Source of the DNA: an uncultured beta proteobacterium
GTDB taxonomy: Bacteria > Pseudomonadota > Gammaproteobacteria > Burkholderiales > SG8-39
Assembly: GCA_963716855.1 (NCBI GenBank)
Contig: CAVQUV010000010.1
Location: 13,449-77,448 of the forward strand
DNA length: 64,000 nucleotides
Direction of reading: 5' to 3'
Position numbers and translations under genes: made by a program
Part shown: positions 1 through 64,000 of the stretch, in pieces
Layout: each line of letters starts with the position of its first letter
How positions within the stretch are numbered: the first letter of the stretch is position 1
Notes under the pieces: generated by a model
The model's database searches: none
The model's input: the letters and a program-made list of their open reading frames with translations, nothing else
What the model was told of the DNA's origin: nothing

Positions 1-93
1 CGAGCGCTCGCGGCTCGCGGACCACGCGGCGGAAGCGCTGTAGACGGAGTCGCCTGGGCCCGTCCGGGCGATGGCGGCCTCCCTCTCCGCGGG

Positions 94-1497
94 TCAGAAC
101 CCGCTCGGCGCGGCGTAGTTCTCGAACCGGGTGTACTGGCCGAGGAAGGTGAGATTGACCGTGCCGATCGGGCCGTTGCGCTGCTTGCCGACGATGATCT
201 CGGCTTTCCCCTTCTCGCCGCTGTCGCGGTTGTAGACCTCGTCGCGGTAGATGAAGAGGATCACGTCGGCGTCCTGCTCGAGGGCGCCCGACTCGCGCAG
301 GTCCGACATCATCGGGCGCTTGTCGTTGCGGCTCTCGACGCTGCGGTTGAGCTGGGAGAGCGCCACCACCGGAACCGAGAGCTCCTTCGCGAGCGCCTTC
401 AGCGAGCGCGAGATCTCCGAGAGCTCGGTCGCGCGGTTCTCGTCGCGCCGGCCGCCGGTGACCATCAGCTGCAGGTAATCGACGACGATCAGCCCGAGCT
501 TGCCGTACTGCCGCGCGAGCCGGCGCGCGCGCGAGCGCAGCTCCAGCGGATTGAGCGAGCCGGTCTCGTCGATATGGATCGGCGCGTCGTGCAGCTTGCC
601 CAGCCCGTCGGCGAGCCGGTTCCAGTCCTCGTCGGAGAGCCGGCCGGTGCGCAGCTTGTGCTGGTCGATGCGGGCCAGCGAGCCGAGCATGCGCGCCGCG
701 AGCTGCGTGCCCGACATTTCCATGCTGAACACCGCCACCGGACGCTTCTCGTGCACCGCGACGTGCTCGCCGATGTTCAGCGCGAACGCGGTCTTGCCCA
801 TGCTCGGTCGACCGGCGACGATCACGAGGTCGCCCTCCTGCAGCCCGGAGGTGATCGTGTCGAGGTCGCGGTAGCCGGTCGGCACGCCGGTCACGTCGCT
901 CGGATTGTCGCGGCTGTAGAGGAAGTCGACCCGCTCCATCACCTGCGAGAGCAGCTGGTGGATGTCGTGGAAGCCGCCGCCGGTGCGGGTGCGCGCCTCG
1001 GCGATCTGGAACACCTTCGACTCGGCCTCGTCGAGCAGCTGCCCGACCTCCTTGCCCGCCGGGCTGAACGCGCTGTCCGCGATCTCGTTGCCGACCGCGA
1101 CGAGGTGCCGCATGATCGCGCGCTCGCGCACGATCTCGGCGTAGCGGCGGATGTTGTGCGCCGACGGCGTGTTCTGCGCGAGGCTCGCCAGGTAGGCGAG
1201 CCCGCCCGCCCGGTCCTTGTCCTCGCCCGACTCGATCGACTCGGCGACCGTGACGACGTCGGCGGGCTTGCCCTGCTCGATGAGCTTCGCGATGTGCCGG
1301 AAGATGCGCCGGTGATCGTCGCGGTAGAAGTCGTCGAGGGCGATCGTGTCGCCGATGCGGTCCCACGCGCCGTTGTCGAGAAGCAGTCCGCCGAGGACCG
1401 ACTGCTCGGCCTCGATGGAATGCGGCGGGACCTTCAGGCTGACGAGCTGGCCGTCGGCCGCAGCCGGGCTCGGACTTTGGGTGAGGGGCTGCGCCAT
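94..1497 (-). CDS. dnaB: Replicative DNA helicase
   Basis: PPHSIEAEQSVLGG N-terminus, Walker A GRPSMGKT, DYLQL, SDLRESGALEQDAD; follows rplI. Confidence 0.98.
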   Translation of the reverse strand: MAQPLTQSPSPAAADGQLVSLKVPPHSIEAEQSVLGGLLLDNGAWDRIGDTIALDDFYRDDHRRIFRHIAKLIEQGKPADVVTVAESIESGEDKDRAGGLAYLASLAQNTPSAHNIRRYAEIVRERAIMRHLVAVGNEIADSAFSPAGKEVGQLLDEAESKVFQIAEARTRTGGGFHDIHQLLSQVMERVDFLYSRDNPSDVTGVPTGYRDLDTITSGLQEGDLVIVAGRPSMGKTAFALNIGEHVAVHEKRPVAVFSMEMSGTQLAARMLGSLARIDQHKLRTGRLSDEDWNRLADGLGKLHDAPIHIDETGSLNPLELRSRARRLARQYGKLGLIVVDYLQLMVTGGRRDENRATELSEISRSLKALAKELSVPVVALSQLNRSVESRNDKRPMMSDLRESGALEQDADVILFIYRDEVYNRDSGEKGKAEIIVGKQRNGPIGTVNLTFLGQYTRFENYAAPSGF

Positions 1498-1517
1498 GGC
1501 CGTGAATTCTACCCTTC

Positions 1518-1546
1518 AAAAGGACGGGGGCCGCAGCGCGGCCCCC
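1518..1546 (-). terminator. Probable intrinsic terminator after rplI
   Basis: GGGGGCCGC-N3-GCGGCCCCC hairpin followed by GTCCTTTT on minus strand. Confidence 0.55.
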
Positions 1547-1591
1547 GGTGAATCCCTACGGGCGGAGCCCGTTCCTTATTGTCGCGGCGCC

Positions 1592-2041
1592 TCAGCTCTC
1601 TCCGATGACCGACACCTTGATGTGCACGACGACGTCGCTGTGCAGCGCGAGCGCGAGGTCGTAGTCGCCGATCGCCTTGAGCGGCCCTTGCGGCAGCCGG
1701 ATCGCGGCGCGCTCGACTTCGTGGCCGAGGGCCTGCAGCGCCTCGGCAATGTCGTACGTCGTGACCGAGCCGAACAGGCGGCCGTCGACACCGGCCTTGC
1801 GCGTGATCGGGACCGCAAGGCCGTCGATCCTCGCGCCGCGCTCCTGGGCCGCAGCCAGGGCGTCGGCCTGGTTCTTCTCCAGATCGGCGCGGCGCGTTTC
1901 GAACTCCGCCATGCTTTCCGGCGTCGCGCGCTTGGCCTTGCCCTGCGGGATCAGGAAGTTGCGCGCGAACCCGTCCTTCACCTTGACGACGTCGCCGAGC
2001 CCGCCGAGGTTGACGACCTTCTCGAGGAGGATGACCTGCAT
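1592..2041 (-). CDS. rplI: 50S ribosomal protein L9
   Basis: [40 protein letters not shown]; start reassigned to ATG at 2041. Confidence 0.97.
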
Positions 2042-2045
2042 GGCT

Positions 2046-2363
2046 CTAGCGCCCCCCGTGGAGGTCGGTGTACGGCAGCAGCGCGAGATAGCGCGCGCGC
2101 TTGATCGCATCCGACAGCTGACGTTGATAGCCGGTCTTCGTGCCGGTGATTCGCGCCGGGATGATCTTGCCGTTCTCGCCGACGAAGTCCTTGAGCAGAT
2201 CGACGTCCTTGTAGTCGATCCACGCGATCTTCTCGGCGGTGAACCGGCAGAACTTCCGCCGCTTGAACAGCTGGCGCGACCCGCCGCGCTCGCGGCCGCG
2301 CGCGTCCTTCTTCGCATTGCGGCCACCGCGGCCGCCGCTACGTCCTCTGCTGGGAGGAGGCAT
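2046..2363 (-). CDS. rpsR: 30S ribosomal protein S18
   Basis: [37 protein letters not shown]. Confidence 0.97.
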
Positions 2364-2673
2364 CTCGATCTCCTTCTTTGAATTCCAATTCGGTTACGTG
2401 CAGCACCAGCTGCCGGCTCGACTTGCCCTTGCGGGCGAGGAATCCCGCAGTCACCACCCCGGCGCCCAGGGGCGCCGCAGCGACGAGCCGGGCGAGTTCC
2501 TCGACCGCGACGCAGGCCATCTCCATCTCGACTTCGCGCGCGGCGCCGGCCTCGTCGTGCCGCGACGCATGCGCCACCTGGAAGCTCACGATCGGAACGC
2601 CTGCAGGGGTGTAGCGGAGCGCGTCGCGCGCGGCCAAAGTGCCAGCCAGGACCAGCCGGTTGCCGGGATCCAA
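2338..2673 (-). CDS. priB: Primosomal replication protein N
   Basis: [16 protein letters not shown]; lies between rpsF and rpsR; TTG start inferred. Confidence 0.88.
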
Positions 2674-2684
2674 TCGCGCCTGCG

Positions 2685-3101
2685 TCAGGCGCGCGCCTCG
2701 GCGGGCTTGCTGGTTTCTGACCTGCTGGCTTCGGGCCTGACGGCTTCCCTCGCTCCCTCCTGGCCGAGCAGGGATTTCGACTTCTCCTCCTTCATCATCG
2801 GCGAAGGCGCGGTGACCGGTCCCTTCATCTTGACGATGAGGTGACGCAGCACCGCGTCGTTGAACTTGAACGAGTGCTCGAGCTCGCCGAGCGTCTCGTT
2901 GTCGCACTCGATGTTCATGAGCACGTAGTGCGCCTTGTGGACCTTCTCGATCGGGTACGCGAGCTGGCGGCGCCCCCAGTCCTCGAGCCGGTGAACCTTG
3001 CCCTGGCGCGCGCCGACCGCGTTGCGATAGCGCTCGACCATGGCGGGCACCTGCTCGCTCTGGTCCGGATGGACGATGAAAACGACTTCGTAGTGCCGCA
3101 T
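2685..3101 (-). CDS. rpsF: 30S ribosomal protein S6
   Basis: [33 protein letters not shown]; AAGGAG SD. Confidence 0.98.
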
Positions 3102-3250
3102 GGGGTCTCCTTGTGGGTGATCGGGGCTCCCCCGACTTGGGGGAGCTACGAGGGGCGAGTGAAGGGTCGGGACCCTTCACTCAATCTTGCTGCCCCCTCG
3201 TTCCCGAGGTTAAGCCTCCCGGCATGGGCGACCGGTGAGGCAAGGAAAGC
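3102..3250 (-). promoter_or_regulatory. S6:S18 autoregulatory leader carrying an internal insertion
   Basis: UUCCUUGCCUC...GAGGCU helix; UUCCUUG is complementary to the CAAGGAG SD; resembles the proteobacterial rpsF leader. Confidence 0.65.
3157..3182. repeat. REP-like perfect palindrome
   Basis: GAGTGAAGGGTC-GG-GACCCTTCACTC, 12-bp inverted repeat. Confidence 0.7.
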
Positions 3251-3275
3251 GGGCGTGGCGCCCGGAAAGCCGCGC

Positions 3276-3304
3276 ATTATAGCGGCCTCGACGGCCCTGG
3301 GCAA
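3276..3304 (-). promoter_or_regulatory. sigma70 promoter of the rpsF operon
   Basis: TTGCCC-N17-TATAAT on minus strand. Confidence 0.75.
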
Positions 3305-3310
3305 GGCAAA

Positions 3311-4069
3311 TCAACGACTTGCCGGCGGAGCGGCGACTTGCCGCCGCCGGCGGGACTCGTACAGGCACAGCCCCGCCGCCACCGAGACGTTCAGGCTCTC
3401 GACCTGGCCGTGCATCGGGATTCGCACCAGCTTGTCGCAACGCTCGCGCGTAAGACGCCGCATCCCCTCGCCTTCGGACCCCAGCACCCAAGCGATCGCC
3501 CCGGGAAGGTCGGTTCCATAGAGGTCGTCCGCCCCCTCCTCGGCCGCGCCGATGACCCAGATTCCCCGCTCCTTGATCGCGTCGAGCGTGCGCGCAAGGT
3601 TCGTGGCGGCGAGGAACGGCACGCTTTCGGTTGCGCCGCTCGCCACCTTGGTGACGGTCGGCGAGAGTCCCGCGCTGCGGTCCTTCGGCACGATCACCGC
3701 GTGCGCACCGGCCGCGTCGGCCACCCGCAGGCAGGCCCCGAGATTGTGCGGATCGGTGACCCCGTCGAGCACGAGCAGGAGTGCGGGCTCCTGCAGGCGG
3801 TCGAGCACCTCCTCCAAGGTGGCCTGCTCGTCGCGCCCCGTCACCCGCGCCACGATGCCCTGGTGGCGTCCACCGCCGTAGAACCCGTCCAGACGCTTGC
3901 CGGGCACGCGCATCACGCGCACGCCGGCCGTCTCGGCGACCCGCACCACGTCGGAGAGCCGGCCGTCATGCCGGCTCTCGTCGACCAGGATCTCGACCAC
4001 CGAGGCGGGATTCGTGCGCAGCCGCGCGAGCACCGCGTGGAAGCCGATCAGGACGCGCGCCTCCTTCAT
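3311..4069 (-). CDS. rlmB: 23S rRNA Gm2251 methyltransferase
   Basis: HQGIVA, DGVTDPHNLGAC, GSEGEGMRRL, ESLNVSVA SPOUT motifs; ATGA overlap with rnr. Confidence 0.96.
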   Translation of the reverse strand: MKEARVLIGFHAVLARLRTNPASVVEILVDESRHDGRLSDVVRVAETAGVRVMRVPGKRLDGFYGGGRHQGIVARVTGRDEQATLEEVLDRLQEPALLLVLDGVTDPHNLGACLRVADAAGAHAVIVPKDRSAGLSPTVTKVASGATESVPFLAATNLARTLDAIKERGIWVIGAAEEGADDLYGTDLPGAIAWVLGSEGEGMRRLTRERCDKLVRIPMHGQVESLNVSVAAGLCLYESRRRRQVAAPPASR

Positions 4070-6258
4070 GCCGGCACGAAGTCGATGCGACCGAGCTCCA
4101 GGTCCACGCGCACGACGCGCACGCGCACGCGGTCGGCCAGGCGGAAGGTCTTGCCGGTGCGCTCGCCGCGCAGCGCGTGGTGCACGGGGTCGAAGCGGAA
4201 GTAGTCGCTGCCGAGCTCGGAGATGTGTGCCAGCCCCTCGACGTACACCTCGTCGAGCGCCACGAAGATGCCGAAGCCCGTCACCGCACTGATGCTGCCC
4301 TCGAACTCCTCGCCCACGCGGTCGCGCATGTAGTAGCACTTGAGCCAGGTCTGGACGTCCCGGGTCGCCTCGTCCGCGCGCCGCTCGGTCATCGAGCAGT
4401 GGATGCCGAGCTCGTTCCACTTGCCGGGGGCGTAGGTCGTGCCGGCGAGCGCGGCCTTGATCGCACGGTGGATCACGAGATCGGGATAGCGCCGGATCGG
4501 CGAGGTGAAGTGCGTGTACGACTCGTAGGCGAGTCCGAAGTGGCCGACGTTATCCGGGCTGTACATCGCCTGCCGGAGCGAGCGCAGCAGCACCGTCTGG
4601 AGGAGCTGGACGTCCGGGCGCTTCTTCACCTGCGCCAGCAGCTTCGCGTACTCCTTCGCATGCGGCTCGTCACCGCCGCCCAGATTCAGGCCGAAGCTCT
4701 TCAGGAACTCGCGCAGCGCCTCCAGCTTCTCGGGCGTCGGACCCTCGTGGACGCGGTACAGCGCTTTGTGCTCGCGGCTCTTCAGGAAATCGGAGGCGCA
4801 CACGTTCGCGGCAAGCATGCACTCCTCGATCAGCCGGTGCGCGTCGTTGCGCGGCGCCGGCACGATCCGCGTGATCTTGCCGCGCGCGTCGAACTCCAGC
4901 ACCGTCTCGAGCGTTTCGAAGTCGATCGCGCCGCGCTGCTCGCGCGCCGTGAGCAGCGCGCGAAACACCTGATCCAGCGTTTCCAGGTGGCCGAGGAGCG
5001 GCGCGACGACGCCCTCGACGCGCGCCGGCTTCTCGTAGAGCGCCCGGGCGACCTGGGTGTAGGTCAGGCGCGCGTGCGAACGGATCACCGCGGCATAGAA
5101 CTCGTAGCGCCCGACCTCTCCGCGCGGCGACACGCTCATGTCGCAGACCATCGCCAGCCGGTCCTCGTCGGGGTTGAGCGAGCACAACCCGTTCGAGAGC
5201 TTTTCCGGCAGCATCGGGATCACGCGGCGCGGGAAGTACACCGAATTGCCGCGGTCGCGCGCCTCCAGGTCGAGCGCGTCGTTCGGCTGCACGTAGTAGC
5301 TGACGTCCGCGATGGCCACGCGCAGCCGGAAGCCCCGACCTTCCTTCTCGCAGAACACGGCGTCGTCGAAGTCCTTCGCGGTCTCGCCGTCGATCGTCAC
5401 GAACGGAGCCGCGCGCAGATCGATGCGGCCCGCGCCGTCCGCCGGTCGCACCGTGCGCGGCAGGCGCGCCGCGAGCCGCGTCGCCTCGGGCGTGAATTCG
5501 AACGGCAGCTCGTGCTTGCGCAGCGCGATCTCGATCTCCATGCCCGGGTCGTCATGCGCACCGAGCACCTCGACCACGCGCCCGATGGGCTGCGTGTGGG
5601 CGCCCGGCTGGACGACGATCTCGGCGGTGACCACCTGGCCCGGCTTGGATCCGGCCGTGGCGCCGGGCTCGATCAGCAGGTTGTGCTGGATGCGCCGATC
5701 GGCGGCGGCGACGAACGCGACGCCGTGCTCGACGTGCAGCCGGCCGACGATGCGCGAGCGAGCGCGCTCCACCACTTCGACGATCCGCGCCTCCCGGCGC
5801 CCGCGCCGGTCGTAGCCGGACGGCTGGGCGAGCACCCGATCGCCGTGCATGACCTGCTTCATCTCGCCCGGCGGGAGATAGAGATCGCCCGAACCGTCGT
5901 CAGGCGCCAGGAAGCCGTAGCCGTCCGGGTGCGCCTCGACGCGCCCGCGCACGACGTCGACCTTCTGCGCGACGAGGATCGCGCCCTTGCGGTTGCGCAG
6001 GATCTGCCCGTCGCGCTCCATCGCGGCGAGCCGCCGCGCGAACCCCTCCGCCTCCTGCCGCTTCACGCCCACGAGCTTCGCGAGCGTGCGCTCGTCGACC
6101 GGGACCGCCTCCGCCTCGAGCGCCTGCAGGATGAACTCGCGGCTGGGCAGCGGCTCGGCATAGCGGCTCGCTTCGCGCGCGTAGTGCGGGTCCGCGGCAC
6201 GGCGGCCCGCGCGCTTGCCGGCACGCGGTGCGGGTACCTCTTTACGCTTCGCGTTCAT
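4066..6258 (-). CDS. rnr: Ribonuclease R
   Basis: TIDGETAKDFDDA, HFTSPIRRYPD, cold-shock and S1 domains. Confidence 0.97.
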   Translation of the reverse strand: MNAKRKEVPAPRAGKRAGRRAADPHYAREASRYAEPLPSREFILQALEAEAVPVDERTLAKLVGVKRQEAEGFARRLAAMERDGQILRNRKGAILVAQKVDVVRGRVEAHPDGYGFLAPDDGSGDLYLPPGEMKQVMHGDRVLAQPSGYDRRGRREARIVEVVERARSRIVGRLHVEHGVAFVAAADRRIQHNLLIEPGATAGSKPGQVVTAEIVVQPGAHTQPIGRVVEVLGAHDDPGMEIEIALRKHELPFEFTPEATRLAARLPRTVRPADGAGRIDLRAAPFVTIDGETAKDFDDAVFCEKEGRGFRLRVAIADVSYYVQPNDALDLEARDRGNSVYFPRRVIPMLPEKLSNGLCSLNPDEDRLAMVCDMSVSPRGEVGRYEFYAAVIRSHARLTYTQVARALYEKPARVEGVVAPLLGHLETLDQVFRALLTAREQRGAIDFETLETVLEFDARGKITRIVPAPRNDAHRLIEECMLAANVCASDFLKSREHKALYRVHEGPTPEKLEALREFLKSFGLNLGGGDEPHAKEYAKLLAQVKKRPDVQLLQTVLLRSLRQAMYSPDNVGHFGLAYESYTHFTSPIRRYPDLVIHRAIKAALAGTTYAPGKWNELGIHCSMTERRADEATRDVQTWLKCYYMRDRVGEEFEGSISAVTGFGIFVALDEVYVEGLAHISELGSDYFRFDPVHHALRGERTGKTFRLADRVRVRVVRVDLELGRIDFVPA

Positions 6259-6286
6259 TGATGAGCGCCGGTGATTGAATTAGAAT
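6258..6286 (+). promoter_or_regulatory. sigma70 promoter for tRNA-Leu
   Basis: TTGATG-N17-TAGAAT just upstream of the tRNA. Confidence 0.6.
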
Positions 6287-6297
6287 TCGCGCCGCGT

Positions 6298-6384
6298 GCC
6301 GAGGTGGCGAAATTGGTAGACGCACTAGGTTCAGGTCCTAGCGGTGGCAACACTGTGGGGGTTCGAGTCCCTTCCTCGGCACCA
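6298..6384 (+). tRNA. tRNA-Leu(CAG)
   Basis: GCCGAGG/CCTCGGC acceptor stem, anticodon arm CTAGG-TTCAGGT-CCTAG, long variable arm, GTTCGAGTC T-loop, encoded CCA. Confidence 0.97.
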
Positions 6385-6469
6385 CCGACCCCTCTTCTCC
6401 TGACGACGTAGCCCGCGCCGCGGGCGGCGGCGCCCGGCATTCCGGCTGCAGCCCTCCCCGCGTGTGCGC

Positions 6470-6979
6470 TCACGCGGTGCGCGTGCGCAGGTCTTCGGCG
6501 CTCATCAGGTCGTAGGGCTCGAACGGCTGGTGGATCCAGGGGTTCTCGGCGAGATACTCGACGTAATAGTCGGGCTTGTACCGCGAACACTGCTTGTACC
6601 AGAGCACCGCGGTGCGGATTTCCGTCACTGCCGGGTGCGCCTCCATGATGTGCCGCTTCACCGCGTCCAGCGTGACGCCCGAGTCGACCAGGTCGTCGAC
6701 GAGCAGCACCCGCTCGCCGATGCCGTCGGTCGTCATCGACATGTGCTTCGACAACGTGAGCTCGCCGCGGTGCGTCCCCGCCTCGCCGGTATACGAGCTG
6801 GTGAAGATGATCGCGAGCGGCAGCTTGAAGATGCGCGACATCACGTCGCCCACCCGCAGGCCGCCGCGCGCAATGCACACGATCTGGTTGAACTTCCACC
6901 CCGATTCGTGCACCTGCCGCGCGAGCCGCTCGATCGTCTTATGGTAATCGGACCAGCTGACGTAGAGGTCTCCTGCCAT
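6470..6979 (-). CDS. Purine phosphoribosyltransferase (Gpt/Hpt-like)
   Basis: IARGG and VLLVDDLVDSGVT PRPP motif; downstream of purA. Confidence 0.9.
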   Translation of the reverse strand: MAGDLYVSWSDYHKTIERLARQVHESGWKFNQIVCIARGGLRVGDVMSRIFKLPLAIIFTSSYTGEAGTHRGELTLSKHMSMTTDGIGERVLLVDDLVDSGVTLDAVKRHIMEAHPAVTEIRTAVLWYKQCSRYKPDYYVEYLAENPWIHQPFEPYDLMSAEDLRTRTA

Positions 6980-7018
6980 CGTTCTCGCGCCCGTTTCGTC
7001 CTTAAAGCGTCCAACATT

Positions 7019-7040
7019 ATGAGGGGACACGTCCCCTCAT
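7019..7040. repeat. REP-like perfect palindrome
   Basis: ATGAGGGGAC-AC-GTCCCCTCAT, 10-bp inverted repeat. Confidence 0.65.
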
Positions 7041-7084
7041 GCTCCCCTAAGTCAGACGCCTGACGGTCACTCTGTCAGGCGCTT

Positions 7085-9552
<2,468 letters not shown>

Positions 9553-9583
9553 GGGAGGCCGCGCCTTGCGAGAGCGCCGGGTG

Positions 9584-9769
9584 CTACCGCGCCAGCGCGA
9601 CGAGCGCGAGGCCGAGAAGCATCGAGGCGAGGCCGGCGAAGCGCAGCTGGCCGTCCGTGAACGCCATGAGCCGCCGGAACATGTCGCGCCACGCGGCCGG
9701 AGCGAGGAACGGGAGCAGGCCCTCGAGCACGAGCATCAGCCCGAGGGCCATGAGCAACGCGCCTCCCAT
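9584..9769 (-). CDS. DUF2065 (YjeT-like) membrane protein
   Basis: [19 protein letters not shown]; canonical position after hflC. Confidence 0.9.
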
Positions 9770-9772
9770 CGC

Positions 9773-10666
9773 CTATTTGCCGGCGGGTGCGGTGCGCGGC
9801 CCGCCGGGATTCTTCAGGTACTTGAAGAAGTCCGAACTGGGATCTAGGACGAGTACGTCGGAGCGGCTGCGGAAGCTCGCGCGGTAGGCGTCCAGGCTGC
9901 GGTAGAAGGCGTAGAACTCGGCGTTCTCGCCGAAGGCGCGCGCGTAGACCGCGGCGGCGCGCGCATCGCCCTCGCCCTTCACCCGCTGCGCGTCGCGGTA
10001 GGCCTCGGCAATGATGACCTCGCGGTCCTTGTCCGCCTCGGCGCGGATCTTCTCCGCGTCGGAGAAACCCTGCGAGCGCAGCTCGGCCGCCACCGCACGC
10101 CGCTCCGCCTCCATGCGCCGGTACACCGCCTCGCTCACCTCGGGCGGCAGCTCGACGCGCTTCAGGCGCACGTCGACGATCTGCACGCCGATCCGTTTCG
10201 CGTCGTCCTCGAGCTTCTCGCGCACCACTTTCATGATCTTGTCGCGCTCGCCCGAGATCACTTCTTGAACGGTGCGCTTGCCGAACTCCTCGCGCAGGGT
10301 CGAGTTGACGGTCTGATTCAGGCGCGTCACCGCGAGCGGCTCGTCGCCGCGCACGCTGACGTAGTACTGCTTCACGTCGGCGATGCGCCACATCACGAAC
10401 GAGTCCACCAGCACGTTCTTCTTCTCGGAAGTGATGAAGCGCTCGGCGTCCGGGGTGTCGAGCGTGAGAATCCGCGTGTCGAAGTAGCGGACGTTCTGGA
10501 TCAGCGGAATCTTGAACTTGAGGCCCGGCTCGGCGACCACGCTCTTGATCTCGCCGAGCTGGAATACGATCGCGCTCTCGCGCTGATCGACGGTGAACAG
10601 CGACAGGCTCGCCACCACCGCCGCCACGACGAGCACGCCGAGGGTCGCGCCGAGTCCGCCCCTCAT
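9773..10666 (-). CDS. hflC: Protease modulator HflC
   Basis: SPFH domain, RMEAER, EFYAFYRSL. Confidence 0.96.
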   Translation of the reverse strand: MRGGLGATLGVLVVAAVVASLSLFTVDQRESAIVFQLGEIKSVVAEPGLKFKIPLIQNVRYFDTRILTLDTPDAERFITSEKKNVLVDSFVMWRIADVKQYYVSVRGDEPLAVTRLNQTVNSTLREEFGKRTVQEVISGERDKIMKVVREKLEDDAKRIGVQIVDVRLKRVELPPEVSEAVYRRMEAERRAVAAELRSQGFSDAEKIRAEADKDREVIIAEAYRDAQRVKGEGDARAAAVYARAFGENAEFYAFYRSLDAYRASFRSRSDVLVLDPSSDFFKYLKNPGGPRTAPAGK

Positions 10667-11868
10667 GGCCGGCCCTCGCGATCACGGCTCCGCAGCGAGT
10701 CGCGCGTGCGCGCAGGCGCCTCGGGCGTCGCGGCCGGCACGTCCGCCGAGCGGGCGCCCGGCAGCCCTTCGCCCGCACCGGAGGCCGGCATCTGCAGGAT
10801 CTTGTCGAGCGGCAGCATCAGCAGGTTTCCGCCCGATCGCGCATCGATCATGATCTTGCTCGTGCTCGTCATGATCTGCTGCATGGTCTCGAGGTAGAGC
10901 CGCTCGCGCGTGACCGCCGGCGCCTTGTTGTACTCGACCAGCACCGAGCGAAAGCGCGCGGCCTCGCCCTCGGCGTTCGCCAGGACCCGCTGACGGTAGC
11001 CGCTCGCCTCCTCGGCGAGCCGCGAAGCCGCACCGCGCGCCTTGGGCACCACGTCGTTGTAGTACGCCTGCCCCTCGCTCTTCTGGCGCTCGAGGTCCTG
11101 CTTCGCCTTGACGGCATCGTCGAACGCGGCCTGCACCTGCTCCGGGGGCTGCGCGTTCTGCATCGTCACGCGGCTGATCGATACGCCCGTCTTGTACCGG
11201 TCCAGGATGTCCTGCATCAGCTTCTGGGCGGAAGCCGCGATCTGCTCGCGCCCTTCGTAGAGCACGAAGTCCATGCTGGACTTGCCGACGATCTCGCGCA
11301 TCCCCGACTCGGCGACCTGCATCACGACCTGCTCGGGCCGCCGGACGTTGAACAGGAAGTCCTCGGGGTCCTTCACCGTGTACTGCACCGCGAACTGGAT
11401 GTCGACGATGTTCTCGTCATCGGTCAGCATCAGGCCTTCGCGCGCCACCTTCGACTTCGGCGTGCCGCGGTAGCCGATTTCGACCGTGCGCACCTGGGAG
11501 ACGTTGACGATCTCGACCGACTGGACGGGATACGGCACGCGCCACCGCAGGCCCGGGCGAGTCGCCTCCGCGTACTTGCCGAAAGTGAGGACGACCCCGC
11601 GCTGGCTCTCGTCCACGATATAGAAGCCGCTGGCAAGCCAGACGACCACGACCAGCGCCGCAAGCAAGCCGAAGCCGCCGCCGAGCTGTCGCAGGCTGGG
11701 CGGTTCGCCGCCGCCTCCCGAGGTGCCGCCGCCGCGCCGCCCGAAGATGCCGGCGAGCCGCTGGTTGAAGTTGCGCCAGAGCTCGTCGAGGTCGGGCGGT
11801 CCCTGGTTCCCGCCACCGCCCCCACCGCCGCCGCCGCGGCGACCCCACTGGGGATCGTTAAGTGACAT
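10663..11868 (-). CDS. hflK: Protease modulator HflK
   Basis: MSLNDPQWG..GPPDLDELW, MLTDDENIV, RERLYLETM. Confidence 0.96.
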   Translation of the reverse strand: MSLNDPQWGRRGGGGGGGGGNQGPPDLDELWRNFNQRLAGIFGRRGGGTSGGGGEPPSLRQLGGGFGLLAALVVVVWLASGFYIVDESQRGVVLTFGKYAEATRPGLRWRVPYPVQSVEIVNVSQVRTVEIGYRGTPKSKVAREGLMLTDDENIVDIQFAVQYTVKDPEDFLFNVRRPEQVVMQVAESGMREIVGKSSMDFVLYEGREQIAASAQKLMQDILDRYKTGVSISRVTMQNAQPPEQVQAAFDDAVKAKQDLERQKSEGQAYYNDVVPKARGAASRLAEEASGYRQRVLANAEGEAARFRSVLVEYNKAPAVTRERLYLETMQQIMTSTSKIMIDARSGGNLLMLPLDKILQMPASGAGEGLPGARSADVPAATPEAPARTRDSLRSRDREGRP

Positions 11869-13051
11869 GAGCGTCGCTCAGGTTTTCGGTCTTGTTGGTG
11901 CTGATCCGGGAAGTGTCCTTCGAGGCAGCCACCTCGATCAGGGTCTGGCGCAACTCGCCCAGTCCCGCGCCCGTGCGGGCGCTCAATCGGACGCGGCGGA
12001 TGTTACCACAGTCGTCCCGGTCCACCCCCGCGGAAACGCCGTTGAGATCGATCTTGTTCATGACGAGAATCTGCGGAACCGCCGCGGCGCCGATCTCGGC
12101 CAGCACCTTGTTCACCTCCTCCACTTGCCGGTCGCGCGTCGGGCTCGCCGCGTCGACCACGTGCAGGAGGAGGTCGGCGTGAATCGTCTCCTCGAGGGTC
12201 GCCCGGAACGCGGCAACCAGCGTATGCGGGAGGGCGCGGATGAACCCTACCGTGTCGGAGACGGTGATCCGCCCCACCTCGGGCAAGTAGAGCCGTCGGG
12301 TCGTCGTGTCGAGCGTCGCGAACAGCTGGTCGGCCGCGTACGCACCGGCGTGCGTGAGCGCGTTGAAGAGCGTGGACTTGCCGGCATTCGTGTAGCCGAC
12401 GAGCGACACGGACATCACGTCGCCGCGCACGCGTGCGCGTCGCTGCACGTCGCGCTGCCGTTGCAGCTTCACCAGCCGCTCCTTCAGCAGCTTGACCCGC
12501 TGGCCGAGCAGCCGCCGGTCGGTCTCGAGCTGCGTCTCGCCCGGGCCGCGCAGGCCGATGCCGCCCTTCTGGCGCTCGAGGTGGGTCCAGCCGCGCACCA
12601 GGCGCGTCGCGAGGTGCTGGAGCTGCGCGAGCTCGACCTGCACCTTGCCCTCGTGCGAGCTCGCGCGCTGCGCGAAGATGTCGAGGATGAGGCTCGTTCG
12701 GTCGACGACGCGGCATTCGAGCCGGCGCTCGAGGTTGCGCTGCTGCGCGGGCGAGAGCTCGTGGTCGAAGATGACGACGCGCGCGCCGGCGTCCGCGCAC
12801 GCCTGCGCAACCTGGTCGACTTTGCCCGATCCGGCGAACAGGGCGGGGTCGGGACGCGCGCGTCGACCCTCGACGACCGCGCGCACGTCCACCCCGGCGC
12901 TCGAGGCGAGGAGGCGCAGCTCGGCGAGACTGTCCGCGTGATCGTTGGAGCCGAAGTCCAGTGCAACGAGGACGGCGCCCTCGGCCGCGCGGGCCGCGCC
13001 GTTGAGGTGCTTGGGGCGTCCGGTTGACTCGCCGGACGCCACTACCGCCAT
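11858..13051 (-). CDS. hflX: GTPase HflX
   Basis: RGPGETQLETDRR, GYTNAGKS, DTVGF, NKID. Confidence 0.96.
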   Translation of the reverse strand: MAVVASGESTGRPKHLNGAARAAEGAVLVALDFGSNDHADSLAELRLLASSAGVDVRAVVEGRRARPDPALFAGSGKVDQVAQACADAGARVVIFDHELSPAQQRNLERRLECRVVDRTSLILDIFAQRASSHEGKVQVELAQLQHLATRLVRGWTHLERQKGGIGLRGPGETQLETDRRLLGQRVKLLKERLVKLQRQRDVQRRARVRGDVMSVSLVGYTNAGKSTLFNALTHAGAYAADQLFATLDTTTRRLYLPEVGRITVSDTVGFIRALPHTLVAAFRATLEETIHADLLLHVVDAASPTRDRQVEEVNKVLAEIGAAAVPQILVMNKIDLNGVSAGVDRDDCGNIRRVRLSARTGAGLGELRQTLIEVAASKDTSRISTNKTENLSDAHVT

Positions 13052-13055
13052 CGCA

Positions 13056-13295
13056 TCAGTTGTCGCCGCCGTGGTCGATGCTGAGGTTGACCGGGCGCGA
13101 CGGGACGACAGTGGAGATGGCGTGCTTGTACACCATCTGGGTGACGGTGTTCTTGAGCAACACGACGTATTGGTCGAACGATTCGATTTGCCCCTGGAGC
13201 TTGATTCCGTTCACGAGGTAGATGGAAACCGGAATGTGCTCCTTGCGCAGCGTGTTCAGAAACGGGTCTTGTAGCAGTTGCCCTTTGTTGCTCAT
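13056..13295 (-). CDS. hfq: RNA chaperone Hfq
   Basis: [29 protein letters not shown]. Confidence 0.98.
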
Positions 13296-13392
13296 GGTCG
13301 CTCCGGCGGCTACTTATTGAGCGGCTACTTTAACCGGTTTCCCCTATCCGTGCCATCGCCCGGGCGCACCTGGCGCGGCGATCCCGCGCGGG

Positions 13393-14727
13393 CTATGCCC
13401 TCTGTCGCACATAGGGGTTCCGTCCGGTCTTGAACTCGATGCGCATCGGTGTCCCGACGAGGCCGAAGGCCTTGCGAAAGACGCCCTCCAGGTAGCGGCG
13501 ATAGCTCGCCGGCACCGAGGAAAGCGCGGTTCCGTGCACCACGATGATCGGTGGATTCACCCCGCCCTGGTGCGCATACCGCAGCTTCGGCCGCACCAGC
13601 CCGGCGCGGGGCGGCGATTGGCGCGCGACCGCGTCGATGAGGGCGCGCGTGACCTTCGGCGTCGGGAGTCGCGCCGTCGCGGCCCGGTAGGCCTCGTCCA
13701 CCGACGCCAGCACGCGGCCGAGCCCCTCCCCGCGCAACGCCGACACGAAGTGCATGCGCGCGAAGCTGAGGAACTCGAGCTTGCGCTCGAGGGTGCGGCG
13801 CGCGTTCTCGCGGTCGTACTCGACGAGACCGTCCCATTTGTTCGCTGCGACCACGATCGCGCGCCCGCGCTCCAGTACATATCCGGCGAGGTGTGCGTCC
13901 TGCTCCGACACGCCTTCGGCCGCGTCGACCACCAGCACGACGACGTTGGCCCGGTCGATGGCTTGCAGCGTCTTCACGACCGAGAACTTCTCGACCGCCT
14001 CGAACACGCGTCCTTTGCGGCGGACGCCCGCGGTGTCGACGAGGACATAGCGCCGCCCCGCGCGCTCGAACGGCACCTCGATCGCGTCGCGCGTCGTGCC
14101 GGGCTCGTCATAGACGATCATCCGGTCCTCGCCGAGGAGGCGGTTCACGAGCGTCGACTTGCCCACGTTCGGCCGGCCCACCACGGCGATGCGCGGCGCA
14201 TCGTCCGCGCCGGGCGGCTCGGGCGCCGCGTCCGGCGGGAACTCCGCGAGCACCTCGTCCATCAGCGCGCGCACGCCCTCGCCATGGGCGGCCGCGATCG
14301 CGTGCGGCGCGCCCAGGGCGAGCTCGTGGAATTCGGCGGTCACGATCGCTGGATCCATGCCCTCGGTCTTGTTGACCGCGACCCACACGCGCGCCCGGAG
14401 CCGGCGCAGCTCCTCGCCGATGCGCCGGTCCTGCGGCGCAAGCCCATCGCGACCGTCGACGAGGAAGATCACCGCATCGGCCTCGGCGAGCGCGCTGGAG
14501 GTCTGCTTCGCCATCGCGCCGAGGATCCCCTCCTTGGCCACCGGCTCGAGGCCGCCGGTGTCGACCACGAAGTACGGGCGATCGCCCATCAGGCCGTCGC
14601 CGTAGTGGCGGTCGCGCGTGAGGCCCGGCAGGTCGGCGACGAGCGCGTCGCGGCTGCGCGTGAGCCGGTTGAACAGCGTCGACTTGCCGACGTTGGGGCG
14701 GCCGACGAGGACGATCGTGGGCTTCAT
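13393..14727 (-). CDS. der: Ribosome biogenesis GTPase Der
   Basis: Two GRPNVGKS G-domains and a KH-like C-terminus. Confidence 0.97.
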
Positions 14728-14742
14728 GGAGTGCGCGCGGCG

Positions 14743-15900
14743 CTACCGCGTCGCGATCGCGTACAGGTTTCCGCCGCTCGTCTGCACGAGGAAGCCGCTG
14801 CCGAGCGCGACGGGCACGCTGCGGATCGCCGTGCCGTCGGTCGCAAGGCGTCCGACGAATGCGCCGGTGTCGCGACCCAGGAAGTGCACCTGTCCCTCGA
14901 GATCGCCGAACGCCACCTCGGCGGCGACCGAAAGGGGCGCGCTCAGGCGGCGGTTGGCGAGCTTGTCCTGCCGCCAGAAGCTCCGACCGGTGGTGCGCTC
15001 GAATGCCGCGACGGCGCCGCGGTCCTCGCTGACGTAGACCGAGCGCGCGTCGACCCCCAGCCCGGCGCTCGACGAAATCTCGCGCGCCCAGATCTGGTTG
15101 CCATTGCCTAGATCGAAGCACGCGACCCGCCCCTGGTACGCGACCGCGCACGCCTCGCGCTCGCCGACCCAGGGCACCCCGACCACGTCGCTCACGCGCT
15201 CGAGCTCGGTGGTGCCCTTGGGCAGCGACACCGTCCCCTCCCAGCGCAGCCCACCGTTCGTCAGTGCCACCGCGACGAGCTTGCCCCCCGAGAACCCCGC
15301 GAACACGAATCCGCCCTCTACGACCGCGCCCACCGGGCTGCGCACCGCGAGCGCCGGCGCCGCACGCTGGAACACCCAGCGCCGCCGGCCATCGCGCGCG
15401 TCGAGCGCGAAGAGCCGGCTATCGGCGCTGCGCACGACCACCAGGTCGCCGGCGACTACCGGCGCGGAGAGCACCTCGCTCGACACTCGTGCTCGCCACA
15501 GCGTGGCCCCGTCGGAATCGAGCGCGATCACCTCGCCCTCGGCCGAGCCGACGACGACCAGCTTGCCGTCGGCGCCGACGCCTCCCGACAGCTGCGCGGG
15601 TACGCGCACGCGCCACACTTGCCGCCCGCTCGCGGCGTCGAGCCGGACGACCGTGCCATCCGCGGCCGCGGCGAAGACGCTGCCGTCACTGACCGCGGGG
15701 GTGAAGGTCTCGAGCTCCGCCTTGCCCACCGACACCTGCCAGAGCACGCGCACCGGGATCGGGCTGGGGATCTGCACGAGAGGCGCCGGCGGCGGCGGCG
15801 CCGAGCGGCCGAACCAGTCGAGCGGGTTCAGGCTGAATCCGCTGCACCCTCCGAGCGCGGTCACGGCGACGACGACTGCGAACGGCCGGATCAGCGTCAT
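14743..15900 (-). CDS. bamB: Outer membrane assembly lipoprotein BamB
   Basis: Lipobox LGGC, PQQ-like repeats; between yfgM and der; start uncertain (15900 or 15969). Confidence 0.93.
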
Positions 15901-15949
15901 GCGCCCGACGGCCGCGCGAGCGGACCCGCCGCGTGCGCGCGGCCGCGGA

Positions 15950-16588
15950 TCACTTCGCACCGACGCCATCGAGCTTCAGCTGGATCAGTTCGCGCGCCGG
16001 TTCCTCGCCCCCGCCGAGCTTGGAAAGCGCGGCCTGGTACGCGGCGCGCGCCTCGGCCGGCTTGCCCTGCGCGTGGAGCACGTCGCCGCGGGCATCCTCG
16101 AACAGCGCCTCGAAGGACGCCGGAGGCTTGACCGCGAGCACCTTGAGCGCTTCGTCGTAGGTCTTCTCGTCGAGCAGGACGGCCGCGAGCCGGAGCCGCG
16201 CGAGCGCCTGCACCTCCGGGTCACGCCCCTTGTCGATCACCCACTGCAGCTGGACGCGCGCCGCCTTGAGGTCGCCCGCCTCGAAGTGGACCTTTGCCGA
16301 CACCAGCGCGCCCAGCGTCGCATAGAGCGACCCGGGATAGGACTCGAGCAGGGTACCCGCAAGCTCGCGCACCTTCTTCGCGTCGTTCGCGCCGGCTGCC
16401 CTCTGCAGCTCGGTGTAGACGGCCGCGGCCTGCGCCGACTGCGAGGTCTGATACCAGCCCCAGAACCGCCACGCCGCGATCAGCAGCAGCGCGGCCGAGA
16501 TCGCAATCACGATCAGGTTGCCGTACCGGTTCCAGAACGACTTGATCTCGGCGATCTGTTCCTGTTCTTCGAGGTCGTAGGCGGCCAT
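15950..16588 (-). CDS. yfgM: YfgM family TPR protein
   Basis: YDLEEQEQI..FW..YGN, single TM helix, TPR region. Confidence 0.92.
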   Translation of the reverse strand: MAAYDLEEQEQIAEIKSFWNRYGNLIVIAISAALLLIAAWRFWGWYQTSQSAQAAAVYTELQRAAGANDAKKVRELAGTLLESYPGSLYATLGALVSAKVHFEAGDLKAARVQLQWVIDKGRDPEVQALARLRLAAVLLDEKTYDEALKVLAVKPPASFEALFEDARGDVLHAQGKPAEARAAYQAALSKLGGGEEPARELIQLKLDGVGAK

Positions 16589-17869
16589 TTAGGTTTCGTC
16601 CGCGTAAAGGAGTTGAGAAAGGCTGTCCGGGAGCGCATCGAGCGCCAGCCGGATCTGCGCACGCTCGACGCGCAGGAGCTTCACGCTCGCCTCGCGGGCC
16701 GCAGCTTCGTCGTCGCCAACGATCACCGCCACCTGCGCGCCACTTGCGTCGGCCCGGCGCATCTGGGCCTTGAAGCTCCCGCCACCGCAGTGGTGGACGA
16801 CCGAGAAGCCGTGATCGCGCAGCCGCTCGGCGACGGTGAACGCGAACCGGTCGGCAGCCTCGCCCTGGTGCACGAGGTAGACGTCTTGCGCCTCGGCCGC
16901 CACGGGGCCGCCCGCCTCCTGCAGCAGCGCGATCAGGCGCTCGACCCCCATCGCGAAGCCGATCGCCGGGGCCGGCTTGCCGCCGACCTGGGCAAACAGC
17001 CCGTCGTAGCGTCCACCGCCGCACACCGTCCCCTGTGCGCCGAGGCGGTCGGTCACCCACTCGAATACGGTGAGGTTGTAGTAGTCGAGCCCGCGCACGA
17101 GGTGATGGTCGATGGAGAACGGCAGGCCCGCGTCCTTCAGGATGGCCTGCAGGCCGTCGAAGTGTTTTAGCGAAGTCTCGCCAAGGTGGTCGAGGAGTTT
17201 CGGCGCGTCCTCGATGATCGGCCGCATCGCGGCATTCTTGCTGTCGAGCACGCGCAGCGGGTTGGTGACCAGCCGGCGGCGCGAATCGGCGTCGAGGTCG
17301 GCTTCGTGCCGCTGGAGGTGCGCCACCAGCGCGTCGCGATGCGCGCGCCGCTCGTCGAGCGCGCCGAGCGAGTTGATCTGCAGCCGCACGCCCTCGAGGC
17401 CGAGGTCGTCCCAGAGACGCGCGCACATCAGGATGAGCTCGGCGTCCACGTCGGGCCCGGCGTAGCCGAGCGCCTCGGCGCCGACCTGGTGGAATTGCCG
17501 GTATCGACCCTTCTGCGGCCGTTCGTGCCGGAACATGGGGCCCATGTACCAGAGCCGCTGCGCCCCGGCGTGGAGCAGCGAGTGCTCGATGGCCGCGCGC
17601 ACCGTCGAGGCGGTCGCCTCCGGCCGGAGCGTGAGGCTCTCCCCGTTCAACTCGTCGACGAAGCTGTACATCTCCTTCTCGACGATATCGGTGGCCTCGC
17701 CGATCGCGCGCCGGAAGAGCGCGGTGTGCTCGAGCAGCGGCGTGCGGATGTTGCGGTAGCCGTAGGCGTGCGCCCACGAGCGCACGACTTCCTCGAAGCG
17801 CTCCCACAGCGCGGCCTCGTCCGGCAGGATGTCGTTCATCCCCCGGACCGCCTGGATGGTCTGGGTCAT
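16589..17869 (-). CDS. hisS: Histidine--tRNA ligase
   Basis: [38 protein letters not shown]. Confidence 0.97.
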
Positions 17870-17886
17870 CTGCAAGGGCGGCCGCT

Positions 17887-19161
17887 CTACGCGACGGCCT
17901 TCTCTGGTTCGTTCGGGTCGGCCGCCGGCGCGCGCCGGCCCCGGCCGCTCGGGCCGTAGGTCGCGCGGACGTAGTCCTCCACGATGCCCTGGAACTCCTC
18001 GGCGATCGCATCGCCCTTCAGCGTGACCGTCTTCACGCCATCGACGTACACCGGCGCGACGGGTCGCTCGCCGGAGCCCGGAAGGCTGATTCCGATGTTG
18101 GCCTGCTTCGACTCGCCCGGGCCGTTCACGACGCATCCCATCACGGCGACGTGCATCTCCTCGACGCCCGGATAGGTCCCGCGCCAGACCGGCATCTGCG
18201 CGCGGAGGAAGCTCTGGATCTTGGCCGCGAGGGACTGGAATACGGTGCTCGTCGTGCGCCCGCAGCCGGGGCAGGCGATCACCAAAGGGGCGAACGAACG
18301 CAGGCCCATCGTCTGCAGCATCTCCTGCGCGACCACCACCTCGCGCGTACGGTCGCCGCCGGGCTCCGGAGTGAGCGATACGCGAATCGTGTCCCCGATG
18401 CCCTCCTGGAGCAGCACCGCCATCGCGGCGGTCGACGCCACGATGCCCTTGGAGCCCATCCCGGCCTCGGTCAGGCCCAGATGCAACGGGTAGTCGCAGC
18501 GGCGCGCGAGCTCCCGGTACACGGCAATCAGGTCCTGCACCCCGCTCACCTTGCACGAGAGCACGATCCGATCCCCGGCGAGGCCGAGCGCCTCGGCGCG
18601 CGCCGCGCTCTCCAGCGCCGACGCGATCAGCGCCTCGCGCATCACCGCGTCCGCTTCGAGCGGCGCGGAACGCTGCGCGTTCTCGTCCATCATCCGCGCC
18701 AGGAGGTCCTGGTCGAGGCTCCCCCAGTTGACGCCGATGCGCACCGGCTTGCCGTAGCGGCACGCGGCCTCGATCATCTGCGCGAACTGCTCGTCGCGCC
18801 GGGCGCCCTTGCCGACGTTGCCGGGGTTGATCCGGTACTTCGCGAGCGCCGCTGCGCAATCCGGGTGCTCGGCGAGCAGCTTGTGGCCATTGAAGTGGAA
18901 GTCGCCGACGAGGGGGACGGAGCAGCCCATCGCGTCGAGACGCGCGCGGATCGCCGGCACGGCGACCGCCGCCTCCGCCGTGTTCACGGTGACTCTCACG
19001 ACTTCCGACCCGGCACCCGCGAGTTCGAAGACCTGTTGGACCGTGGCGTCCGCATCAGCGGTGTCGGTGTTGGTCATCGACTGGACCATGATCGGCGCGT
19101 CGCCCCCGAGCAGGACATCGCCGATCCGGACCTGGCGCGAGGCGCGGCGCTTCACCAGCAT
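17887..19161 (-). CDS. ispG: HMBPP synthase
   Basis: [32 protein letters not shown]. Confidence 0.97.
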
Positions 19162-19171
19162 GGGCCCCGCC

Positions 19172-19990
19172 TCACTCGAGCTTGAGCCGCGCGACGTCGG
19201 TGCGCGTGAACGGCATCAGGTCGACGTCGGACTCGTTGTAGCGCAACCGCACCCCGTGGGCGTTGCCGATCACGATCGAGAACGGCGCGACACCCTCGAC
19301 CTCGCGCCGCGTGCCCGGAGGGTTGAGCTGCGAGAACACGATGCGACCCTCGGCATCGCGGATCTCGACCCAGGACTCACGGTTGAAGGCGAGCTCGATG
19401 CGCTTTGCCGTCAGCACGGTCTCGACCGGCCGCGACGTCGGGGTCGGCGCGGCGATCGCCGCCGGCTCCGTTGCGGAGGCAGCGGGCGCCGGGGCGACCA
19501 GCGGAGTGACCACCTCGCGCTGGACGGTCGCGGTCGGCGCCGTCGGCCTCGCGGCGGCGAACTTCGGCGGCTCGGTCGGCCGCAGCAGCCATTCGACCAG
19601 CACGCCGCCGACAGCCACGATCACAACCACTGAGAGCACGACGTAGACGAGCGAACCGCGGCGCGTCTGGCGCGGGATCGTCACGCCCGTTCCGCGCGGG
19701 CCGGTGACGGTCGGACCTGCCGCGGTCAGCGGGGAGGCGCGCAGCTGTGCGACCAGGGCGTCGGCGTCCGCGCCGACGAGCTTCGCGTAGGCGCGAATCA
19801 TCCCGCGCACGAATGCCGGACCGGCGAGGGCATCGTAACGGTCCGCCTCGAGCGTCTCGATCTGTTTCGGCGAGAATTTGAGGCGTAGCGCGATCTCGGT
19901 CACGGTCAGTCCGCGCGCGACGCGCGCGGCGGCGAGCTGCCGCCCGGGCGTGCGCGGTTCGGGAGTCTCTGGATTTGTGGTCTCGTTCAC
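19172..19990 (-). CDS. rodZ: Cytoskeleton protein RodZ (HTH + DUF4115)
   Basis: N-terminal HTH ([12 protein letters not shown]), TM helix, SWVEIRD..IGNA; GTG start with GGAGG SD. Confidence 0.9.
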
Positions 19991-20001
19991 TGGAGCCTCC
20001 C

Positions 20002-20829
20002 TCACTCGTAGTCGCCGCGCTGCATCGCCTGATACTCGGTGGATCCGGCGTAGCGGCGTCGCAGCTGGTTCGCGAGGGTCGCCTCCGCGAGCCGGTCGCC
20101 GAGCTTGCGCTCGATGCGGACCGCCAGCCACAGCGACTCGGGCGTGCCGTCCGGCACGAGCCGGTTGAAACGCGTCACGAGGACTTTCGCCTCCGGCAGC
20201 TGCCCGCGCCGATACAGCAGCTCCGCATACGGCAGCAGCGCCTGCAGGCTGTTCGGATCGAGCCGCAGCGCGCGGTCGAAATACGTTGCAGCTTCGGTCG
20301 GATTGCGTTTGGTCAGGCACCGGCCGGCCGCGGCGAACGACTTCGCCGGCGACTGGTAGAGCGGGTTCCGGATCGCGTTCAGGAACCACTGGATCGATTG
20401 CTCGTCGCGCCCGGTCTGGCAGAGGAACCAGCCATAGTTGTGGTTGAGGTCCGGATCCTGCGGGGCGAGTTGCAGCCCGCGCCGGAAGTTCGCTTCGGCC
20501 GCGGCGTTGTCCTTCAGTTCCATGTTCACCAGGCCGAGGACGTTGTATGCCGGTGCGTAGTTCGCATCGGCCTGGATCGCGATGCGCGCCTCCTCGAGCG
20601 CGACGCCGAGGTTCCCGAGTTCGTAATAGGCGCTGGCAAGATCGGCATGCGCCTTCGCGCGGGTGCGCGCATCGCGCATCTCGGCAACCACGCCGGTATC
20701 CGGGTCGGGGCTCGGAAGATCGCGATCCGACCGGGGCGTCGGCCCGCCCCCGTTGGTTGAGGCGCAACCGGCGATCAGCGCCGCCAGCAGCAGCGCGCCG
20801 AGCCCGCCCCGATGTCTGGCCCAGCTCAT
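20002..20829 (-). CDS. pilW: Type IV pilus biogenesis lipoprotein PilW/PilF
   Basis: Lipobox IAGC, TPR with NHNYGWFLC; between rlmN and rodZ. Confidence 0.92.
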
Positions 20830-21905
20830 TCCACCCTCGCGAGTCGCGGTGCACGCCGTGTCCGGTCGCGCACCTGGCCGGCGAGCTGTCCGCACGCGGC
20901 AGCGATGTCGTCCCCGCGGGTCTTGCGCGTAGTCGTCACGATGCCCGCCGAGTTGAGAATCTCCGAGAAACGCCGCACCCTCTCGCGCGGCGAGCGCCCG
21001 AAACCCGAGTCCGGGAACGGGTTGAAGGGGATCAGGTTGATCTTGCAAGGCACTGCCGCGACGCGACGCGCCAGCTCGCGCGCCTGCGCATCGGAGTCGT
21101 TCACGCCGTCCAGCATTACGTACTCGAACGTCACGAAGTCGCGCGGTGCCTTCTCCAGGTAGCGTCGGCACGCCGCGAACAGCGTCGCAAGCGGGTATTT
21201 CTCGTTGATCGGAATCAACCGGCTGCGCAGCGCGTCGTTCGGCGCGTGCAGGCTCACCGCGAGCGCCACCGGGCACTCGTCCCGCAGCCGATCCATCATC
21301 GGCACGATTCCGACCGTCGATACGGTCACGCGCCGCCGCGAGAGCCCATAGGCATTGTCGTCGAGCATGAGCCGCAGCGCCGGAAGCACGTTCTCGAGAT
21401 TGAGGAGCGGCTCGCCCATGCCCATCAGCACCACGTTGCTGATCGCCCGCTCCGTACCGTGCACCGCGCCCAGGGCGCGGTTGGCCCACCAGAGCTGGCC
21501 GACGATCTCCGCGGTGGTGAGGTTGCGATTGAAGCCCTGGCGGCCGGTCGAGCAGAATCGGCACGCCATCGTGCAGCCCGCCTGGCTCGAGACGCAGAGC
21601 GTGCCTCGGCTCTCCTCCGGGATGAAGACGGTCTCCACCGCATTTGCGGCGCCGAGATCGAGCAGCCACTTGCGCGTGCCGTCCGCCGCGACGCTGTCGC
21701 GGAGCATGCGCGGGGGCACGACTTCGGCCGTCTCGGCGAGACGCTGCCGGAGGCTGCCCGCGAGGTCGCTCATGCGCTCGAACTCCGACTCGCCCGCGCG
21801 ATGCACCCAACGCAGCACCTGGCGCGCACGGAAGGGCTTCTCGCCGATCGCGGCGCAGAACCCCGCCATGCCGGCGGCGTCGAACTCGAGCAGGTTGGCC
21901 TTCAT
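20826..21905 (-). CDS. rlmN: Dual-specificity RNA methyltransferase RlmN
   Basis: CxxxCxxC radical SAM motif, [16 protein letters not shown]. Confidence 0.97.
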
Positions 21906-21919
21906 CCGCGGCGCCAGCG

Positions 21920-22345
21920 TCAGCGCGAGAACAGCTCGCGTGCCGGGAAGAAGAACGCGATCTCCGCGCGCGCGGTGTCCGGGCCGTCCGATCCGTGGAC
22001 CGCGTTCGCGTCGATCGACTCGGCGAAGTCCGCGCGGATCGTTCCCTGCGCGGCCTTCTTCGGGTCGGTGGCGCCCATCAGTTCGCGGTTTTTCGCGATC
22101 GCATTCTCCCCTTCGAGCACCTGGACGATCACCGGTCCGGAGGTCATGAACTTGACCAGATCGCGGAAGAAGGGGCGCTCGCGGTGCACCGCGTAGAAGC
22201 CCTCGGCGTCGTGCTGCGAGAGCCACATCATGCGCGCGGCGATGATCTTCAGGCCGGCGGCCTCGAAGCGCGCGTAGATCTGCCCGATCGCGTTTTTCGC
22301 GACTCCGTCGGGCTTGACGATCGATAGGGTCCGTTCCACCGCCAT
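21920..22345 (-). CDS. ndk: Nucleoside diphosphate kinase
   Basis: [17 protein letters not shown]. Confidence 0.98.
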
Positions 22346-22386
22346 GCTCGCTCCCTTGCCGTTTTCTTGGATGTCGAAGTAACCCG

Positions 22387-23811
22387 TTATTTTATCACCG
22401 GTTTCGATCTGAGCCGCGGGTTTGCCGCAGTTTCGCGCTGGTGTTTCGCGTCTGAGCGCTCCCAGACAGGCTCGAACCCAGCCTCGCCCGGACCGGCGCG
22501 CAGCGCCGCAGCGACCCCGATCCCCGCTACCCACGCCAGCTCTCCGCCGCAATAGAGCAACGGCAGCCGCTCGCGGTCCCATGGGGGGACGCCGCTCTCC
22601 TGGAGGAGCGCTTTCAGCGCGCGTCGCGGACGGCGCGTGTCGATGCGGAGCCGCTCACCGCCGCGGCGCAGGCGGACCTCCAGCCGGCCGGGCCGGACCG
22701 CGGCGACCGCGAGCCCGCGCCCCGTCGTCCGCCTGAGATGGAGGACCCCGCCGAGCTCGGGGATCCCCCACGTTCGTCCGCCGGGCCACCGCACGCGGAA
22801 TCCGGCGGGCACGTCGGGCCTCCGTCGGACCACGCATACATTCCCGCGGAAACGCCGGATCTCCACCTCCCCCACCATGACCCGGACCGCGGCGTCGGCC
22901 TTGGCCTCGAGCAACTGGCGCAAGGCCTCTTCGAGCCGCGCGCTGTCCGGTGCGGCGACCCCGACCCGCATCAGGATCAGGCGGAGCGCGTTCTTCGCGC
23001 GTGCCTTCGGCAGCGCGGCCAGCGCCGACATCGCGAGCTGTCCATCGACCGTCGCGGCGGACGTGTCGTCCGCCGCGACGGCCAGCACGACCTCGTTCGC
23101 CTCCGCCATCAGTGCGGCGCTCCGCGCCAGGTTCGCGCTTGCCCGCGGGTTGATCTCCCGCAGCAGGGGCAGGATCCGGTGCCGCACGAGGTTGCGCGCC
23201 CGGTCGGTGTCGGCGTTGCTCTCGTCCTCGACCCAAGACAGCCCCCGGGACCGCGCGAAGGCCTCGAGCTCGGCGCGCGTGACGCCCAGCAGGGGGCGAA
23301 AAAGCATCGGCGGCGCGCGCCGTCCGCGACCGGACTGCGCCCGCAGCGCCGGCATCCCCGCCAACCCCGCGGGCCCGGCACCGCGCACGAGCTGGAGCAG
23401 CACGGTCTCGGCTTGATCGTCCTCATGCTGCGCGAGGGCGACGAAGTCCGCGCGCAGCGCGGCGAAGTGCGCGTAGCGGGCCGCGCGGGCCGCACCTTCG
23501 AGGCCGAGCGCGCGATGCGGCGCCAGGTCCGCCTTCTTCACCGCGCAGCGCAGCCCGTACCGCCGTGCCGCGGCCCGGGCGAACCGGGCCCACTTCGCCG
23601 CGTTCGGGCTGATGCCGTGATCGACGTGCAGGCAGTCGAACGCGAGGGGGTGACGCGGCGCGAGCGCCGCGAGAAGCTCGAGCAGCGCGATCGAGTCGAC
23701 GCCGCCCGACAGGGCGAGCGTCAGGCGCGCGCCGCGCGGGACGTGCCGGACAAGCTCCGAGCCGACGCGCTCGAGGAGGTCACTTGACCGTCGCTTCCTT
23801 GAACTTGCCAT
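22387..23811 (-). CDS. tilS: tRNA(Ile)-lysidine synthetase
   Basis: SGGVDS PP-loop, [22 protein letters not shown]. Confidence 0.95.
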
Positions 23812-24763
23812 GACCCATCAGCCGCTCGAAACGCGCTTCGACGAGCTCCGACGGGCTCTTGTCCGCGAGGCCGCGAAGCGCGTCCTGCAGCGCCTTCTTC
23901 AGGTTCTGTGCCGCAGCCGCGTGGTCGCGGTGCGCGCCGCCCAGAGGTTCGTTGATGATCTTGTCGACGAGCCCGAGTTGCTTCAGGCGGGCGGACGTGA
24001 TGCCGAGCGTCTCGGCCGCCTCGGGCGCCATTTCGGCGTTCTTCCAGAGGATCGATGCACAGCCTTCGGGCGAGATTACCGAGTAGGTCCCGTACTGCAG
24101 CATCATCACGACGTCGCCGACGGCGATCGCAAGCGCGCCGCCCGAGCCGCCCTCGCCGATGATGGTGGAGACGATCGGCACCTTCAGCTCCGACATGACG
24201 TAGATGCTGCGCCCGATCGCCTCCGACTGTCCGCGCTCCTCCGCACCGATTCCGGGGTACGCCCCGGGCGTGTCGATGAAGGTCAGCACCGGCAGTCCGA
24301 ACTTCTCCGCAAGCCGCATGAGACGCATCGCCTTGCGGTAGCCCTCCGGCCGCGGCATGCCGAAGTTGCGATGGATCTTCTCCTTGGTGTCGCGGCCCTT
24401 CTGGTGCCCGAACACCATCACCGGCTGGCCATTGAAGCGCGCGAGCCCCCCGACGATCGACGCGTCGTCGGCGAACGCACGGTCGCCGTGCAGCTCCTCG
24501 AAATCGGTGAAGAGCGCGTTGACGTAGTCGAGCGTGTAGGGCCGCTGCGGATGCCGGGCGACCTGCGCCACCTGCCACGGCGAGAGCTTCCCGTAGATCT
24601 CCTTGGTGAGCGCCTGGCTCTTCTTCTGCAGCCGCGAGATCTCCTCGGAGATGTCGACCGCGGAGTCGTCCTGCACGTAGCGCAGCTCGTCGATGCGCGC
24701 CTCGAGCTCCGCGATCGGCTGCTCGAAATCGAGGAAGGTGGACTTCAGGGCGGGCGGCGCCAT
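23780..24763 (-). CDS. accA: Acetyl-CoA carboxylase carboxyltransferase alpha
   Basis: [33 protein letters not shown]. Confidence 0.97.
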
Positions 24764-24795
24764 GGGACCGGGATTCTACTGCACGCGCCGGCCGC

Positions 24796-25434
24796 TCAAT
24801 ACTCGACCGGCACCGGGTCGAGCGAGCGCCAGAGGTACCAGGTGGCGACCGACCGCCAAGGCCTCCACTGCTCCGCAAGCTGTTGAATGACAGCGGGTTG
24901 CGCGAGATCGTCGTGGCAGAAGTAGTGACTCGCGACGGCCCGCTGCAGGCCAAGGTCGGCCAGTGGGAGCACGTCGGGACGGAGCAGATTGAAAAGCAGG
25001 AACATCTCCGCAGTCCAGCGACCGATTCCGCGCACCTGAACCAGCTCGGCGATCACCGCCTCGTCGTCCATCTCGGACCAGCGGTGGGCGTGAACGGTGC
25101 CGTCGGTGAAGTGTCGCGCCAGATCGCGGAGGTACTCCGCCTTGCGCCCCGACAGGCCGCAGGCACGCAACCGGGGCAGATCGAGCGCGTGGACGGCCGT
25201 GGGCGCGACCGCCGGCATTGCGGCGACGAGCCGCGCCCATACGCTGTCGGCCGCTTTCACGGAGATCTGTTGGCCCACGATCGAGCGCGCAAGCGTCTGG
25301 AACGGGTCGCCGCGACTGCGCAACCCGATGCGCGGATGCGCCCGGATGATCCCGGCCATCACCGGATCGCGCCGCGCCAGCGCGCGCTTGGCGCGCAGCC
25401 AGTACTCGGGCACGACACGCACCTCACCGATCAT
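24796..25434 (-). CDS. DNA-3-methyladenine glycosylase II (AlkA/HhH-GPD family)
   Basis: IVGQQISVKAA, VRGIGRWTAEM, PLADLGL, PWRSVATWYLW. Confidence 0.92.
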   Translation of the reverse strand: MIGEVRVVPEYWLRAKRALARRDPVMAGIIRAHPRIGLRSRGDPFQTLARSIVGQQISVKAADSVWARLVAAMPAVAPTAVHALDLPRLRACGLSGRKAEYLRDLARHFTDGTVHAHRWSEMDDEAVIAELVQVRGIGRWTAEMFLLFNLLRPDVLPLADLGLQRAVASHYFCHDDLAQPAVIQQLAEQWRPWRSVATWYLWRSLDPVPVEY

Positions 25435-25440
25435 CGGCCG

Positions 25441-26454
25441 TCACGAGCGCGCCGCGGTCGGAAGGTTCAGCAGCAGGTTCTGCGGCTTCATCCGCACGAC
25501 GTTCTCGTCATCCATCGCGAGCGCAAGGTAGACCGGGCGGCCCGCGATGTCCCGGCGCATCGCGGCCGGCTCCGCGAACTCGAGCCGGAACAGCGCGAGC
25601 AGCCGCTGCAGTCGGCCCGCCTCGACCTCCTCGCCGCGCCACAAGTCGTTCAGCACCGCCGTCGACTGGGCGTCGAGCCCGATGTGCCAGGCCCAGCGCT
25701 GGTCCTCGATCTGCCGCACCGGCGTGACCTTCACCTCGAGGCCGAAGAAGTGCGCGACCCAGCGCTCGATGACCCGCGTGAAAGCCGCGAGCGCCGCGCG
25801 GCCATGGTTGACGCTGATCACGAAGTCGTGGCGCTGATCGCGCAGCCAGTACAGGTGTGCGTTCTCCCGATCCAGGACTTCGAGGTTCACCGCTCGCATC
25901 GGCGTCTGCGCCTCGACGATCAGCCGGCCGAGGCTGCCGTACGTGCCGCCGGACGCGTGCAGCCCCACCATCTCCCGATCCGCCAGCATGATCTGCCCGT
26001 CGTCCACGCTCGCCTGCTGCTCGCGGTAGAAGAGCTCGCCCGCACGCGCCTCGAGCGGGTCCGACACCCCTTCGAGCACGTTGCGCAGGAGGATCTGGGC
26101 GAGCTGGTCGATGAAGAGCGGCGGCGTTCTGACTTCACCCGCGAAGATGCCGAGGTAGCAGGCCTCGACCGATTCGGCCTCGAGCAGCCGCGCGCGGAAA
26201 TCGAGCAGCACCCGATAGTTGAAGCGCGTGTCCTCGTCCTCGATCGCGGCCAGGTCGGCCGGGCTCACCGCGCGGCGCGGCTCCGCGAGGAGCCGCTCGT
26301 GCAGTGCGACCTCGCCGGGCCCAGACTCCTCCACCGCCCGGACCTCGGGTCGCAGCAGGTAAGCGCGCAGGAAGTCGTCGGTGACGCGCAGCCGCCCGGA
26401 AGCGTCGCGCTCGAGCAGGTGAAACCCGGAGTTGCGCCAGAAGTCCTGGGCCAT
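25441..26454 (-). CDS. Conserved hypothetical protein, probably DUF6352 family
   Basis: Clean 337-aa ORF with host-like codon use; DFW..SGFHLL and MKPQNLLLNLP termini recalled from DUF6352 (not searched). Confidence 0.7.
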   Translation of the reverse strand: MAQDFWRNSGFHLLERDASGRLRVTDDFLRAYLLRPEVRAVEESGPGEVALHERLLAEPRRAVSPADLAAIEDEDTRFNYRVLLDFRARLLEAESVEACYLGIFAGEVRTPPLFIDQLAQILLRNVLEGVSDPLEARAGELFYREQQASVDDGQIMLADREMVGLHASGGTYGSLGRLIVEAQTPMRAVNLEVLDRENAHLYWLRDQRHDFVISVNHGRAALAAFTRVIERWVAHFFGLEVKVTPVRQIEDQRWAWHIGLDAQSTAVLNDLWRGEEVEAGRLQRLLALFRLEFAEPAAMRRDIAGRPVYLALAMDDENVVRMKPQNLLLNLPTAARS

Positions 26455-26479
26455 GACGCCGCGCGCGGCGCGCGCCGCG

Positions 26480-27067
26480 CTACGCGTCGGCGTGCACGAG
26501 GTCGAACACGCGGCTGTGGGAGGCCACGTGCTGGAGCAGGAACTCCATCTGGTCGGACAGGATGCGGCGGTTGGTGAGGATCAGGTACTCGGCCTTGTTC
26601 GGCACGTAAGGCACGTAGAAGAGCTCGATGCCCGCCTCGTTCGGCGTGCGGTTGCGCTTCACGCCGTTGCAGTGCCGGCAAGCGGTGACCACGTTCGTCC
26701 AAGTGTCGCGCCCGCCGCGCGAGAGCGGCAGGATGTGGTCGCGCGTGAGGCGCAGGAAGCTGAATTCCCCGCCGCAGTACGCGCAGAGGTGACGGTCGCG
26801 GCGGAAGAGCTCGCGGTTGTTCAGCGGCGGAACCTGCGCGAACCCCTTCATCGCCATCGCCTTGCCCTTCACCGCGATGATCGAGTGGCCGGTGATGCTC
26901 GAGCGCTCGCCGGTCGCGCGGCAGATCCCGCCGTAGGCGGTGAACGCCGTCTGGCCGAGGGTCCAGGCCACCAGGTTCTTCGCATAGTAGAAGCAGGCCT
27001 GCTGCCAGCTGACCCAGCGATGCGGGACCCCGTGCGAGTCGAGCGTCAGGATCAGCGGGGCGTCCAT
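26480..27067 (-). CDS. HNH endonuclease (McrA/HNH_5-like)
   Basis: RD..CAYCG..TRDHILPLSRGG..W.NVVTACRHCN. Confidence 0.9.
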   Translation of the reverse strand: MDAPLILTLDSHGVPHRWVSWQQACFYYAKNLVAWTLGQTAFTAYGGICRATGERSSITGHSIIAVKGKAMAMKGFAQVPPLNNRELFRRDRHLCAYCGGEFSFLRLTRDHILPLSRGGRDTWTNVVTACRHCNGVKRNRTPNEAGIELFYVPYVPNKAEYLILTNRRILSDQMEFLLQHVASHSRVFDLVHADA

Positions 27068-27161
27068 GATGGCGGCATGCAGGTTCCGGATCGCGAATGC
27101 AGCCGATTGTGCCCTAAAAACAAGCAACCCCGCTAGGGTTGCTCCCGCCCCCGCGGGTCCG

Positions 27162-28019
27162 TCAGTAAAGCGCGCCGGCCAGCTTCCGGCGGTACTCGCC
27201 GACCAGGTCGGGCTGGTCGGCCGCGACACCGAAAAGCGCGACCACGGTCTTGCGCGCGCGCTCCCGCCACTCGCCGCGGTCACGGCGCACGACCTCGATC
27301 AGCTCGTCGAGCGCGGCCCGAAACCGGCCTTCCGCCGCGAGGCGGTCCGCGTAGCCGAGGCGCACGTCGAGATCCTGCGGACGCGCGTCGAGGACGGCCT
27401 TGAGCGTGGCGACGTCGGGCAGGCTGCTGCCCGCGCCTACACAGCGCGACCTTCGTCGCGATCGCGGCCGCACGCTCGTCGCGCTGCTCTTCCGGTACCA
27501 CGCAAGCGCGCCTCGGCGCCGGCATAGTCGTTCCGCGCGACGAGCAGCGCGGCCAGATCGACGCGCGCAGTCGGCGTTTTCTGCGTCGAGCGACAGCGCC
27601 TCCCGCAGCAGCGCTTCCGCGGTGGATGGATCACCGCGCGCCGCTGCGGCCGCAGCCTCGCGGCGGAGGTTCTCGCTGCGCCGAAGGAACGAGCCGCTCG
27701 ATGAACCCGCGCACGCCCGATTCCGGCAGTGCGCCGGTGAATTCGTCCACGAGTTCGCCGTCGACGAAGCCCTTGACGTTCGGGATTCCGCGCACGCCGT
27801 AGCGCGTCGCGATCTCGGGACTCGCGTCGGTGTCCAGCTTGGCGAGCAGGAACCGGCCGTCGTATTCGACCGCGAGCTTCTCCAGGATCGGCTTGAGCGC
27901 GCGGCAGGGTGCACACCAGGAGCGCCCAGAAATCGACCAGGACAGGTACGGTCTTCGACCGTTCGAGGACGTCCTGCTCGAAGGAGGCGGTCGTCGTATC
28001 GAAGGAGTGCGTCGGACAT
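27162..28019 (-). pseudogene. cnoX: Thioredoxin-TPR co-chaperone CnoX/YbbN, multiply frameshifted (probably sequence error)
   Basis: Fragments across three frames: VLVDFWA / WCAPCRAL..GIPNVKGF..GALPE / EYRRKLAGALY. Confidence 0.85.
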
Positions 28020-28169
28020 GTTCGGGGATCCTCGGGTCTCGGGACGATATCAGGGCGAAAACTCGGCGATTCAACGCATGCCCCGTGCACCGCGGCGCGG
28101 TTGATCTCGGTCAAGCGCCGGGCCGCCAGCGCGACTAACGTGGAGACAAGGGAACGACCGGAGACTGCC

Positions 28170-28557
28170 ATGCTCGACACCGCCACCCTCGCCCGTTTCG
28201 GCGCCAGCGCTCGAGCGCCGCCGTACCGAGCTCGAGCAGGACATCCGGGCCAAGCTCGCCGCGGCACGCGATGTCACGGGAAGCGCAATGATTGACCAGG
28301 TGATCGAAGGCGGCGACTACGCCAACGCCGACCTGATCGCCGCTCTGGATATCGCAGAAGTGCAGCGCGACGTGGTCGAACTGCGCGAGCTCAATTCGGC
28401 GCGTGCGCGGATCGACGCCGCGACGTATGGCGCCTGCGTGGACTGCGGAGCCGACATCCCACTTGGGCGCCTGGAAGCGTATCCGGCCGCGATCCGGTGC
28501 ACCGCTTGCCAGGCGCGGGCGGAAACTCGGGCCGGCACGACTCACGCGCGGCTGTAG
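28170..28557 (+). CDS. TraR/DksA C4 zinc-finger protein, one +1 frameshift near 28206
   Basis: YGACVDCG..RLEAYP..RCTACQ; coiled-coil N-terminus restored by removing one base; GGAG SD. Confidence 0.85.
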
Positions 28558-28570
28558 CCGAGACATTCTT

Positions 28571-28602
28571 AGAAAAGAAAAGCCCCCGGCATCGCCGGGG
28601 GC
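28571..28602 (-). terminator. Intrinsic terminator
   Basis: GCCCCCGGC-GAT-GCCGGGGGC followed by TTTTCTTTT on minus strand. Confidence 0.85.
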
Positions 28603-28646
28603 AAAAAACTTTCACCCCAAAGGAGGAGGAAAAAGGCGAAAGCTAG
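28571..28646 (-). ncRNA. Candidate ~75-nt sRNA with anti-SD loop
   Basis: 12-bp stem with loop UUUCCUCCUCCUUU, then terminator; lies downstream of a sigma54 motif. Confidence 0.7.
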
Positions 28647-28655
28647 TCCTTGAAG

Positions 28656-28671
28656 AGCAGAAGGCGTGCCA
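28656..28671 (-). promoter_or_regulatory. sigma54 (-24/-12) promoter
   Basis: TGGCACGCCTTCTGCT with exact GG-N10-GC spacing. Confidence 0.7.
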
Positions 28672-28779
28672 GCTTTTGCGGGGCCTCGGTGCGTGACTTT
28701 TTTGGCACCGCCGGCCGCCCCCGCGTGAAACTGTGCACGCACACGACGCCGCGCCGTCGGCGACGGTGTCGTCAGTCGG

Positions 28780-29493
28780 TCAGAGCCCGAGGTAGGCCTG
28801 ACGCACCCGGTCGTCGGCGAGCAGCTCGGCCCCGCTCCCCTGCATCGCGATCCGCCCGTTTTCCAGCACGTAAGCCGTCTGCGCGAGCCGCAGCGACACT
28901 GCGACGTTCTGCTCCACCAGGATGATCGTCAAACCCCGCTGGTGGAGCGCCTTGATGGTGTGAAAAACTTCCTGAACGACCGTGGGCGCGAGCCCCAGCG
29001 AGGGCTCGTCGAACATGATCAGCTCCGGCTGGCCCATCAGGCAGCGCCCGATCGCGAGCATCTGCTGCTCGCCGCCCGACAGGGTCCCGGCGGCCTGGGC
29101 CTCGCGTTCCCGCAGGCGCGGGAAGAGTCCGAACACCTCCTCGAGCGTCGCTTTCATCCGCGCGCGCGCGCGCGCGAGCATGGCGCCCATCTCGAGGTTC
29201 TCCCGCACCGTGAGGGTGGGAAAGACCTGCCGTCCTTCCGCGACCTGCCCGACGCCGAGCTCGCACACCGCGTGGCTCGGCAGCCCGCCGATCTCGTGGC
29301 CGCGGTAGCGTACGGTCCCGCGCCGTGGCGTCTCGATCCCGGCGATCGTCCGGATCAGGCTCGACTTGCCCGCGCCGTTCGAGCCGACGATCGCGACGAT
29401 CGCGCCCTGGTCCGCCTCGATCGACACCCCGTCGAGCGCCTGGGCGTCGCCGTAGAAGAGGTCGAGGTCGTGAACTTCGAGGACGGCCGTCAC
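28780..29493 (-). CDS. Liv-type ABC transporter ATPase (LivF-like)
   Basis: [24 protein letters not shown]; GTG start. Confidence 0.92.
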
Positions 29494-30213
29494 AACGCTT
29501 CTTCGCCCAGATAACATTCGAGCACCGCCGGATCGCGCACCACCTCCTCCGGCGCGCCCTCGCAGATCTTCTCGCCGTGATGGAGCACCACCACGCGCGC
29601 GGCGAGCGCCATCACCGCGCGCATGACGTGCTCGATCAGCAGGATCGTGAGGCCGGTCTCGCGGTTGATGCGGCGGAAGACGCTCGACCATCTCGTCGAC
29701 CTCGGTCGGCCGCAGGCCCGCCATCACCTCGTCGAGCAGCAGCAGCCGCGGCCGCGTCGCCATCGCGCGCGCCACCTCGAGGCGCTTGCGCTCCGGAAGA
29801 GTGAGGCTCGCCGCGAGCGCACCGCCCTTGTCCTGCAAGTGCAGCAGCTCGAGCACACGGCGCGCCTCGCGCCGCGCGTCGACCACGCGTGCCGACGCGT
29901 TGAGCGCGCCGACCACGACGTTGTCGAGCACGGTCATCTGCGGGAACGGCTTCACGACCTGGAAGGTCCGGCCGATTCCGGCGCGGCAGACCTGGTGCGG
30001 AAGGAGGCCGGTGACCGCGCGTCCGGCGAGCGACACCGTACCGGCGTCGGGCGCGAACACCCCGGCGATGACATTGAAGCAGGTGGTCTTGCCCGCGCCG
30101 TTGGGTCCGATCATCGCCGCGATGGCGCCCTCCGCGACATCGAAGGAGACACCCTGCACCGCGCGCAGGCCGCGGAATGCCTTGCTGACACCGCGCACCT
30201 CGAGGAGGGCCAT
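29490..30213 (-). CDS. Liv-type ABC transporter ATPase (LivG-like), one +1 frameshift near 29682
   Basis: [17 protein letters not shown]; the LIEHVM..YLG tail is in another frame; span 724 = 3n+1. Confidence 0.88.
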
Positions 30214-30215
30214 CG

Positions 30216-31196
30216 TCACCGCCGCGCCAGACCGAGCCGCCGCGCGATCGTCGGCCAGATCCCGTGGGGGAGGAACATCACCACCACCAGCAGGCACAGG
30301 CCGTAGAACACCTGCTTCACGCCCGGGATCTCCAGGCCGGCGAGCGCCATCAGCTCGGTGATCCCGTCGGCCAGGATGGTGAGCACCGCCGCGCCGAGGA
30401 TCGGCCCGAAGAGCGTGCCGAGGCCGCCGATGATCGGACCGAGGATGATCTCGATCGAGCGGCTGATGTGGAAGATCTGCTCGGGGAAGAGGTTGTTGTA
30501 GTAGAACGCGAAGAACACGCCGGAGAGCGCGGTCATCGCGGCGCTGATCACCACCGCGAGCATCTTCCAGCGGAAGGTGTTGATCCCGAGCGCCTGCGCG
30601 GCCTCCTCGTTCTCGCGGATCGCCTGCCAGTAGTAGCCGGCGCGACTGCGCAAGAGCCAGGCGCAGAGGGCGAAGGCCGCGGCCGTGAGCGCCAGCATGA
30701 CGTAATAGAACATGCGCGGCGTGCCGCGGAGATCGAGGAGATCCCACGCCTCGCGCTGCTCGACCTTGATGAACAGCCCGCCCGGCCCGCCGAGCCACTG
30801 GATGTGGTCGAAGCCGATGCGGGTGAACTCGGCAAACGCGATCGTGAGGAGCGCGAAGTACACTCCCGAGATGCCGAACCGGAACGCGAGGAACCCGATC
30901 ACCGCACCGGCCGCCACGCATACGGCGATCGCGAGCCAGATGCCCGCCCACGGCCCGATGCCGAAGTGAAAGAAGAGCCCCGCCGCCGCATAGGCCCCCA
31001 GACCTACGTACAGCGAGTGCCCGAGCGAGAGCTGTCCGGCGAAGCCCATCATCACGTTCCACGCCTGGCCGGTGAAAGCGAAGAAGAGGATCAGCGTCGC
31101 GACCGACAGGACGTAACTGCCCGCCACCCACGGCAGCGCGACCAGCACGGCGCCGAGCAGTGCGAGCAGGATCGCCGCGCGACGCTCCGGGCTCAC
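30216..31196 (-). CDS. Liv-type ABC permease (LivM-like)
   Basis: GFAGQLSLGH, AIRENEEAAQALGI, IIGGLGT. Confidence 0.92.
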   Translation of the reverse strand: MSPERRAAILLALLGAVLVALPWVAGSYVLSVATLILFFAFTGQAWNVMMGFAGQLSLGHSLYVGLGAYAAAGLFFHFGIGPWAGIWLAIAVCVAAGAVIGFLAFRFGISGVYFALLTIAFAEFTRIGFDHIQWLGGPGGLFIKVEQREAWDLLDLRGTPRMFYYVMLALTAAAFALCAWLLRSRAGYYWQAIRENEEAAQALGINTFRWKMLAVVISAAMTALSGVFFAFYYNNLFPEQIFHISRSIEIILGPIIGGLGTLFGPILGAAVLTILADGITELMALAGLEIPGVKQVFYGLCLLVVVMFLPHGIWPTIARRLGLARR

Positions 31197-31329
31197 GTTC
31201 GCTTGCCCAACAGCCCCTGCGGCCGGCGCAAACGGCCGGCCGCGCTGCTTCGCACCCGCGCGCGGCCTGACAAATCGTCGCTCCCTCGATCGCGCCTCAT
31301 GTCCGTTTACCCAACAGCCCTTGCGGACG
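31193..31329 (-). repeat. Duplicated 33-nt 3' end of the livH-like gene flanking a 71-nt spacer
   Basis: 31297-31329 and 31193-31225 both encode RPQGLLGKRT*; six differences, all synonymous. Confidence 0.9.
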
Positions 31330-32166
31330 GAAGAGGAGCACGAGGATCAGCAACGCGAAGCTGAACATGCTCTTCGCCGACGGCACGATGAGCAACCCCG
31401 CCAGCGCCTCGGAGACGCCGATCAGCACGCCGCCGAGGAGCGCGCCCGGCATCGAACCGAGCCCGCCGACGATCACGATGACGAACGCGAGCAGCGTGTA
31501 CGCCGGTCCGAGCACCGGGGTGACGTCGACGAGCAGGATCATCATGCAGCCCGCGACCGCAACGCAGGCCGATCCGACGCCGAAGGTGAGCGCGTAGAGC
31601 CGTTTCACGTTCAGCCCGACCACCTGGGCGCCCAGGTGGTTGTCGGCGCAGGCGCGGATCGCCTTCCCGACCAGGGTCAGCCGGAAGAAGGCGAACAGGG
31701 CTGCGCTGGTCGCGACCGCCATGCCCGCGGCGAGCAGGCGCGCCTTGTCGACGAGGATCGGGCCGATCGCGTAGGACTCGAGCTGGTAGTCCACCTGCAC
31801 GCTCCGCGCGTCCGGCCCGAAGATCATCAGAAGCGCGTTGACCATGATCAGGGCGACCGCCACGAGGAGCATGAACTGCGAGTGCTCCGGCCGGGTGATG
31901 AACGGGTTGATCAAAGAGGACTGCAGCGCGTAGCCGAAGGCGAAGAACGCCGCCGCCACCGGCACCACCGCGAGCAGCGGATCGAGCCCAAGCGTGCCGA
32001 ACAAGAGGACCGCCGCGTACATCGCGATCGTCATCATTTCGCCGTGCGCGAAGTTCACGACCCGCACGACACCGAAGATCACCGACAGCCCGAGCGCCAT
32101 CAGTCCGTAGACGAGGCCGGTGAGCAGCCCCGCGATCACGACGTTGACGATCAGGTCAGGCGTCAT
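31297..32166 (-). CDS. Liv-type ABC permease (LivH-like)
   Basis: GLSVIFGV..VNFAHGE, GGLGSMPG, RPQGLLG. Confidence 0.93.
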   Translation of the reverse strand: MTPDLIVNVVIAGLLTGLVYGLMALGLSVIFGVVRVVNFAHGEMMTIAMYAAVLLFGTLGLDPLLAVVPVAAAFFAFGYALQSSLINPFITRPEHSQFMLLVAVALIMVNALLMIFGPDARSVQVDYQLESYAIGPILVDKARLLAAGMAVATSAALFAFFRLTLVGKAIRACADNHLGAQVVGLNVKRLYALTFGVGSACVAVAGCMMILLVDVTPVLGPAYTLLAFVIVIVGGLGSMPGALLGGVLIGVSEALAGLLIVPSAKSMFSFALLILVLLFRPQGLLGKRT

Positions 32167-32171
32167 GGCGG

Positions 32172-32198
32172 AAAAAAAGGCCGGCTCGAGCCGGCCTT
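32172..32198 (-). terminator. Intrinsic terminator or stabilising hairpin between binding-protein gene and permease
   Basis: AAGGCCGGC-TCGA-GCCGGCCTT followed by a T-run on minus strand. Confidence 0.75.
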
Positions 32199-32214
32199 CC
32201 TCCGGTTGGTCGGC

Positions 32215-33465
32215 CTATGCCGCGTAGCCCGGTACGGGGAACACCGGCTTCGCCGTGGCGGCGGAGGTCGGCAGGACCACCGTCGGCGTGAGGTTCAGGT
32301 TCTGAACGCACGCGGAGCCGATCCCTTCGACCTGCCCCTTCGCGTTGAACTTGATCGGCGCGCCGAGCGTCATCTTGCTCTTGATGTCGGTCTGCCGGAT
32401 GGCCTCGGCGAGGACCTTCGGGTCGGTCGACTTGGCGCGCTTGTACGCATCGGCGGCGATGAGCACCGCCTCGAAGGTGAACCCCACGTTCAGGCCGTGG
32501 AAGACGAGCTTGTCCTTCGGGTTCTGCTTCAGGAACGCCTTTTCGACGACCTTGGTGAGCGGCGCGGTGGGGTCGTACCACGGCACGTTTGAGATGCAGT
32601 GCTCGGAGAGCTTGCCCAGCGTCTTGAAGAACTGCTCCTCGTACATGCCCGGCGATCCGGGACTGATCACGCCCATCGGGTTCCAGCGCTGCTTCACCAT
32701 CTCGCGGCGCAGGATGATCGAGTCCTGCAGCCGGCACACGAGCAGAAGGAAATCGGCCTTTGACGCCTTCGCCTTCGACACCTCGACCGTGAGGTCCTTG
32801 GCGGCCGGATCGTAGGAGATCGTGTCGACGATCTTGAACGGCAGCTGCGTCTGGCGCGGCAGGATGGCGCCGATGCCCTTGGTCATCGCCTGACCGAAGG
32901 TGTCGTTGACGTGCATGTACACGGCGGTGCGCGGCACCGTGTTGGTCGACTGGAACAGGTCGCCGATCAGGACCAGCCCGTTGCGCACGATGTCGATCGC
33001 CGTCTGGAAGTTGCGGAACACGTACCTGTAGCCCTGCTCGGTGATCTGCGGCGCGGCGGCGATGTTGATGACGAACGGTACCCCGCGCTGCTCGGCCACC
33101 TGCGCGATCGCGGCGGCCGCACCGGAGTCGAACGGCCCGACCAGCACGTTCGCACCTTCCTGGATGAGGCGTTCGGCGCGCGTGCGCGCGACGTCGATGT
33201 TGGTCTCGGTGTCGGCGTTCATGAGCTCCACGTCGACGCCGAGCATCTCCTTGATCACGCCCGGGGCGAGGTCCGCGCCCTTCTGGCACGACTGCCCGAT
33301 GAAGCCCTGGAAGCCCGACCGCGGGAGCAGCACCCCGACCTTGAGCCGCGTCGCCTGCGCGCGAACGATGGCCGGAAAGCCGAGCGTCGAGAGCGCAGCC
33401 GCGGCGCCGGCGGCTTGCACGACGCGGCGCCGAATCGGCGAGCGCGGGTTCGATCCGTTATTCAT
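32215..33465 (-). CDS. Liv-type ABC substrate-binding protein with Tat-like signal
   Basis: IRRRVVQ..FPAIVRAQ signal, LKVGVLLPRSG, periplasmic type-1 fold features. Confidence 0.9.
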   Translation of the reverse strand: MNNGSNPRSPIRRRVVQAAGAAAALSTLGFPAIVRAQATRLKVGVLLPRSGFQGFIGQSCQKGADLAPGVIKEMLGVDVELMNADTETNIDVARTRAERLIQEGANVLVGPFDSGAAAAIAQVAEQRGVPFVINIAAAPQITEQGYRYVFRNFQTAIDIVRNGLVLIGDLFQSTNTVPRTAVYMHVNDTFGQAMTKGIGAILPRQTQLPFKIVDTISYDPAAKDLTVEVSKAKASKADFLLLVCRLQDSIILRREMVKQRWNPMGVISPGSPGMYEEQFFKTLGKLSEHCISNVPWYDPTAPLTKVVEKAFLKQNPKDKLVFHGLNVGFTFEAVLIAADAYKRAKSTDPKVLAEAIRQTDIKSKMTLGAPIKFNAKGQVEGIGSACVQNLNLTPTVVLPTSAATAKPVFPVPGYAA

Positions 33466-33604
33466 GTTCCTCCTCCCTGAAAGCCGTCATTTCCTGCCCC
33501 ACGGGCAGACCGGGCGGAATTGTTAGCCGCGGGCGGGTTTTCCGCAAGCCCGACCGCGCTGCGCCGATGCGCCCTCGACGCTGCGCTCTGCCTATAATCA
33601 TGCG

Positions 33605-34201
33605 ATGGACTGGTTGCACGAGATCGCGCTCGCCGCGGGGCTCGCGTGGGCGAGCGGGATCCGCCTCTACGCCGCGCTGCTCATCGCGGGCGCGCTCGCG
33701 CATTTCGGCTGGCTCGAGCTGCCGCCGGCGCTCGAGGTGCTGAAGCACCCGCTCGTCATCGGCGCAGCGGGGGTGATGGCGCTTGGCGAGTTCCTGGCGG
33801 ACAAGGTGCCCGCGTTCGACAGCGCGTGGGACGCGGTTCACACCTTCATCCGCGTGCCCGCCGGGGCGTTCCTCGCGGCCGCCGCACTCGGGCAAGCCGA
33901 TCCGGTGTGGATCGCGGTCGCGGCGATCCTGGGCGGCGCGATCGCCTCCGGCACGCACCTGACGAAAGCCGGCGCGCGCGCGCTGATCAATGCATCGCCC
34001 GAGCCGTTCTCGAACTGGACCGCGTCGGTGGGGGAGGACCTGCTGGTGCCGGCCGGACTGTTCGCCGCGATCAAGCTGCCCGTGCTGTTTCTCGGGGCGC
34101 TCGCGGTGTTCCTGGTCGGGGCCGTCTGGCTGCTGCCGAAGCTCTTCCGCGCGGCCGCGCGGACCTTCCGACGCGCCGGCGGGGAGCCGATGACGCGGTA
34201 G
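33605..34201 (+). CDS. DUF4126 membrane protein
   Basis: WASGIRLYA, EFLADKVP..DSAWD, SPEPFSNW..S..ED. Confidence 0.85.
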   Translation: MDWLHEIALAAGLAWASGIRLYAALLIAGALAHFGWLELPPALEVLKHPLVIGAAGVMALGEFLADKVPAFDSAWDAVHTFIRVPAGAFLAAAALGQADPVWIAVAAILGGAIASGTHLTKAGARALINASPEPFSNWTASVGEDLLVPAGLFAAIKLPVLFLGALAVFLVGAVWLLPKLFRAAARTFRRAGGEPMTR

Positions 34202-34247
34202 AAATCCCCTGCTGTGCCGCCCCGGATGAAAGCGGGGCTTAGGGCGA

Positions 34248-34283
34248 GGGTCCGCTTAGGGGTCCGCTTAGGGGTCCGCTTAG
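34248..34283. repeat. 12-bp tandem repeat x3 (GGGTCCGCTTAG)
   Basis: Three exact copies; the last overlaps the stop codon of the adjacent gene. Confidence 0.9.
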
Positions 34284-34564
34284 TGGTCCTCGAGTCGCGG
34301 CGTCCAGCTCTCGCCCAGATCGCCGGTGTCCGGATCCACCCAGCCGGACACGCCGATCTCGGCCTCCTGCTCCTCGAGCGTCTCGTCGGATTCCACGTCG
34401 TCCGACTCGGCGTCGAACAGCATGTCGGCGCGGGCTTCGGCGGCGCTGGCGAAGGGGCCGTACTCCGCGCCGCTCTCCTCCGACAGCCAGTAGAAGCCGT
34501 CCGCACGCTCGACGATTCGACTCTCCTCCGGAGGCGGTGGGGTCTGCGGGATCATTCGGGCCAT
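34280..34564 (-). CDS. Small acidic hypothetical protein
   Basis: AAGGAG SD; RIVERADGFYW..EYGPF; strongly Asp/Glu-rich. Confidence 0.75.
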   Translation of the reverse strand: MARMIPQTPPPPEESRIVERADGFYWLSEESGAEYGPFASAAEARADMLFDAESDDVESDETLEEQEAEIGVSGWVDPDTGDLGESWTPRLEDH

Positions 34565-34710
34565 GGCCTGACTCCTTGAAGCGGCGCTGCAGGCACCCAT
34601 CTAGAATGTCACGCGGCGTCGGGTTCGCGTGCCCATTCTGACCCTCGCCCGCGCCGGCCGCAACCGATACCTGCCCGCACCGCATCGCGGAATCGCCTTC
34701 GACCACGTGG

Positions 34711-34742
34711 AACTAACACCCAGCGCAACTAACACCAAGCGC
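34711..34742. repeat. 16-bp direct repeat x2 upstream of ftsH
   Basis: AACTAACACCCAGCGC / AACTAACACCAAGCGC. Confidence 0.85.
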
Positions 34743-34759
34743 AACCGCCGGAGCCCGCA

Positions 34760-36586
34760 ATGGAACGCCAAACCCAGATCAACGTCTGGTACCTCGTGAT
34801 CGCCGTGTTCGCGGTAATGTGGCTCAGCAGCCTCTGGAAAGAGGCGCGCACGGTCGAGCCGATCACCTACAGCGAGTTCGTCGGCTACCTCAAGGACGGG
34901 AAGATCGCCGAGGTCGTGATCCGCGAGAACTTCGTCGAAGGCACGTTCAAGGAGCCCCTGGGGGACAAGCGCACCCGCTTCGTCGCGGTGCGGGTGGACG
35001 AGAACCTCGCGAAGGACCTCCAGCAGTACAACGTCAAGTACACCGGCGTCATCGAAAATACCTTCCTGCGCGACATGCTCGGCTGGGTGATCCCCGCCCT
35101 GGTCTTCTTCGGCCTGTGGTGGTTCGTCATGCGCAAGTTCGCCGAGAAGCAGGGGCTCGGCGGCGGCTTCCTCTCGGTCGGCAAGAGCAAGGCGAAGCTG
35201 TACATGGAGAAGGACGTCAAGGTCACCTTCGATGACGTCGCCGGCGTCGACGAGGCGAAGGAGGAACTGCGGGAGGTGGTGCAGTTCCTCAAGAGCCCCA
35301 AGGACTACGGCCGGCTCGGCGGGCGGCTGCCGAAGGGCATCCTCCTGGTCGGCCCGCCCGGCACCGGCAAGACGCTGCTCGCGCGCGCGGTCGCCGGCGA
35401 GGCGGGCGTCGCGTTCCTGTCGATCAACGGCTCGGAGTTCGTCGAGATGTTCGTCGGCGTCGGCGCGGCGCGGGTGCGCGACCTCTTCGACCAGGCGCGC
35501 AAACTCGCGCCGGCCATCATCTTCATCGACGAGGTCGACGCGCTCGGCCGGGCGCGCGGCGCCTACGGCGTCGGCGGCCACGACGAGAAGGAGCAGACGC
35601 TCAACCAGCTGCTCGCCGAGCTCGACGGTTTCGATCCCTCGGCCGGGCTGGTGCTGCTCGCCGCGACCAACCGGCCGGAGGTCCTCGATCCGGCGCTGCT
35701 GCGTGCCGGCCGCTTCGACCGCCAGGTGCTCGTCGATCGCCCGGACAAGAAAGGGCGCATCGCGATCCTCGGCGTGCACGTCAAGAAGGTGAAGCTCGCA
35801 GCCGACGTCGACCCGGAGAAGGTCGCCGCGCTGACCCCCGGCTTCTCCGGCGCCGAGCTGGCGAACCTGGTGAACGAAGCCGCGCTGCTCGCCACCCGCC
35901 GCGGCGCCGACGCCGTCGCGCTCAAGGACTTCAACGACGGCGTCGAGCGCATCATCGCTGGCCTGGAGAAGAAGAACCGCGTCCTCAACGAGAAAGAGCG
36001 CCGCACCGTCGCCTACCACGAGATGGGCCACGCGCTCGTCGCGATGACGATCCCCGGCTCGGACCCGGTGCACAAGATCTCGATCATCCCGCGCGGGGTC
36101 GGCGCGCTCGGCTACACCATCCAACGGCCGACCGAGGACCGGTTCCTGATGACCACTGGCGAGCTGGACAACAAGATGGCCGTCCTGCTCGGCGGCCGGG
36201 CGGCCGAGCAGGTGGTGTTCGACGAGATCTCCACCGGCGCGGCCGACGACCTGATCAAGGTCACGAACATCGCGCGCAGCATGGTCACGCGCTTCGGCAT
36301 GACGAGCGCCCTCGGCCAGGTCGCCTACGAGGGCGAGCAGGCCCAGTTTCTGGCCACCCCGGGCGGCGGGCTGAAGAGCCGCGAGTTCAGCGAGGCCACG
36401 GCCCGCGAGATCGACACCGCGGTGAAGGACATCGTCGACCGTGCGTTCGGGCACGCGGTGAGGATCCTGACCGACCGCCGCGCGACCCTCGAGCGCGGCG
36501 CGCAGCTGCTGCTGCAGAAGGAGACGCTGACCGAGGACGACCTGCGCGAGTTGCAGGGACCTGCGGCGGCGGCGCGGGCGGCCTGA
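34760..36586 (+). CDS. ftsH: ATP-dependent zinc metalloprotease FtsH (possibly a paralog)
   Basis: Two TM helices, [26 protein letters not shown]. Confidence 0.95.
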
Positions 36587-36651
36587 CCGCGCTCGCGGCG
36601 TTCTCGCCGCCTGCTTTCTCCTGCGAAAACATCGCTCTTCGCGCTTGATCT

Positions 36652-38649
36652 TTGGGGTTCGCGCAGGCAACATTCGGGCCACTCGACGGACCCTTCGGTC
36701 CGCAGCACAGCGAGAGAGAACTGAAAGCACAACTGAAAGCCGCTGTCCAGCCGAGCTGGAGCGCCGCCGAATCGGCCGAGCTCTACGGCATCAAGAGCTG
36801 GGGCGCGGGCTACTTCGATCTATCCGACGACGGCACGGTGGCGGTGAGCGTTCCGTTCAACGGCACGCGGGCCCGCGTCAGCCTCCTCGACATCATCGCC
36901 GGCATGCAGCAGCGCGGCCTGCAGATGCCGGTCCTGCTGCGCATCGAGAACATCCTCGACGCCCAGGTCTCCCTCCTCAACGACAGCTTCGGGCGGGCGA
37001 TGGGCTCCCTCAGCTACGGCGGGAGCTACCGCGGCGTCTTTCCGATCAAGGTCAACCAGCAGTGCCAGGTGATCGAGGAGATCGCGCGGTTCGGGGCGCG
37101 CTACGGGCACGGCCTCGAGGCGGGCAGCAAGGCCGAGCTCCTCATCGCGCTCGCCAGCATGGAGCCCGACTCCGGCTACATCGTCTGCAACGGCTACAAG
37201 GACACCGAGTTCATCACGCTCGGCCTGCAGGCGCTCAAGCTCGGCTACCGCGTCTTCTTCGTGCTCGAGACGCCGACCGAGCTGCCGATCGTCCTGGAGA
37301 CGAGCCGCACGCTCGGGATCCGCCCGATGCTCGGCGTGCGGGTGAAGCTCGCCTCGCGCGTGAGCGGCGCGTGGAACGAGTCGAGCGGCGACCGCAGCAT
37401 CTTCGGCCTGACGACCTCGCAGATCGTCGAGCTGATCGACTCGCTCAAGCAGCATGAGATGCTCGACTGCCTGCAGCTCATGCACTACCACCTCGGTTCG
37501 CAGATCCCGAACATCCGCGACATCCGCAGCGGCGTGCTCGAGGCGGCGCGGTACTACGTCGACCTCAAGCAGGAGGGCGCGGCGCTCGGTTACCTCGACC
37601 TCGGCGGCGGCCTGGCGGTCGACTACGACGGCTCGCAGACGAGTTACGACTACAGCAAGAACTACTCGCTCGACGAGTACTGCCTCGACGTCGTCGAGGC
37701 GATCATGAGCGTGCTCGACCCGCAGGGCATCGAGCACCCGGTGATCATCACCGAGTCGGGCCGCGCGACCGTCGCCTACTCCTCGGTGCTGCTCTTCAAC
37801 ATCCTGGACGTCACGCGCTTCGAGCCGGGCCAGATCCCCGCGCCGAACCCGAAAGGCGAGCACGAGCTGATCGGCAACCTGCGCGATTCGCTCAAGAGCA
37901 TCAGTCCGCGCAATCTCCAGGAGTGCTACAACGACGCGGTCTACTATCGCGGGGAGATCCGCGATCTCTTCAAGCGCGGGCAGATTCGCCTCCGCGAGCT
38001 CTCGCTCGCGGAGAACATCTTCCTCGAGATCGTGAGCGCGATCGTCCGGCGGCTGCAGGACGTGAAGCGCAAGCCGCCCGGACTGGACGGCCTGGAGCAG
38101 TCGCTCTCGGACATCTACTACGGCAACTTCTCGGTGTTCCAGTCGCTGCCGGACGTGTGGGCGATCGATCAGATCTTCCCGATCATGCCGGTGCACCGCC
38201 ACACCGAGGCGCCGAGCCGCCAGGCGATCATCGCCGACATCACCTGCGACTCGGACGGCAAGATCGACCAGTTCATCGGCAACCGGGGCATCCGCAAGAC
38301 GCTGCCGGTCCACCCGCTGATCGACGGCGAGCCCTACTACCTGGGGGTGTTCCTGATCGGCGCCTACCAGGAGACGCTCGGCGACCTGCACAACCTGATG
38401 GGCGACACCAACGTCGTGAGCGTGCGGATCAACGAGGACAGCACGTTCGACTTCGTGCGCGAGATGAGCGGGGACAGCATCGCCGACGTGCTGAGCTACG
38501 TCGAGTACCAGCCGCAGCAGCTCCTCGAGCAGTTCCGCAAGACCGCCGAGCAGGCGGTGCGCGACGGCCGCGTCTCGGTCGCGGAACGGCAGGCGGTCCT
38601 GGAGGCGTTCGCGGCGAGCCTGCGCGGCTACACCTACTACGAAGACTGA
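36652..38649 (+). CDS. speA: Biosynthetic arginine decarboxylase
   Basis: FPIKVNQ, LEAGSKAEL, HYHLGSQI, DLGGGL, DITCDSDG, GAYQETLG; start codon uncertain. Confidence 0.95.
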   Translation: MGFAQATFGPLDGPFGPQHSERELKAQLKAAVQPSWSAAESAELYGIKSWGAGYFDLSDDGTVAVSVPFNGTRARVSLLDIIAGMQQRGLQMPVLLRIENILDAQVSLLNDSFGRAMGSLSYGGSYRGVFPIKVNQQCQVIEEIARFGARYGHGLEAGSKAELLIALASMEPDSGYIVCNGYKDTEFITLGLQALKLGYRVFFVLETPTELPIVLETSRTLGIRPMLGVRVKLASRVSGAWNESSGDRSIFGLTTSQIVELIDSLKQHEMLDCLQLMHYHLGSQIPNIRDIRSGVLEAARYYVDLKQEGAALGYLDLGGGLAVDYDGSQTSYDYSKNYSLDEYCLDVVEAIMSVLDPQGIEHPVIITESGRATVAYSSVLLFNILDVTRFEPGQIPAPNPKGEHELIGNLRDSLKSISPRNLQECYNDAVYYRGEIRDLFKRGQIRLRELSLAENIFLEIVSAIVRRLQDVKRKPPGLDGLEQSLSDIYYGNFSVFQSLPDVWAIDQIFPIMPVHRHTEAPSRQAIIADITCDSDGKIDQFIGNRGIRKTLPVHPLIDGEPYYLGVFLIGAYQETLGDLHNLMGDTNVVSVRINEDSTFDFVREMSGDSIADVLSYVEYQPQQLLEQFRKTAEQAVRDGRVSVAERQAVLEAFAASLRGYTYYED

Positions 38650-38665
38650 GCCGGGGACGCTAGCC

Positions 38666-39867
<1,202 letters not shown>

Positions 39868-39871
<4 letters not shown>

Positions 39872-41038
39872 ACGCACGCACCGAGCGATTCCGGCGCCTC
39901 GATCCGCGGCGGGTGCCTTCGCCGTGCTTCGTCGTCGACGAGGCGGCGATCGAGGCGAACCTGCGGGTGCTCGACGCGGTCCAGCGCGCGAGCGGCGCGA
40001 AGGTCCTCCTCGCGCTCAAGGCGTTCTCGATGTGGAGCCTGGCGCCGCTGATCGCGCGCTATCTCAAGGGCACCTGCGCGAGCGGCCTGCACGAGGCGCG
40101 CCTCGGCCGCGAGGAGTTCGGCGGCGAGGTGCATACCTTCTCGGCCGCGTACACCGAGGCCGACCTGGCCGGGATCCTGGAGATCTCAGACCACGTCGTC
40201 TTCAACTCCTTCGCGCAGTGGGAGCGGTTCCAGCCGCTCGTGCGCGGCGCGCGTACGCACCGCCCGGAATTGAGCTTCGGCTTGCGCGTGAACCCGGAAC
40301 ACTCGGAGGTCAAAGTCCCGCTCTACGATCCGAGCGCGCCCTTCTCCCGCCTGGGCATCCCGCGGTCCGAATTTCGCGGCGATCTCGCGGGCATCAGCGG
40401 GCTGCACTTCCACACGCTCTGCGAGGAGGACTTCCCGCCGCTCCAGCGCACCGTCGCGGCGTTCGAGGCGAAGTTCGGCGAGTTCCTCCCCGGCCTGGAG
40501 TGGATCAACTTCGGCGGCGGGCACCACATCACGCGGCCCGACTACCAGGTGGACGATCTCGTGCGGCTGCTCCGCGACTTCCACGACCGTCACGGCGTCC
40601 AGGTCTATCTGGAGCCGGGCGAGGCGATCGCGCTCGATGCGGGCGTGCTCGTGGCCGAGGTGCTCGACCTGCCCGTTCAACCAGATGCCGCTCGCGATCC
40701 TCGACACTTCGGCGACCTGCCACATGCCCGACGTCATCGAGATGCCCTACCGGCCGCGCATCATCGGCGCGGGCGCACCCGGCGAGCATCCGCAGACCTA
40801 TCGCCTCGGCGGGCAGACCTGCCTCGCCGGCGACGTCATCGGCGACTATTCGTTCCCCGAGCCGTTGCGCGTCGGCAGCCGCGTGCTGTTCGAGGACATG
40901 GCGATCTACACCATGGTCAAGACGACCACGTTCAACGGCATCCGCCTGCCGAGCATCGCGATCTGGAATTCGGACACCGACCGGCTCCGCGTCGTGCGCG
41001 AATTCGGGTACGACGAGTTCAAGCGCCGTCTGTCATGA
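39868..41038 (+). CDS. nspC: Carboxy(nor)spermidine decarboxylase, one +1 frameshift near 40672
   Basis: LALKAFS, GLHFHTLCE, NFGGGHHIT, then CHMPD..CLAGD..YTMVKTTTFNG in the next frame; span 1171 = 3n+1. Confidence 0.92.
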
Positions 41039-41916
41039 GGAAAGCACCCGCGCGCGCCCGGCTGCCGCGCTTCCTCGGCACGGAGCTCGACCGCATCGCG
41101 CCTGAGGCGGCGCGCTTCCACGTCGTGCCGGTGCCGTACGAGAAGACCGTCTCCTATGGCGGCGGAACGGCGCGGGGACCGGCAGCCATTCTCGCGGCCT
41201 CCGGCCAGCTCGAACGCTGGGACGGCGCGAGCGATCCGGGTGCCGAAGGCATCTACACCTGGCCCGCGATCGACTGCCGCGGCAGGCCGGAGAAGGTCAT
41301 CGCCTCGATCGCGGCGACGGTGACGAAGATCCTCCGCCTGGGGAAGCTGCCGGTCGTGCTCGGCGGCGAGCACACCGTCACCTGGGGCGTGATCCAGGGA
41401 TACCTCGATGCCGGGGTCCGCGACTTCGGCGTCGTGCAGATCGATGCCCATGCCGATCTGCGCGACCGCTACGAAGGCGATCCGCTCAGTCACGCCTCGG
41501 TGATGCGCCGGGTCGTCGAGGCCGGGGTGCCGCTCTTCCAGCTCGGCAACCGCGCCTACTGCGAGGAGGAGCGCGCCGCCCGCACGCGCTACAACGTGCG
41601 CTACATCGACGCCGACCGGCTCGTGCGCGAGCGCATCGACGCGATCGCGCTGCCGGAGGATTTTCCGCGGCAGGTGTTCTTCACGCTCGACGTGGACGGC
41701 ATCGATCCGTCGGTGCTGCCGGCGACCGGCACTCCGGTGCCCGGCGGGCTCGGGTGGTATCAGACGCTCGGGCTCTTCGAATCCGTGGCGCGGCAGCGCC
41801 GCATCATCGGCTTCGATCTCCTGGAATTCGCGCCGATCCGCGGCTTCCACGCCTTCGACTTCGCGGCAGCGATGCTCGTCTACAAGCTGATGGGGATCGT
41901 GCAACGCACGGCCTGA
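41035..41916 (+). CDS. speB: Agmatinase
   Basis: GGEHTV, DAHADLRD, DVDGIDP..TGTPVPGG. Confidence 0.92.
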   Translation: MRKAPARARLPRFLGTELDRIAPEAARFHVVPVPYEKTVSYGGGTARGPAAILAASGQLERWDGASDPGAEGIYTWPAIDCRGRPEKVIASIAATVTKILRLGKLPVVLGGEHTVTWGVIQGYLDAGVRDFGVVQIDAHADLRDRYEGDPLSHASVMRRVVEAGVPLFQLGNRAYCEEERAARTRYNVRYIDADRLVRERIDAIALPEDFPRQVFFTLDVDGIDPSVLPATGTPVPGGLGWYQTLGLFESVARQRRIIGFDLLEFAPIRGFHAFDFAAAMLVYKLMGIVQRTA

Positions 41917-41936
41917 GGCGGCCGCGCCCCGCCGGA

Positions 41937-42741
41937 TCAGATCTGGATCGCGCCGATGCGGTTGTGGATCGCGCGTAGCACCGACAGCGCCGCGAGCGTC
42001 GAAGTCTTGGGGTTCTCTTCGAGCGGCTTCCCCGTCACCTCGATGCGCAGCTGTCCGAAGCCGCCCTCGGCCTCGATGATATGCACGTTGCCCGGCGCCG
42101 CCGGGTCGGCGCTCAGCGAACACTCGGTCGCCTCGAACCCGATGCCCGCGAGCGCGATCGTCGCCGCGACGTTGGCGTTCTGCGGGAACAGCCGCGCCGC
42201 GTCGCCGGCGTTGCCCCGGTAGAACTCGACCGCCTGGTCGATCGCTTCGAGGTCGCAGAGCTTCTCCGCGTGCGTGCCGCGCCAGGCCTGCGGCGCCTTG
42301 CGCGAGGTGTAGCGGACGCGATCGAGCCCGCCGAGGCGCGCCGCCGCGAGCGCGTCTACGCCCGCGATCGCGCCGGCCGGAATCATCAGCTTGCCCATGT
42401 GCGTGCGACTCGCGCGCTCGAGCCGCTGAAGGAGCGCGGCATCGGTGAGCGAGCCGACCGAGGTCACCAGGAAGTCCATGCCGCTCGTCAGGCACGCCTC
42501 GCCGTACTCGGCGACCGCGGCATGGCCGGCGCACTCGATCGCCAGCTCGGGCACCTCGCGCAGCTTCGCCAGGCTGTCGACCACTTCCTCCGGCGCGACC
42601 CCGCTCGCCAGGGCGCGCTCGCTTCGCCGTAGATCCGGGCCGCACCAGCACCGAGAGGCGTACGCGCTTCGCTTCTTTGCGCAGGGCGCGCGCGACGGTG
42701 CTGCCGACTGCGCCGAGCCCGATGAGCAGGATGTGCCGCAT
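41937..42741 (-). CDS. nadX: L-aspartate dehydrogenase family (NadX-like), one +1 frameshift near 42623
   Basis: IGLGAVG, ECAGH, GAIAGVD, FPQNANVAAT, NPKTSTLAA. Confidence 0.88.
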
Positions 42742-42854
42742 GTTCCCTCCGTGAGGGCCGCAACTTTACGCGTGCGGCCGGGCGCCGAACAGGTCCACGG
42801 CGCCATGGACTCCGGGCCGGCACGCCCGCTGCCTACACCGAGCCAAGAAAGCGC

Positions 42855-42919
42855 TTGACACGCTATCTATAGTGAGGGCAATATGTTCCGTATTCAAAAC
42901 ATCGTTCCTTATTTGGAAC
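42855..42919 (+). promoter_or_regulatory. sigma70 promoter with two operator-like palindromes
   Basis: TTGACA-N18-CAATAT, then GTTCCGTATTCAAAAC and GTTCCTTATTTGGAAC in an AT-rich patch. Confidence 0.65.
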
Positions 42920-42964
42920 ATACACGTTTTGAACCTCCCTTGTTCGGAGCACAAGAGGAAGCCC

Positions 42965-43279
42965 ATGCCCGGTGAATGGCAGGACGTAGCGGCGGTCGAC
43001 GCGGTGACCGAGGACATGCCCCTGGCAGTGAAGGTCGGCGACCGCGAATTCGGGATCTACGCCGTCAACGGGACCCACTACGCCCTCGAAGACGTCTGCC
43101 CCCACGCCTATGCCCTGCTCTCGCAGGGCTTCGTGGACGGCGACGAGGTCGAGTGCCCGCTGCACGGTGCGAAGTTTCACATCCCCACCGGAAAGTGCAC
43201 GAAGGAACCGGGCGGACGTGACCTCGCATGCTTCGCGATCCGGAGCGAAGGCGGGCGGCTCTTCCTGAAGATCGCCTAG
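42965..43279 (+). CDS. Rieske [2Fe-2S] ferredoxin
   Basis: CPH..LSQG..ECPLHG. Confidence 0.93.
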   Translation: MPGEWQDVAAVDAVTEDMPLAVKVGDREFGIYAVNGTHYALEDVCPHAYALLSQGFVDGDEVECPLHGAKFHIPTGKCTKEPGGRDLACFAIRSEGGRLFLKIA

Positions 43280-43297
43280 CGAGCCTGGAGCAGCGCA

Positions 43298-44098
43298 ATG
43301 CGCGACATCCGCATCGACTTTCGCAACGTCAGCAAGCGGTTCCCCGCAAAACGCAAGGATGAGACGGACGTCGTCGCGGTGCAGGGCGTCAACCTCGCCA
43401 TCGCCGACGGCGAGGTGGTTTCGCTGATCGGCCCGAGCGGCTGCGGCAAGTCCACGCTCCTCAACATGGGCTCCGGCCTCTACCTGCCCACCGAGGGCGA
43501 GGTCACCGTGAACGGCAAGCGCGTGACCGGCCCGAGCAAGGACGTGGCCTTCATGCTGCAGAAGGATCTGCTCCTGCCCTGGCGGACGATCCTGCAGAAC
43601 GCCGAGCTCGGCCTCGAGATCCAGGGCGTCCCGGCCAAGGAGCGCCGCAGCCGCGCGCATGCGCTGCTCACGCGCTGCCATCTCGCCGGATTCGAACGCC
43701 ACTACCCGCACCAGCTCTCCGGCGGCATGCGCCAGCGCGCGGCCCTCGCGCGCACGCTCGCGGTCGACCCCCTCGTCTTGCTGATGGACGAGCCGTTCTC
43801 GGCGCTCGACGCGCAAACGAAGATGGTGCTGCAACAAGATCTCGCCCAGACCCTCGCGGCGGAAAAGAAAACCGCCCTGCTGATCACGCACGACCTCGTC
43901 GAATCGATCGCCCTTTCGGACCGCATCCTGGTGATGAGCGCCCGCCCCGGCACGATCATCGAGGAGATCCGCCTCGACGATCTACCCGACCGGGACAACC
44001 CGATGGTGCGGCGGCGCCGGCCGCGCGTGCAGGAATACGCCGCGCGCCTCATGGAGCTGCTCCATCTGCGCGACAAGATCGAGGCCGAGGAAATCTAG
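43298..44098 (+). CDS. SsuB/TauB-type ABC ATPase
   Basis: GPSGCGKST, LSGGMRQR, MDEPFSALD. Confidence 0.93.
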   Translation: MRDIRIDFRNVSKRFPAKRKDETDVVAVQGVNLAIADGEVVSLIGPSGCGKSTLLNMGSGLYLPTEGEVTVNGKRVTGPSKDVAFMLQKDLLLPWRTILQNAELGLEIQGVPAKERRSRAHALLTRCHLAGFERHYPHQLSGGMRQRAALARTLAVDPLVLLMDEPFSALDAQTKMVLQQDLAQTLAAEKKTALLITHDLVESIALSDRILVMSARPGTIIEEIRLDDLPDRDNPMVRRRRPRVQEYAARLMELLHLRDKIEAEEI

Positions 44099-44129
44099 GC
44101 CGACCACCGAATCCACCAGGAGAAGCCGC

Positions 44130-45113
44130 ATGACCCCCAAGAGAACCGTCCTCAAGTCCGCGCTCGCGATCGCGATGCTGTCGCTCGCGACGGCCGGCCC
44201 GGCGCGGGCCCAGACCGAGGAGATCACCTACCTGCTCCCGGCCGCCTCGTTCCTGCCGGCGTTCGGACCCTGGATGCTCGCGCAGGCGCGCGGCTACTAC
44301 GCCCAGGAAGGCCTGAAGGTGAACTTCGTGTCCGCGAAGGGCGGCGTCGACGTCGCCAAGCAGGTCGGTGCCGGCAATGCCCTGGTCGGCGGCGCGATCG
44401 GCGACACGCCGATCATCGCCCGCGCTCAGGGCGTGCCGGTGAAGGCGGTCGCCGTGCTCGGCGGCCGATCGCTCACGCAGCTGGTCGTGCACGAGGGCAA
44501 AGGCATCAACGGGCCGAAGGACCTCAAGGGCCGCACGATCACGACGATGGCCTATCAGGACACCACGTTCTACTCGCTGCTCGGGATGCTCGCGACGGCC
44601 GGCCTGACCAAGAACGACGTTGACGCGCAGGCCGCCGGACCCGCGGGCGTGTGGCAGCTCTTCGCGGCGGGCAAGGCCGACGCGATGGCGGCGGTGCCCG
44701 ATTGGATCGCCTCCGCGACCCAGGCCGGCGCGAAGGTGAAGATCTACTCGTCGGACGAGTACTTCAAGAGCATGGCCCAGGCGATCCTCGTCTCCGACGA
44801 GACGATCCAGAAGCGGCCGGAGCTCGTGCGCAAGCTCGTCCGCGCCACGCTCAAGGGCATGCAGGACATCATGAAGGATCCGGCCGGCGCCGCGCGCGAC
44901 TACGCGACCGTGGTCACCCAGCACAAGGGCAAGGAAGCCTACGTCGAAGAGGTGTTCAAGCTCTACAACACCTACGTGTATCCCGGTCAAAAGGTGCTCG
45001 GTGCGATCGACCCGGAACGGCTCGCGGCGGTGCAGAAGTTCTACGTGAAGGAAGGCATCGTTCCCAAGGAAGTGCCGGTCGCGGACCTCTATACCAACCG
45101 GTTCGTCCAGTAG
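44130..45113 (+). CDS. NMT1/SsuA-type ABC substrate-binding protein
   Basis: Signal peptide, GYYAQEGL, KDLKGRTI, DLYTNRFV. Confidence 0.9.
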   Translation: MTPKRTVLKSALAIAMLSLATAGPARAQTEEITYLLPAASFLPAFGPWMLAQARGYYAQEGLKVNFVSAKGGVDVAKQVGAGNALVGGAIGDTPIIARAQGVPVKAVAVLGGRSLTQLVVHEGKGINGPKDLKGRTITTMAYQDTTFYSLLGMLATAGLTKNDVDAQAAGPAGVWQLFAAGKADAMAAVPDWIASATQAGAKVKIYSSDEYFKSMAQAILVSDETIQKRPELVRKLVRATLKGMQDIMKDPAGAARDYATVVTQHKGKEAYVEEVFKLYNTYVYPGQKVLGAIDPERLAAVQKFYVKEGIVPKEVPVADLYTNRFVQ

Positions 45114-45135
45114 CGGACTGCGGAGACCCGCCCCG

Positions 45136-45930
45136 ATGGCCTCGGCCCACTTTTCAGTGCCCTTGCGCGGCCCCGCGGCCGCGAGCCTGGCGGTACTCGT
45201 CGCGTTCCTCGCGGGATGGGAATGGCTGCCCGGCCTCGCGAAGATCCCGGAGTTCATCCTGCCCCCGGCGTCCAAGGTCTGGTCGGAGTTCCTGCGCATG
45301 AGCGCGAACGAGCGCCTGTGGTACCACACGGGGATCACTTCGCTCGAGGTGGTCGTCGGCTTCGTGCTCGGGTCCCTGCTCGGGGTCGTGATCGGGTTCA
45401 TTCTCGGGATGGCGCCGCGCGCGGAGCTGGTGCTCTCGCCCTACATCCTCGCGCTGCAGATCGCCCCGAAGGTCGCGTTCGCCCCGCTCTTCGTGATGTG
45501 GCTCGGCTACACGGTCTACCCGAAGATCCTGGTGGCGATCCTGATCGTGTTCTTCCCGGTGATGGTGAACGTTCTCACCGCGGTGCGCACCGTCGATCCC
45601 GACATGGTGAACCTGGCGCGCGCGTTCTCCGCGACCCGCCTGCAGATCTTCCGCATGATCGAGTATCCGGCCTCGCTGCCGCCGCTCTTCTCGGGGCTGC
45701 GCATCGCGGCCACGCTCGCGGTCATCGGCGTCGTCGTCGGCGAGCTGGTCGGGGGCAACATCGGCCTCGGCTACCTGCTCACGTTCGGCGAGGGCCAGGG
45801 CAACACCGCGATGGTCTTCGTCACGATCATCGTGCTGACCGTCATCGGCATCGTCGCCTACGGGGTCGTCGTGCTCGCCGAGCGGCGCGTGCTCCACTAC
45901 CTGCCGCGGGCGCAGCACTCGGCGGTGTAG
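45136..45930 (+). CDS. SsuC/TauC-type ABC permease
   Basis: ILPPAS, PKVAFAPL, EAA-like loop, GLGY. Confidence 0.92.
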   Translation: MASAHFSVPLRGPAAASLAVLVAFLAGWEWLPGLAKIPEFILPPASKVWSEFLRMSANERLWYHTGITSLEVVVGFVLGSLLGVVIGFILGMAPRAELVLSPYILALQIAPKVAFAPLFVMWLGYTVYPKILVAILIVFFPVMVNVLTAVRTVDPDMVNLARAFSATRLQIFRMIEYPASLPPLFSGLRIAATLAVIGVVVGELVGGNIGLGYLLTFGEGQGNTAMVFVTIIVLTVIGIVAYGVVVLAERRVLHYLPRAQHSAV

Positions 45931-45953
45931 GCATCGGCAATCAAGGAGGCAGC

Positions 45954-46322
45954 ATGTCTGAAGTCGGACCCATGTTGACGCACATGCCCGCCGCGAACAC
46001 GGCGGGCCTCGTGCAGGATTTCAATCCGTACCTGCAGGCGTTCCGCACGGCGCGCCGCAGCGAAGCGCCCGGCAAGGGACAGATCTACAACCCGCCCGAG
46101 CGCGAGCTGATCGTGTGGCAGACGCGCCCCGCGCCGCCGACCGAGTTCGAGCAATCGCTCGCCGCCGCGCTGGAGCAGATCTTCGCGCAGCGCATCTACG
46201 AGCTCCCCGACATCGTCGCGGCGCTCAACCGCGACGGCTTGCGCTCGCGCCAGGGAGAGACCTGGACCGAGCAGAACTTCGTCGCCACCTTCCGCGAGCT
46301 CGGCGCGCTCGCTTTCGGCTGA
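45954..46322 (+). CDS. Small protein with recombinase-like HTH C-terminus, function unknown
   Basis: AAGGAGG SD; PTEFEQSLAAALEQIF..L..IVAALN..G..WTEQNF. Confidence 0.8.
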   Translation: MSEVGPMLTHMPAANTAGLVQDFNPYLQAFRTARRSEAPGKGQIYNPPERELIVWQTRPAPPTEFEQSLAAALEQIFAQRIYELPDIVAALNRDGLRSRQGETWTEQNFVATFRELGALAFG

Positions 46323-46333
46323 GGAGGCCTCCG

Positions 46334-47380
46334 ATGGTCGATGAACAGGCAGTCGAGCGGCTCGTCAATCGCGGGCTCCGCAACCAGTGGTATCCGGTGC
46401 TGCCGAGCTGGGCGGTCGCGGGCAGCCCGATCGGAATCACGCGCCTCTCGGAGAATCTGGTGCTGTGGCGCGACGACGAGGGCACCGTGCGCGCGGTCGA
46501 GGACCGCTGCCCGCACCGCGGGGCGCGGCTCTCGCTCGGCTGGAATCTCGGCGACCGGCTCGCGTGCTGGTATCACGGCGTGGAGGTTGACGGCACCGGC
46601 ACGGTCCGCAGGGTGCCGGCGGTCGGCGCCTGCCCGCTCGAGGGCAAGCAGTGCGTGAAGAGCTACCCGGTGAAGGAGCTGCGCGGCGCGATCTTCGCGT
46701 ACTTCGGCGACGAGGCGCACCCCGAGCCGTGCGCGCTCGAGCTGCCGGAGGAGCTCGCGAGCCCCGCCTACGGCGCGATCCTCTGCTTCGCGAAATGGAA
46801 GTGCAACTACCGCTACGCCATCGACAACGTCATGGACCCGATGCACGGCGCGTACCTGCACGCGGTGTCGCACTCGATGGCCTCCGGCGACAAGACCGCG
46901 AACATGCAGCTGCGCAAGACCCCGACCGGGCTTGCGTTCGAGAAGACCAATCAGCGCGACGTGAACTTCGACTGGGTCGAGCTCGGGCAGTCGGGCGCCA
47001 CCTGGCTGCGGCTGTCGATCCCCTACCGTGCGAACGCCGGCCCGGGCGGCAACTTCGGCATCGTCGGCTTCGCCACCCCGGTGGACGAGGCGAACTGCCT
47101 GGTGTTCTTCTGGCGCACGCGCAAGTGCGAGGGCTGGGTGCGGGACGTCTGGCAGTTCATGTACCGGACGAAGCTCGAAGGGCTGCACTGGGCGGTGCTC
47201 GAGCAGGATCGGTTCGTGCTCGAAAACCTCGCACCCGATGCGCGCTCGCGCGAATTCCTCTACCAGCACGACACCGGGCTTGCCCGGGTGCGCCGCGTCC
47301 TGCAGAAGCAGGCCGAGGAGCAGCTCGCGGCGCTCGAGGCGCATCGCGCACGGGCCGCGCCGGCGCGGGCGAGCGCCTGA
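46334..47380 (+). CDS. Rieske non-heme iron oxygenase catalytic subunit
   Basis: CPHRG..CWYHG Rieske ligands, DPMHGAYLH and EQD mononuclear Fe ligands. Confidence 0.93.
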   Translation: MVDEQAVERLVNRGLRNQWYPVLPSWAVAGSPIGITRLSENLVLWRDDEGTVRAVEDRCPHRGARLSLGWNLGDRLACWYHGVEVDGTGTVRRVPAVGACPLEGKQCVKSYPVKELRGAIFAYFGDEAHPEPCALELPEELASPAYGAILCFAKWKCNYRYAIDNVMDPMHGAYLHAVSHSMASGDKTANMQLRKTPTGLAFEKTNQRDVNFDWVELGQSGATWLRLSIPYRANAGPGGNFGIVGFATPVDEANCLVFFWRTRKCEGWVRDVWQFMYRTKLEGLHWAVLEQDRFVLENLAPDARSREFLYQHDTGLARVRRVLQKQAEEQLAALEAHRARAAPARASA

Positions 47381-47409
47381 GCGCAGGCGGGTTGCGCGGG
47401 ACCGCAGAC

Positions 47410-48141
47410 ATGCTTCGCGACAAGCGCATCCTGATCACCGGCGCCGCGCGCGGGCTCGGCCGCGCGTTCGCGGAGCACGCGATCGCGGCCGGGGCGCGTG
47501 TTGCGGTGGCCGACGTTCTCGAGGATGCGGGCCGGACGGCCGCGGGCGAGATCGGCGCGGTCTTCCTGCCGCTCGACCTCGCCTCGCCCGCCTCCATCCA
47601 GGCCTGCGTCGCGCGCGCGTCCGAAGCCCTCGGCGGGCTCGACGGGCTCGTGAACAACGGCGCGATCACGAGCTCCGGGGGCAAGACGCTCGAGGAGCTC
47701 GACGTGGACGTATGGGACCGCGTGATGACGGTGAACGTGCGCGGGACCTGGCTCGCCACGCGCGCCGCCCTGCCCCACCTGCGCGCCTCCGGATCGGGGC
47801 GGGTCGTCAACATCGCCTCCGATACCGCATTGTGGGGCGCGCCGCGTCTGCTCGCCTACGTCGCGAGCAAGGGCGCCGTCATCGCCATGACCCGCACGAT
47901 GGCGCGCGAGCTCGGCGCCGACGCGATCACCGTCAACGCGGTCGCGCCCGGGCTCACGCTCGTCGAGGCGACCGAGTACGTGCCGGCCGAGCGCCACCGC
48001 CTCTACGTCGAGGGCCGGGCGCTGACTCGCACGCAGGCGCCGGCCGACGTCTGCGGTGCCGTGAGCTTTCTCCTGTCGGACGCGGCGGCGTTCATCACCG
48101 GCCAGCTCCTCGCCGTCAACGGCGGATTCGTCATGCATTGA
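47410..48141 (+). CDS. SDR oxidoreductase
   Basis: TGAARGLG, NNGA, YVASKG. Confidence 0.92.
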   Translation: MLRDKRILITGAARGLGRAFAEHAIAAGARVAVADVLEDAGRTAAGEIGAVFLPLDLASPASIQACVARASEALGGLDGLVNNGAITSSGGKTLEELDVDVWDRVMTVNVRGTWLATRAALPHLRASGSGRVVNIASDTALWGAPRLLAYVASKGAVIAMTRTMARELGADAITVNAVAPGLTLVEATEYVPAERHRLYVEGRALTRTQAPADVCGAVSFLLSDAAAFITGQLLAVNGGFVMH

Positions 48142-48178
48142 GGGCCGCACGGCCCGCTTCTGGAGAAGGGAACGCAAA

Positions 48179-48721
48179 ATGAGCGATCAGGCAGTCAAGG
48201 ATGCGAAAGCGCAGCAGTCGTGGGACCGCCCGGCGGGCGCGACCTTCGCGCAGTGGATGGAGTCGCGCGTCGCGCGGCTCGCCTCGCGCCGCTACGACTG
48301 GAACGCGCTGAAGTTCCAGGCCGACTTCGATCCGAAGTACCGGCGCGCGCAGATGCGCTACGTCGGCACCGGGGGCACTGGGGTCGCCTCCGACGTCAAC
48401 GTCGTCCCGGCGGAGCACTTCACCTTCTCGACCATGATCATCCCGGCGGGCCACGAGGGCCCGATGCACATCCACAACGACGTGGAGGAAATCTTCTTCG
48501 TCCTGCGCGGCAAGGTGAAGGTGATGTGCGAGAAGGACGGCGAGACCTGGGAGGCGGTGGTCGGCGAGCGCGACCTGATCTCGATCCCGCCGGGCGTGTA
48601 CCGCGGCGAGATCAACATCGGCGAGGAGGACGCGCTGATGTGCGTCATGCTCGGGGCGTCGAAGCCGATCACGCCCACCTACCCGCCCGACCATCCGCTC
48701 GCGAAGATCAAGCGCGGCTGA
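48179..48721 (+). CDS. Cupin domain protein
   Basis: PMHIHNDVEEIFFVLRG, IPPGVYR. Confidence 0.9.
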   Translation: MSDQAVKDAKAQQSWDRPAGATFAQWMESRVARLASRRYDWNALKFQADFDPKYRRAQMRYVGTGGTGVASDVNVVPAEHFTFSTMIIPAGHEGPMHIHNDVEEIFFVLRGKVKVMCEKDGETWEAVVGERDLISIPPGVYRGEINIGEEDALMCVMLGASKPITPTYPPDHPLAKIKRG

Positions 48722-49578
48722 TGTCCTCCGCTCCCGGCCTCGCCGACGCGCGCGTCGCGCGCCATCCGCTCGACGAGCGGCGGACGGCGCGCGGCGTGGT
48801 GTCCTTCCGCGCCGCCGGTGCGGGGCCGGCGTTGTGCCTCCTGCACGGCATCGGCAGCCAGTCCGCCTCCTGGGCGCCGCAGCTCGACGCGCTCGGGGCG
48901 CGCTATCGCGTGGTCGCCTGGGATGCGCCGGGATACGGGCGCTCAGATGCACTTGCGCCCGCCGCACCCGTTGCGGCCGACTACGCCGCGACGCTCGCCG
49001 CGCTCTGGAATGCGCTGGGGATCGCCCGGGCGGTCGTGGTCGCGAGCTCGCTCGGCGCGCTCATCGCCGGCGCGTTTGCCGCACGCTGGCCCGCGCGCGT
49101 GGCCGGACTCGTGCTGCTCAATCCGGCCGGCGGTTACGGGCATGCCGAGCCGGCGGAGCGCGAAGCGATGCTCGCCGCGCGCCTGGACCGCCTTGCCGCG
49201 CTCGGGCCCGCGGGGATGGCCCGCAACCTCGCGTCCGGCATGCTTTCGCCCGCGGCTTCCGCCGAGTCGCGTGCGCTCGCTGCATGGAGCACCGCGCAGC
49301 TCCGCCCGGACGGCTATTCACAGGCCGCGAGAATGCTCGCGGGCGGCAGCCTGGCCGACGACGCGGCGCGCTACGACGGACCCGTTCTGGTCGTGGCGGC
49401 GAGCGGCGACACGATCACGCCGCCGGCGGCTTGCGAAGCGCTCGCCGCGGCCTTCCCGCACGGCGCCTTCAAATTTCTGGAGGGGCCCGGCCACCTCTCC
49501 TACCTGGACGTGCCGGACACGGTGAACGCGCTTGTCGCCGAGTTCGCGGCGCGCTGCTTCAAGGAGGCGACGACATGA
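48721..49578 (+). CDS. Alpha/beta hydrolase
   Basis: LLHGIG, WDAPGYGRS, ASSLG nucleophile elbow, DTITP, GHLSY. Confidence 0.9.
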   Translation: MSSAPGLADARVARHPLDERRTARGVVSFRAAGAGPALCLLHGIGSQSASWAPQLDALGARYRVVAWDAPGYGRSDALAPAAPVAADYAATLAALWNALGIARAVVVASSLGALIAGAFAARWPARVAGLVLLNPAGGYGHAEPAEREAMLAARLDRLAALGPAGMARNLASGMLSPAASAESRALAAWSTAQLRPDGYSQAARMLAGGSLADDAARYDGPVLVVAASGDTITPPAACEALAAAFPHGAFKFLEGPGHLSYLDVPDTVNALVAEFAARCFKEATT

Positions 49579-50363
49579 ATGACGTCTCGCACAAATACAA
49601 CGTCCCCGGCCTCGAGCGAGGCTTGCGGATCCTGCAGCTCTTCGACCGCAACCACCGCTTGCTGACCGGCGCCGAAGTGTCGCGCGCGCTGAAGATCCCG
49701 CGCACCACCGCCTTCCGCCTCGCGCAGACGCTCGAGCGCCTCGGGTTCCTCGAGCGCGAAGGCGACGGCTTTCGCATCGGGCCGGCGGTGATGCGGCTCG
49801 GCTTCGAGTACATCGCCTCGCTCGAGATCACCGAGCTCGCGCGCCCGGTGCTCGAGCGGCTGCGCGACGAGGCCGGCTTCTCCACGCAGCTCGTCATCCG
49901 CGACGGCCGCGACGTGGTGGTCGTCCTGCGGGCGGGGAGCCAGTCGATGTTCACCAGCAACGTGAACGTCGGGACGCGCTTCCCGGCGCACGCGACGATC
50001 CTGGGGCGCGCGCTGCTGTGCGAGCACACCGAGGAGGAGCTCGCAAGCCTCTTCCCGGAACGCGTCCTCCAGTCGTTCTCGCAGAACACGCCGAAGACCC
50101 TCGCCGAGCTGAAGGCGCTGCTGCGCGAGGATCGCGCGCGCGGCTACGTGATGAGCGAAGGGTTCTTCGAGCGCGGGATTTCCGCGATCGCGGCGCCGGT
50201 CCGCGACCAGAGGGGGCGGATCGTCGCGGCGGTGAGCATTACCGCGCAGCGCCCGACGCTCGAGCCGAAGGACCTGCGCGAGCGGCTGGTCAGGCAGGTG
50301 CAGCAGGCGGCGGCGGAGCTCTCGCACCAGCTCAACTACCGCCCGGCCGAGCAGGCAGCGTGA
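49575..50363 (+). CDS. IclR family regulator
   Basis: LERGLRIL HTH, GTRFPAHATILGRA, SAIAAPVRD. Confidence 0.93.
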   Translation: MNDVSHKYNVPGLERGLRILQLFDRNHRLLTGAEVSRALKIPRTTAFRLAQTLERLGFLEREGDGFRIGPAVMRLGFEYIASLEITELARPVLERLRDEAGFSTQLVIRDGRDVVVVLRAGSQSMFTSNVNVGTRFPAHATILGRALLCEHTEEELASLFPERVLQSFSQNTPKTLAELKALLREDRARGYVMSEGFFERGISAIAAPVRDQRGRIVAAVSITAQRPTLEPKDLRERLVRQVQQAAAELSHQLNYRPAEQAA

Positions 50364-51172
50364 CCGGCGTGCGGCCTTTCTCGCTCGGGGTCGAGGACCG
50401 CGTGGCGGTCGTCACCGGCGGCTCGTCGGGAATCGGGCTGGCGACCGCGCGCACGCTGCTCGCCGCCGGTGCGCGCGTGGCGATCTGCGGCCGCGACGCG
50501 CGCCGCCTCGAGCAGGCGCGCCAGGCGCTCGAACCGGTCGCCGGCACCGACCGGGTCCTCGCCGATCGGTGCGACGTGCTCGACGCCGACGCGATGGGCG
50601 GGTTCGCACGCGCGGTCGCGGACCGCTTCGGGCCCGCCGGCATCCTGGTGAACAATGCCGGCCAGGGCCGGGTGTCCACATTCGGCGACACGACCGACGC
50701 CGCCTGGCGCGAAGAGCTCGAGCTCAAGTTCTTCAGCGTGATCCGCCCGACGCGCGCCTTCCTGCCCCAGCTCGAGCGCGCGGGCGCCGGCGCGATCGTG
50801 TGCGTGAACTCGCTGCTCGCGCGCCAGCCGGAGCCGCACATGGTCGCCACCTCCGCCGCGCGTGCGGGCGTCCTGAACCTGGTCCGCTCGCTCGCCACGG
50901 AGTTCGCGCCCATGGGCGTGCGGGTGAACATGGTCCTGATCGGACTGGTCGAGTCCGGCCAGTGGCGTCGCCGCTACGAGACTCAGGCCGCGCCCGGCGA
51001 GAGCTGGGACGCGTGGACGGCCGGGCTCGCGCGCACCAAACACATCCCGCTCGGCCGGCTCGGCAAGCCCGAGGAGGCGGCGCACGCGATCGCGTTCCTC
51101 GCCTCGCCGCTCGCCTCCTACACCACCGGCAGCTTCATCGACGTTTCAGGGGGACATTCCCGCCATGTCTGA
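50360..51172 (+). CDS. SDR oxidoreductase (atypical, no YxxxK)
   Basis: TGGSSGIG, NNAG, HMVATSAARAG. Confidence 0.9.
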   Translation: MTGVRPFSLGVEDRVAVVTGGSSGIGLATARTLLAAGARVAICGRDARRLEQARQALEPVAGTDRVLADRCDVLDADAMGGFARAVADRFGPAGILVNNAGQGRVSTFGDTTDAAWREELELKFFSVIRPTRAFLPQLERAGAGAIVCVNSLLARQPEPHMVATSAARAGVLNLVRSLATEFAPMGVRVNMVLIGLVESGQWRRRYETQAAPGESWDAWTAGLARTKHIPLGRLGKPEEAAHAIAFLASPLASYTTGSFIDVSGGHSRHV

Positions 51173-52890
51173 ACAGCGCATTACCGTCGGCGAGCTCGTC
51201 GCCGCATTCCTCGAGGAGTGCGGCGTGCGCGCGGCATTCGGCGTGATCTCCATCCACAACATGCCGATCCTCGACGCGTTCGGCCGGCGCGCCGCCGCGG
51301 CGGCCGCGCGAGGAGCGGCGGCGCCCATCCGCTTCGTGCCCGCGCGCAGCGAGCCCGGCGCGGTCAACATGGCCGATGCGTATGCCCGGGTCTCGGGCGG
51401 CCTCGGCGTTGCGGTGACCAGCACCGGCACCGCCGCCGGCAACGCGTGCGGCGCGATGGTGGAGGCGCTCACGGCGGGAACGCCGGTCGTGCACCTGACC
51501 GGCCAGATCGAAGTGCCGTATCTCGACCGCGACCTCGCCTACATCCACGAGGCGCCGGAGCAGCTCGACATGCTGCGCGCAGTGTCGAAGGCCGCGTTCC
51601 GCGTGCGCAGCGCCGAGACGGCGCTCGGCACGCTGCGCGAGGCGGTCCGCGTCGCGCTCACTGCGCCCCGCGGCCCGGTGAGCGTGGAGATCCCGATCGA
51701 CATCCAGTCGACCGAGATCGAGATCCCCGCCTCGCTCGCGCCGGCCGTCGCGCCGGTGTCGCTGCCCCGTGCGGGCGAGATCGACGCGCTCGCCGAGCGT
51801 CTCGCACGCGCCAAGCGCCCGTTGCTATGGCTCGGCGGCGGCGCACGCGCCGCCGGCGCCGCCGTGAAGCGGCTCGTCGACCTCGGCTTCGGCGTGGTGA
51901 CCAGCGTGCAGGGGCGCGGCATCGTGCCCGAGGATCATCCGCTGTCCCTCGGGGCGTTCAACCTCTACGGACCGGTCGAAAAGTTCTACGGCACCTGCGA
52001 CGCGATGCTCGTCGTCGGCTCGCGCCTGCGCAGCAACGAGACGCTGAAGTACAAGCTCAAGCTGCCGCGACCGCTCTACCGGATCGACGCGGACCCGCAG
52101 AGCCAGGGGCGCTGCTACGCCGACGATTTCTTCGTCGCCGCCGACAGCGCGGCGGCGCTCGCCGCGCTCGCCGATCGGTTGCAGGGACGGATGAGGCCGG
52201 ATCCCGCGTTCGCCCGCGATCTCGCGGCGACGCGTGAGGCCGCCGAGAAGCTCGTCCGCGGCGGTCTCGGGCCGTACGAGCGCCTGGTCGCCGAGCTGCA
52301 GCGCGCGGTCGGGCGCGACTTCGTCTGGGTGCGCGACGTGACGGTGTCGAACAGCACGTGGGGGAATCGCAGCCTGCGGATCGCCGGCCCGCGCGACGGC
52401 GTACACGCGCTGGGCGGCGGGATCGGCCAGGGGATTCAGATGGCCATCGGTGCGGCAATCGCGGAGTCAACTTTCGCGATTGCAGGGGGCGCCGCGCTTG
52501 CGGCCGGCGGACGCAAGACCCTGTGCCTCGTCGGTGACGGCGGCCTGCAGGTGAACATCGGCGAGCTCGCGACGCTGGTGCAGGAGCAGGCCGACGTGAT
52601 CGTCGTGCTGATGAACGATCGCGGCTACGGCGTCATCCGCAACATCCAGGATGCGCAGTACGGCGGGCGCAGGTACTACGCCGATCTGCACACGCCGGAC
52701 TTCGCCGCGCTCGCGCAGTCGATCGCCCTGCCCTTCCATCGGGTGCGCGATCTCGCGGCCGTGGACGGCGTCCTGAAGGATGCGATGGGGCGACGCGGGC
52801 CGACGCTCGTCGAGATCGACATGGTCGCCGTCGGGCCGTTTGCGAACGCGTTCGCCGGCCCGCCGGTGCAAGACGGCTGCAGCCGCATGA
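51165..52890 (+). CDS. Thiamine diphosphate-dependent enzyme; native stop probably lost by a +1 base near 52869
   Basis: GVISIHN, SEPGA catalytic Glu, GDGG..MND ThDP motif; TGA at 52888-52890 overlaps the next ATG. Confidence 0.88.
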
Positions 52891-54353
52891 GCGTGCTCCC
52901 GATCTGCGTCGGCGGCGAGTGGCGGCGCGGCCGCGGCGAGCTCTACGCCTCGCGCTACCCCGCCGACGACAGCGTCAACGCCGAGCTCGCCGCGGCGAGC
53001 GTCGCCGACGTCGAGGAGGCGATTGCAGCCGCCGATGCGGCCTGGCGCCGTCGCGACTGGCGCGACCTCAAGCCGCACGAACGGGCGGCCGTCCTCTATC
53101 GCGTCAGCGCGCTGATCCGCGAGCGGGCGGAGGAGCTGGCGCACCTGCAGCGGCGCGACAACGGCAAGCCGATCAGCGAGACCCGCGCGCTGGTCGCGAG
53201 TGCCGCCGGCACGTTCCAGTTCTTCGCGGCCGCGTGCGAGACGCTCGAGGAGACATTGACCCCCCCGCGCGGCGACTACCTCACGATGAGCGTCCACGAG
53301 CCGCTCGGCGTGGTCGCGGCGATCACGCCCTGGAACTCGCCGATCGCGAGCGAGGCGCAGAAGCTCGCGCCCGCCCTCGCCGCCGGCAACGCGGTGATCG
53401 TGAAGCCCGCCGAGGTGACGCCGCTTGCCGCCCTCGAGCTCGGTCGCATCTGCGAGCTGGCCGGCGTGCCCCGGGGCGTCGTGAGCATCGTGCCGGGCAA
53501 GGGCTCGGTGATCGGCGACGCAATCGTGAAGCATCCGCTGGTGAAGAAGGTCTCGTTCACCGGCGGCACGACGACCGGCCGCGCGCTCGCGAAGCTCGCG
53601 GCCGAGAAGCTCATGCCGGTGACGCTGGAACTCGGCGGCAAGTCGCCGACGATCGTGTGCGAGGACGCCGACCTGGACCACGCGGTGAACGGCGTGCTGT
53701 ACGGGATCTTCAGCTCCTCGGGCGAGTCGTGCATCGCGGGTTCGCGCCTGTTCGTGCACGAGTCGATCCGCACGCAATTCCTCGACCGGCTGGTGGCGAA
53801 AGCGAACGCGCTGCGCGTCGGCGACCCGGAGGACCCGCGCACGCAGATGGGTCCCCTTATCACCGCGAAGCACCGCGAGTCGATCGAGCGCTACGTCCAG
53901 CTCGGACTCGACGAGGGCGGCAAGCTGCTCGCCGGCGGCGAGCGTCCGCAGGGCGGGCTCTTCGACCGCGGCTGGTTCTACCGGCCGACGATCCTGACCG
54001 GGCTCGGCAACCGCGCGCGGATCTGCCAGGAGGAGATCTTCGGGCCGGTCCTCGTGGCCCTCTCCTACCGCGACGAGGCGGACCTGCTCGCGCAGGCGAA
54101 CGACAGCGTCTTCGGCCTCGCCGCCGGCATCTGGACGCGCGACTACAAGCGCGCGTGGCGGATCGCGCGCGCGCTCGAGACCGGGACCGTCTGGATCAAC
54201 ACCTACAAGCTGTTCTCGATCTCGACGCCGTTCACCGGCATCAAGGAGAGCGGGCTCGGCATCGAGAAGGGCCGACTCGGCATCCTCCAGTACAAGCACC
54301 AGAAGAGCCTGTACTGGGGATTGAACGAACGGCCGCTGCCTTGGGCCGACTGA
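52887..54353 (+). CDS. Aldehyde dehydrogenase
   Basis: ITPWNSP, FTGG, LELGGKS, GESCIAG, EEIFGP. Confidence 0.93.
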   Translation: MSVLPICVGGEWRRGRGELYASRYPADDSVNAELAAASVADVEEAIAAADAAWRRRDWRDLKPHERAAVLYRVSALIRERAEELAHLQRRDNGKPISETRALVASAAGTFQFFAAACETLEETLTPPRGDYLTMSVHEPLGVVAAITPWNSPIASEAQKLAPALAAGNAVIVKPAEVTPLAALELGRICELAGVPRGVVSIVPGKGSVIGDAIVKHPLVKKVSFTGGTTTGRALAKLAAEKLMPVTLELGGKSPTIVCEDADLDHAVNGVLYGIFSSSGESCIAGSRLFVHESIRTQFLDRLVAKANALRVGDPEDPRTQMGPLITAKHRESIERYVQLGLDEGGKLLAGGERPQGGLFDRGWFYRPTILTGLGNRARICQEEIFGPVLVALSYRDEADLLAQANDSVFGLAAGIWTRDYKRAWRIARALETGTVWINTYKLFSISTPFTGIKESGLGIEKGRLGILQYKHQKSLYWGLNERPLPWAD

Positions 54354-54365
54354 ACGGAGCCTCCC

Positions 54366-55298
54366 ATGAGCATCCTCGGAATCGACCGCATCACCTACGG
54401 CGTCGCGGACGCCGCGACCTGCCGCAAGTTCTTTCTCGACTGGGGCCTCAAGCTCGTGCACGAGTCGGGCGACGCGCTCGACTTCGAGACGCTGAACGGC
54501 TGCGAGGTGCACGTCCGCCACGAGGAGGACCCGACCCTCCCGCCGGCGATCGAGGACCTCCCGACCGTCCGCGAGGTCGTGTGGGGCGTCGAGTCGCGCG
54601 CCGACATCGAGCGGCTGCGCGCGGCGCTCGGCGCCGAGGGGCACTACGTCGAGCGCTTCGGCACGCTGCACGCCACCGACCCGAACGGCCTCGCGCTCGC
54701 CTTCCGCGTGACGCACAAGCGCAAGGTCGACGTGAAGGGCGTCCCGATTAATGCGTGGGGGCAGCCGGGACGGGGCGTGAACCTCCGCAGCACGTTCTAC
54801 GAGCGCGCCGAGCCGATCGAAGTCGGGCACGTGGTCTTCTTCACCGACCGGCTTGCCGAGCTCGAGCGCTTCTACGTCGAGAAGCTCGGCTTCGCGGTCT
54901 CCGACCGCTATCCCGGCCGCGGCGTCTTCCTGCGCTGCGCGCCGGAGGGCGGACACCACGATCTCTTCCTGCTGCAGCCCCCGCAGCCCAAGCGCGGGCT
55001 CAATCACGTGGCCTTCGCGGTGCGCGACATCCACGAGGTCTTCGGCGGCGGGCTGCACATCTCGCGCTGCGGCTGGCAGACCGAGATCGGCCCGGGGCGC
55101 CATCCGATCTCGTCGGCGTACTTCTGGTACGTGAAGAATCCGGCCGGCGCCTTGGCCGAGTACTACACCGACGAGGACCAGCTCGACCGCGCCTGGCAGC
55201 CGCGCGAGTTCCAGCAGGCGCCGGAGGTGTTCGCCGAGTGGGCGGTCAGCGGCGGGATCGACGGCAAGACGCGCCGGCAGAGCCGCGGACCCGCCTGA
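54366..55298 (+). CDS. Two-domain VOC protein, probable extradiol ring-cleavage dioxygenase
   Basis: GHVVF, HHD, NHVAF, GRHP, YFWY..NPAG..EYY pattern of type I extradiol enzymes. Confidence 0.85.
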   Translation: MSILGIDRITYGVADAATCRKFFLDWGLKLVHESGDALDFETLNGCEVHVRHEEDPTLPPAIEDLPTVREVVWGVESRADIERLRAALGAEGHYVERFGTLHATDPNGLALAFRVTHKRKVDVKGVPINAWGQPGRGVNLRSTFYERAEPIEVGHVVFFTDRLAELERFYVEKLGFAVSDRYPGRGVFLRCAPEGGHHDLFLLQPPQPKRGLNHVAFAVRDIHEVFGGGLHISRCGWQTEIGPGRHPISSAYFWYVKNPAGALAEYYTDEDQLDRAWQPREFQQAPEVFAEWAVSGGIDGKTRRQSRGPA

Positions 55299-55299
55299 C

Positions 55300-56757
55300 G
55301 TGACGGAGCGCTTCGACCTCGTCGTCCGCAACGGCACCGTCATCGACGGCACGCGCGCGCCGCGCTTCGCTGCCGACGTCGCCGTAGCCGGGGATCGCAT
55401 CGTTCGCGTCGGGAAGCTCGACGGCGCGCGCGGCGCGACCGAGATCGACGCCACCGGCAGGATCGTCGCGCCGGGTTTCATCGACGCGCACACCCACGAC
55501 GACCGGCTGATGCTGTCGGCGCCGGAGATGGCGCCCAAGGTCAGCCAGGGCGTCACGACGGTCGTCGCCGGCAACTGCGGCATTTCGCTCGCGCCGATGC
55601 CCGGCGGCCCGCGGCGGCCGGTCACGCCGCCGCTCGACCTGCTCGACGAGGACGGCGGCTGGTTCCGCTTCCGCACCTTCGCCGAGTACGTCGGCGCGCT
55701 GCGCGACGCGCCGGCGGCGACCAACGCCGCCCTCCTCGTCGGCCACAGCACGCTCCGAGTCGCGACGCTCGACGATCTGGAGCGTCCCGCGCGCCCGGCC
55801 GAGATCGAGCGGATGCGCGGGCTCGTGCGCGAGGCGCTCGCCGCGGGCGCGATCGGCGTCTCGACCGGGCTCTACTACGAGCCGGCCGCGGCCGCGCCGA
55901 CCGAGGAGGTGATCGAGATCTGCCGCCCGCTCGCCGAGTTCGGCGGCCTCTACTGCACGCACATGCGCGACGAGGCCGAAAAGGTGCTCGACTCGCTCGA
56001 GGAAACCTTCCGCATCGGCCGCGAGGTCGGCGTGCCGGTCGTGATCTCCCACCACAAGGTCGCCGGCCTGCCGAATCACGGCCGCTCGCGCGAGACGCTG
56101 CCGCTGATCGCCGAGCGCATGCGCTCGCAGGCGATCGGGCTCGACTGCTACCCGTACTGCGCCTCCTCGACGATCCTGAGCGCCGCGCGCGCCGCGGTCG
56201 CTGCGAAGACGCTCGTCACCTGGTCGAAGCCGCATCCGGAGTACTCGGGGATGGACATTGCCGAGGTCGCGGCGAAGATGGGTGTGCCGCCGGCCGAGGC
56301 GATCGAGCGGCTGCGGCCCGCCGGGGCGATCTACTTCGCGATGGACGAAGGCGACGTGCAGCGCATCCTCGCGTTCGAGCCGACGATGGTCGGCTCCGAC
56401 GGCCTGCCGCACGACGCCGCGCCGCATCCGCGGCTGTGGAGCAGTTTTCCCCGCGTGCTCGGGCACTACGCGCGCGACCTCGGCCTCTTTCCGCTCGAGA
56501 CCGCCGTGCACAAGATGACCGGGCTCACCGCCCGCACGTTCGGCCTGAAGGATCGCGGCGTCGTGCGCGAAGGCGCGTTCGCCGATCTCACTCTGTTCGA
56601 TCCGGACACCGTGGGCGAGGCGGGAACGTTCGCTCGGCCGATCCAGGCGGCGCACGGGATCGACACCGTGATCGTGAACGGCGCGGTCGTGTGGCGCCGG
56701 GGCGCGCCGAGCGGCGCTCGCCCCGGACGCGTGCTCGCGCGCAACGCACGGGCATGA
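55300..56757 (+). CDS. N-acyl-D-amino acid deacylase family amidohydrolase
   Basis: PGFIDAHTH, GNCG, THMRDE, SHHK, GSDG, HPR. Confidence 0.9.
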   Translation: MTERFDLVVRNGTVIDGTRAPRFAADVAVAGDRIVRVGKLDGARGATEIDATGRIVAPGFIDAHTHDDRLMLSAPEMAPKVSQGVTTVVAGNCGISLAPMPGGPRRPVTPPLDLLDEDGGWFRFRTFAEYVGALRDAPAATNAALLVGHSTLRVATLDDLERPARPAEIERMRGLVREALAAGAIGVSTGLYYEPAAAAPTEEVIEICRPLAEFGGLYCTHMRDEAEKVLDSLEETFRIGREVGVPVVISHHKVAGLPNHGRSRETLPLIAERMRSQAIGLDCYPYCASSTILSAARAAVAAKTLVTWSKPHPEYSGMDIAEVAAKMGVPPAEAIERLRPAGAIYFAMDEGDVQRILAFEPTMVGSDGLPHDAAPHPRLWSSFPRVLGHYARDLGLFPLETAVHKMTGLTARTFGLKDRGVVREGAFADLTLFDPDTVGEAGTFARPIQAAHGIDTVIVNGAVVWRRGAPSGARPGRVLARNARA

Positions 56758-57968
56758 CCGAGCACATCGTCATCGTCGGCGCCGGCCAGGCCGGCGGCTG
56801 GGCCGCAAAGACGCTGCGGGCTGAAGGCTTCGCGGGCCGCGTCACGCTGATCGGCCTCGAGCCGCATCCGCCCTACGAACGCCCGCCGCTCTCGAAGGGC
56901 GTGCTTGCGGGCAGCGCAACGGTCGAAAGCTGCTATCTCTTCAAGCCGGACGCCTTCGGCGCGCTCGACCTCGACTTCCGCCCGGGCGTGCGCGCCACTC
57001 GGATTGACCGCGCGGCGCGCGCCGTTCACCTCGAGGACGGATCGTCGGTCCCCTACGACAAGCTGATCCTCGCGACCGGCGGCGAGGCGCGCCGGCTGCC
57101 GGTGCCCGGCGGCGACGGGCCGCGCGTGCACTATCTGCGCACCCTCGACGAGTCCCTCGCGATCCGGGCGGCGCTCGGCCCCGGACGCCGGCTGGCGGTC
57201 GTGGGCGGCGGCTGGATCGGGCTCGAGGTCGCCGCGACCGCGCGCAAGGGCGGCGCGGCGGTCACCGTCCTCGAGACGGTGGACCGGCTGTGTGCGCGCG
57301 CGGTGCCGCCTTCGGTCTCGGCGTTCCTGCACGGCTTGCACGAGCGGAACGGCGTTGCGATCCGCACGAGCTGCGGCGTGAAGGCGATCGAAGACCGCGG
57401 CGCGGAGGGCCTGCGCCTCGCCCTCGGCGACGGCTCGACCGTCGACGCGGACGCGGTGGTGGTCGGCATCGGCCTCGTCGCGCAGATCGGGCTCGCGCGC
57501 GAGGCGGGCCTCGACGTCGGCGACGGCGTGCTCGTCGACGAGCGGTGCCGCTCGTCCGACCCGAACATCCTCGTCGCGGGCGACTGCGCGAACATGCCGC
57601 TCGCCCGCCTCGGCCGGCGCGTGCGGCTCGAGTCGTGGGCCAACGCCCAGAATCAGGCCATCGTCGCCGCGAAGAGCGCCCTGGGACACGATGTGCGCTA
57701 CGACGAGCTGCCGTGGTTCTGGTCCGACCAGTTCGACGCCAACGTGCAACTCCTCGGGCTGCCGGAGCGCTGGCCGGAGCCGGTCGTGCGCGGGGACCGG
57801 AGCGGCGCGAGCTTCAGCCTCTTCTATCTCGACGGCGAGCGGATCGTCGCGGTCGTCAGCATCAACGCGCCTCGGGACCTGCGCGCCGCGAAGCGGGTGA
57901 TGGAAGCCGGTCGTGCAGTCCGCGCGGCCGATCTCGCGGATCCCGCGGTCAATCTCGCGAAGCTATGA
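56754..57968 (+). CDS. Ferredoxin-NAD(P) reductase (GR-type)
   Basis: GAGQAG, PYERPPLSK, GGGWIGLE, RLESWANA, PWFWSDQ. Confidence 0.93.
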   Translation: MTEHIVIVGAGQAGGWAAKTLRAEGFAGRVTLIGLEPHPPYERPPLSKGVLAGSATVESCYLFKPDAFGALDLDFRPGVRATRIDRAARAVHLEDGSSVPYDKLILATGGEARRLPVPGGDGPRVHYLRTLDESLAIRAALGPGRRLAVVGGGWIGLEVAATARKGGAAVTVLETVDRLCARAVPPSVSAFLHGLHERNGVAIRTSCGVKAIEDRGAEGLRLALGDGSTVDADAVVVGIGLVAQIGLAREAGLDVGDGVLVDERCRSSDPNILVAGDCANMPLARLGRRVRLESWANAQNQAIVAAKSALGHDVRYDELPWFWSDQFDANVQLLGLPERWPEPVVRGDRSGASFSLFYLDGERIVAVVSINAPRDLRAAKRVMEAGRAVRAADLADPAVNLAKL

Positions 57969-58229
57969 GCTTCGCCGGCGCGGTGCGCCGGCGGCTGAAC
58001 TCCGGCGCACGATCGGGGAACTGATCGCAGAAGCGTCTCGCCTCTAAACGCTGGCTGATCCCTTGTAATGAGTCCGCGCAGGCGTACACTGCAAAGGCTC
58101 CACTCTAGCGGTACGGCCTGTGCCACGCCGCACGGCATTCGACACGAACGGATCCGCGGCGGACGCATGCCATGTCGCACGTGCGCAGGCGACCGCCTGC
58201 GAATCGACGTTCAACCGAGGAGATGGGCC

Positions 58230-58517
58230 ATGCCAACATTCATTACGCTCGTGAACTTCACCGACCAGGGGATCAAGAACATCAAGGACTCCCCCGATCG
58301 GCTGCAGGCATTCAAAGCAGCGGCCGAGAAAATGGGAGTCAAGGTGAAGGACGTCTACTACACCGTCGGGAGCTACGACATCGTCACGGTCGTCGAGGGC
58401 ACCGGGGAAGCCGTGACGGCCACCCTGCTGAAGATCGGCTCGCTCGGCAACATCCGGACGCAGACCATGCGCGGCTTCTCGCCGGACGAAATGAAGAAGA
58501 TCATCGCAACGATGTAG
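58230..58517 (+). CDS. GYD domain protein
   Basis: FTDQGIKNI..YTVGSYD..GNIRTQT; GAGGAG SD. Confidence 0.88.
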   Translation: MPTFITLVNFTDQGIKNIKDSPDRLQAFKAAAEKMGVKVKDVYYTVGSYDIVTVVEGTGEAVTATLLKIGSLGNIRTQTMRGFSPDEMKKIIATM

Positions 58518-58603
58518 CGAGAAGACCGGCGGGATGGCGGGCGCGGCGAGGCGCCCGCCTCACTCCCGGCGCATGCGTTCGCTGCGGAAGCGGTACGGCT
58601 CGG

Positions 58604-60361
58604 TCAGGACGTTTTCTTGCGCCGCGTTCGCGTTGCAGCGACGTCCACCTCGCCATCCGCCTGCAGCTCCACGCCGTACGCCGTGCGCGCAACCGCGGCG
58701 CTCACGTAGCCCTGGCGCACATCGTTCGCAACGACCGCGGCGGGGCGTTCGAGCGGCGAGCCGAAGCCGCCGCCGCCGCCGGTGCGCAGGATCAGCGCAT
58801 CGCCGGCCTTCAATCGCTGGTTGCGCAGCTTCGCGTTGTCGCGATCGAGATCTTCCTTGCCGTCGATCCGCGTCGTGACCTGGTTGCCGAGGCCGGCCAG
58901 GCCGCCCTCGATGCCCCACGGCGCGCAATGCATCCGGTCCGCCTGCACGTCCACGGTGATCGGGGCAAGCGCGCGGATCACCTGCTCGGTTCCGAGGCCC
59001 CCGCGCTGGCGTCCCGGTCCGCCCGAGTCGGCGCGCAGCGCGAATCGTTCGAACAGGATCGGGTACTTCGCTTCGAGCTGCTCGCAGGGACTGTTGTGCG
59101 TGTCCCCGTCGTTCGAGCACACCACGCCGCTCATGCCGTCGCTGTTGAACTTCGCGCCCCAGCCGCCGCCCGAGGGGCCGCAGGACGCGATATAGAATCG
59201 CCCGTCCTTGGGCGAGATGCCGTGGACCAGGGCGAACAGCAGGTCGGCGTGGTGCGCCGCGATCGTGCGCTCCGGAATCGCCTTGGCCAGGGCCTTGAAG
59301 ACCGTGTCGACCACCGTCATCGGAAAGGTCATCCACCAGCGCATCGCGGCCGGCTTGACGGCGCTCACGACGGTGCCGCGCGGGACGATCACCTTGAGCG
59401 AGCGGAAGCTGCCTTCGTTGACCGGATAGTCGGTCGGCGAGGTGAGGCATTTGTAGGCGACCTGGGCGCACGACTGGCCGGTGCTCGGGCCCGAATTGAA
59501 GAAGCCCTGCACCTGCGGGCTGATCTCCGACAGGTCGATCGTCATCTCGTCGCCGCGCTTGATGACGCGCACCTTGATCGGCACGCGCTTGCCGACCTGG
59601 AAACCGTCGTCGTCCATGAAGGACTCCGCCTCGTAGACGCCGTCCGGAATGGTGCGGGTGCGCGCGCGCGCAGCCGCCTCGGAGTTGTCCATGATGTTGC
59701 GGATGGCGGCGGTCACCTCCGCGCGCCCGTAGCGGCGCACCAGCTCGAGGAAGCGCCGCTCTCCGGTCGTGACCGCGATGACCTGCGCGCGCAGGTCGCC
59801 CATCGCGCGCTCGGGAATCCGCACGTTCATCCGGATGATCTCGACCAGCTCCCGGTTCACGACCCCGGCCTTCTGGTACTTCATGAGCGGGATCTGGATG
59901 CCCTCCGAGTAGATGTCGGTGGTGACGCCGCCGAGGGTGCCGCCGACGTCGGGCCAGTGCGCCATGCAGGCGGTCCAGCCGCACAGCTTGCCCCGATCGA
60001 AGACCGGCATGCTGAAGGTGAAGTGGTTGAGGTGGCTCCCGGTCGTATAGGCGTCGTTGGTGACCAGGATGTCGCCGGGCTCGACGCCGTCGGGGCCGAA
60101 GTGCCTGAGATTCGCCTTGACCGTGTTCGCCATGCCGCGAATGAAGCTGGGGAGCCCCATGCCGATCGAGACCGTTTCGCCCTCGGCGGTGAACAGACCC
60201 ACGGTGAAATCCAGCGCCTCGTAGATGATCATGTTGTAGGCGGTGCGCATGAGGTTGGTCTTCATCTCCTCGGTCACCGCGAGCACCCCGTTGCGCACGA
60301 TTTCCGTCAGAACGGGATCGGCGCCCACCTTGCTCTTCCGCCTCGTCTTCTTGCTGCTCAT
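58604..60361 (-). CDS. Hydantoinase B / 5-oxoprolinase family subunit
   Basis: RTAYN, NDAY..SHLN, HWPDVGG, SGGPGRQRGG, GGGGGFG. Confidence 0.92.
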   Translation of the reverse strand: MSSKKTRRKSKVGADPVLTEIVRNGVLAVTEEMKTNLMRTAYNMIIYEALDFTVGLFTAEGETVSIGMGLPSFIRGMANTVKANLRHFGPDGVEPGDILVTNDAYTTGSHLNHFTFSMPVFDRGKLCGWTACMAHWPDVGGTLGGVTTDIYSEGIQIPLMKYQKAGVVNRELVEIIRMNVRIPERAMGDLRAQVIAVTTGERRFLELVRRYGRAEVTAAIRNIMDNSEAAARARTRTIPDGVYEAESFMDDDGFQVGKRVPIKVRVIKRGDEMTIDLSEISPQVQGFFNSGPSTGQSCAQVAYKCLTSPTDYPVNEGSFRSLKVIVPRGTVVSAVKPAAMRWWMTFPMTVVDTVFKALAKAIPERTIAAHHADLLFALVHGISPKDGRFYIASCGPSGGGWGAKFNSDGMSGVVCSNDGDTHNSPCEQLEAKYPILFERFALRADSGGPGRQRGGLGTEQVIRALAPITVDVQADRMHCAPWGIEGGLAGLGNQVTTRIDGKEDLDRDNAKLRNQRLKAGDALILRTGGGGGFGSPLERPAAVVANDVRQGYVSAAVARTAYGVELQADGEVDVAATRTRRKKTS

Positions 60362-62430
60362 CTTCTTGCTCCCACCTCGATCTCCAGATTGCCGAAGCCG
60401 TCCACCCGCATCCGATCGCCGGGCAGCAGGAGCGTCGTGGACGCGTGCTCCTCGATCAGCGCGGGCCCGGCGATGCGGTTGCCCGCCCGGAGCCCGTCGC
60501 GCGCGTAGGCGGGCGTCGCGGTCGCCCGGCCGATTCCCGGGAAGCGCACGTCGCGCGTGCCGCGCAGGGCGGTGCGGGCGGGTGCGGCGCCGCCGCGCGC
60601 CAAGCGCTCCAGCGGGGGCTTCTTCATCAGGCCGGTCACGGTGGCGCGCAGGCTGACGATCTCGGCCCGCTCCTCCGGTGCGCTGGTGCCGTAGCGAAGC
60701 TGGTGGACCTCGTCGAAGTGGTGCTTGATGGCGTCGCGGTTCCGTCGCCGGAAAACGCTCGGCGAGAGTTCGACGGTCACCGGGTGCTCCTGGCCGACGT
60801 AGCGCATGTCCGCAGCGTACGCGACGGTGGTGCGCGCGACGCGCACGCCGCTGTCGCGGAGCGCTCGCTTGCCTTGCGCGATCAATTGCGCATACGTGCG
60901 CTCGATCTCGTCGAACGGCGCTTCCTCCAGGCGCGTGAACCACGTCCGGACGAAGTCGTAGCGCAGGTCGGAATGCAGCATGCCGAACGCGCAAAAGTGA
61001 CCGGGCGCCCGCGGCACGATGATCCGCGCCATCCCGATCTCGCGCGCGATCTGCGAAGCGTGAAGCGGGCCGGCGCCGCCATAGGCGATCAGGCAAAAGG
61101 CGGCGGCATCGAGGCCCCGATCGGTCGAGACGCCCTTGACCGCATAGGACATCGAGGACACGGCGATCCTCAGGATGCCGTTGGCGGCATCGGCGAGGCT
61201 CAGGCCGAGCGGCTTGGCGATCTGCTCGCTGATCGCGCGCCGCGCGGCCGGCTCGTCCAGCTTCATCTCGCCGCCGAGGAAGCGCCCGGCGTCCAGGCGC
61301 CCCAGCACCAGGTTCGCGTCGGTCACCGTGGGCCGGGTTCCCCCCTGCCCGTAGCACGCCGGGCCCGGATTGGCGCCGGCGCTCTGCGGCCCGACGCGCA
61401 GGGCGCCGCTCACGTCGACCGTCGCGATGCTGCCGCCGCCGGTGCCGACCTCGGAGATGTGCACCATCGGGATCTGGATGGGCAATGCCTCGTTGTAGCC
61501 ACCGACCAGCGCCGTCGATGCGGTGAGCACCTCGCCGCGATAGATGACGCCCGCCTTGGCGGTGGTTCCGCCCATGTCGAAGGCGACCGCGTCCGCCAGG
61601 CCGAGCTCGCGACACAGGGCCTGCGCGCCCACCATGCCGGCCGCGGGGCCGGATTCCAGCATGCGGACGCATTCGGTCTGGGCCTGGTGCGACTGGTACA
61701 GGCCGCCGGTGGACTGAACGAGGAGAAACGCGCCGCGGAAGCCGCCGCGCTTCAGATGCCGGTCGATGTCGCGGATGTAGCGGCTGACGCGCGGGCCGAT
61801 GAACGCGTTCGCGACGGTGGTCGAGCAGCGCTCGAACTCCCGGTACTCCTGCGAGAGCTCGTGCGAAGCGGAGACGAAGGCGTGCGGCAGCCGCTCCTGC
61901 ACGATGCGCTTGACCCGCTGTTCGTGGGCGGGATTCACGTAGCAGTGCAAGAGCAGGATGGCGACGGCTTCGACCTTTGCCGCCTCCAGCCGGTCGCAGA
62001 GCGCATGGACCTGGGCATCGTCCAGAGCGATGAGCACTTCGCCGGTCGCCGTGATCCGCTCGCGCACCTCGAAGCGCAGCGCCCGTTCGACCAGCGGCAC
62101 GTGCTTGCGGAAGAACAGGTTGTAGGAATCGGGGCGGTTGATGCGGCCGATCTCGTAGGTGTCGCGGAAGCCTTCGGTGATGAGGAGCGCCGTCTTCGCG
62201 CCGGTGCGCTCGAGCATCGTGTTGATGGCGATGGTCGAGCCGTGCAGGAACAGCCCGGCATCGGTGTACCGGGCCTTGGCTTTCTCCACGCCGTGGGAAA
62301 TGCCGTCCACCAGGCGGCTGGGCGTCGACAGGGTCTTGCCCAGAAGGAGCTGTCCAGTGCGTTCGTCGAATGCGGCGACGTCCGTGAAGGTGCCGCCGAT
62401 GTCGGCGGCCAGGCGGGTACGCGTTCTCAA
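60358..62430 (-). CDS. Hydantoinase A / 5-oxoprolinase family subunit
   Basis: DIGGTFTD, ESGPAAG, DMGGTT, GTGGGS, SAGANPGPACY; TTG start. Confidence 0.92.
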   Translation of the reverse strand: MRTRTRLAADIGGTFTDVAAFDERTGQLLLGKTLSTPSRLVDGISHGVEKAKARYTDAGLFLHGSTIAINTMLERTGAKTALLITEGFRDTYEIGRINRPDSYNLFFRKHVPLVERALRFEVRERITATGEVLIALDDAQVHALCDRLEAAKVEAVAILLLHCYVNPAHEQRVKRIVQERLPHAFVSASHELSQEYREFERCSTTVANAFIGPRVSRYIRDIDRHLKRGGFRGAFLLVQSTGGLYQSHQAQTECVRMLESGPAAGMVGAQALCRELGLADAVAFDMGGTTAKAGVIYRGEVLTASTALVGGYNEALPIQIPMVHISEVGTGGGSIATVDVSGALRVGPQSAGANPGPACYGQGGTRPTVTDANLVLGRLDAGRFLGGEMKLDEPAARRAISEQIAKPLGLSLADAANGILRIAVSSMSYAVKGVSTDRGLDAAAFCLIAYGGAGPLHASQIAREIGMARIIVPRAPGHFCAFGMLHSDLRYDFVRTWFTRLEEAPFDEIERTYAQLIAQGKRALRDSGVRVARTTVAYAADMRYVGQEHPVTVELSPSVFRRRNRDAIKHHFDEVHQLRYGTSAPEERAEIVSLRATVTGLMKKPPLERLARGGAAPARTALRGTRDVRFPGIGRATATPAYARDGLRAGNRIAGPALIEEHASTTLLLPGDRMRVDGFGNLEIEVGARR

Positions 62431-62487
62431 TTGTTTTCTTCTGATTGGTTGTTGGACTATATTAGGGTACGGACTTTTGACCGGTCA

Positions 62488-62853
62488 ATGCACGCTCCGA
62501 AAACGAAACTGCCGGCCGCCGAAGCGATGCGCCTGCTCGGCAGATGGCAGCGGGTGTCCACCGGCCACGTGGTGCTCGGTTCCGGCTGCTCGTGCGGCAT
62601 CGAGCTCACCAGCGTGCGGGTGCCGGATTTCGAGCAGGACATCCTGTCCTTTCTTCGCGGCCGGCACCGTGTCGATGAGAGCGTGGCGAGCATCGCGGCA
62701 CTGCTCGTCGCCATGGCCCGGCAGACGACCAGCGCGGGGTCGGGCGAGCGCCTCGCGCTGCTCGCGGACCTCGAACGCAGCGTCGATTCGTTCGAGGAGG
62801 TGCATCGCGGACGGCGCTCGTCGTATACTGGCCAGAGAGGAGGTGTCCAATGA
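62488..62853 (+). CDS. Hypothetical protein with GSGCSCG motif
   Basis: 121-aa ORF filling the gap, ATGA overlap with the dctP-like gene. Confidence 0.65.
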   Translation: MHAPKTKLPAAEAMRLLGRWQRVSTGHVVLGSGCSCGIELTSVRVPDFEQDILSFLRGRHRVDESVASIAALLVAMARQTTSAGSGERLALLADLERSVDSFEEVHRGRRSSYTGQRGGVQ

Positions 62854-63839
62854 AGAAAGCCATTGCAGGGCTCGCATTCCTTTGCGCCGCAGCGCTCATC
62901 GGGTCGACGGGCGCGCTCGCGCAGACCGAGCTGAAGTTCGCCGACGCACTGCCGAAGACCTTTTCGTACTACCCGGCGATGGTCGCCTTCAAGGAGACCG
63001 TCGACAAGAGCGGCAAGCTGACGATCCGGCTGTTTCCGGAAGGCGTGCTCGGCGACCAGAAGGCGCTCATGGAAGCGACCAAGGTCGGCTCGGTCGACAT
63101 CGCCGTGGTCGCCTCGCAGGTGAGCCAGCAGCTGGTGCCGGAGCACGGCATCTTCGGCCTGCCGTTCGTCTGGCTCAAGCACGAGGACTACCTCAAGTTC
63201 CTGCAGGGCCCGATCGCCGCCGAGCTCGGCAAGAAGATGGAGCCGCACGGCCTGAAGGTGATCGTCTTCGCCGACGGCGGATCGCTCGCGGTGCTGAACA
63301 GCAAGCGCCCGGTGCGCACGCCGGAGGACATGAAGGGGCTGAAGCTGCGCGTGATGCAGGACCCCATGCAGGTCGACATGATCAAGGCGATGGGCGGGAT
63401 CCCGGTGCCGATGGGCACGCCCGAGGTCTACTCCGCCATCCAGCAGGGGCAGATCGACGGCAACGCGACCAGCGTGCAGCTGCTTTGGGCGCTGAAGAAC
63501 TATGAAGTCGCCAAGCAGCTCTCCGTCACCAACCATGGGCGCGCGGCGGGCGTCGTCATCATGAACCTGAAGAAGTGGAACGCGCTCGACGCCGATCAGA
63601 AGCGGGCCCTCGAGGAGGGCGCGAAGACCTTCTTCAACGTCGATGCCGAGTACTACACGACCAGCGCCAGCACCGCGAGCCCGCGGGTGGTCACCCAGAT
63701 GGCGGGCAGCGGCGTGGTGGTCAGCGAGCCGGACATCGCCGCCTTCCGCGCGGCGACCTTGCCGGTCGTGCTGGCGTTCAAGAACCGCGTGAAGTCGCCC
63801 CTGGTGGACCAGGCGCTCAAGGAAGCGGGCGTCCAGTAG
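62850..63839 (+). CDS. TRAP transporter substrate-binding protein (DctP family)
   Basis: Signal peptide, FPEGVLG, KGLKLRV, EVYSAIQQGQIDG. Confidence 0.92.
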   Translation: MKKAIAGLAFLCAAALIGSTGALAQTELKFADALPKTFSYYPAMVAFKETVDKSGKLTIRLFPEGVLGDQKALMEATKVGSVDIAVVASQVSQQLVPEHGIFGLPFVWLKHEDYLKFLQGPIAAELGKKMEPHGLKVIVFADGGSLAVLNSKRPVRTPEDMKGLKLRVMQDPMQVDMIKAMGGIPVPMGTPEVYSAIQQGQIDGNATSVQLLWALKNYEVAKQLSVTNHGRAAGVVIMNLKKWNALDADQKRALEEGAKTFFNVDAEYYTTSASTASPRVVTQMAGSGVVVSEPDIAAFRAATLPVVLAFKNRVKSPLVDQALKEAGVQ

Positions 63840-63841
63840 CC

Positions 63842-64000
63842 TTGTTCTTCCGCGCCGTCGAAAACCTCCTGCGCTTCGCCGTAGGGGGGCTGGTGGTGAC
63901 CATCACCGTCATGGTCGCCACGCAGGTCGTTTTCCGCTACGCGCTGAAGCACCCGATCATCTGGTCGGAAGAGTTCGTCACGCTGTGCTATCAGTGGCTC
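63842..64000 (+). CDS. TRAP small permease (DctQ family), truncated by window end
   Basis: Hydrophobic helix then QVVFRY..WSEE. Confidence 0.8.
   Translation, partial: MFFRAVENLLRFAVGGLVVTITVMVATQVVFRYALKHPIIWSEEFVTLCYQWL

Follow-up and report, generated by a model that had tools for sequence, protein, structure and literature searches.

A short minus-strand unit flanked by the ATPase gene of an ABC transporter and by a convergent DksA/TraR gene raises the question of whether it is a small RNA (sRNA) gene in its own right, from what kind of promoter it would be read and what the anti-Shine-Dalgarno (anti-SD) motif in its loop would do. The first-pass annotation of this window (the whole stretch of DNA analysed, 64,000 nucleotides) had described a minus-strand sigma-54 promoter followed by a stem-loop, a linker, a 9-bp terminator and a U tail, and the sequence matches that description element by element (Table 1). 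Comparison with related genomes leads us to conclude that, very probably, the locus is a genuine gene for a small regulatory RNA, not described before, in an uncultured group of soil and freshwater Burkholderiales.

Anatomy and conservation of the predicted small RNA locus

The GG and GC doublets of the promoter have the canonical -24/-12 spacing, and it is from this geometry that the predicted +1 (about 28645) was placed. RNAfold returned the two hairpins as described with an energy of -34.7 kcal/mol, compared with -23.5 +/- 2.8 kcal/mol for shuffled sequences (z = -4.05; none of 200 shuffles was as good). The unit had been called AT-rich, and its 52% G+C against 69.4% for the window indeed puts it in the lowest 0.5% of 75-nt windows. 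It had also been said to hold no ORF, which is true of the predicted transcript, and the mechanical ORFs that overlap it begin upstream of the promoter or read through the terminator. The terminator scan returned a single site in 28000-29200 and shuffles averaged 1.0, so this count alone is not above chance and the significance of the terminator rests on its conservation. The hairpin is expected to terminate the minus strand only, because it is followed by AAAAAAC on the plus strand.

Table 1. Positions in the window of the predicted sRNA, its parts and the associated features
Feature	Position	Strand	Evidence
Predicted sRNA, about 75 nt, from inferred +1 to end of U tail	28571..28645	-	sequence, fold, covariance-model matches
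Hairpin 1: 12-bp stem with four G-U pairs, 14-nt loop	28607..28644	-	sequence, RNAfold
Hairpin 1, 5' arm AGCUUUCGCCUU	28644-28633	-	sequence
Hairpin 1 loop UUUCCUCCUCCUUU, bearing anti-SD CCUCCUCC	28619..28632	-	sequence, RNAfold
Hairpin 1, 3' arm GGGGUGAAAGUU	28618-28607	-	sequence
U-rich linker (UUUU) between hairpin 1 and terminator	28603-28606	-	sequence
Intrinsic terminator (9 G-C pairs, loop GAU) and U tail	28571..28602	-	terminator scan
Terminator stem GCCCCCGGC-GAU-GCCGGGGGC	28602-28582	-	sequence
U tail UUUUCUUUUCU	28581-28571	-	sequence
Putative sigma-54 promoter TGGCACGCCTTCTGCT; -24 GG at 28670/28669, -12 GC at 28658/28657	28656..28671	-	motif, conservation
Palindrome GTGCACAGTTTCAC (GTGA-N6-TCAC, 1 mismatch), centre about -86.5; candidate activator or co-regulator site	28725..28738	-	motif count
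Degenerate second copy GTGCCAAAAAAGTCAC (spacer 8, not 6), centre about -55	28693..28708	-	read from sequence
Upstream liv-type ABC operon: Peripla_BP_6 binding protein, two BPD_transp_2 permeases, ABC ATPases	28780..33465	-	Pfam, NCBIfam
AGGGAGGAGGAA, ribosome-binding site of liv-type binding-protein gene (ATG 33465-33463)	33467..33478	-	pairing prediction
Convergent DksA/TraR-type zinc-finger gene	28288..28557	+	PF01258, E = 1e-12; NCBIfam matches below cut-off
hfq, only copy found in the genome	13086..13274 (contig 26534-26722)	-	PF17209, 105.8 bits

A covariance model of the RNA alone (R1) matched 43 of 151 genomes of the same family, in 12 of its 34 genera and mostly once per genome; among genomes at least 90% complete the matches were 23 of 102. 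By BLASTN, 10 of 41 relatives were matched and none of 16 that belong to other families in the order. Scanning 185,579 species genomes for the exact pattern returned 35 loci, 30 of them titled Burkholderiales, Betaproteobacteria or beta proteobacterium MAGs and the other five located in co-assembly bins (two Enterobacteriaceae, one Phycisphaeraceae, one named only bacterium, and one more). The flanks of the sRNA are not conserved. Covariation among the homologs, which had been named as a check, revealed a near-invariant hairpin 1 and a terminator in which nine of nine pairs have compensatory (both-side) changes. Across 37 distinct sequences, eight of the 11 pairs of the hairpin 1 model, from which the basal A-U was excluded, never vary and two vary on one side and are still paired; 98.5% of cells are paired, and pairing is retained at each of the three variable inner positions. 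Only 10 variants of this hairpin exist among the 37 loci, differing chiefly in loop length, and TCCTCC in the loop was invariant in the first 11-sequence alignment. The stem is thus without compensatory support because it is almost invariant. The terminator is represented by 32 distinct stems among the 37 loci, with 77.5% of cells paired in the model-fitted alignment, and its covariation score of 0.320 exceeds both the 0.137 of shuffled alignments, none of 500 of which reached it, and the maximum of 0.18 obtained with slid partners. A hairpin plus T run by the strict test was found in 35 of 37 loci, the remaining two having CTCTTCTTTT tails.

Six RNA runs contained a small share of the words of the locus, and four of them (X13, X16, X17 and X18) were compared. 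X16 and X17 yielded the same unstranded contig of 356 nt (depth 3.5, 96% identical), which spans 28315-28670, covers traR and the sRNA and ends at the -24 box; it could be DNA carry-over or plus-strand read-through. X13 and X18 cover the flanking ATPase or traR gene only, and a lack of cover in such runs is not informative.

The putative sigma-54 promoter and its upstream palindrome

The motif TGGCAC-N5-YTGCW has one match in the 64-kb window against 0.08 expected, and 8 of 100 shuffles have at least one. TGGCACGCCTTCTGCT scores 10.5 out of 11 in our own sigma-54 score, its GG and GC doublets being separated by exactly 10 nt within the TGGCAC-N5-TTGCW pattern. The promoter was absent from both search queries, i.e., the covariance model and the search pattern, and every one of the 37 distinct loci has GG-N10-GC 26-29 nt ahead of the hairpin core, just as it was at a fixed distance in all 30 loci of an earlier set. 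The promoter 16-mers come in 26 variants among the 37 distinct loci, and in the more distant genera they are nearer to the TGGCAC-N5-TTGCT consensus. Promoter, stem and loop, whose conservation in relatives the first-pass annotation had made decisive, are kept in all 37 distinct loci, from about 12 genera. The source genome encodes two copies of rpoN (two Sigma54_DBD genes) and eight strong enhancer-binding proteins (EBPs; Sigma54_activat genes). Of the latter, one is a true NtrC, one resembles GlrR and one is encoded next to PilS; the genes of L114, PilR and NtrC are at C9:91895-93388, C19:108258-109616 and C26:64718-66136, respectively. As far as sequence comparison reaches, the gene, its promoter type, its structure and its terminator are established, and the earlier proposal of a stand-alone sigma-54-type sRNA gene with an anti-SD loop is upheld to the same extent.

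Upstream of the promoter, GTGA-N6-TCAC with at most one mismatch is present in 30 of 37 loci compared with 1.2 in shuffles, and the centres of the palindrome are phased (-57.5, -68.5, -78.5, -86.5 and -99.5). A perfect GTGAACAAAGTCAC occupies the position of the degenerate second copy in the relative genome G004 (locus L013). The same palindrome is common to the sRNA promoter and a sigma-54 prepilin promoter; the prepilin gene is part of a conserved secretin/pilus cluster that has an EBP of its own. At -57 to -99 the palindrome is unusually near the promoter for a classical upstream activating sequence (UAS), and it could be bound by a co-regulator that is not an EBP. No EBP gene adjoins the sRNA, as none of the eight strong EBP genes is on its contig and none was found near the distant loci. 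The EBP L114 has an orthologue in 150 of 151 family genomes and so does not discriminate the sRNA carriers, and any phyletic profile is confounded because the carrier genera are those closest to the source genome.

Two other kinds of site were tried for the palindrome and rejected. The NtrC-type site was rejected since the palindrome has no match to the sites upstream of two sigma-54 promoters of the source genome, and TGTC-N10-GACA, which we take to be the consensus of the GlrR-type site, was found in 3 of 37 loci versus 2.8 in shuffles, which is the shuffle level. TGTC-N8-GACA, the family-wide UAS of the prepilin promoter, is present at no more than one mismatch in 14 of 37 sRNA upstream regions compared with 2.7 in shuffles; it overlaps the ATPase stop codon in genus g1, and in distant genera it coincides with TTGACA-like boxes near a divergent DUF4126 gene.

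Proposed mode of action, predicted targets and rival readings

We consider it reasonably probable that the locus encodes a stand-alone, sigma-54-driven repressor sRNA of about 75 nt that acts in trans by masking extended GGAGGAGG Shine-Dalgarno (SD) sites; its expression, activator, Hfq dependence, repression and target identity are what we infer in the following scheme. Sigma-54 RNA polymerase would bind the TGGCAC-N5-CTGCT promoter, which an ATP-dependent EBP would open on a signal, the phased GTGA-N6-TCAC palindrome being the likely site of this activator or of a co-regulator. Transcription would start 1-3 nt before a very stable 5'-terminal hairpin and end at the strong intrinsic terminator. 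The 14-nt loop would display CCUCCUCC between U runs and pair with extended SDs of the type (A)GGAGGAGG(A), by which 30S binding would be blocked. With its U-rich linker and poly-U tail the RNA would possess an Hfq-binding module of the usual kind, which makes the help of Hfq probable. As targets, the mRNAs of periplasmic solute-binding proteins and other transporter components are likely, with the adjacent liv-type operon first.

The predicted pairing of the loop with the ribosome-binding site of the liv-type binding-protein gene comprises 12 contiguous pairs at -21.1 kcal/mol, the best among 31 GGAGG-led ORFs of the window, and it ranks 14th of 4,695 candidate starts genome-wide. The full 8-mer of this site is kept in 7 of 15 relatives, the others having GAGGAG(G). 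The three AGGAGG-led genes that had been put forward as pairing candidates (45954, 46334 and 49575) proved weak, with -11.5, -12.8 and -11.6 kcal/mol, respectively. GGAGGAGG stands at the start of 10 of 35 Peripla_BP_6 genes against about 0.3 expected, GGAGGAGG counts being inflated by about 25 REP-like repeats. Solute-binding proteins account for 9 of the 20 annotated top candidates, which were selected among the top 45 with signal peptides in mind. The binding-protein genes may carry strong SDs simply from high expression, and an anti-SD loop pairs with any strong SD.

The sRNA might instead act through a protein, its invariant hairpin serving as a decoy or ligand for an RNA-binding protein or the ribosome and the RNA as a general translation brake, which we regard as rather unlikely. 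In about 12 genera hairpin 1 has the same two arms, a constancy beyond what is needed to present a seed in a loop, and this could point to a protein partner. The loop also contains CCUCCUUU, presumably the anti-SD end of 16S rRNA, and would possibly mimic its 3' tail. Relatives in the Rfam family RF02278 are reported to inhibit growth when over-expressed (PMC5688073, excerpt), which would suit such a brake. But no protein-binding motif was recognised, a CsrA/RsmA sponge is ruled out since the loop has no GGA, and a loop seed followed by a U-rich linker and a terminator is how base-pairing sRNAs of the Hfq type are built. A general anti-SD action would not preclude a defined regulon.

The gene order around the RNA bears on two further readings. 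In 16 of 30 loci the sRNA is followed on the same strand by a Trx-TPR (YbbN/CnoX-like) gene and an HNH gene (tblastn; four distant genera by Pfam), and the gap from terminator to gene in loci without traR is about 15-130 nt, as estimated from ORF and hairpin coordinates. The unit could then be a cis-acting leader or attenuator, with a promoter that serves these downstream genes and a hairpin and terminator that control read-through. We hold this to be improbable because in 7 of 30 loci an opposite-strand traR separates the RNA from the Trx-TPR gene without any change in the RNA; the source window, with its DksA/TraR-type gene, is one of them. Moreover, the terminator is strong in every locus, the 5' arm of the terminator is so variable (32 stems) that, as we read the sequences, it could not enter a conserved anti-terminator pairing with the invariant hairpin, and an anti-SD loop upstream of a terminator is no known attenuator design.

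On the other side, the liv-type operon stops 108 nt short of the -24 element and, by the terminator scan, is not closed by a terminator of its own, and the ATPase gene ends 75-175 nt upstream in 22 of 30 loci (21 by search plus locus L022, with RRAYLGL*, added by eye). The sRNA might thus be only the 3' end of this operon, arising by processing, with a sigma-54 motif that is not a working promoter; sRNAs from the 3'-UTRs of sigma-54 regulons exist, such as GlnZ, as the excerpted account of it describes (PMC9731577). This is very unlikely, since promoter, hairpin and terminator are all kept in the 8 of 30 loci without an upstream liv operon, and since none of the 37 loci has lost the -24/-12 elements or their spacing from the hairpin whereas the bases between and around them vary (26 variants). 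The release of the RNA from the 3' end of the Liv operon, which had been suggested, is possible in this genome because the operon lacks its own terminator, but the operon cannot be the origin of the RNA because those eight loci have the RNA and its promoter without it. Processing and internal-promoter routes may coexist, as in the internal-promoter type of 3'-UTR sRNA.

That the locus is no RNA gene but a conserved DNA element, e.g., a protein-binding site or repeat, is scarcely credible: the genome does have a REP-like repeat containing CCCCTCCTC/GAGGAGGGG, but this is unrelated and has no copy on the contig of the sRNA, the locus occurs once per genome in most genomes, and its layout is directional, from promoter through hairpin and compensatory terminator to U tail on one strand only.

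Relation to known RNAs

The trans-acting sRNA favoured here would unite two themes at one locus, a sigma-54-gated promoter and an anti-SD-loop RNA. Sigma-54 promoters are tightly gated, with no basal activity without their ATPase activator. Anti-SD sRNAs of the CCUCC-loop type are common in Alpha- and Betaproteobacteria, but little is understood of their inputs. Sigma-54 dependence is known for few sRNAs, and to our knowledge all of these are from Gammaproteobacteria or Campylobacter. GlmY/GlmZ, Qrr1-5 and CrcZ/CrcY are of this kind, and the known cases are post-transcriptional arms of EBP regulons in amino-sugar synthesis, quorum sensing, catabolite repression and nitrogen metabolism. Their activator genes often adjoin the sRNA, whereas no EBP gene is near the sRNA described here. 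NrsZ and GlnZ are likewise described as sigma-54-dependent, their output needing RpoN and an EBP, and GlnZ as a repressor of the ABC amino-acid transporter glnP (PMC9731577, excerpt). All these RNAs (GlmY/GlmZ, Qrr1-5, CrcZ/CrcY, NrsZ and GlnZ) are without sequence or structure relation to our sRNA and none matches the locus in Rfam; they use other seeds or act as protein sponges, and they are all gammaproteobacterial. In the literature searched, no sigma-54-dependent CCUCC-loop sRNA of Betaproteobacteria was found. The loop is predicted to be capable of masking the strongest ribosome-binding sites of the cell, which are here concentrated on solute-binding-protein genes. All carriers are uncultured MAG lineages, so tests need heterologous hosts or metatranscriptomes.

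The Rfam scan, proposed earlier as a check on novelty, left the locus without an assigned family: none reaches its gathering score at the sRNA, and at gathering thresholds the whole window contains only a tRNA (6298-6381). The best sub-threshold match is anti-hemB (RF02837; Burkholderia RNA 7, ncS04), which has a CUCCUCC loop and a terminator; the sRNA scores 25.9 bits against the gathering score of 49.5, and in the alignment the posterior probability is low over the first hairpin and the fit is good in the terminator alone. The cuckoo RNAs (ar14, RF02344; NfeR1, CcsR1-4) of Alphaproteobacteria likewise bear an anti-SD CCUCCUCC(C) in a hairpin loop, and the sRNA scores 25.9 bits there against 58.8. 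According to an excerpted source (PMC4615179), they are found in Rhizobiales and Rhodobacterales, consist of 2-4 adjacent hairpins, each with CCUCCUCCC and highly variable stems, and are believed to act as translational repressors that base-pair at ribosome-binding sites; members of the RSs0680 group are described there as using RpoHI/HII promoters, not sigma-54. Our sRNA, in contrast to these multiple hairpins with variable stems, has one anti-SD hairpin with an invariant stem and belongs to Burkholderiales. NcS25 of B. cenocepacia was tried as a match because of a keyword likeness and was rejected, there being no -12/-24 motif upstream in the excerpt of its description (PMC10117139). It is reported there as a constitutively expressed sRNA of 84 nt that represses a porin through a 7-nt anti-SD seed and shares its terminator with a convergent gene (PMC10117139), and its sequence and context differ from those of our sRNA.

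RF02278, the Betaproteobacteria toxic sRNA (ncS03, ncS05, NcS27, ncS62; the "double-hairpin" RNAs of Burkholderia), has the same design. Both kinds of RNA are 57-92 nt long with one hairpin and a terminator, both expose CCUCCUCC in the first loop and both occur in Burkholderiales; the member of the source genome even has a 13-mer, CCUCCUCCUUUGG, identical to that of the sRNA. This member (contig C5:364085-364146, 67.4 bits) was the only hit of a genome-wide RF02278 search, which did not report the sRNA locus; the latter reaches 21.2 bits (E = 0.05, 401 nt searched), well short of the gathering score of 50, and R1 in turn does not match the RF02278 copy. RF02278 RNAs possess a second, 5' single-stranded CU-rich stretch, UGUCUCCUCC, whereas the sRNA has the loop motif only. 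All 30 of their loci open with (U/C/A)GUCUCCUC ahead of the hairpin, whereas the +1 of the sRNA is predicted 1-3 nt before the stem, and the stem sequences of the two are unrelated. The sigma-54 motif is found in 0 of 30 RF02278 loci, several of which have sigma-70-like -10 boxes (TATAGT, CATAAT, GATAAT). RF02278 also has a wide distribution within the order, with matches in 83 of 121 genomes at E <= 0.001 and in 45 above the cut-off, whereas the sRNA is confined to part of one family. Since a true RF02278 copy with a sigma-70-like promoter exists elsewhere in the genome, the sRNA should be regarded as a separate family of the same design. The RF02278 RNAs are predicted to cover the ribosome-binding sites of transport and metabolism genes, and the Burkholderia sRNAs with CU-rich loops (RF02278/NcS27) are reported to affect amino-acid and sugar transport, both according to excerpts (PMC5688073, PMC10987360).

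A wider conjecture, tentative and on balance doubtful, is that a clade-specific sigma-54 riboregulator arose from RF02278 by a swap of promoter and stem and was wired through GTGA-N6-TCAC to the prepilin promoter, so that an appendage signal would also shut down the synthesis of periplasmic solute-binding proteins by anti-SD pairing, with rewiring to NtrC-like sites in one or two genera. The source genome offers a natural comparison for this family pair, a sigma-70-type RF02278 copy and its sigma-54-type relative with the same 13-nt loop core.

Conservation of the sRNA and its promoter

The ~75-nt unit on the minus strand of the window (28571-28645) is very probably a genuine non-coding gene, conserved among relatives and equipped with a sigma-54 promoter; all of its hosts are uncultured, and the evidence is sequence comparison throughout. 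RNAfold returned a two-hairpin fold of -34.7 kcal/mol, identical to the structure read from the sequence, and none of 200 shuffled sequences was as stable (-23.5 +/- 2.8 kcal/mol; z = -4.05). The promoter pattern TGGCAC-N5-YTGCW matched once in the 64 kb against 0.08 expected, and the start that the first-pass annotation predicted at about 28645 agrees with it when the second G of the promoter GG is taken as -24. The unit, which had been called AT-rich against its background, has indeed 52% G+C compared with 69.4% in the window and falls among the lowest 0.5% of 75-nt windows. The sRNA terminator was the sole site in a scan of 28000-29200, but this count is not evidence alone because shuffled sequences also yield about one site; it serves the minus strand only, since on the plus strand the A's come after the hairpin. 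With its U-rich linker and U tail the RNA would suit binding by Hfq. In the source genome (G000; 5.69 Mb, 33 contigs, 94.7% complete) there are two rpoN genes, a single hfq and genes for eight strong Sigma54_activat proteins.

Features of the sRNA locus and of related loci in the source genome (window positions unless a contig is given)
Feature	Position	Strand	Remark
sigma-54 promoter TGGCACGCCTTCTGCT	28671-28656	minus	sequence reading
hairpin 1, 12-bp stem AGCUUUCGCCUU / GGGGUGAAAGUU around loop UUUCCUCCUCCUUU	28644-28607	minus	sequence reading
UUUU linker	between hairpin 1 and terminator	minus	sequence reading
terminator hairpin GCCCCCGGC-GAU-GCCGGGGGC	28602-28582	minus	sequence reading
sRNA tail UUUUCUUUUCU	directly 3' of terminator hairpin	minus	sequence reading
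GTGA-N6-TCAC palindrome	28738-28725	minus	
degenerate palindrome copy	28708-28693	minus	
liv-type operon (binding protein, two BPD_transp_2 permeases, ABC ATPases)	28780-33465	minus	upstream of sRNA, same strand
Peripla_BP_6 binding-protein gene of liv-type ABC operon	33465-32215	minus	
binding-protein RBS AGGGAGGAGGAA	33478-33467, ATG at 33465	minus	predicted pairing partner
small DksA/TraR zinc-finger gene (traR)	28288-28557	plus	downstream of sRNA, convergent
genes of TPR_20 protein (relatives are thioredoxin-TPR proteins), HNH and DUF6352	beyond traR	minus	
hfq	13086-13274	minus	sole Hfq-family match in the genome, 15 kb from sRNA
tRNA gene	6298-6381	plus	only Rfam match in window at gathering score
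prepilin (N_methyl) gene	C9:72754-73413	minus	further prepilin loci are L174-L203
PilS-PilR pair	C19:108258-111406		

A 141-nt BLASTN query matched in 10/41 relatives (same genus 5/5, family 9/24, other families of the order 0/16). A covariance model of the sRNA alone (R1), built from 11 sequences starting 8 nt before the conserved hairpin core, detected it in 43 of 151 family genomes and 12 of 34 genera (23/102 among genomes at least 90% complete), and it is single-copy in most genomes, with three copies in G013 and two in G061. An exact-pattern scan of one genome per species, 185,579 species, gave 35 loci, thirty of them titled as uncultured Burkholderiales, Betaproteobacteria or beta proteobacterium MAGs and five being co-assembly bins under other titles. 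Pooling the searches left 37 distinct sequences, one of which, L027, belongs to the unpublished genome G071; if it is left out, the counts read 36.

The promoter was absent from both search queries, R1 and exact pattern, and GG-N10-GC was present in all of the first 30 loci and in 37/37 distinct loci, its GG standing 26-29 nt before the core. The promoter 16-mers are of 26 kinds among the 37 loci, and the most distant genera carry the textbook TGGCAC-N5-TTGCT. Hairpin 1 has only 10 variants, mostly of loop length, and the terminator stems are of 32 kinds. In the model-fitted alignment, in which R1 holds 11 hairpin-1 pairs and leaves out the basal A-U, 98.5% of hairpin-1 cells are paired, 8/11 pairs are invariant and 2/11 vary on one side while still paired (U-A to U-G; G-U to A-U); both-sided changes occur in 9/9 terminator pairs. 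The whole-structure covariation score was 0.320; shuffles gave 0.137 (none of 500 reached 0.320) and slid partners no more than 0.18, with a bias in favour of the structure because the alignment was fitted to it. An alignment-free count agrees: a stable hairpin precedes a T run in 35/37 loci, and the tail is interrupted in the remaining two.

Two of four RNA runs, which are probably one data set filed twice, hold one and the same contig of 356 nt (span 28315-28670, depth 3.5, 14 differences), comprising traR and the sRNA and ending at the -24 box. Since its strand and ends are unreadable and DNA may be in the library, this contig is neutral, neither for nor against the sRNA. Three of its differences lie in the sRNA region, in the tail, terminator loop and linker, and none in hairpin 1.

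Independence from the neighbouring genes

Because the liv-type operon is on the minus strand and traR on the plus strand, the 222-nt gap holding the sRNA (28558-28779) is flanked by convergent genes. The terminator scan found no own terminator of the operon, whose mRNA would accordingly extend to that of the sRNA, and an ABC ATPase gene ends 75-175 nt upstream of the sRNA in 22 of 30 loci (21 by regular expression; L022, ending RRAYLGL*, added by eye), as would suit a mere 3' UTR of that operon. Against this, the operon is missing upstream in the other 8/30 loci, which keep RNA, promoter and terminator. A liv mRNA ending there would bear AGGGAGGAGGAA at its 5' RBS and UUCCUCCUCCUU at its 3' end.

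In five loci from distant genera, the sRNA has a divergent DUF4126 gene on one side and a same-strand thioredoxin-TPR gene on the other, the same order as the window backbone (DUF4126 at 33605-34201) minus the liv operon and traR. A cis-acting leader is argued against by 7/30 loci (L015, L017, L021, L022, L024, L032, L037) in which a small DksA/TraR gene on the opposite strand parts the sRNA from the thioredoxin-TPR gene and the RNA is unchanged. The sRNA, promoter and terminator are alike in every neighbour setting, which argues against both alternatives and favours a non-coding gene of its own.

Upstream sites and predicted targets

No enhancer-binding protein (EBP) gene was found near the sRNA. 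Upstream of its promoter, GTGA-N6-TCAC occurs with at most one mismatch in 30/37 loci, 15 of them perfect (shuffles 1.2 and 0.04), and the spacing of the palindrome centres (-57.5, -68.5, -78.5, -86.5, -99.5) places the sites on one helix face. A tandem duplication of ~75 bp upstream of L019 (G151) contains palindrome, sigma-54 promoter and the sRNA's first 10 nt. Searching 41 genomes for palindrome plus sigma-54 promoter gave 12 matches in 10 genomes, all of this family, and the reversed control gave none; two matches are sRNA loci and six lie upstream of a prepilin gene (G000-G003 and G017). The prepilin palindrome sits at exactly -50.5 in six of the seven sRNA-carrying genomes with a recognisable prepilin promoter (G000, G004, G044, G089, G019, G051; exception G013) and in 0/16 genomes without the sRNA. 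Besides these 16, four prepilin loci of sRNA-less genomes had no recognisable promoter, and one locus has a 1-mismatch match at -41.5. In the genus of G013, the sRNA promoters likewise lack the palindrome, as seen in the copies of G013 (C53, C206, C160) and G061 (C99, C16); G017 is an exception, with the palindrome at its prepilin promoter and not at its sRNA promoter. As the genera are close kin, this co-occurrence is a consistent pattern and not a test.

The prepilin sigma-54 promoter lies 40-75 nt upstream of the gene in most family genera, and by coordinate reading the prepilin loci are 7-20 kb from the orthologue of the conserved EBP gene L114 in 29 genomes besides G000, where L114 adjoins a secretin (Secretin_N_2) gene and an AAA_22 gene. 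Family-wide, these promoters carry another upstream site further away, TGTC-N8-GACA pairs, so the GTGA palindrome is a candidate site of either a second EBP or a co-regulator. The sRNA promoters of two genera (L022, L024, L034, L061) have TGCACC/GGTGCA hexamers at -117 to -202 and not the palindrome; these resemble NtrC-like sites at two G000 sigma-54 promoters upstream of Peripla_BP_6 genes (C32:84153, C5:344194) and weakly hint at regulatory rewiring. Elsewhere in G000, C14:194000-285000 is dense in GGGCAC-N5-TTGCT-type sites near the second rpoN (C14:256516) and an EBP gene (C14:247001-248440), possibly a separate rpoN2 regulon.

The sRNA loop would pair with AGGGAGGAGGAA, the adjacent binding-protein RBS, over 12 contiguous pairs. 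This loop-only duplex (-21.1 kcal/mol) is the best of 31 GGAGG-led window ORFs and ranks 14th of 4,695 candidate starts genome-wide; for the three AGGAGG-led genes first proposed as partners the predicted pairing is weaker (-11.5, -12.8, -11.6). Solute-binding proteins make up 9 of 20 candidates picked, with a bias toward signal peptides, from the top 45 starts (5 Peripla_BP_6, 2 TctC, 1 DctP, 1 NMT1), and two more are transporter membrane parts. The 8-mer GGAGGAGG stands at the start of 10/35 Peripla_BP_6 genes in G000 (~0.3 expected from genome frequency) and a 7-mer of it in 22/35; for comparison, the 8-mer precedes no more than 135 starts across the genome. Strong SDs are, however, expected anyway on abundant periplasmic proteins, and ~25 REP-like repeats bear the same words. 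The liv RBS has retained the 8-mer in only 7/15 relatives and reads GAGGAG(G) in the others.

The palindromic REP-like repeat of G000 reads ACCACCCCGG...CCACCCCTCCTC-N1-4-GAGGAGGGG, and its places include C12:49101, C20:95646 and 95691, and C32:75818, with none on C10. Several copies end at a start codon and provide its SD, for which the repeat also holds a pairing anti-SD further upstream.

Relation to known CCUCC-loop RNAs

The Rfam scan suggested earlier gave the sRNA no family at gathering score. A permissive search gave weak full-length matches to anti-hemB (25.9 bits, threshold 49.5), ar14 (25.9 bits, threshold 58.8) and Betaproteobacteria_toxic_sRNA (RF02278; 21.2 bits, threshold 50), all three CCUCC-loop sRNAs. 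We regard the sRNA, with moderate confidence, as a new family that follows the anti-SD 'double-hairpin' design; its regulon and mode of action are inferred. For Betaproteobacteria, a sigma-54-dependent CCUCC-loop sRNA was not found in the literature searched, in which subscription journals and supplements were little covered. The finding is of moderate interest: control by sigma-54 is new for an RNA of this type, and a connection with a prepilin promoter had not been expected.

Cuckoo RNAs are defined in PMC4615179, and double-hairpin RNAs and NcS27 are treated in PMC5688073 and PMC10987360; according to PMC10117139, NcS25 has no sigma-54 motif. GlnZ and NrsZ are RpoN-dependent sRNAs (PMC9731577). 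By direct search, RF02278 is present in 83 of 121 genomes of the order at E <= 0.001, 45 of them above the cut-off, with a true member in G000 (L082, C5:364085-364146, minus strand, 67.4 bits), which lacks an upstream sigma-54 motif. The RF02278 search of G000 did not report the sRNA locus and R1 matches G000 once only, so the two are separate families in one genome. Both share the 13-mer CCUCCUCCUUUGG, located in the loop and its 3' flank, whereas the stems differ and only RF02278 has the 5' single-stranded UGUCUCCUCC. The TGGC-N8-9-TGC motif was found upstream of RF02278 in 0/30 loci, several of which have sigma-70-like -10 boxes, in contrast to the sigma-54 promoter of the sRNA.

Follow-up and report, generated by a model that had tools for sequence, protein, structure and literature searches.

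Which compound is degraded by the products of the gene cluster at positions 41937-57968 of the window, the 64,000-nucleotide stretch of DNA analysed here? The preliminary description regarded the cluster as a catabolic gene set, possibly for an N-containing aromatic ring. All listed genes were found at or near the expected positions in searches with Pfam and NCBIfam profiles, and the GC3 frame plot agreed with the frame of every gene. The catabolic gene set is thus real. The operon genes lie on the plus strand, where they are separated by gaps of 1-37 nt or overlap by 1-8 nt, as tightly packed as had been described. The features of the locus are as follows.

41937..42741, minus strand: nadX-like aspartate dehydrogenase gene, divergent from the operon (Pfam Asp_DH_C, 103.9 bits)
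42742..42871, no strand: divergent intergenic region, extending to 42964 if the ferredoxin begins at its second Met
42872..43279, plus strand: Rieske-type [2Fe-2S] ferredoxin (Pfam Rieske, 69.8 bits)
43298..44098, plus strand: ABC transporter ATPase, not core (Pfam ABC_tran; 9/80 loci)
44130..45113, plus strand: NMT1/SsuA-family periplasmic binding protein, not core (NMT1, 135.3 bits; 8/80 loci)
45136..45930, plus strand: ABC permease, not core (Pfam BPD_transp_1; 11/80 loci)
45954..46322, plus strand: small HTH_62 protein (Pfam PF20552, 86.9 bits)
46334..47380, plus strand: VanA/phthalate-type Rieske oxygenase, alpha subunit only (Pfam Rieske, 76.3 bits; VanA_C, 54 bits)
47410..48141, plus strand: classical SDR (SDR1), proposed cis-dihydrodiol dehydrogenase (adh_short, 168.6 bits)
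48179..48721, plus strand: monocupin, 180 aa (Cupin_2, 43.8 bits)
48721..49578, plus strand: alpha/beta hydrolase with Ser-Asp-His triad (Abhydrolase_1, 98 bits)
49575..50363, plus strand: IclR-family regulator (IclR_C, 134.6 bits; HTH_IclR, 51.2 bits; 77/80 loci)
50360..51172, plus strand: atypical SDR (SDR2) of the PRK07062 family (adh_short; NF005468, 437.9 bits, cut-off 266)
51165..52886, plus strand: ThDP-dependent enzyme of the PRK07064 family (TPP_enzyme N/M/C; NF005470, 860 bits, cut-off 495)
52887..54353, plus strand: NAD(P)-dependent aldehyde dehydrogenase, ALDH (Aldedh, 549.5 bits)
54366..55298, plus strand: two-domain VOC-type extradiol dioxygenase, 310 aa (Glyoxalase, PF00903, 54.6 bits)
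55300..56757, plus strand: D-aminoacylase-type amidohydrolase (Amidohydro_3; 617.6 bits to D-aminoacylase 1m7j)
56754..57968, plus strand: glutathione-reductase-type ferredoxin-NAD(+) reductase (Pyr_redox_2, 232.3 bits; Reductase_C, 98.2 bits)

The conservation of the gene set was assessed in 80 related loci, which were retrieved with the oxygenase query alone and originate from Burkholderia, Paraburkholderia, Caballeronia, Trinickia, Reyranella and uncultured Burkholderiales. The conserved core comprises 13 genes, encoding NadX, the Rieske ferredoxin, the HTH_62 protein, the VanA-type oxygenase, SDR1, SDR2, the cupin, the alpha/beta hydrolase, IclR, the ThDP enzyme, the ALDH, the extradiol VOC protein and the ferredoxin reductase. 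All 13 genes occur together in 61 of the 80 loci and at least 11 of them in 72, a clustering far beyond chance. Among the strains with the cluster is Paraburkholderia xenovorans LB400 (L023). Two further bacterial families (L109-L111, L115) have the core set as well, and in a third one (L112/L113 with L144/L145) it is divided in two. Judged by sequence, the locus carries a copy of a widely conserved catabolic operon common to distant bacterial families. The oxygenase, the VOC protein, the hydrolase, the ThDP enzyme, the ALDH and SDR1 all retain their catalytic residues. Both the family assignments and the comparison of the loci bear out the earlier view of a single cluster with Rieske oxygenase, dihydrodiol dehydrogenase and extradiol cleavage logic.

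The participation of nitrogen had been deduced from three cues, of which only the nadX-like gene (70/80 loci) withstood the comparison. The amidohydrolase is indeed D-aminoacylase-like, but its gene is confined to the window, L009 and L153 (one of the 80 loci plus the sister genome) and is a lineage-specific insertion. The NMT1 importer genes are present in 8-11 of the 80 loci, and the binding protein scores 102.7 bits against SsuA_fam, under the cut-off of 163.5. Uptake genes vary by locus (NMT1-ABC, TctC, MFS, Porin_4, OprD), with TctC, MFS or porin genes standing in for the NMT1 importer elsewhere; the TctC binding proteins would be compatible with a carboxylate substrate. Although two of the three cues fall, an N-containing aromatic substrate is still the best reading. 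A new observation, the insertion of a quinoline-oxidoreductase-like hydroxylase in close relatives, lends independent support to a heteroaromatic ring. The cluster of L007/L153, L011 and L014 contains, as an insertion, the gene for the large subunit of this molybdenum hydroxylase. Solved relatives of its product include quinoline 2-oxidoreductase (1t3q, 438.8 bits) and 6-hydroxypseudooxynicotine dehydrogenase of the nicotine pathway (7dqx, 461.8 bits). Genes for an FeS or FAD subunit were not seen next to it in these loci.

We tentatively suggest that the operon may degrade a bicyclic N-heteroaromatic carboxylic acid, with kynurenate (4-hydroxyquinoline-2-carboxylate) as the candidate, via the "quinoline pathway". 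This reading was reached by inference. The distribution of the molybdenum enzyme speaks against it, as the gene is confined to three closely related loci and the window's own genome holds no orthologue (best match 44% identical). It is also possible, if slightly less likely, that broadly the same chemistry serves a different acid of the N-heteroaromatic or aminoaromatic type, such as xanthurenate, quinaldate or some further quinoline or pyridine carboxylate. Such a route would retain the oxygenase and the diol dehydrogenase, ring cleavage of the extradiol type, shortening of the side chain by the ThDP enzyme together with the ALDH, and the final reduction of an imino or enamino dicarboxylate by NadX. 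The conserved NadX and the molybdenum hydroxylase of the three relatives are in line with such a substrate, and in L113 and L144, flavin hydroxylases are encoded between the halves of the divided cluster, which suggests that hydroxylated analogues also enter. However, a product suited to an AspDH-type enzyme would need an N-C(COOH)-C-C(O) unit, which few common natural compounds beyond 4-oxygenated quinoline-2-carboxylates would give. A possible precedent for a NadX family member acting on ring-opening products, which would fit this alternative as well, is human ASPDH. According to the accessible part of the preprint, the substrate that this enzyme reduces in tryptophan catabolism is 2-aminomuconate, an unstable enamine; the enzyme has divergent substrate residues and shows no AspDH activity (bioRxiv 10.64898/2026.06.05.730449).

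The oxygenase carries C59, H61, C78, H81, D168, H171, H176 and D292, which are invariant in 26 sequences, and its best solved match is 7fhr (98.1 bits). The ferredoxin gene, present in 74 of the 80 loci, encodes the motif C-x-H...C-x2-H at residue 76; its start is uncertain, with relatives aligning from about residue 17-35. The nearest NCBIfam families of the ferredoxin and the reductase are AndAb (78.6 bits, under cut-off) and AndAa (401.7 bits, cut-off 650), respectively. The small HTH-like protein of the preliminary description was confirmed as an HTH_62 member. Its gene lies immediately 5′ of the oxygenase gene in 87 of 92 loci, with a gap of 13-238 nt. Of 401 sampled Pseudomonadota genomes, 14 score above the cut-off of the ThDP marker NF005470, and the same 14 encode HTH_62. 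A complex of HTH_62 with the oxygenase was predicted with high confidence, whereas the best control received none. The placement, the co-occurrence and the predicted binding are new observations. We propose that HTH_62 may be an oxygenase-bound subunit.

SDR1 is encoded in all 80 loci and contains the motifs TG-x3-G-x-G, NNG and Y150-x3-K. In SDR2 (73/80 loci), the Y-x3-K motif was looked for and not found, so the label "atypical" holds. The VOC protein aligns across both halves with two-domain extradiol dioxygenases (best solved match 3b59, 74.1 bits). Its metal and catalytic residues pair in the HMMER alignment with those of homoprotocatechuate 2,3-dioxygenase, which we take to be H155, H200, H214, Y257 and E267; the extradiol pattern reported earlier is thereby borne out. 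The nearest NCBIfam families of the ALDH are BADH (486.6 bits) and HpaE (462.1 bits), both under cut-off, and its Glu and Cys motifs are present. The resemblance to semialdehyde dehydrogenases such as HpaE, the adjacency of the VOC, ALDH and nadX genes in Burkholderia-type loci and the 2-aminomuconate reductase activity given for human ASPDH would accord with an aminophenol or hydroxyanthranilate route. The VOC protein or the cupin would cleave the aminated ring, the ALDH would oxidise aminomuconate semialdehyde and NadX would be a 2-aminomuconate-type reductase. This route is improbable. In the loci inspected, neither an ACMSD-type decarboxylase nor a RidA-type deaminase was apparent, and the cupin matches the 3-hydroxyanthranilate dioxygenase family no better than at E 0.3. 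Furthermore, the human enzyme lacks AspDH activity in the available text, whereas the present NadX exceeds two NCBIfam aspartate dehydrogenase cut-offs (NF009828, 289.4 bits, cut-off 177; NF009827, 244.5 bits, cut-off 226).

The similarity of NadX to true aspartate dehydrogenase would agree with a phenylalanine or meta-tyrosine route like that of E. coli hca/mhp. In such a route, the oxygenase and SDR1 would yield 2,3-dihydroxyphenylalanine, the VOC protein would cleave its ring, and a C-C cut by the hydrolase would release L-aspartate for deamination by NadX, leaving 2-hydroxypentadienoate to the ThDP enzyme, the ALDH and SDR2. The genes for the oxygenase, the diol dehydrogenase, the extradiol dioxygenase and the alpha/beta hydrolase stand in hca/mhp order, and HcaD and HcaC are among the NCBIfam families closest to the reductase and the ferredoxin. 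The hydrolase, with its conserved triad S110, D229 and H257, aligns over its full length with HsaD/BphD-type C-C hydrolases (58 bits). It is, however, nearer to esterases (77 bits) and an enol-lactonase (63 bits), with RutD at 60 bits, and the NCBIfam BphD and HsaD models match residues 26-138 only. We consider this route unlikely, as the cupin, the ThDP enzyme, the ALDH and SDR2 would have no natural role and the molybdenum hydroxylase insertion would be left unexplained. Moreover, in the accessible text of PMC5554190, measured AspDHs of the NadX type, from Klebsiella and Delftia, run better toward aspartate (26.5 and 32.8 U/mg in the reductive direction against 3.42 and 5.1 U/mg) and barely accept pyruvate or 2-oxoglutarate.

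The ThDP enzyme has its GDG...ND motif at residue 457. Among its solved relatives is cyclohexane-1,2-dione hydrolase (104.9 bits), and two SDRs together with a ThDP enzyme and an ALDH would suit the degradation of an alicyclic, cyclitol-type substrate, in which the SDRs would form a 1,2-diketone for hydrolytic ThDP cleavage and ALDH oxidation. Such a non-aromatic substrate is very improbable. The ThDP enzyme scores higher against acetolactate synthases and BbmA (143-150 bits), all extradiol catalytic residues are kept in the VOC protein, a phenol-hydroxylase-type flavoprotein adjoins the lower module in L113, and the oxygenase system, NadX and the molybdenum hydroxylase would be left unexplained. 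The cupin is the most conserved protein of the set (56-87% identity over 24 relatives). H97, H99 and E103 are invariant, and the motif-2 His position is occupied by an invariant Arg142. The fold search returned generic cupins, among them 5-nitrosalicylate dioxygenase (8ch4) and quercetinase. The replaced His and the generic matches count against the kynurenate reading.

Kynurenic acid is a product of tryptophan, and the "quinoline pathway" of tryptophan breakdown goes back to work of the 1960s, from which, together with a KEGG map, the intermediates and end products are taken. The kynurenate route needs one oxygenase system, a diol dehydrogenase, an extradiol dioxygenase, a reductase, a 2-oxo-acid decarboxylase, an aldehyde dehydrogenase and a second ring opening. 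It would end in 2-oxoglutarate and iminoaspartate, a four-carbon imino acid, and would employ all nine conserved enzymes. The first reaction would be the conversion of kynurenate into its 7,8-cis-dihydrodiol by the oxygenase with bound HTH_62, fed by the ferredoxin and the reductase. SDR1 would then form 7,8-dihydroxykynurenate, and the VOC dioxygenase would cleave its benzene ring to 4,6-dihydroxypicolinate with a 3-carboxy-3-oxopropenyl chain. Reduction of this chain may be catalyzed by SDR2, decarboxylation of the 2-oxo acid by the ThDP enzyme, and oxidation of the aldehyde to 5-(2-carboxyethyl)-4,6-dihydroxypicolinate by the ALDH. Oxidative opening of the pyridone ring would fall to the cupin, and hydrolysis of the resulting amide to 2-oxoglutarate and iminoaspartate to the alpha/beta hydrolase; the amidase role is a guess, because the hydrolase lies at much the same distance from esterases, enol-lactonase, RutD and C-C hydrolases. 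In the last step, the NadX-like enzyme would reduce iminoaspartate to L-aspartate and so capture the nitrogen, in keeping with its aspartate dehydrogenase scores and with the reductive direction favoured by the Klebsiella and Delftia AspDHs. IclR is the likely regulator of the operon, and the uptake genes appear to have been exchanged between lineages.

Two gene models had to be corrected. The 289-aa NadX reading frame described earlier (41937-42806) is a chimera; the true start is at 42741, in another frame, and provides the Rossmann N-terminus. Frame analysis and alignment to L007, L009 and L011 place one extra, frame-shifting base at about 42622-42626, and the nadX gene of L007 is unbroken (267 aa). 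Contigs without the extra base account for 14.6+28 of 55-67 depth in X1 and for 3.81 of 3.81 in X2. Similarly, the ThDP enzyme and the ALDH had been taken as two reading frames. In this sequence they form a single 1062-aa frame (51165-54353), fused by an extra base near 52868-52874 relative to L007, L009, L011 and L013; in L007, the ALDH start is overlapped by the ThDP stop. The sole contigs spanning the site (run X3, 5.2+2.66 of 7.86 depth) do not contain it. Both insertions are probably sequence errors; other data support neither of them. If the nadX frameshift were real, the final pathway step would be lost in this organism. No operator could be identified in the nadX/ferredoxin intergenic region, since it contains only two short palindromes and a search for a sigma-70-like site found none.

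No solved pathway matching the cluster, and no description of genes for kynurenic acid degradation, was found in the literature searched, in agreement with the earlier statement that the set could not be matched to a characterised pathway. A similar neighbourhood had been suggested around PA3505 of P. aeruginosa PAO1. The accessible part of a preprint places PA3504-PA3514 in one operon, with PA3507 as an enoyl-ACP-reductase-type protein, PA3508 as a regulator and PA3512 as an ABC transporter protein. This operon may include neither an oxygenase nor a VOC gene, and if so, it would not fit a single kynurenate route. The score of the present oxygenase against the quinoline enzyme OxoO (44.9 bits) also speaks against the kynurenate reading, since phthalate dioxygenase (98.1 bits) and dicamba demethylase (85.8 bits) are the stronger matches.

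The catabolic cluster at positions 41937-57968 consists of 16 reading frames, corresponding to 17 gene products, which were recognised from the third-position G+C frame plot, the ORF list and the start-codon context; the G+C content is about 69% across the whole window. The first gene is encoded on the minus strand and all the others on the plus strand, and neighbouring genes are spaced by 1-37 nt or overlap by 1-8 nt.

Gene products of the cluster at 41937-57968, with strand and source of the assignment
Divergent (minus) strand: NadX-like aspartate dehydrogenase (Pfam/NCBIfam)
Plus strand: Rieske ferredoxin (Pfam/NCBIfam)
Plus strand: ABC ATPase, NMT1-family binding protein and permease (Pfam/NCBIfam)
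Plus strand: HTH_62 (PF20552) protein, 122 aa (Pfam)
Plus strand: oxygenase with Rieske and VanA_C domains (Pfam)
Plus strand: SDR1, a classical SDR (Pfam/NCBIfam)
Plus strand: cupin, 180 aa (Pfam)
Plus strand: alpha/beta hydrolase (Pfam/NCBIfam)
Plus strand: IclR regulator (Pfam/NCBIfam)
Plus strand: SDR2, a second SDR (NF005468)
Plus strand: ThDP enzyme (NF005470, 860 bits versus a cut-off of 495)
Plus strand: aldehyde dehydrogenase, ALDH (Pfam/NCBIfam)
Plus strand: VOC protein, two-domain (Pfam/NCBIfam)
Plus strand: amidohydrolase (617.6 bits to the Alcaligenes D-aminoacylase 1m7j)
Plus strand: ferredoxin reductase of the glutathione-reductase type (Pfam/NCBIfam)

The cluster is flanked by unrelated genes, polyamine genes upstream and a hydantoinase gene downstream, and the boundaries proposed in the preliminary description therefore stand. 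The upstream set at 36652-41916, which contains an arginine decarboxylase and a saccharopine-dehydrogenase-like gene and is syntenic in the sister genome (locus L007), looks like polyamine (norspermidine-type) biosynthesis; the frame 39924-41105 in the same region has no Pfam match. Promoter and terminator scans returned 0 promoter-like sites and 5 terminator-like sites versus 5.3 expected, both at chance level, and the divergent region between nadX and the ferredoxin gene contains only trivial palindromes.

Conservation of the cluster was assessed by scanning for the oxygenase in one genome per species. Of 600 candidate stretches, 572 were confirmed as relatives; the 80 best loci were retained for a tblastn search (E <=1e-10, a single segment covering 50% or more, identity of 35% or more). 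In 61 of these best 80 loci, thirteen genes occur together, encoding NadX, the Rieske ferredoxin, HTH_62, the oxygenase, SDR1, the cupin, the hydrolase, IclR, SDR2, the ThDP enzyme, ALDH, VOC and the reductase; 72 of the 80 have no fewer than 11 of the 13. The incomplete loci are mostly cut at contig ends or broken by frameshifts. The hosts are Burkholderia, Paraburkholderia (including chromosome 2 of P. xenovorans LB400), Caballeronia, Trinickia, Reyranella and uncultured Burkholderiales. Identity across the core ranges from about 40% for HTH_62 to about 80% for the cupin. The ThDP marker NF005470 exceeds its cut-off in 3 of 61 sampled Burkholderiales genomes (the unpublished genome G026 being among the negatives), in 14 of 401 sampled Pseudomonadota and in 14 of 151 genomes of a second family; the regions around the marker hits contain the same gene set in other orders and families. 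The set that is conserved and inherited together comprises nine enzymes as well as an electron-transfer chain and a regulator.

An apparent variant without the oxygenase in an alphaproteobacterial-type family (L112, L113) proved wrong, as these genomes carry the oxygenase, HTH_62, SDR1 and cupin genes at a distance of about 6 kb. In one family with 3.7-Mb genomes, which belongs to the same phylum and a different class, flavin monooxygenase genes are situated between the two cluster halves. One of them has the phenol-hydroxylase architecture, and a TRAP binding protein is also present (L113:7334-9298, L113:16840-18024, L144:3009-4031, L145:14863-15888). These genes may feed hydroxylated analogues into the pathway. 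Two related genomes carry a PNP_UDP_1 phosphorylase-family gene between SDR1 and NadX (L106:12381-13217, L107:11058-11912). In P. xenovorans LB400 a serine-recombinase-like gene (L023:61-1623; Recombinase, Zn_ribbon_recom, HTH_17) is located about 5 kb upstream of the cluster, which hints at a mobile context there.

The remaining genes vary. The ABC importer occurs in only 8-11 of the best 80 loci, and the D-aminoacylase in 1 of these 80 and in the sister genome. Uptake genes are exchanged between lineages: NMT1-ABC in the window, TctC in 9 loci, MFS in 4, Porin_4 in 65 and an OprD porin in L109. From these interchangeable uptake systems we infer an anionic acid as the substrate. The electron-transfer chain of the oxygenase has been swapped in locus L104 of a Burkholderiaceae-type genome, since a VanB-like reductase (L104:18367-19443; Fer2, DmmA-like_N, NAD_binding_1) follows VOC and neither the Rieske ferredoxin nor the glutathione-reductase-type reductase was detected at this locus.

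The informative difference among the loci is a gene for a molybdenum hydroxylase large subunit (783-798 aa). In L011 and the sister genome (L007/L153) it immediately follows ALDH, whereas in L014 it follows the ThDP gene. Among solved structures, the subunit scores best with a CoxL (476.9 bits), followed by 6-hydroxypseudooxynicotine dehydrogenase (461.8 bits) and quinoline 2-oxidoreductase (438.8 bits). The comparison of window 54353-54366 with L153:788-4178 shows that exactly a 3.39-kb ALDH-VOC segment, containing the molybdenum gene and a 325-aa gene, is cleanly missing from the window. The oxygenase of the sister genome is 99% identical to that of the window and the flanks are the same. 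L011 contains the same insertion, split over three frames. No orthologue of the inserted subunit was found in the genome of the window, where the best match is 44% identical; partner subunit genes were not seen beside the inserted gene, which is absent from the window and most loci. The inserted enzyme, present in close kin only, is a hydroxylase of a kind that attacks N-heterocycles. It could feed quinaldate-type compounds into the route; a quinaldate-type molybdenum enzyme of this kind presumably exists in Serratia and Pseudomonas. The genome of the window has 15 XDH/CoxL-family molybdenum large-subunit matches on contigs C5, C32, C16, C12, C2 and others, with 31-44% identity to the insert of the sister genome, as well as several paralogues of the VanA-type oxygenase. 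Its capacity to degrade aromatic and heteroaromatic compounds is therefore probably broad.

The catalytic features of the oxygenase are intact. The Rieske ligands C59, H61, C78 and H81 are invariant in 26 aligned sequences (Pfam Rieske, 76.3 bits), and so are the residues D168, H171, H176 and D292 of the mononuclear iron site with its D-x2-H-x4-H motif; we infer which aspartate binds the iron. The oxygenase is of the VanA/phthalate type, its VanA_C domain scoring 54 bits versus a cut-off of 23.5. The match to the quinoline enzyme OxoO reaches 44.9 bits and is not especially close. A classical oxygenase beta subunit gene was not seen. Of 92 loci, 87 have the HTH_62 gene directly upstream of the oxygenase on the same strand, the two being 13-238 nt apart (median 79). 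Among the five exceptions, two have intervening ABC genes, one is at a contig edge and two were found by Pfam search only, about 95 nt upstream. HTH_62 occurs in 15 of 401 sampled genomes, 14 of which are exactly the 14 with the ThDP marker; the fifteenth, G391, has a weak match of 31.4 bits with none of the cluster genes nearby. The genome of the window contains a single HTH_62 copy. The ESM Atlas label for this family is only 'recombinase-like helix-turn-helix'.

A complex of the oxygenase and HTH_62 was predicted with custom alignments in three runs and compared with three controls. The score was 0.85 (runs 0.83, 0.86 and 0.85) and the best of the controls reached 0.00. Of 80 solved complexes, 58 reach the mark used for this score, as do 2 of 110 mismatched pairs. 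The pLDDT of the partner was 73 or higher and the contact agreement 79% or higher. As a single oxygenase chain was modelled, HTH_62 was perhaps placed on the trimer-contact surface. The prediction supports, short of demonstrating, that HTH_62 binds the oxygenase. The tie of HTH_62 to one oxygenase, seen in every genome examined, and the predicted binding stand whatever the substrate and make a 'domain of unknown function' directly testable.

The other enzymes were examined for their catalytic residues. In the HMMER alignment of VOC with homoprotocatechuate 2,3-dioxygenase (1f1r, 1f1x), H155, H198, H214, Y255 and E265 pair with His, His, His, Tyr and Glu; the residue numbering of the dioxygenase chains is assumed here. 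All five key residues are conserved in 86 sequences. VOC scores below the cut-offs of the named extradiol equivalogs for HpaD and catechol 2,3-dioxygenase, TIGR02295 (70.7 versus a cut-off of 321.4) and TIGR03211 (52.8 versus 320.2). SDR1 contains the TG-x3-G-x-G, NNAG-type and Y-x3-K motifs, while SDR2 keeps the first two and lacks Y-x3-K; its designation as an atypical SDR in the preliminary description is thus confirmed. The ThDP enzyme, of the PRK07064 family, has the N, M and C domains of Pfam TPP_enzyme and a GDG at residue 457 followed by ND, and is nearest to BbmA and acetolactate synthases (143-150 bits). NadX exceeds the cut-offs of NF009828 (289.4 versus 177) and NF009827 (244.5 versus 226) and scores 173.7 with TIGR03855, below 206.55. 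Its activity on aspartate, oxaloacetate or iminoaspartate, of the kind that presumed relatives from Klebsiella and Delftia possess (PMC5554190), is putative.

The hydrolase contains a Ser-Asp-His triad, and its distances to esterases, enol-lactonase, RutD and C-C hydrolases are roughly the same. It fails the C-C hydrolase models TIGR03343 (52.5 versus 462.15) and NF045632 (60.5 versus 400), which cover residues 26-138 only; solved HsaD/BphD chains align to residues 32-276 with about 58 bits. A C-C hydrolase activity is conceivable. In the cupin, motif 1 (H97-x-H99-x3-E103) is invariant and the His position of motif 2 is occupied by an invariant Arg142, so that the three-His(+Glu) pattern of dioxygenases is not found; a metal site of two His and one Glu is possible. 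A fold search with the cupin model (mean pLDDT 71) returned generic cupins only, among them 5-nitrosalicylate dioxygenase and quercetinase.

Two genes of the window deviate from their relatives by single bases. The ThDP enzyme and ALDH form a single 1062-aa ORF, and alignment with four relatives reveals one surplus base. It precedes by about 20 nt the site at which, in L007, the ThDP stop codon and the ALDH start overlap. In nadX, one extra base at about 42622 joins two frames and puts the N-terminal Rossmann motif out of frame. The 289-aa NadX ORF of the preliminary description is an artefact: the Rossmann N-terminus is read in another frame with a start at 42741, and the gene in L007 is intact and encodes 267 aa. 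Both sites were checked against contigs of public sequencing runs, which show presence, not absence, and of which some perhaps derive from relatives. At the nadX site, the base is absent from contigs at 14.6+28 of 55-67 depth in run X1 and at 3.81 of 3.81 in X2. The sole contigs covering the fusion site (X3, 5.2+2.66 of 7.86 depth) are without the extra base; X1, the most similar sample, has zero cover at the ThDP/ALDH junction. Neither extra base is supported by the public contigs outside the window. In the metagenome-assembled loci L009, L011, L012, L018 and L153, cluster genes, among them ALDH in L012 and the D-aminoacylase in L153, are split, the pieces lying in two to five frames. Such splitting is typical of indel errors and makes a biological origin of the two insertions in the window less likely. 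Both extra bases are probably assembly errors, and the ThDP-ALDH fusion is unproven.

The cluster is a meta-cleavage-type aromatic operon with unusual additions. The Pseudomonas kynurenate ('quinoline') pathway of Hayaishi, Taniuchi, Horibata and Behrman, to which we take the orphan activities EC 1.14.99.2, 1.3.1.18 and 1.13.11.10 to belong, presumably proceeds through double hydroxylation, diol dehydrogenation, extradiol cleavage, chain reduction, oxidative decarboxylation and conversion of dihydroxypicolinate into central metabolites and nitrogen. The conserved enzymes would match this pathway in the number and order of reaction types. The difference is that the pathway is known from enzyme work only, with no genes found; the literature searched, in which supplements and subscription journals were not visible, contained no gene or protein sequences for kynurenate degradation.

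For the assignment of individual steps we assume the order of the route from Hayaishi's laboratory and of the KEGG tryptophan map. The oxygenase would catalyze double hydroxylation at C7/C8, SDR1 would dehydrogenate the diol and VOC would perform the 8,8a-extradiol cleavage. The 3-carboxy-3-oxopropenyl chain would be reduced by SDR2 and then undergo oxidative decarboxylation by the ThDP enzyme followed by ALDH. The cupin may oxidatively open the residual dihydroxypicolinate next to C5, and the alpha/beta hydrolase may hydrolyze the amide to 2-oxoglutarate and iminoaspartate; the roles of these two enzymes are guesses. NadX would finally convert iminoaspartate into aspartate. This last step is favoured because NadX exceeds two aspartate dehydrogenase cut-offs, because the characterised Klebsiella and Delftia enzymes are specific and several-fold faster in the reductive direction, according to PMC5554190, and because human ASPDH reduces the unstable enamine 2-aminomuconate of tryptophan catabolism, as stated in bioRxiv 10.64898/2026.06.05.730449.

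Kynurenate itself is a serious though minority candidate for the substrate. The probability of a different N-aromatic acid, degraded by the same kind of steps, is similar. The limited closeness of the oxygenase to OxoO, the conjectural roles of the cupin and the hydrolase, and the rarity of the molybdenum gene, which stands without partner subunits, speak against kynurenate. The PAO1 operon PA3504-PA3514 may lack the oxygenase, which would not fit the kynurenate route either. It is possible, though less likely than not, that the operon is the complete kynurenate pathway, whose genes we have not found described since the enzyme work of the early 1960s. If it is, it would define a class of Rieske oxygenases in which a small HTH_62 protein, from a family annotated only as 'recombinase-like', is a dedicated partner of the catalytic subunit. 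Those aspartate dehydrogenases of Pseudomonas, Klebsiella, Delftia, Cupriavidus and Burkholderia that are outside the NAD pathway would then be iminoaspartate reductases, trapping the nitrogen released at pyridone ring opening.

Animals, plants, soil and sites of infection all contain kynurenic acid, a common product of tryptophan. In the accessible text of a 2024 review (PMC11354673), the sole citation on its degradation is the 1961 enzyme paper of Horibata et al. A gene assignment would fill three orphan enzyme entries and let kynurenate turnover be read from the genomes of soil, gut and opportunist bacteria. Whatever the substrate, the mesophilic aspartate dehydrogenases that metabolic engineers use belong to a catabolic operon and not to NAD synthesis, which suggests that their natural substrate and direction involve an imino acid from ring opening. 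The operon is of interest mainly for the orphan pathway, for the partner protein HTH_62 and for the catabolic aspartate dehydrogenases, which lack an explanation.

No solved pathway for this gene set was found in the literature searched, supplements and subscription journals not being visible. The riboflavin/lumichrome pathway (PMC12746152) likewise employs an extradiol enzyme, a ThDP enzyme and a Rieske oxygenase. It was rejected since its P450, its xanthine oxidase and its oxygenase of two subunits, all of them required, are absent here. Similar to the E. coli hca/mhp phenylpropionate pathway, the cluster encodes a Rieske oxygenase of three components, including a Rieske ferredoxin and a glutathione-reductase-type reductase; the subsequent enzymes are a diol dehydrogenase, an extradiol dioxygenase and an alpha/beta hydrolase in both. 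The nearest NCBIfam families include HcaC and HcaD, with all scores below cut-off. Unlike in hca/mhp, the oxygenase is encoded as a single VanA-type subunit with a predicted HTH_62 partner and not an alpha/beta pair; the cluster adds the cupin, ThDP enzyme, ALDH, atypical SDR and NadX to the scheme, and is without the hydratase, aldolase and acylating dehydrogenase. The degradation of quinoline and 2-oxoquinoline (Qor, OxoOR) likewise combines a molybdenum hydroxylase and a VanA-type Rieske oxygenase in an N-heteroaromatic route. QorL matches the inserted molybdenum subunit with 438.8 bits, and the likeness of OxoO to the oxygenase is weak and confined to the Rieske domain. With respect to HpaD/HPCD, VOC aligns with HPCD in its metal ligands and its catalytic His and Tyr and reaches 70.7 on the HpaD model (cut-off 321.4), and ALDH scores 462.1 on the HpaE model (cut-off 638.35); the remainder of the hpa pathway is absent from the locus.

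PA3505 is, we assume, the aspartate dehydrogenase characterised from PAO1 by Li et al. in 2011. The preliminary description had suggested a similar neighbourhood around it, and this is borne out in so far as bioRxiv 10.1101/2025.04.03.646983 describes PA3504-PA3514 as a single operon, whose products include an SDR-type protein, a regulator and a protein of an ABC transporter; the likeness to the cluster, in which such genes also lie next to an aspartate dehydrogenase gene, is by description only. In Acinetobacter baumannii, adjacent genes for an alpha/beta hydrolase, an aspartate dehydrogenase, an ALDH and an ALS-like protein (A1S_0954, 0956-0958) are all raised by mucin, according to PMC5757984, and A1S_0945 and A1S_0946 nearby are a ferredoxin and a hypothetical gene. 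In the literature searched, the PAO1 and A. baumannii loci appear in expression or phenotype lists only, with a function assigned to neither. A parallel to the role proposed for NadX is human ASPDH, an enzyme of the aspartate dehydrogenase family that reduces an unstable amino-dicarboxylate from aromatic ring opening. bioRxiv 10.64898/2026.06.05.730449 describes human ASPDH as without aspartate dehydrogenase activity and with diverged substrate residues; in contrast, the NadX of the cluster scores over the aspartate dehydrogenase family cut-offs.
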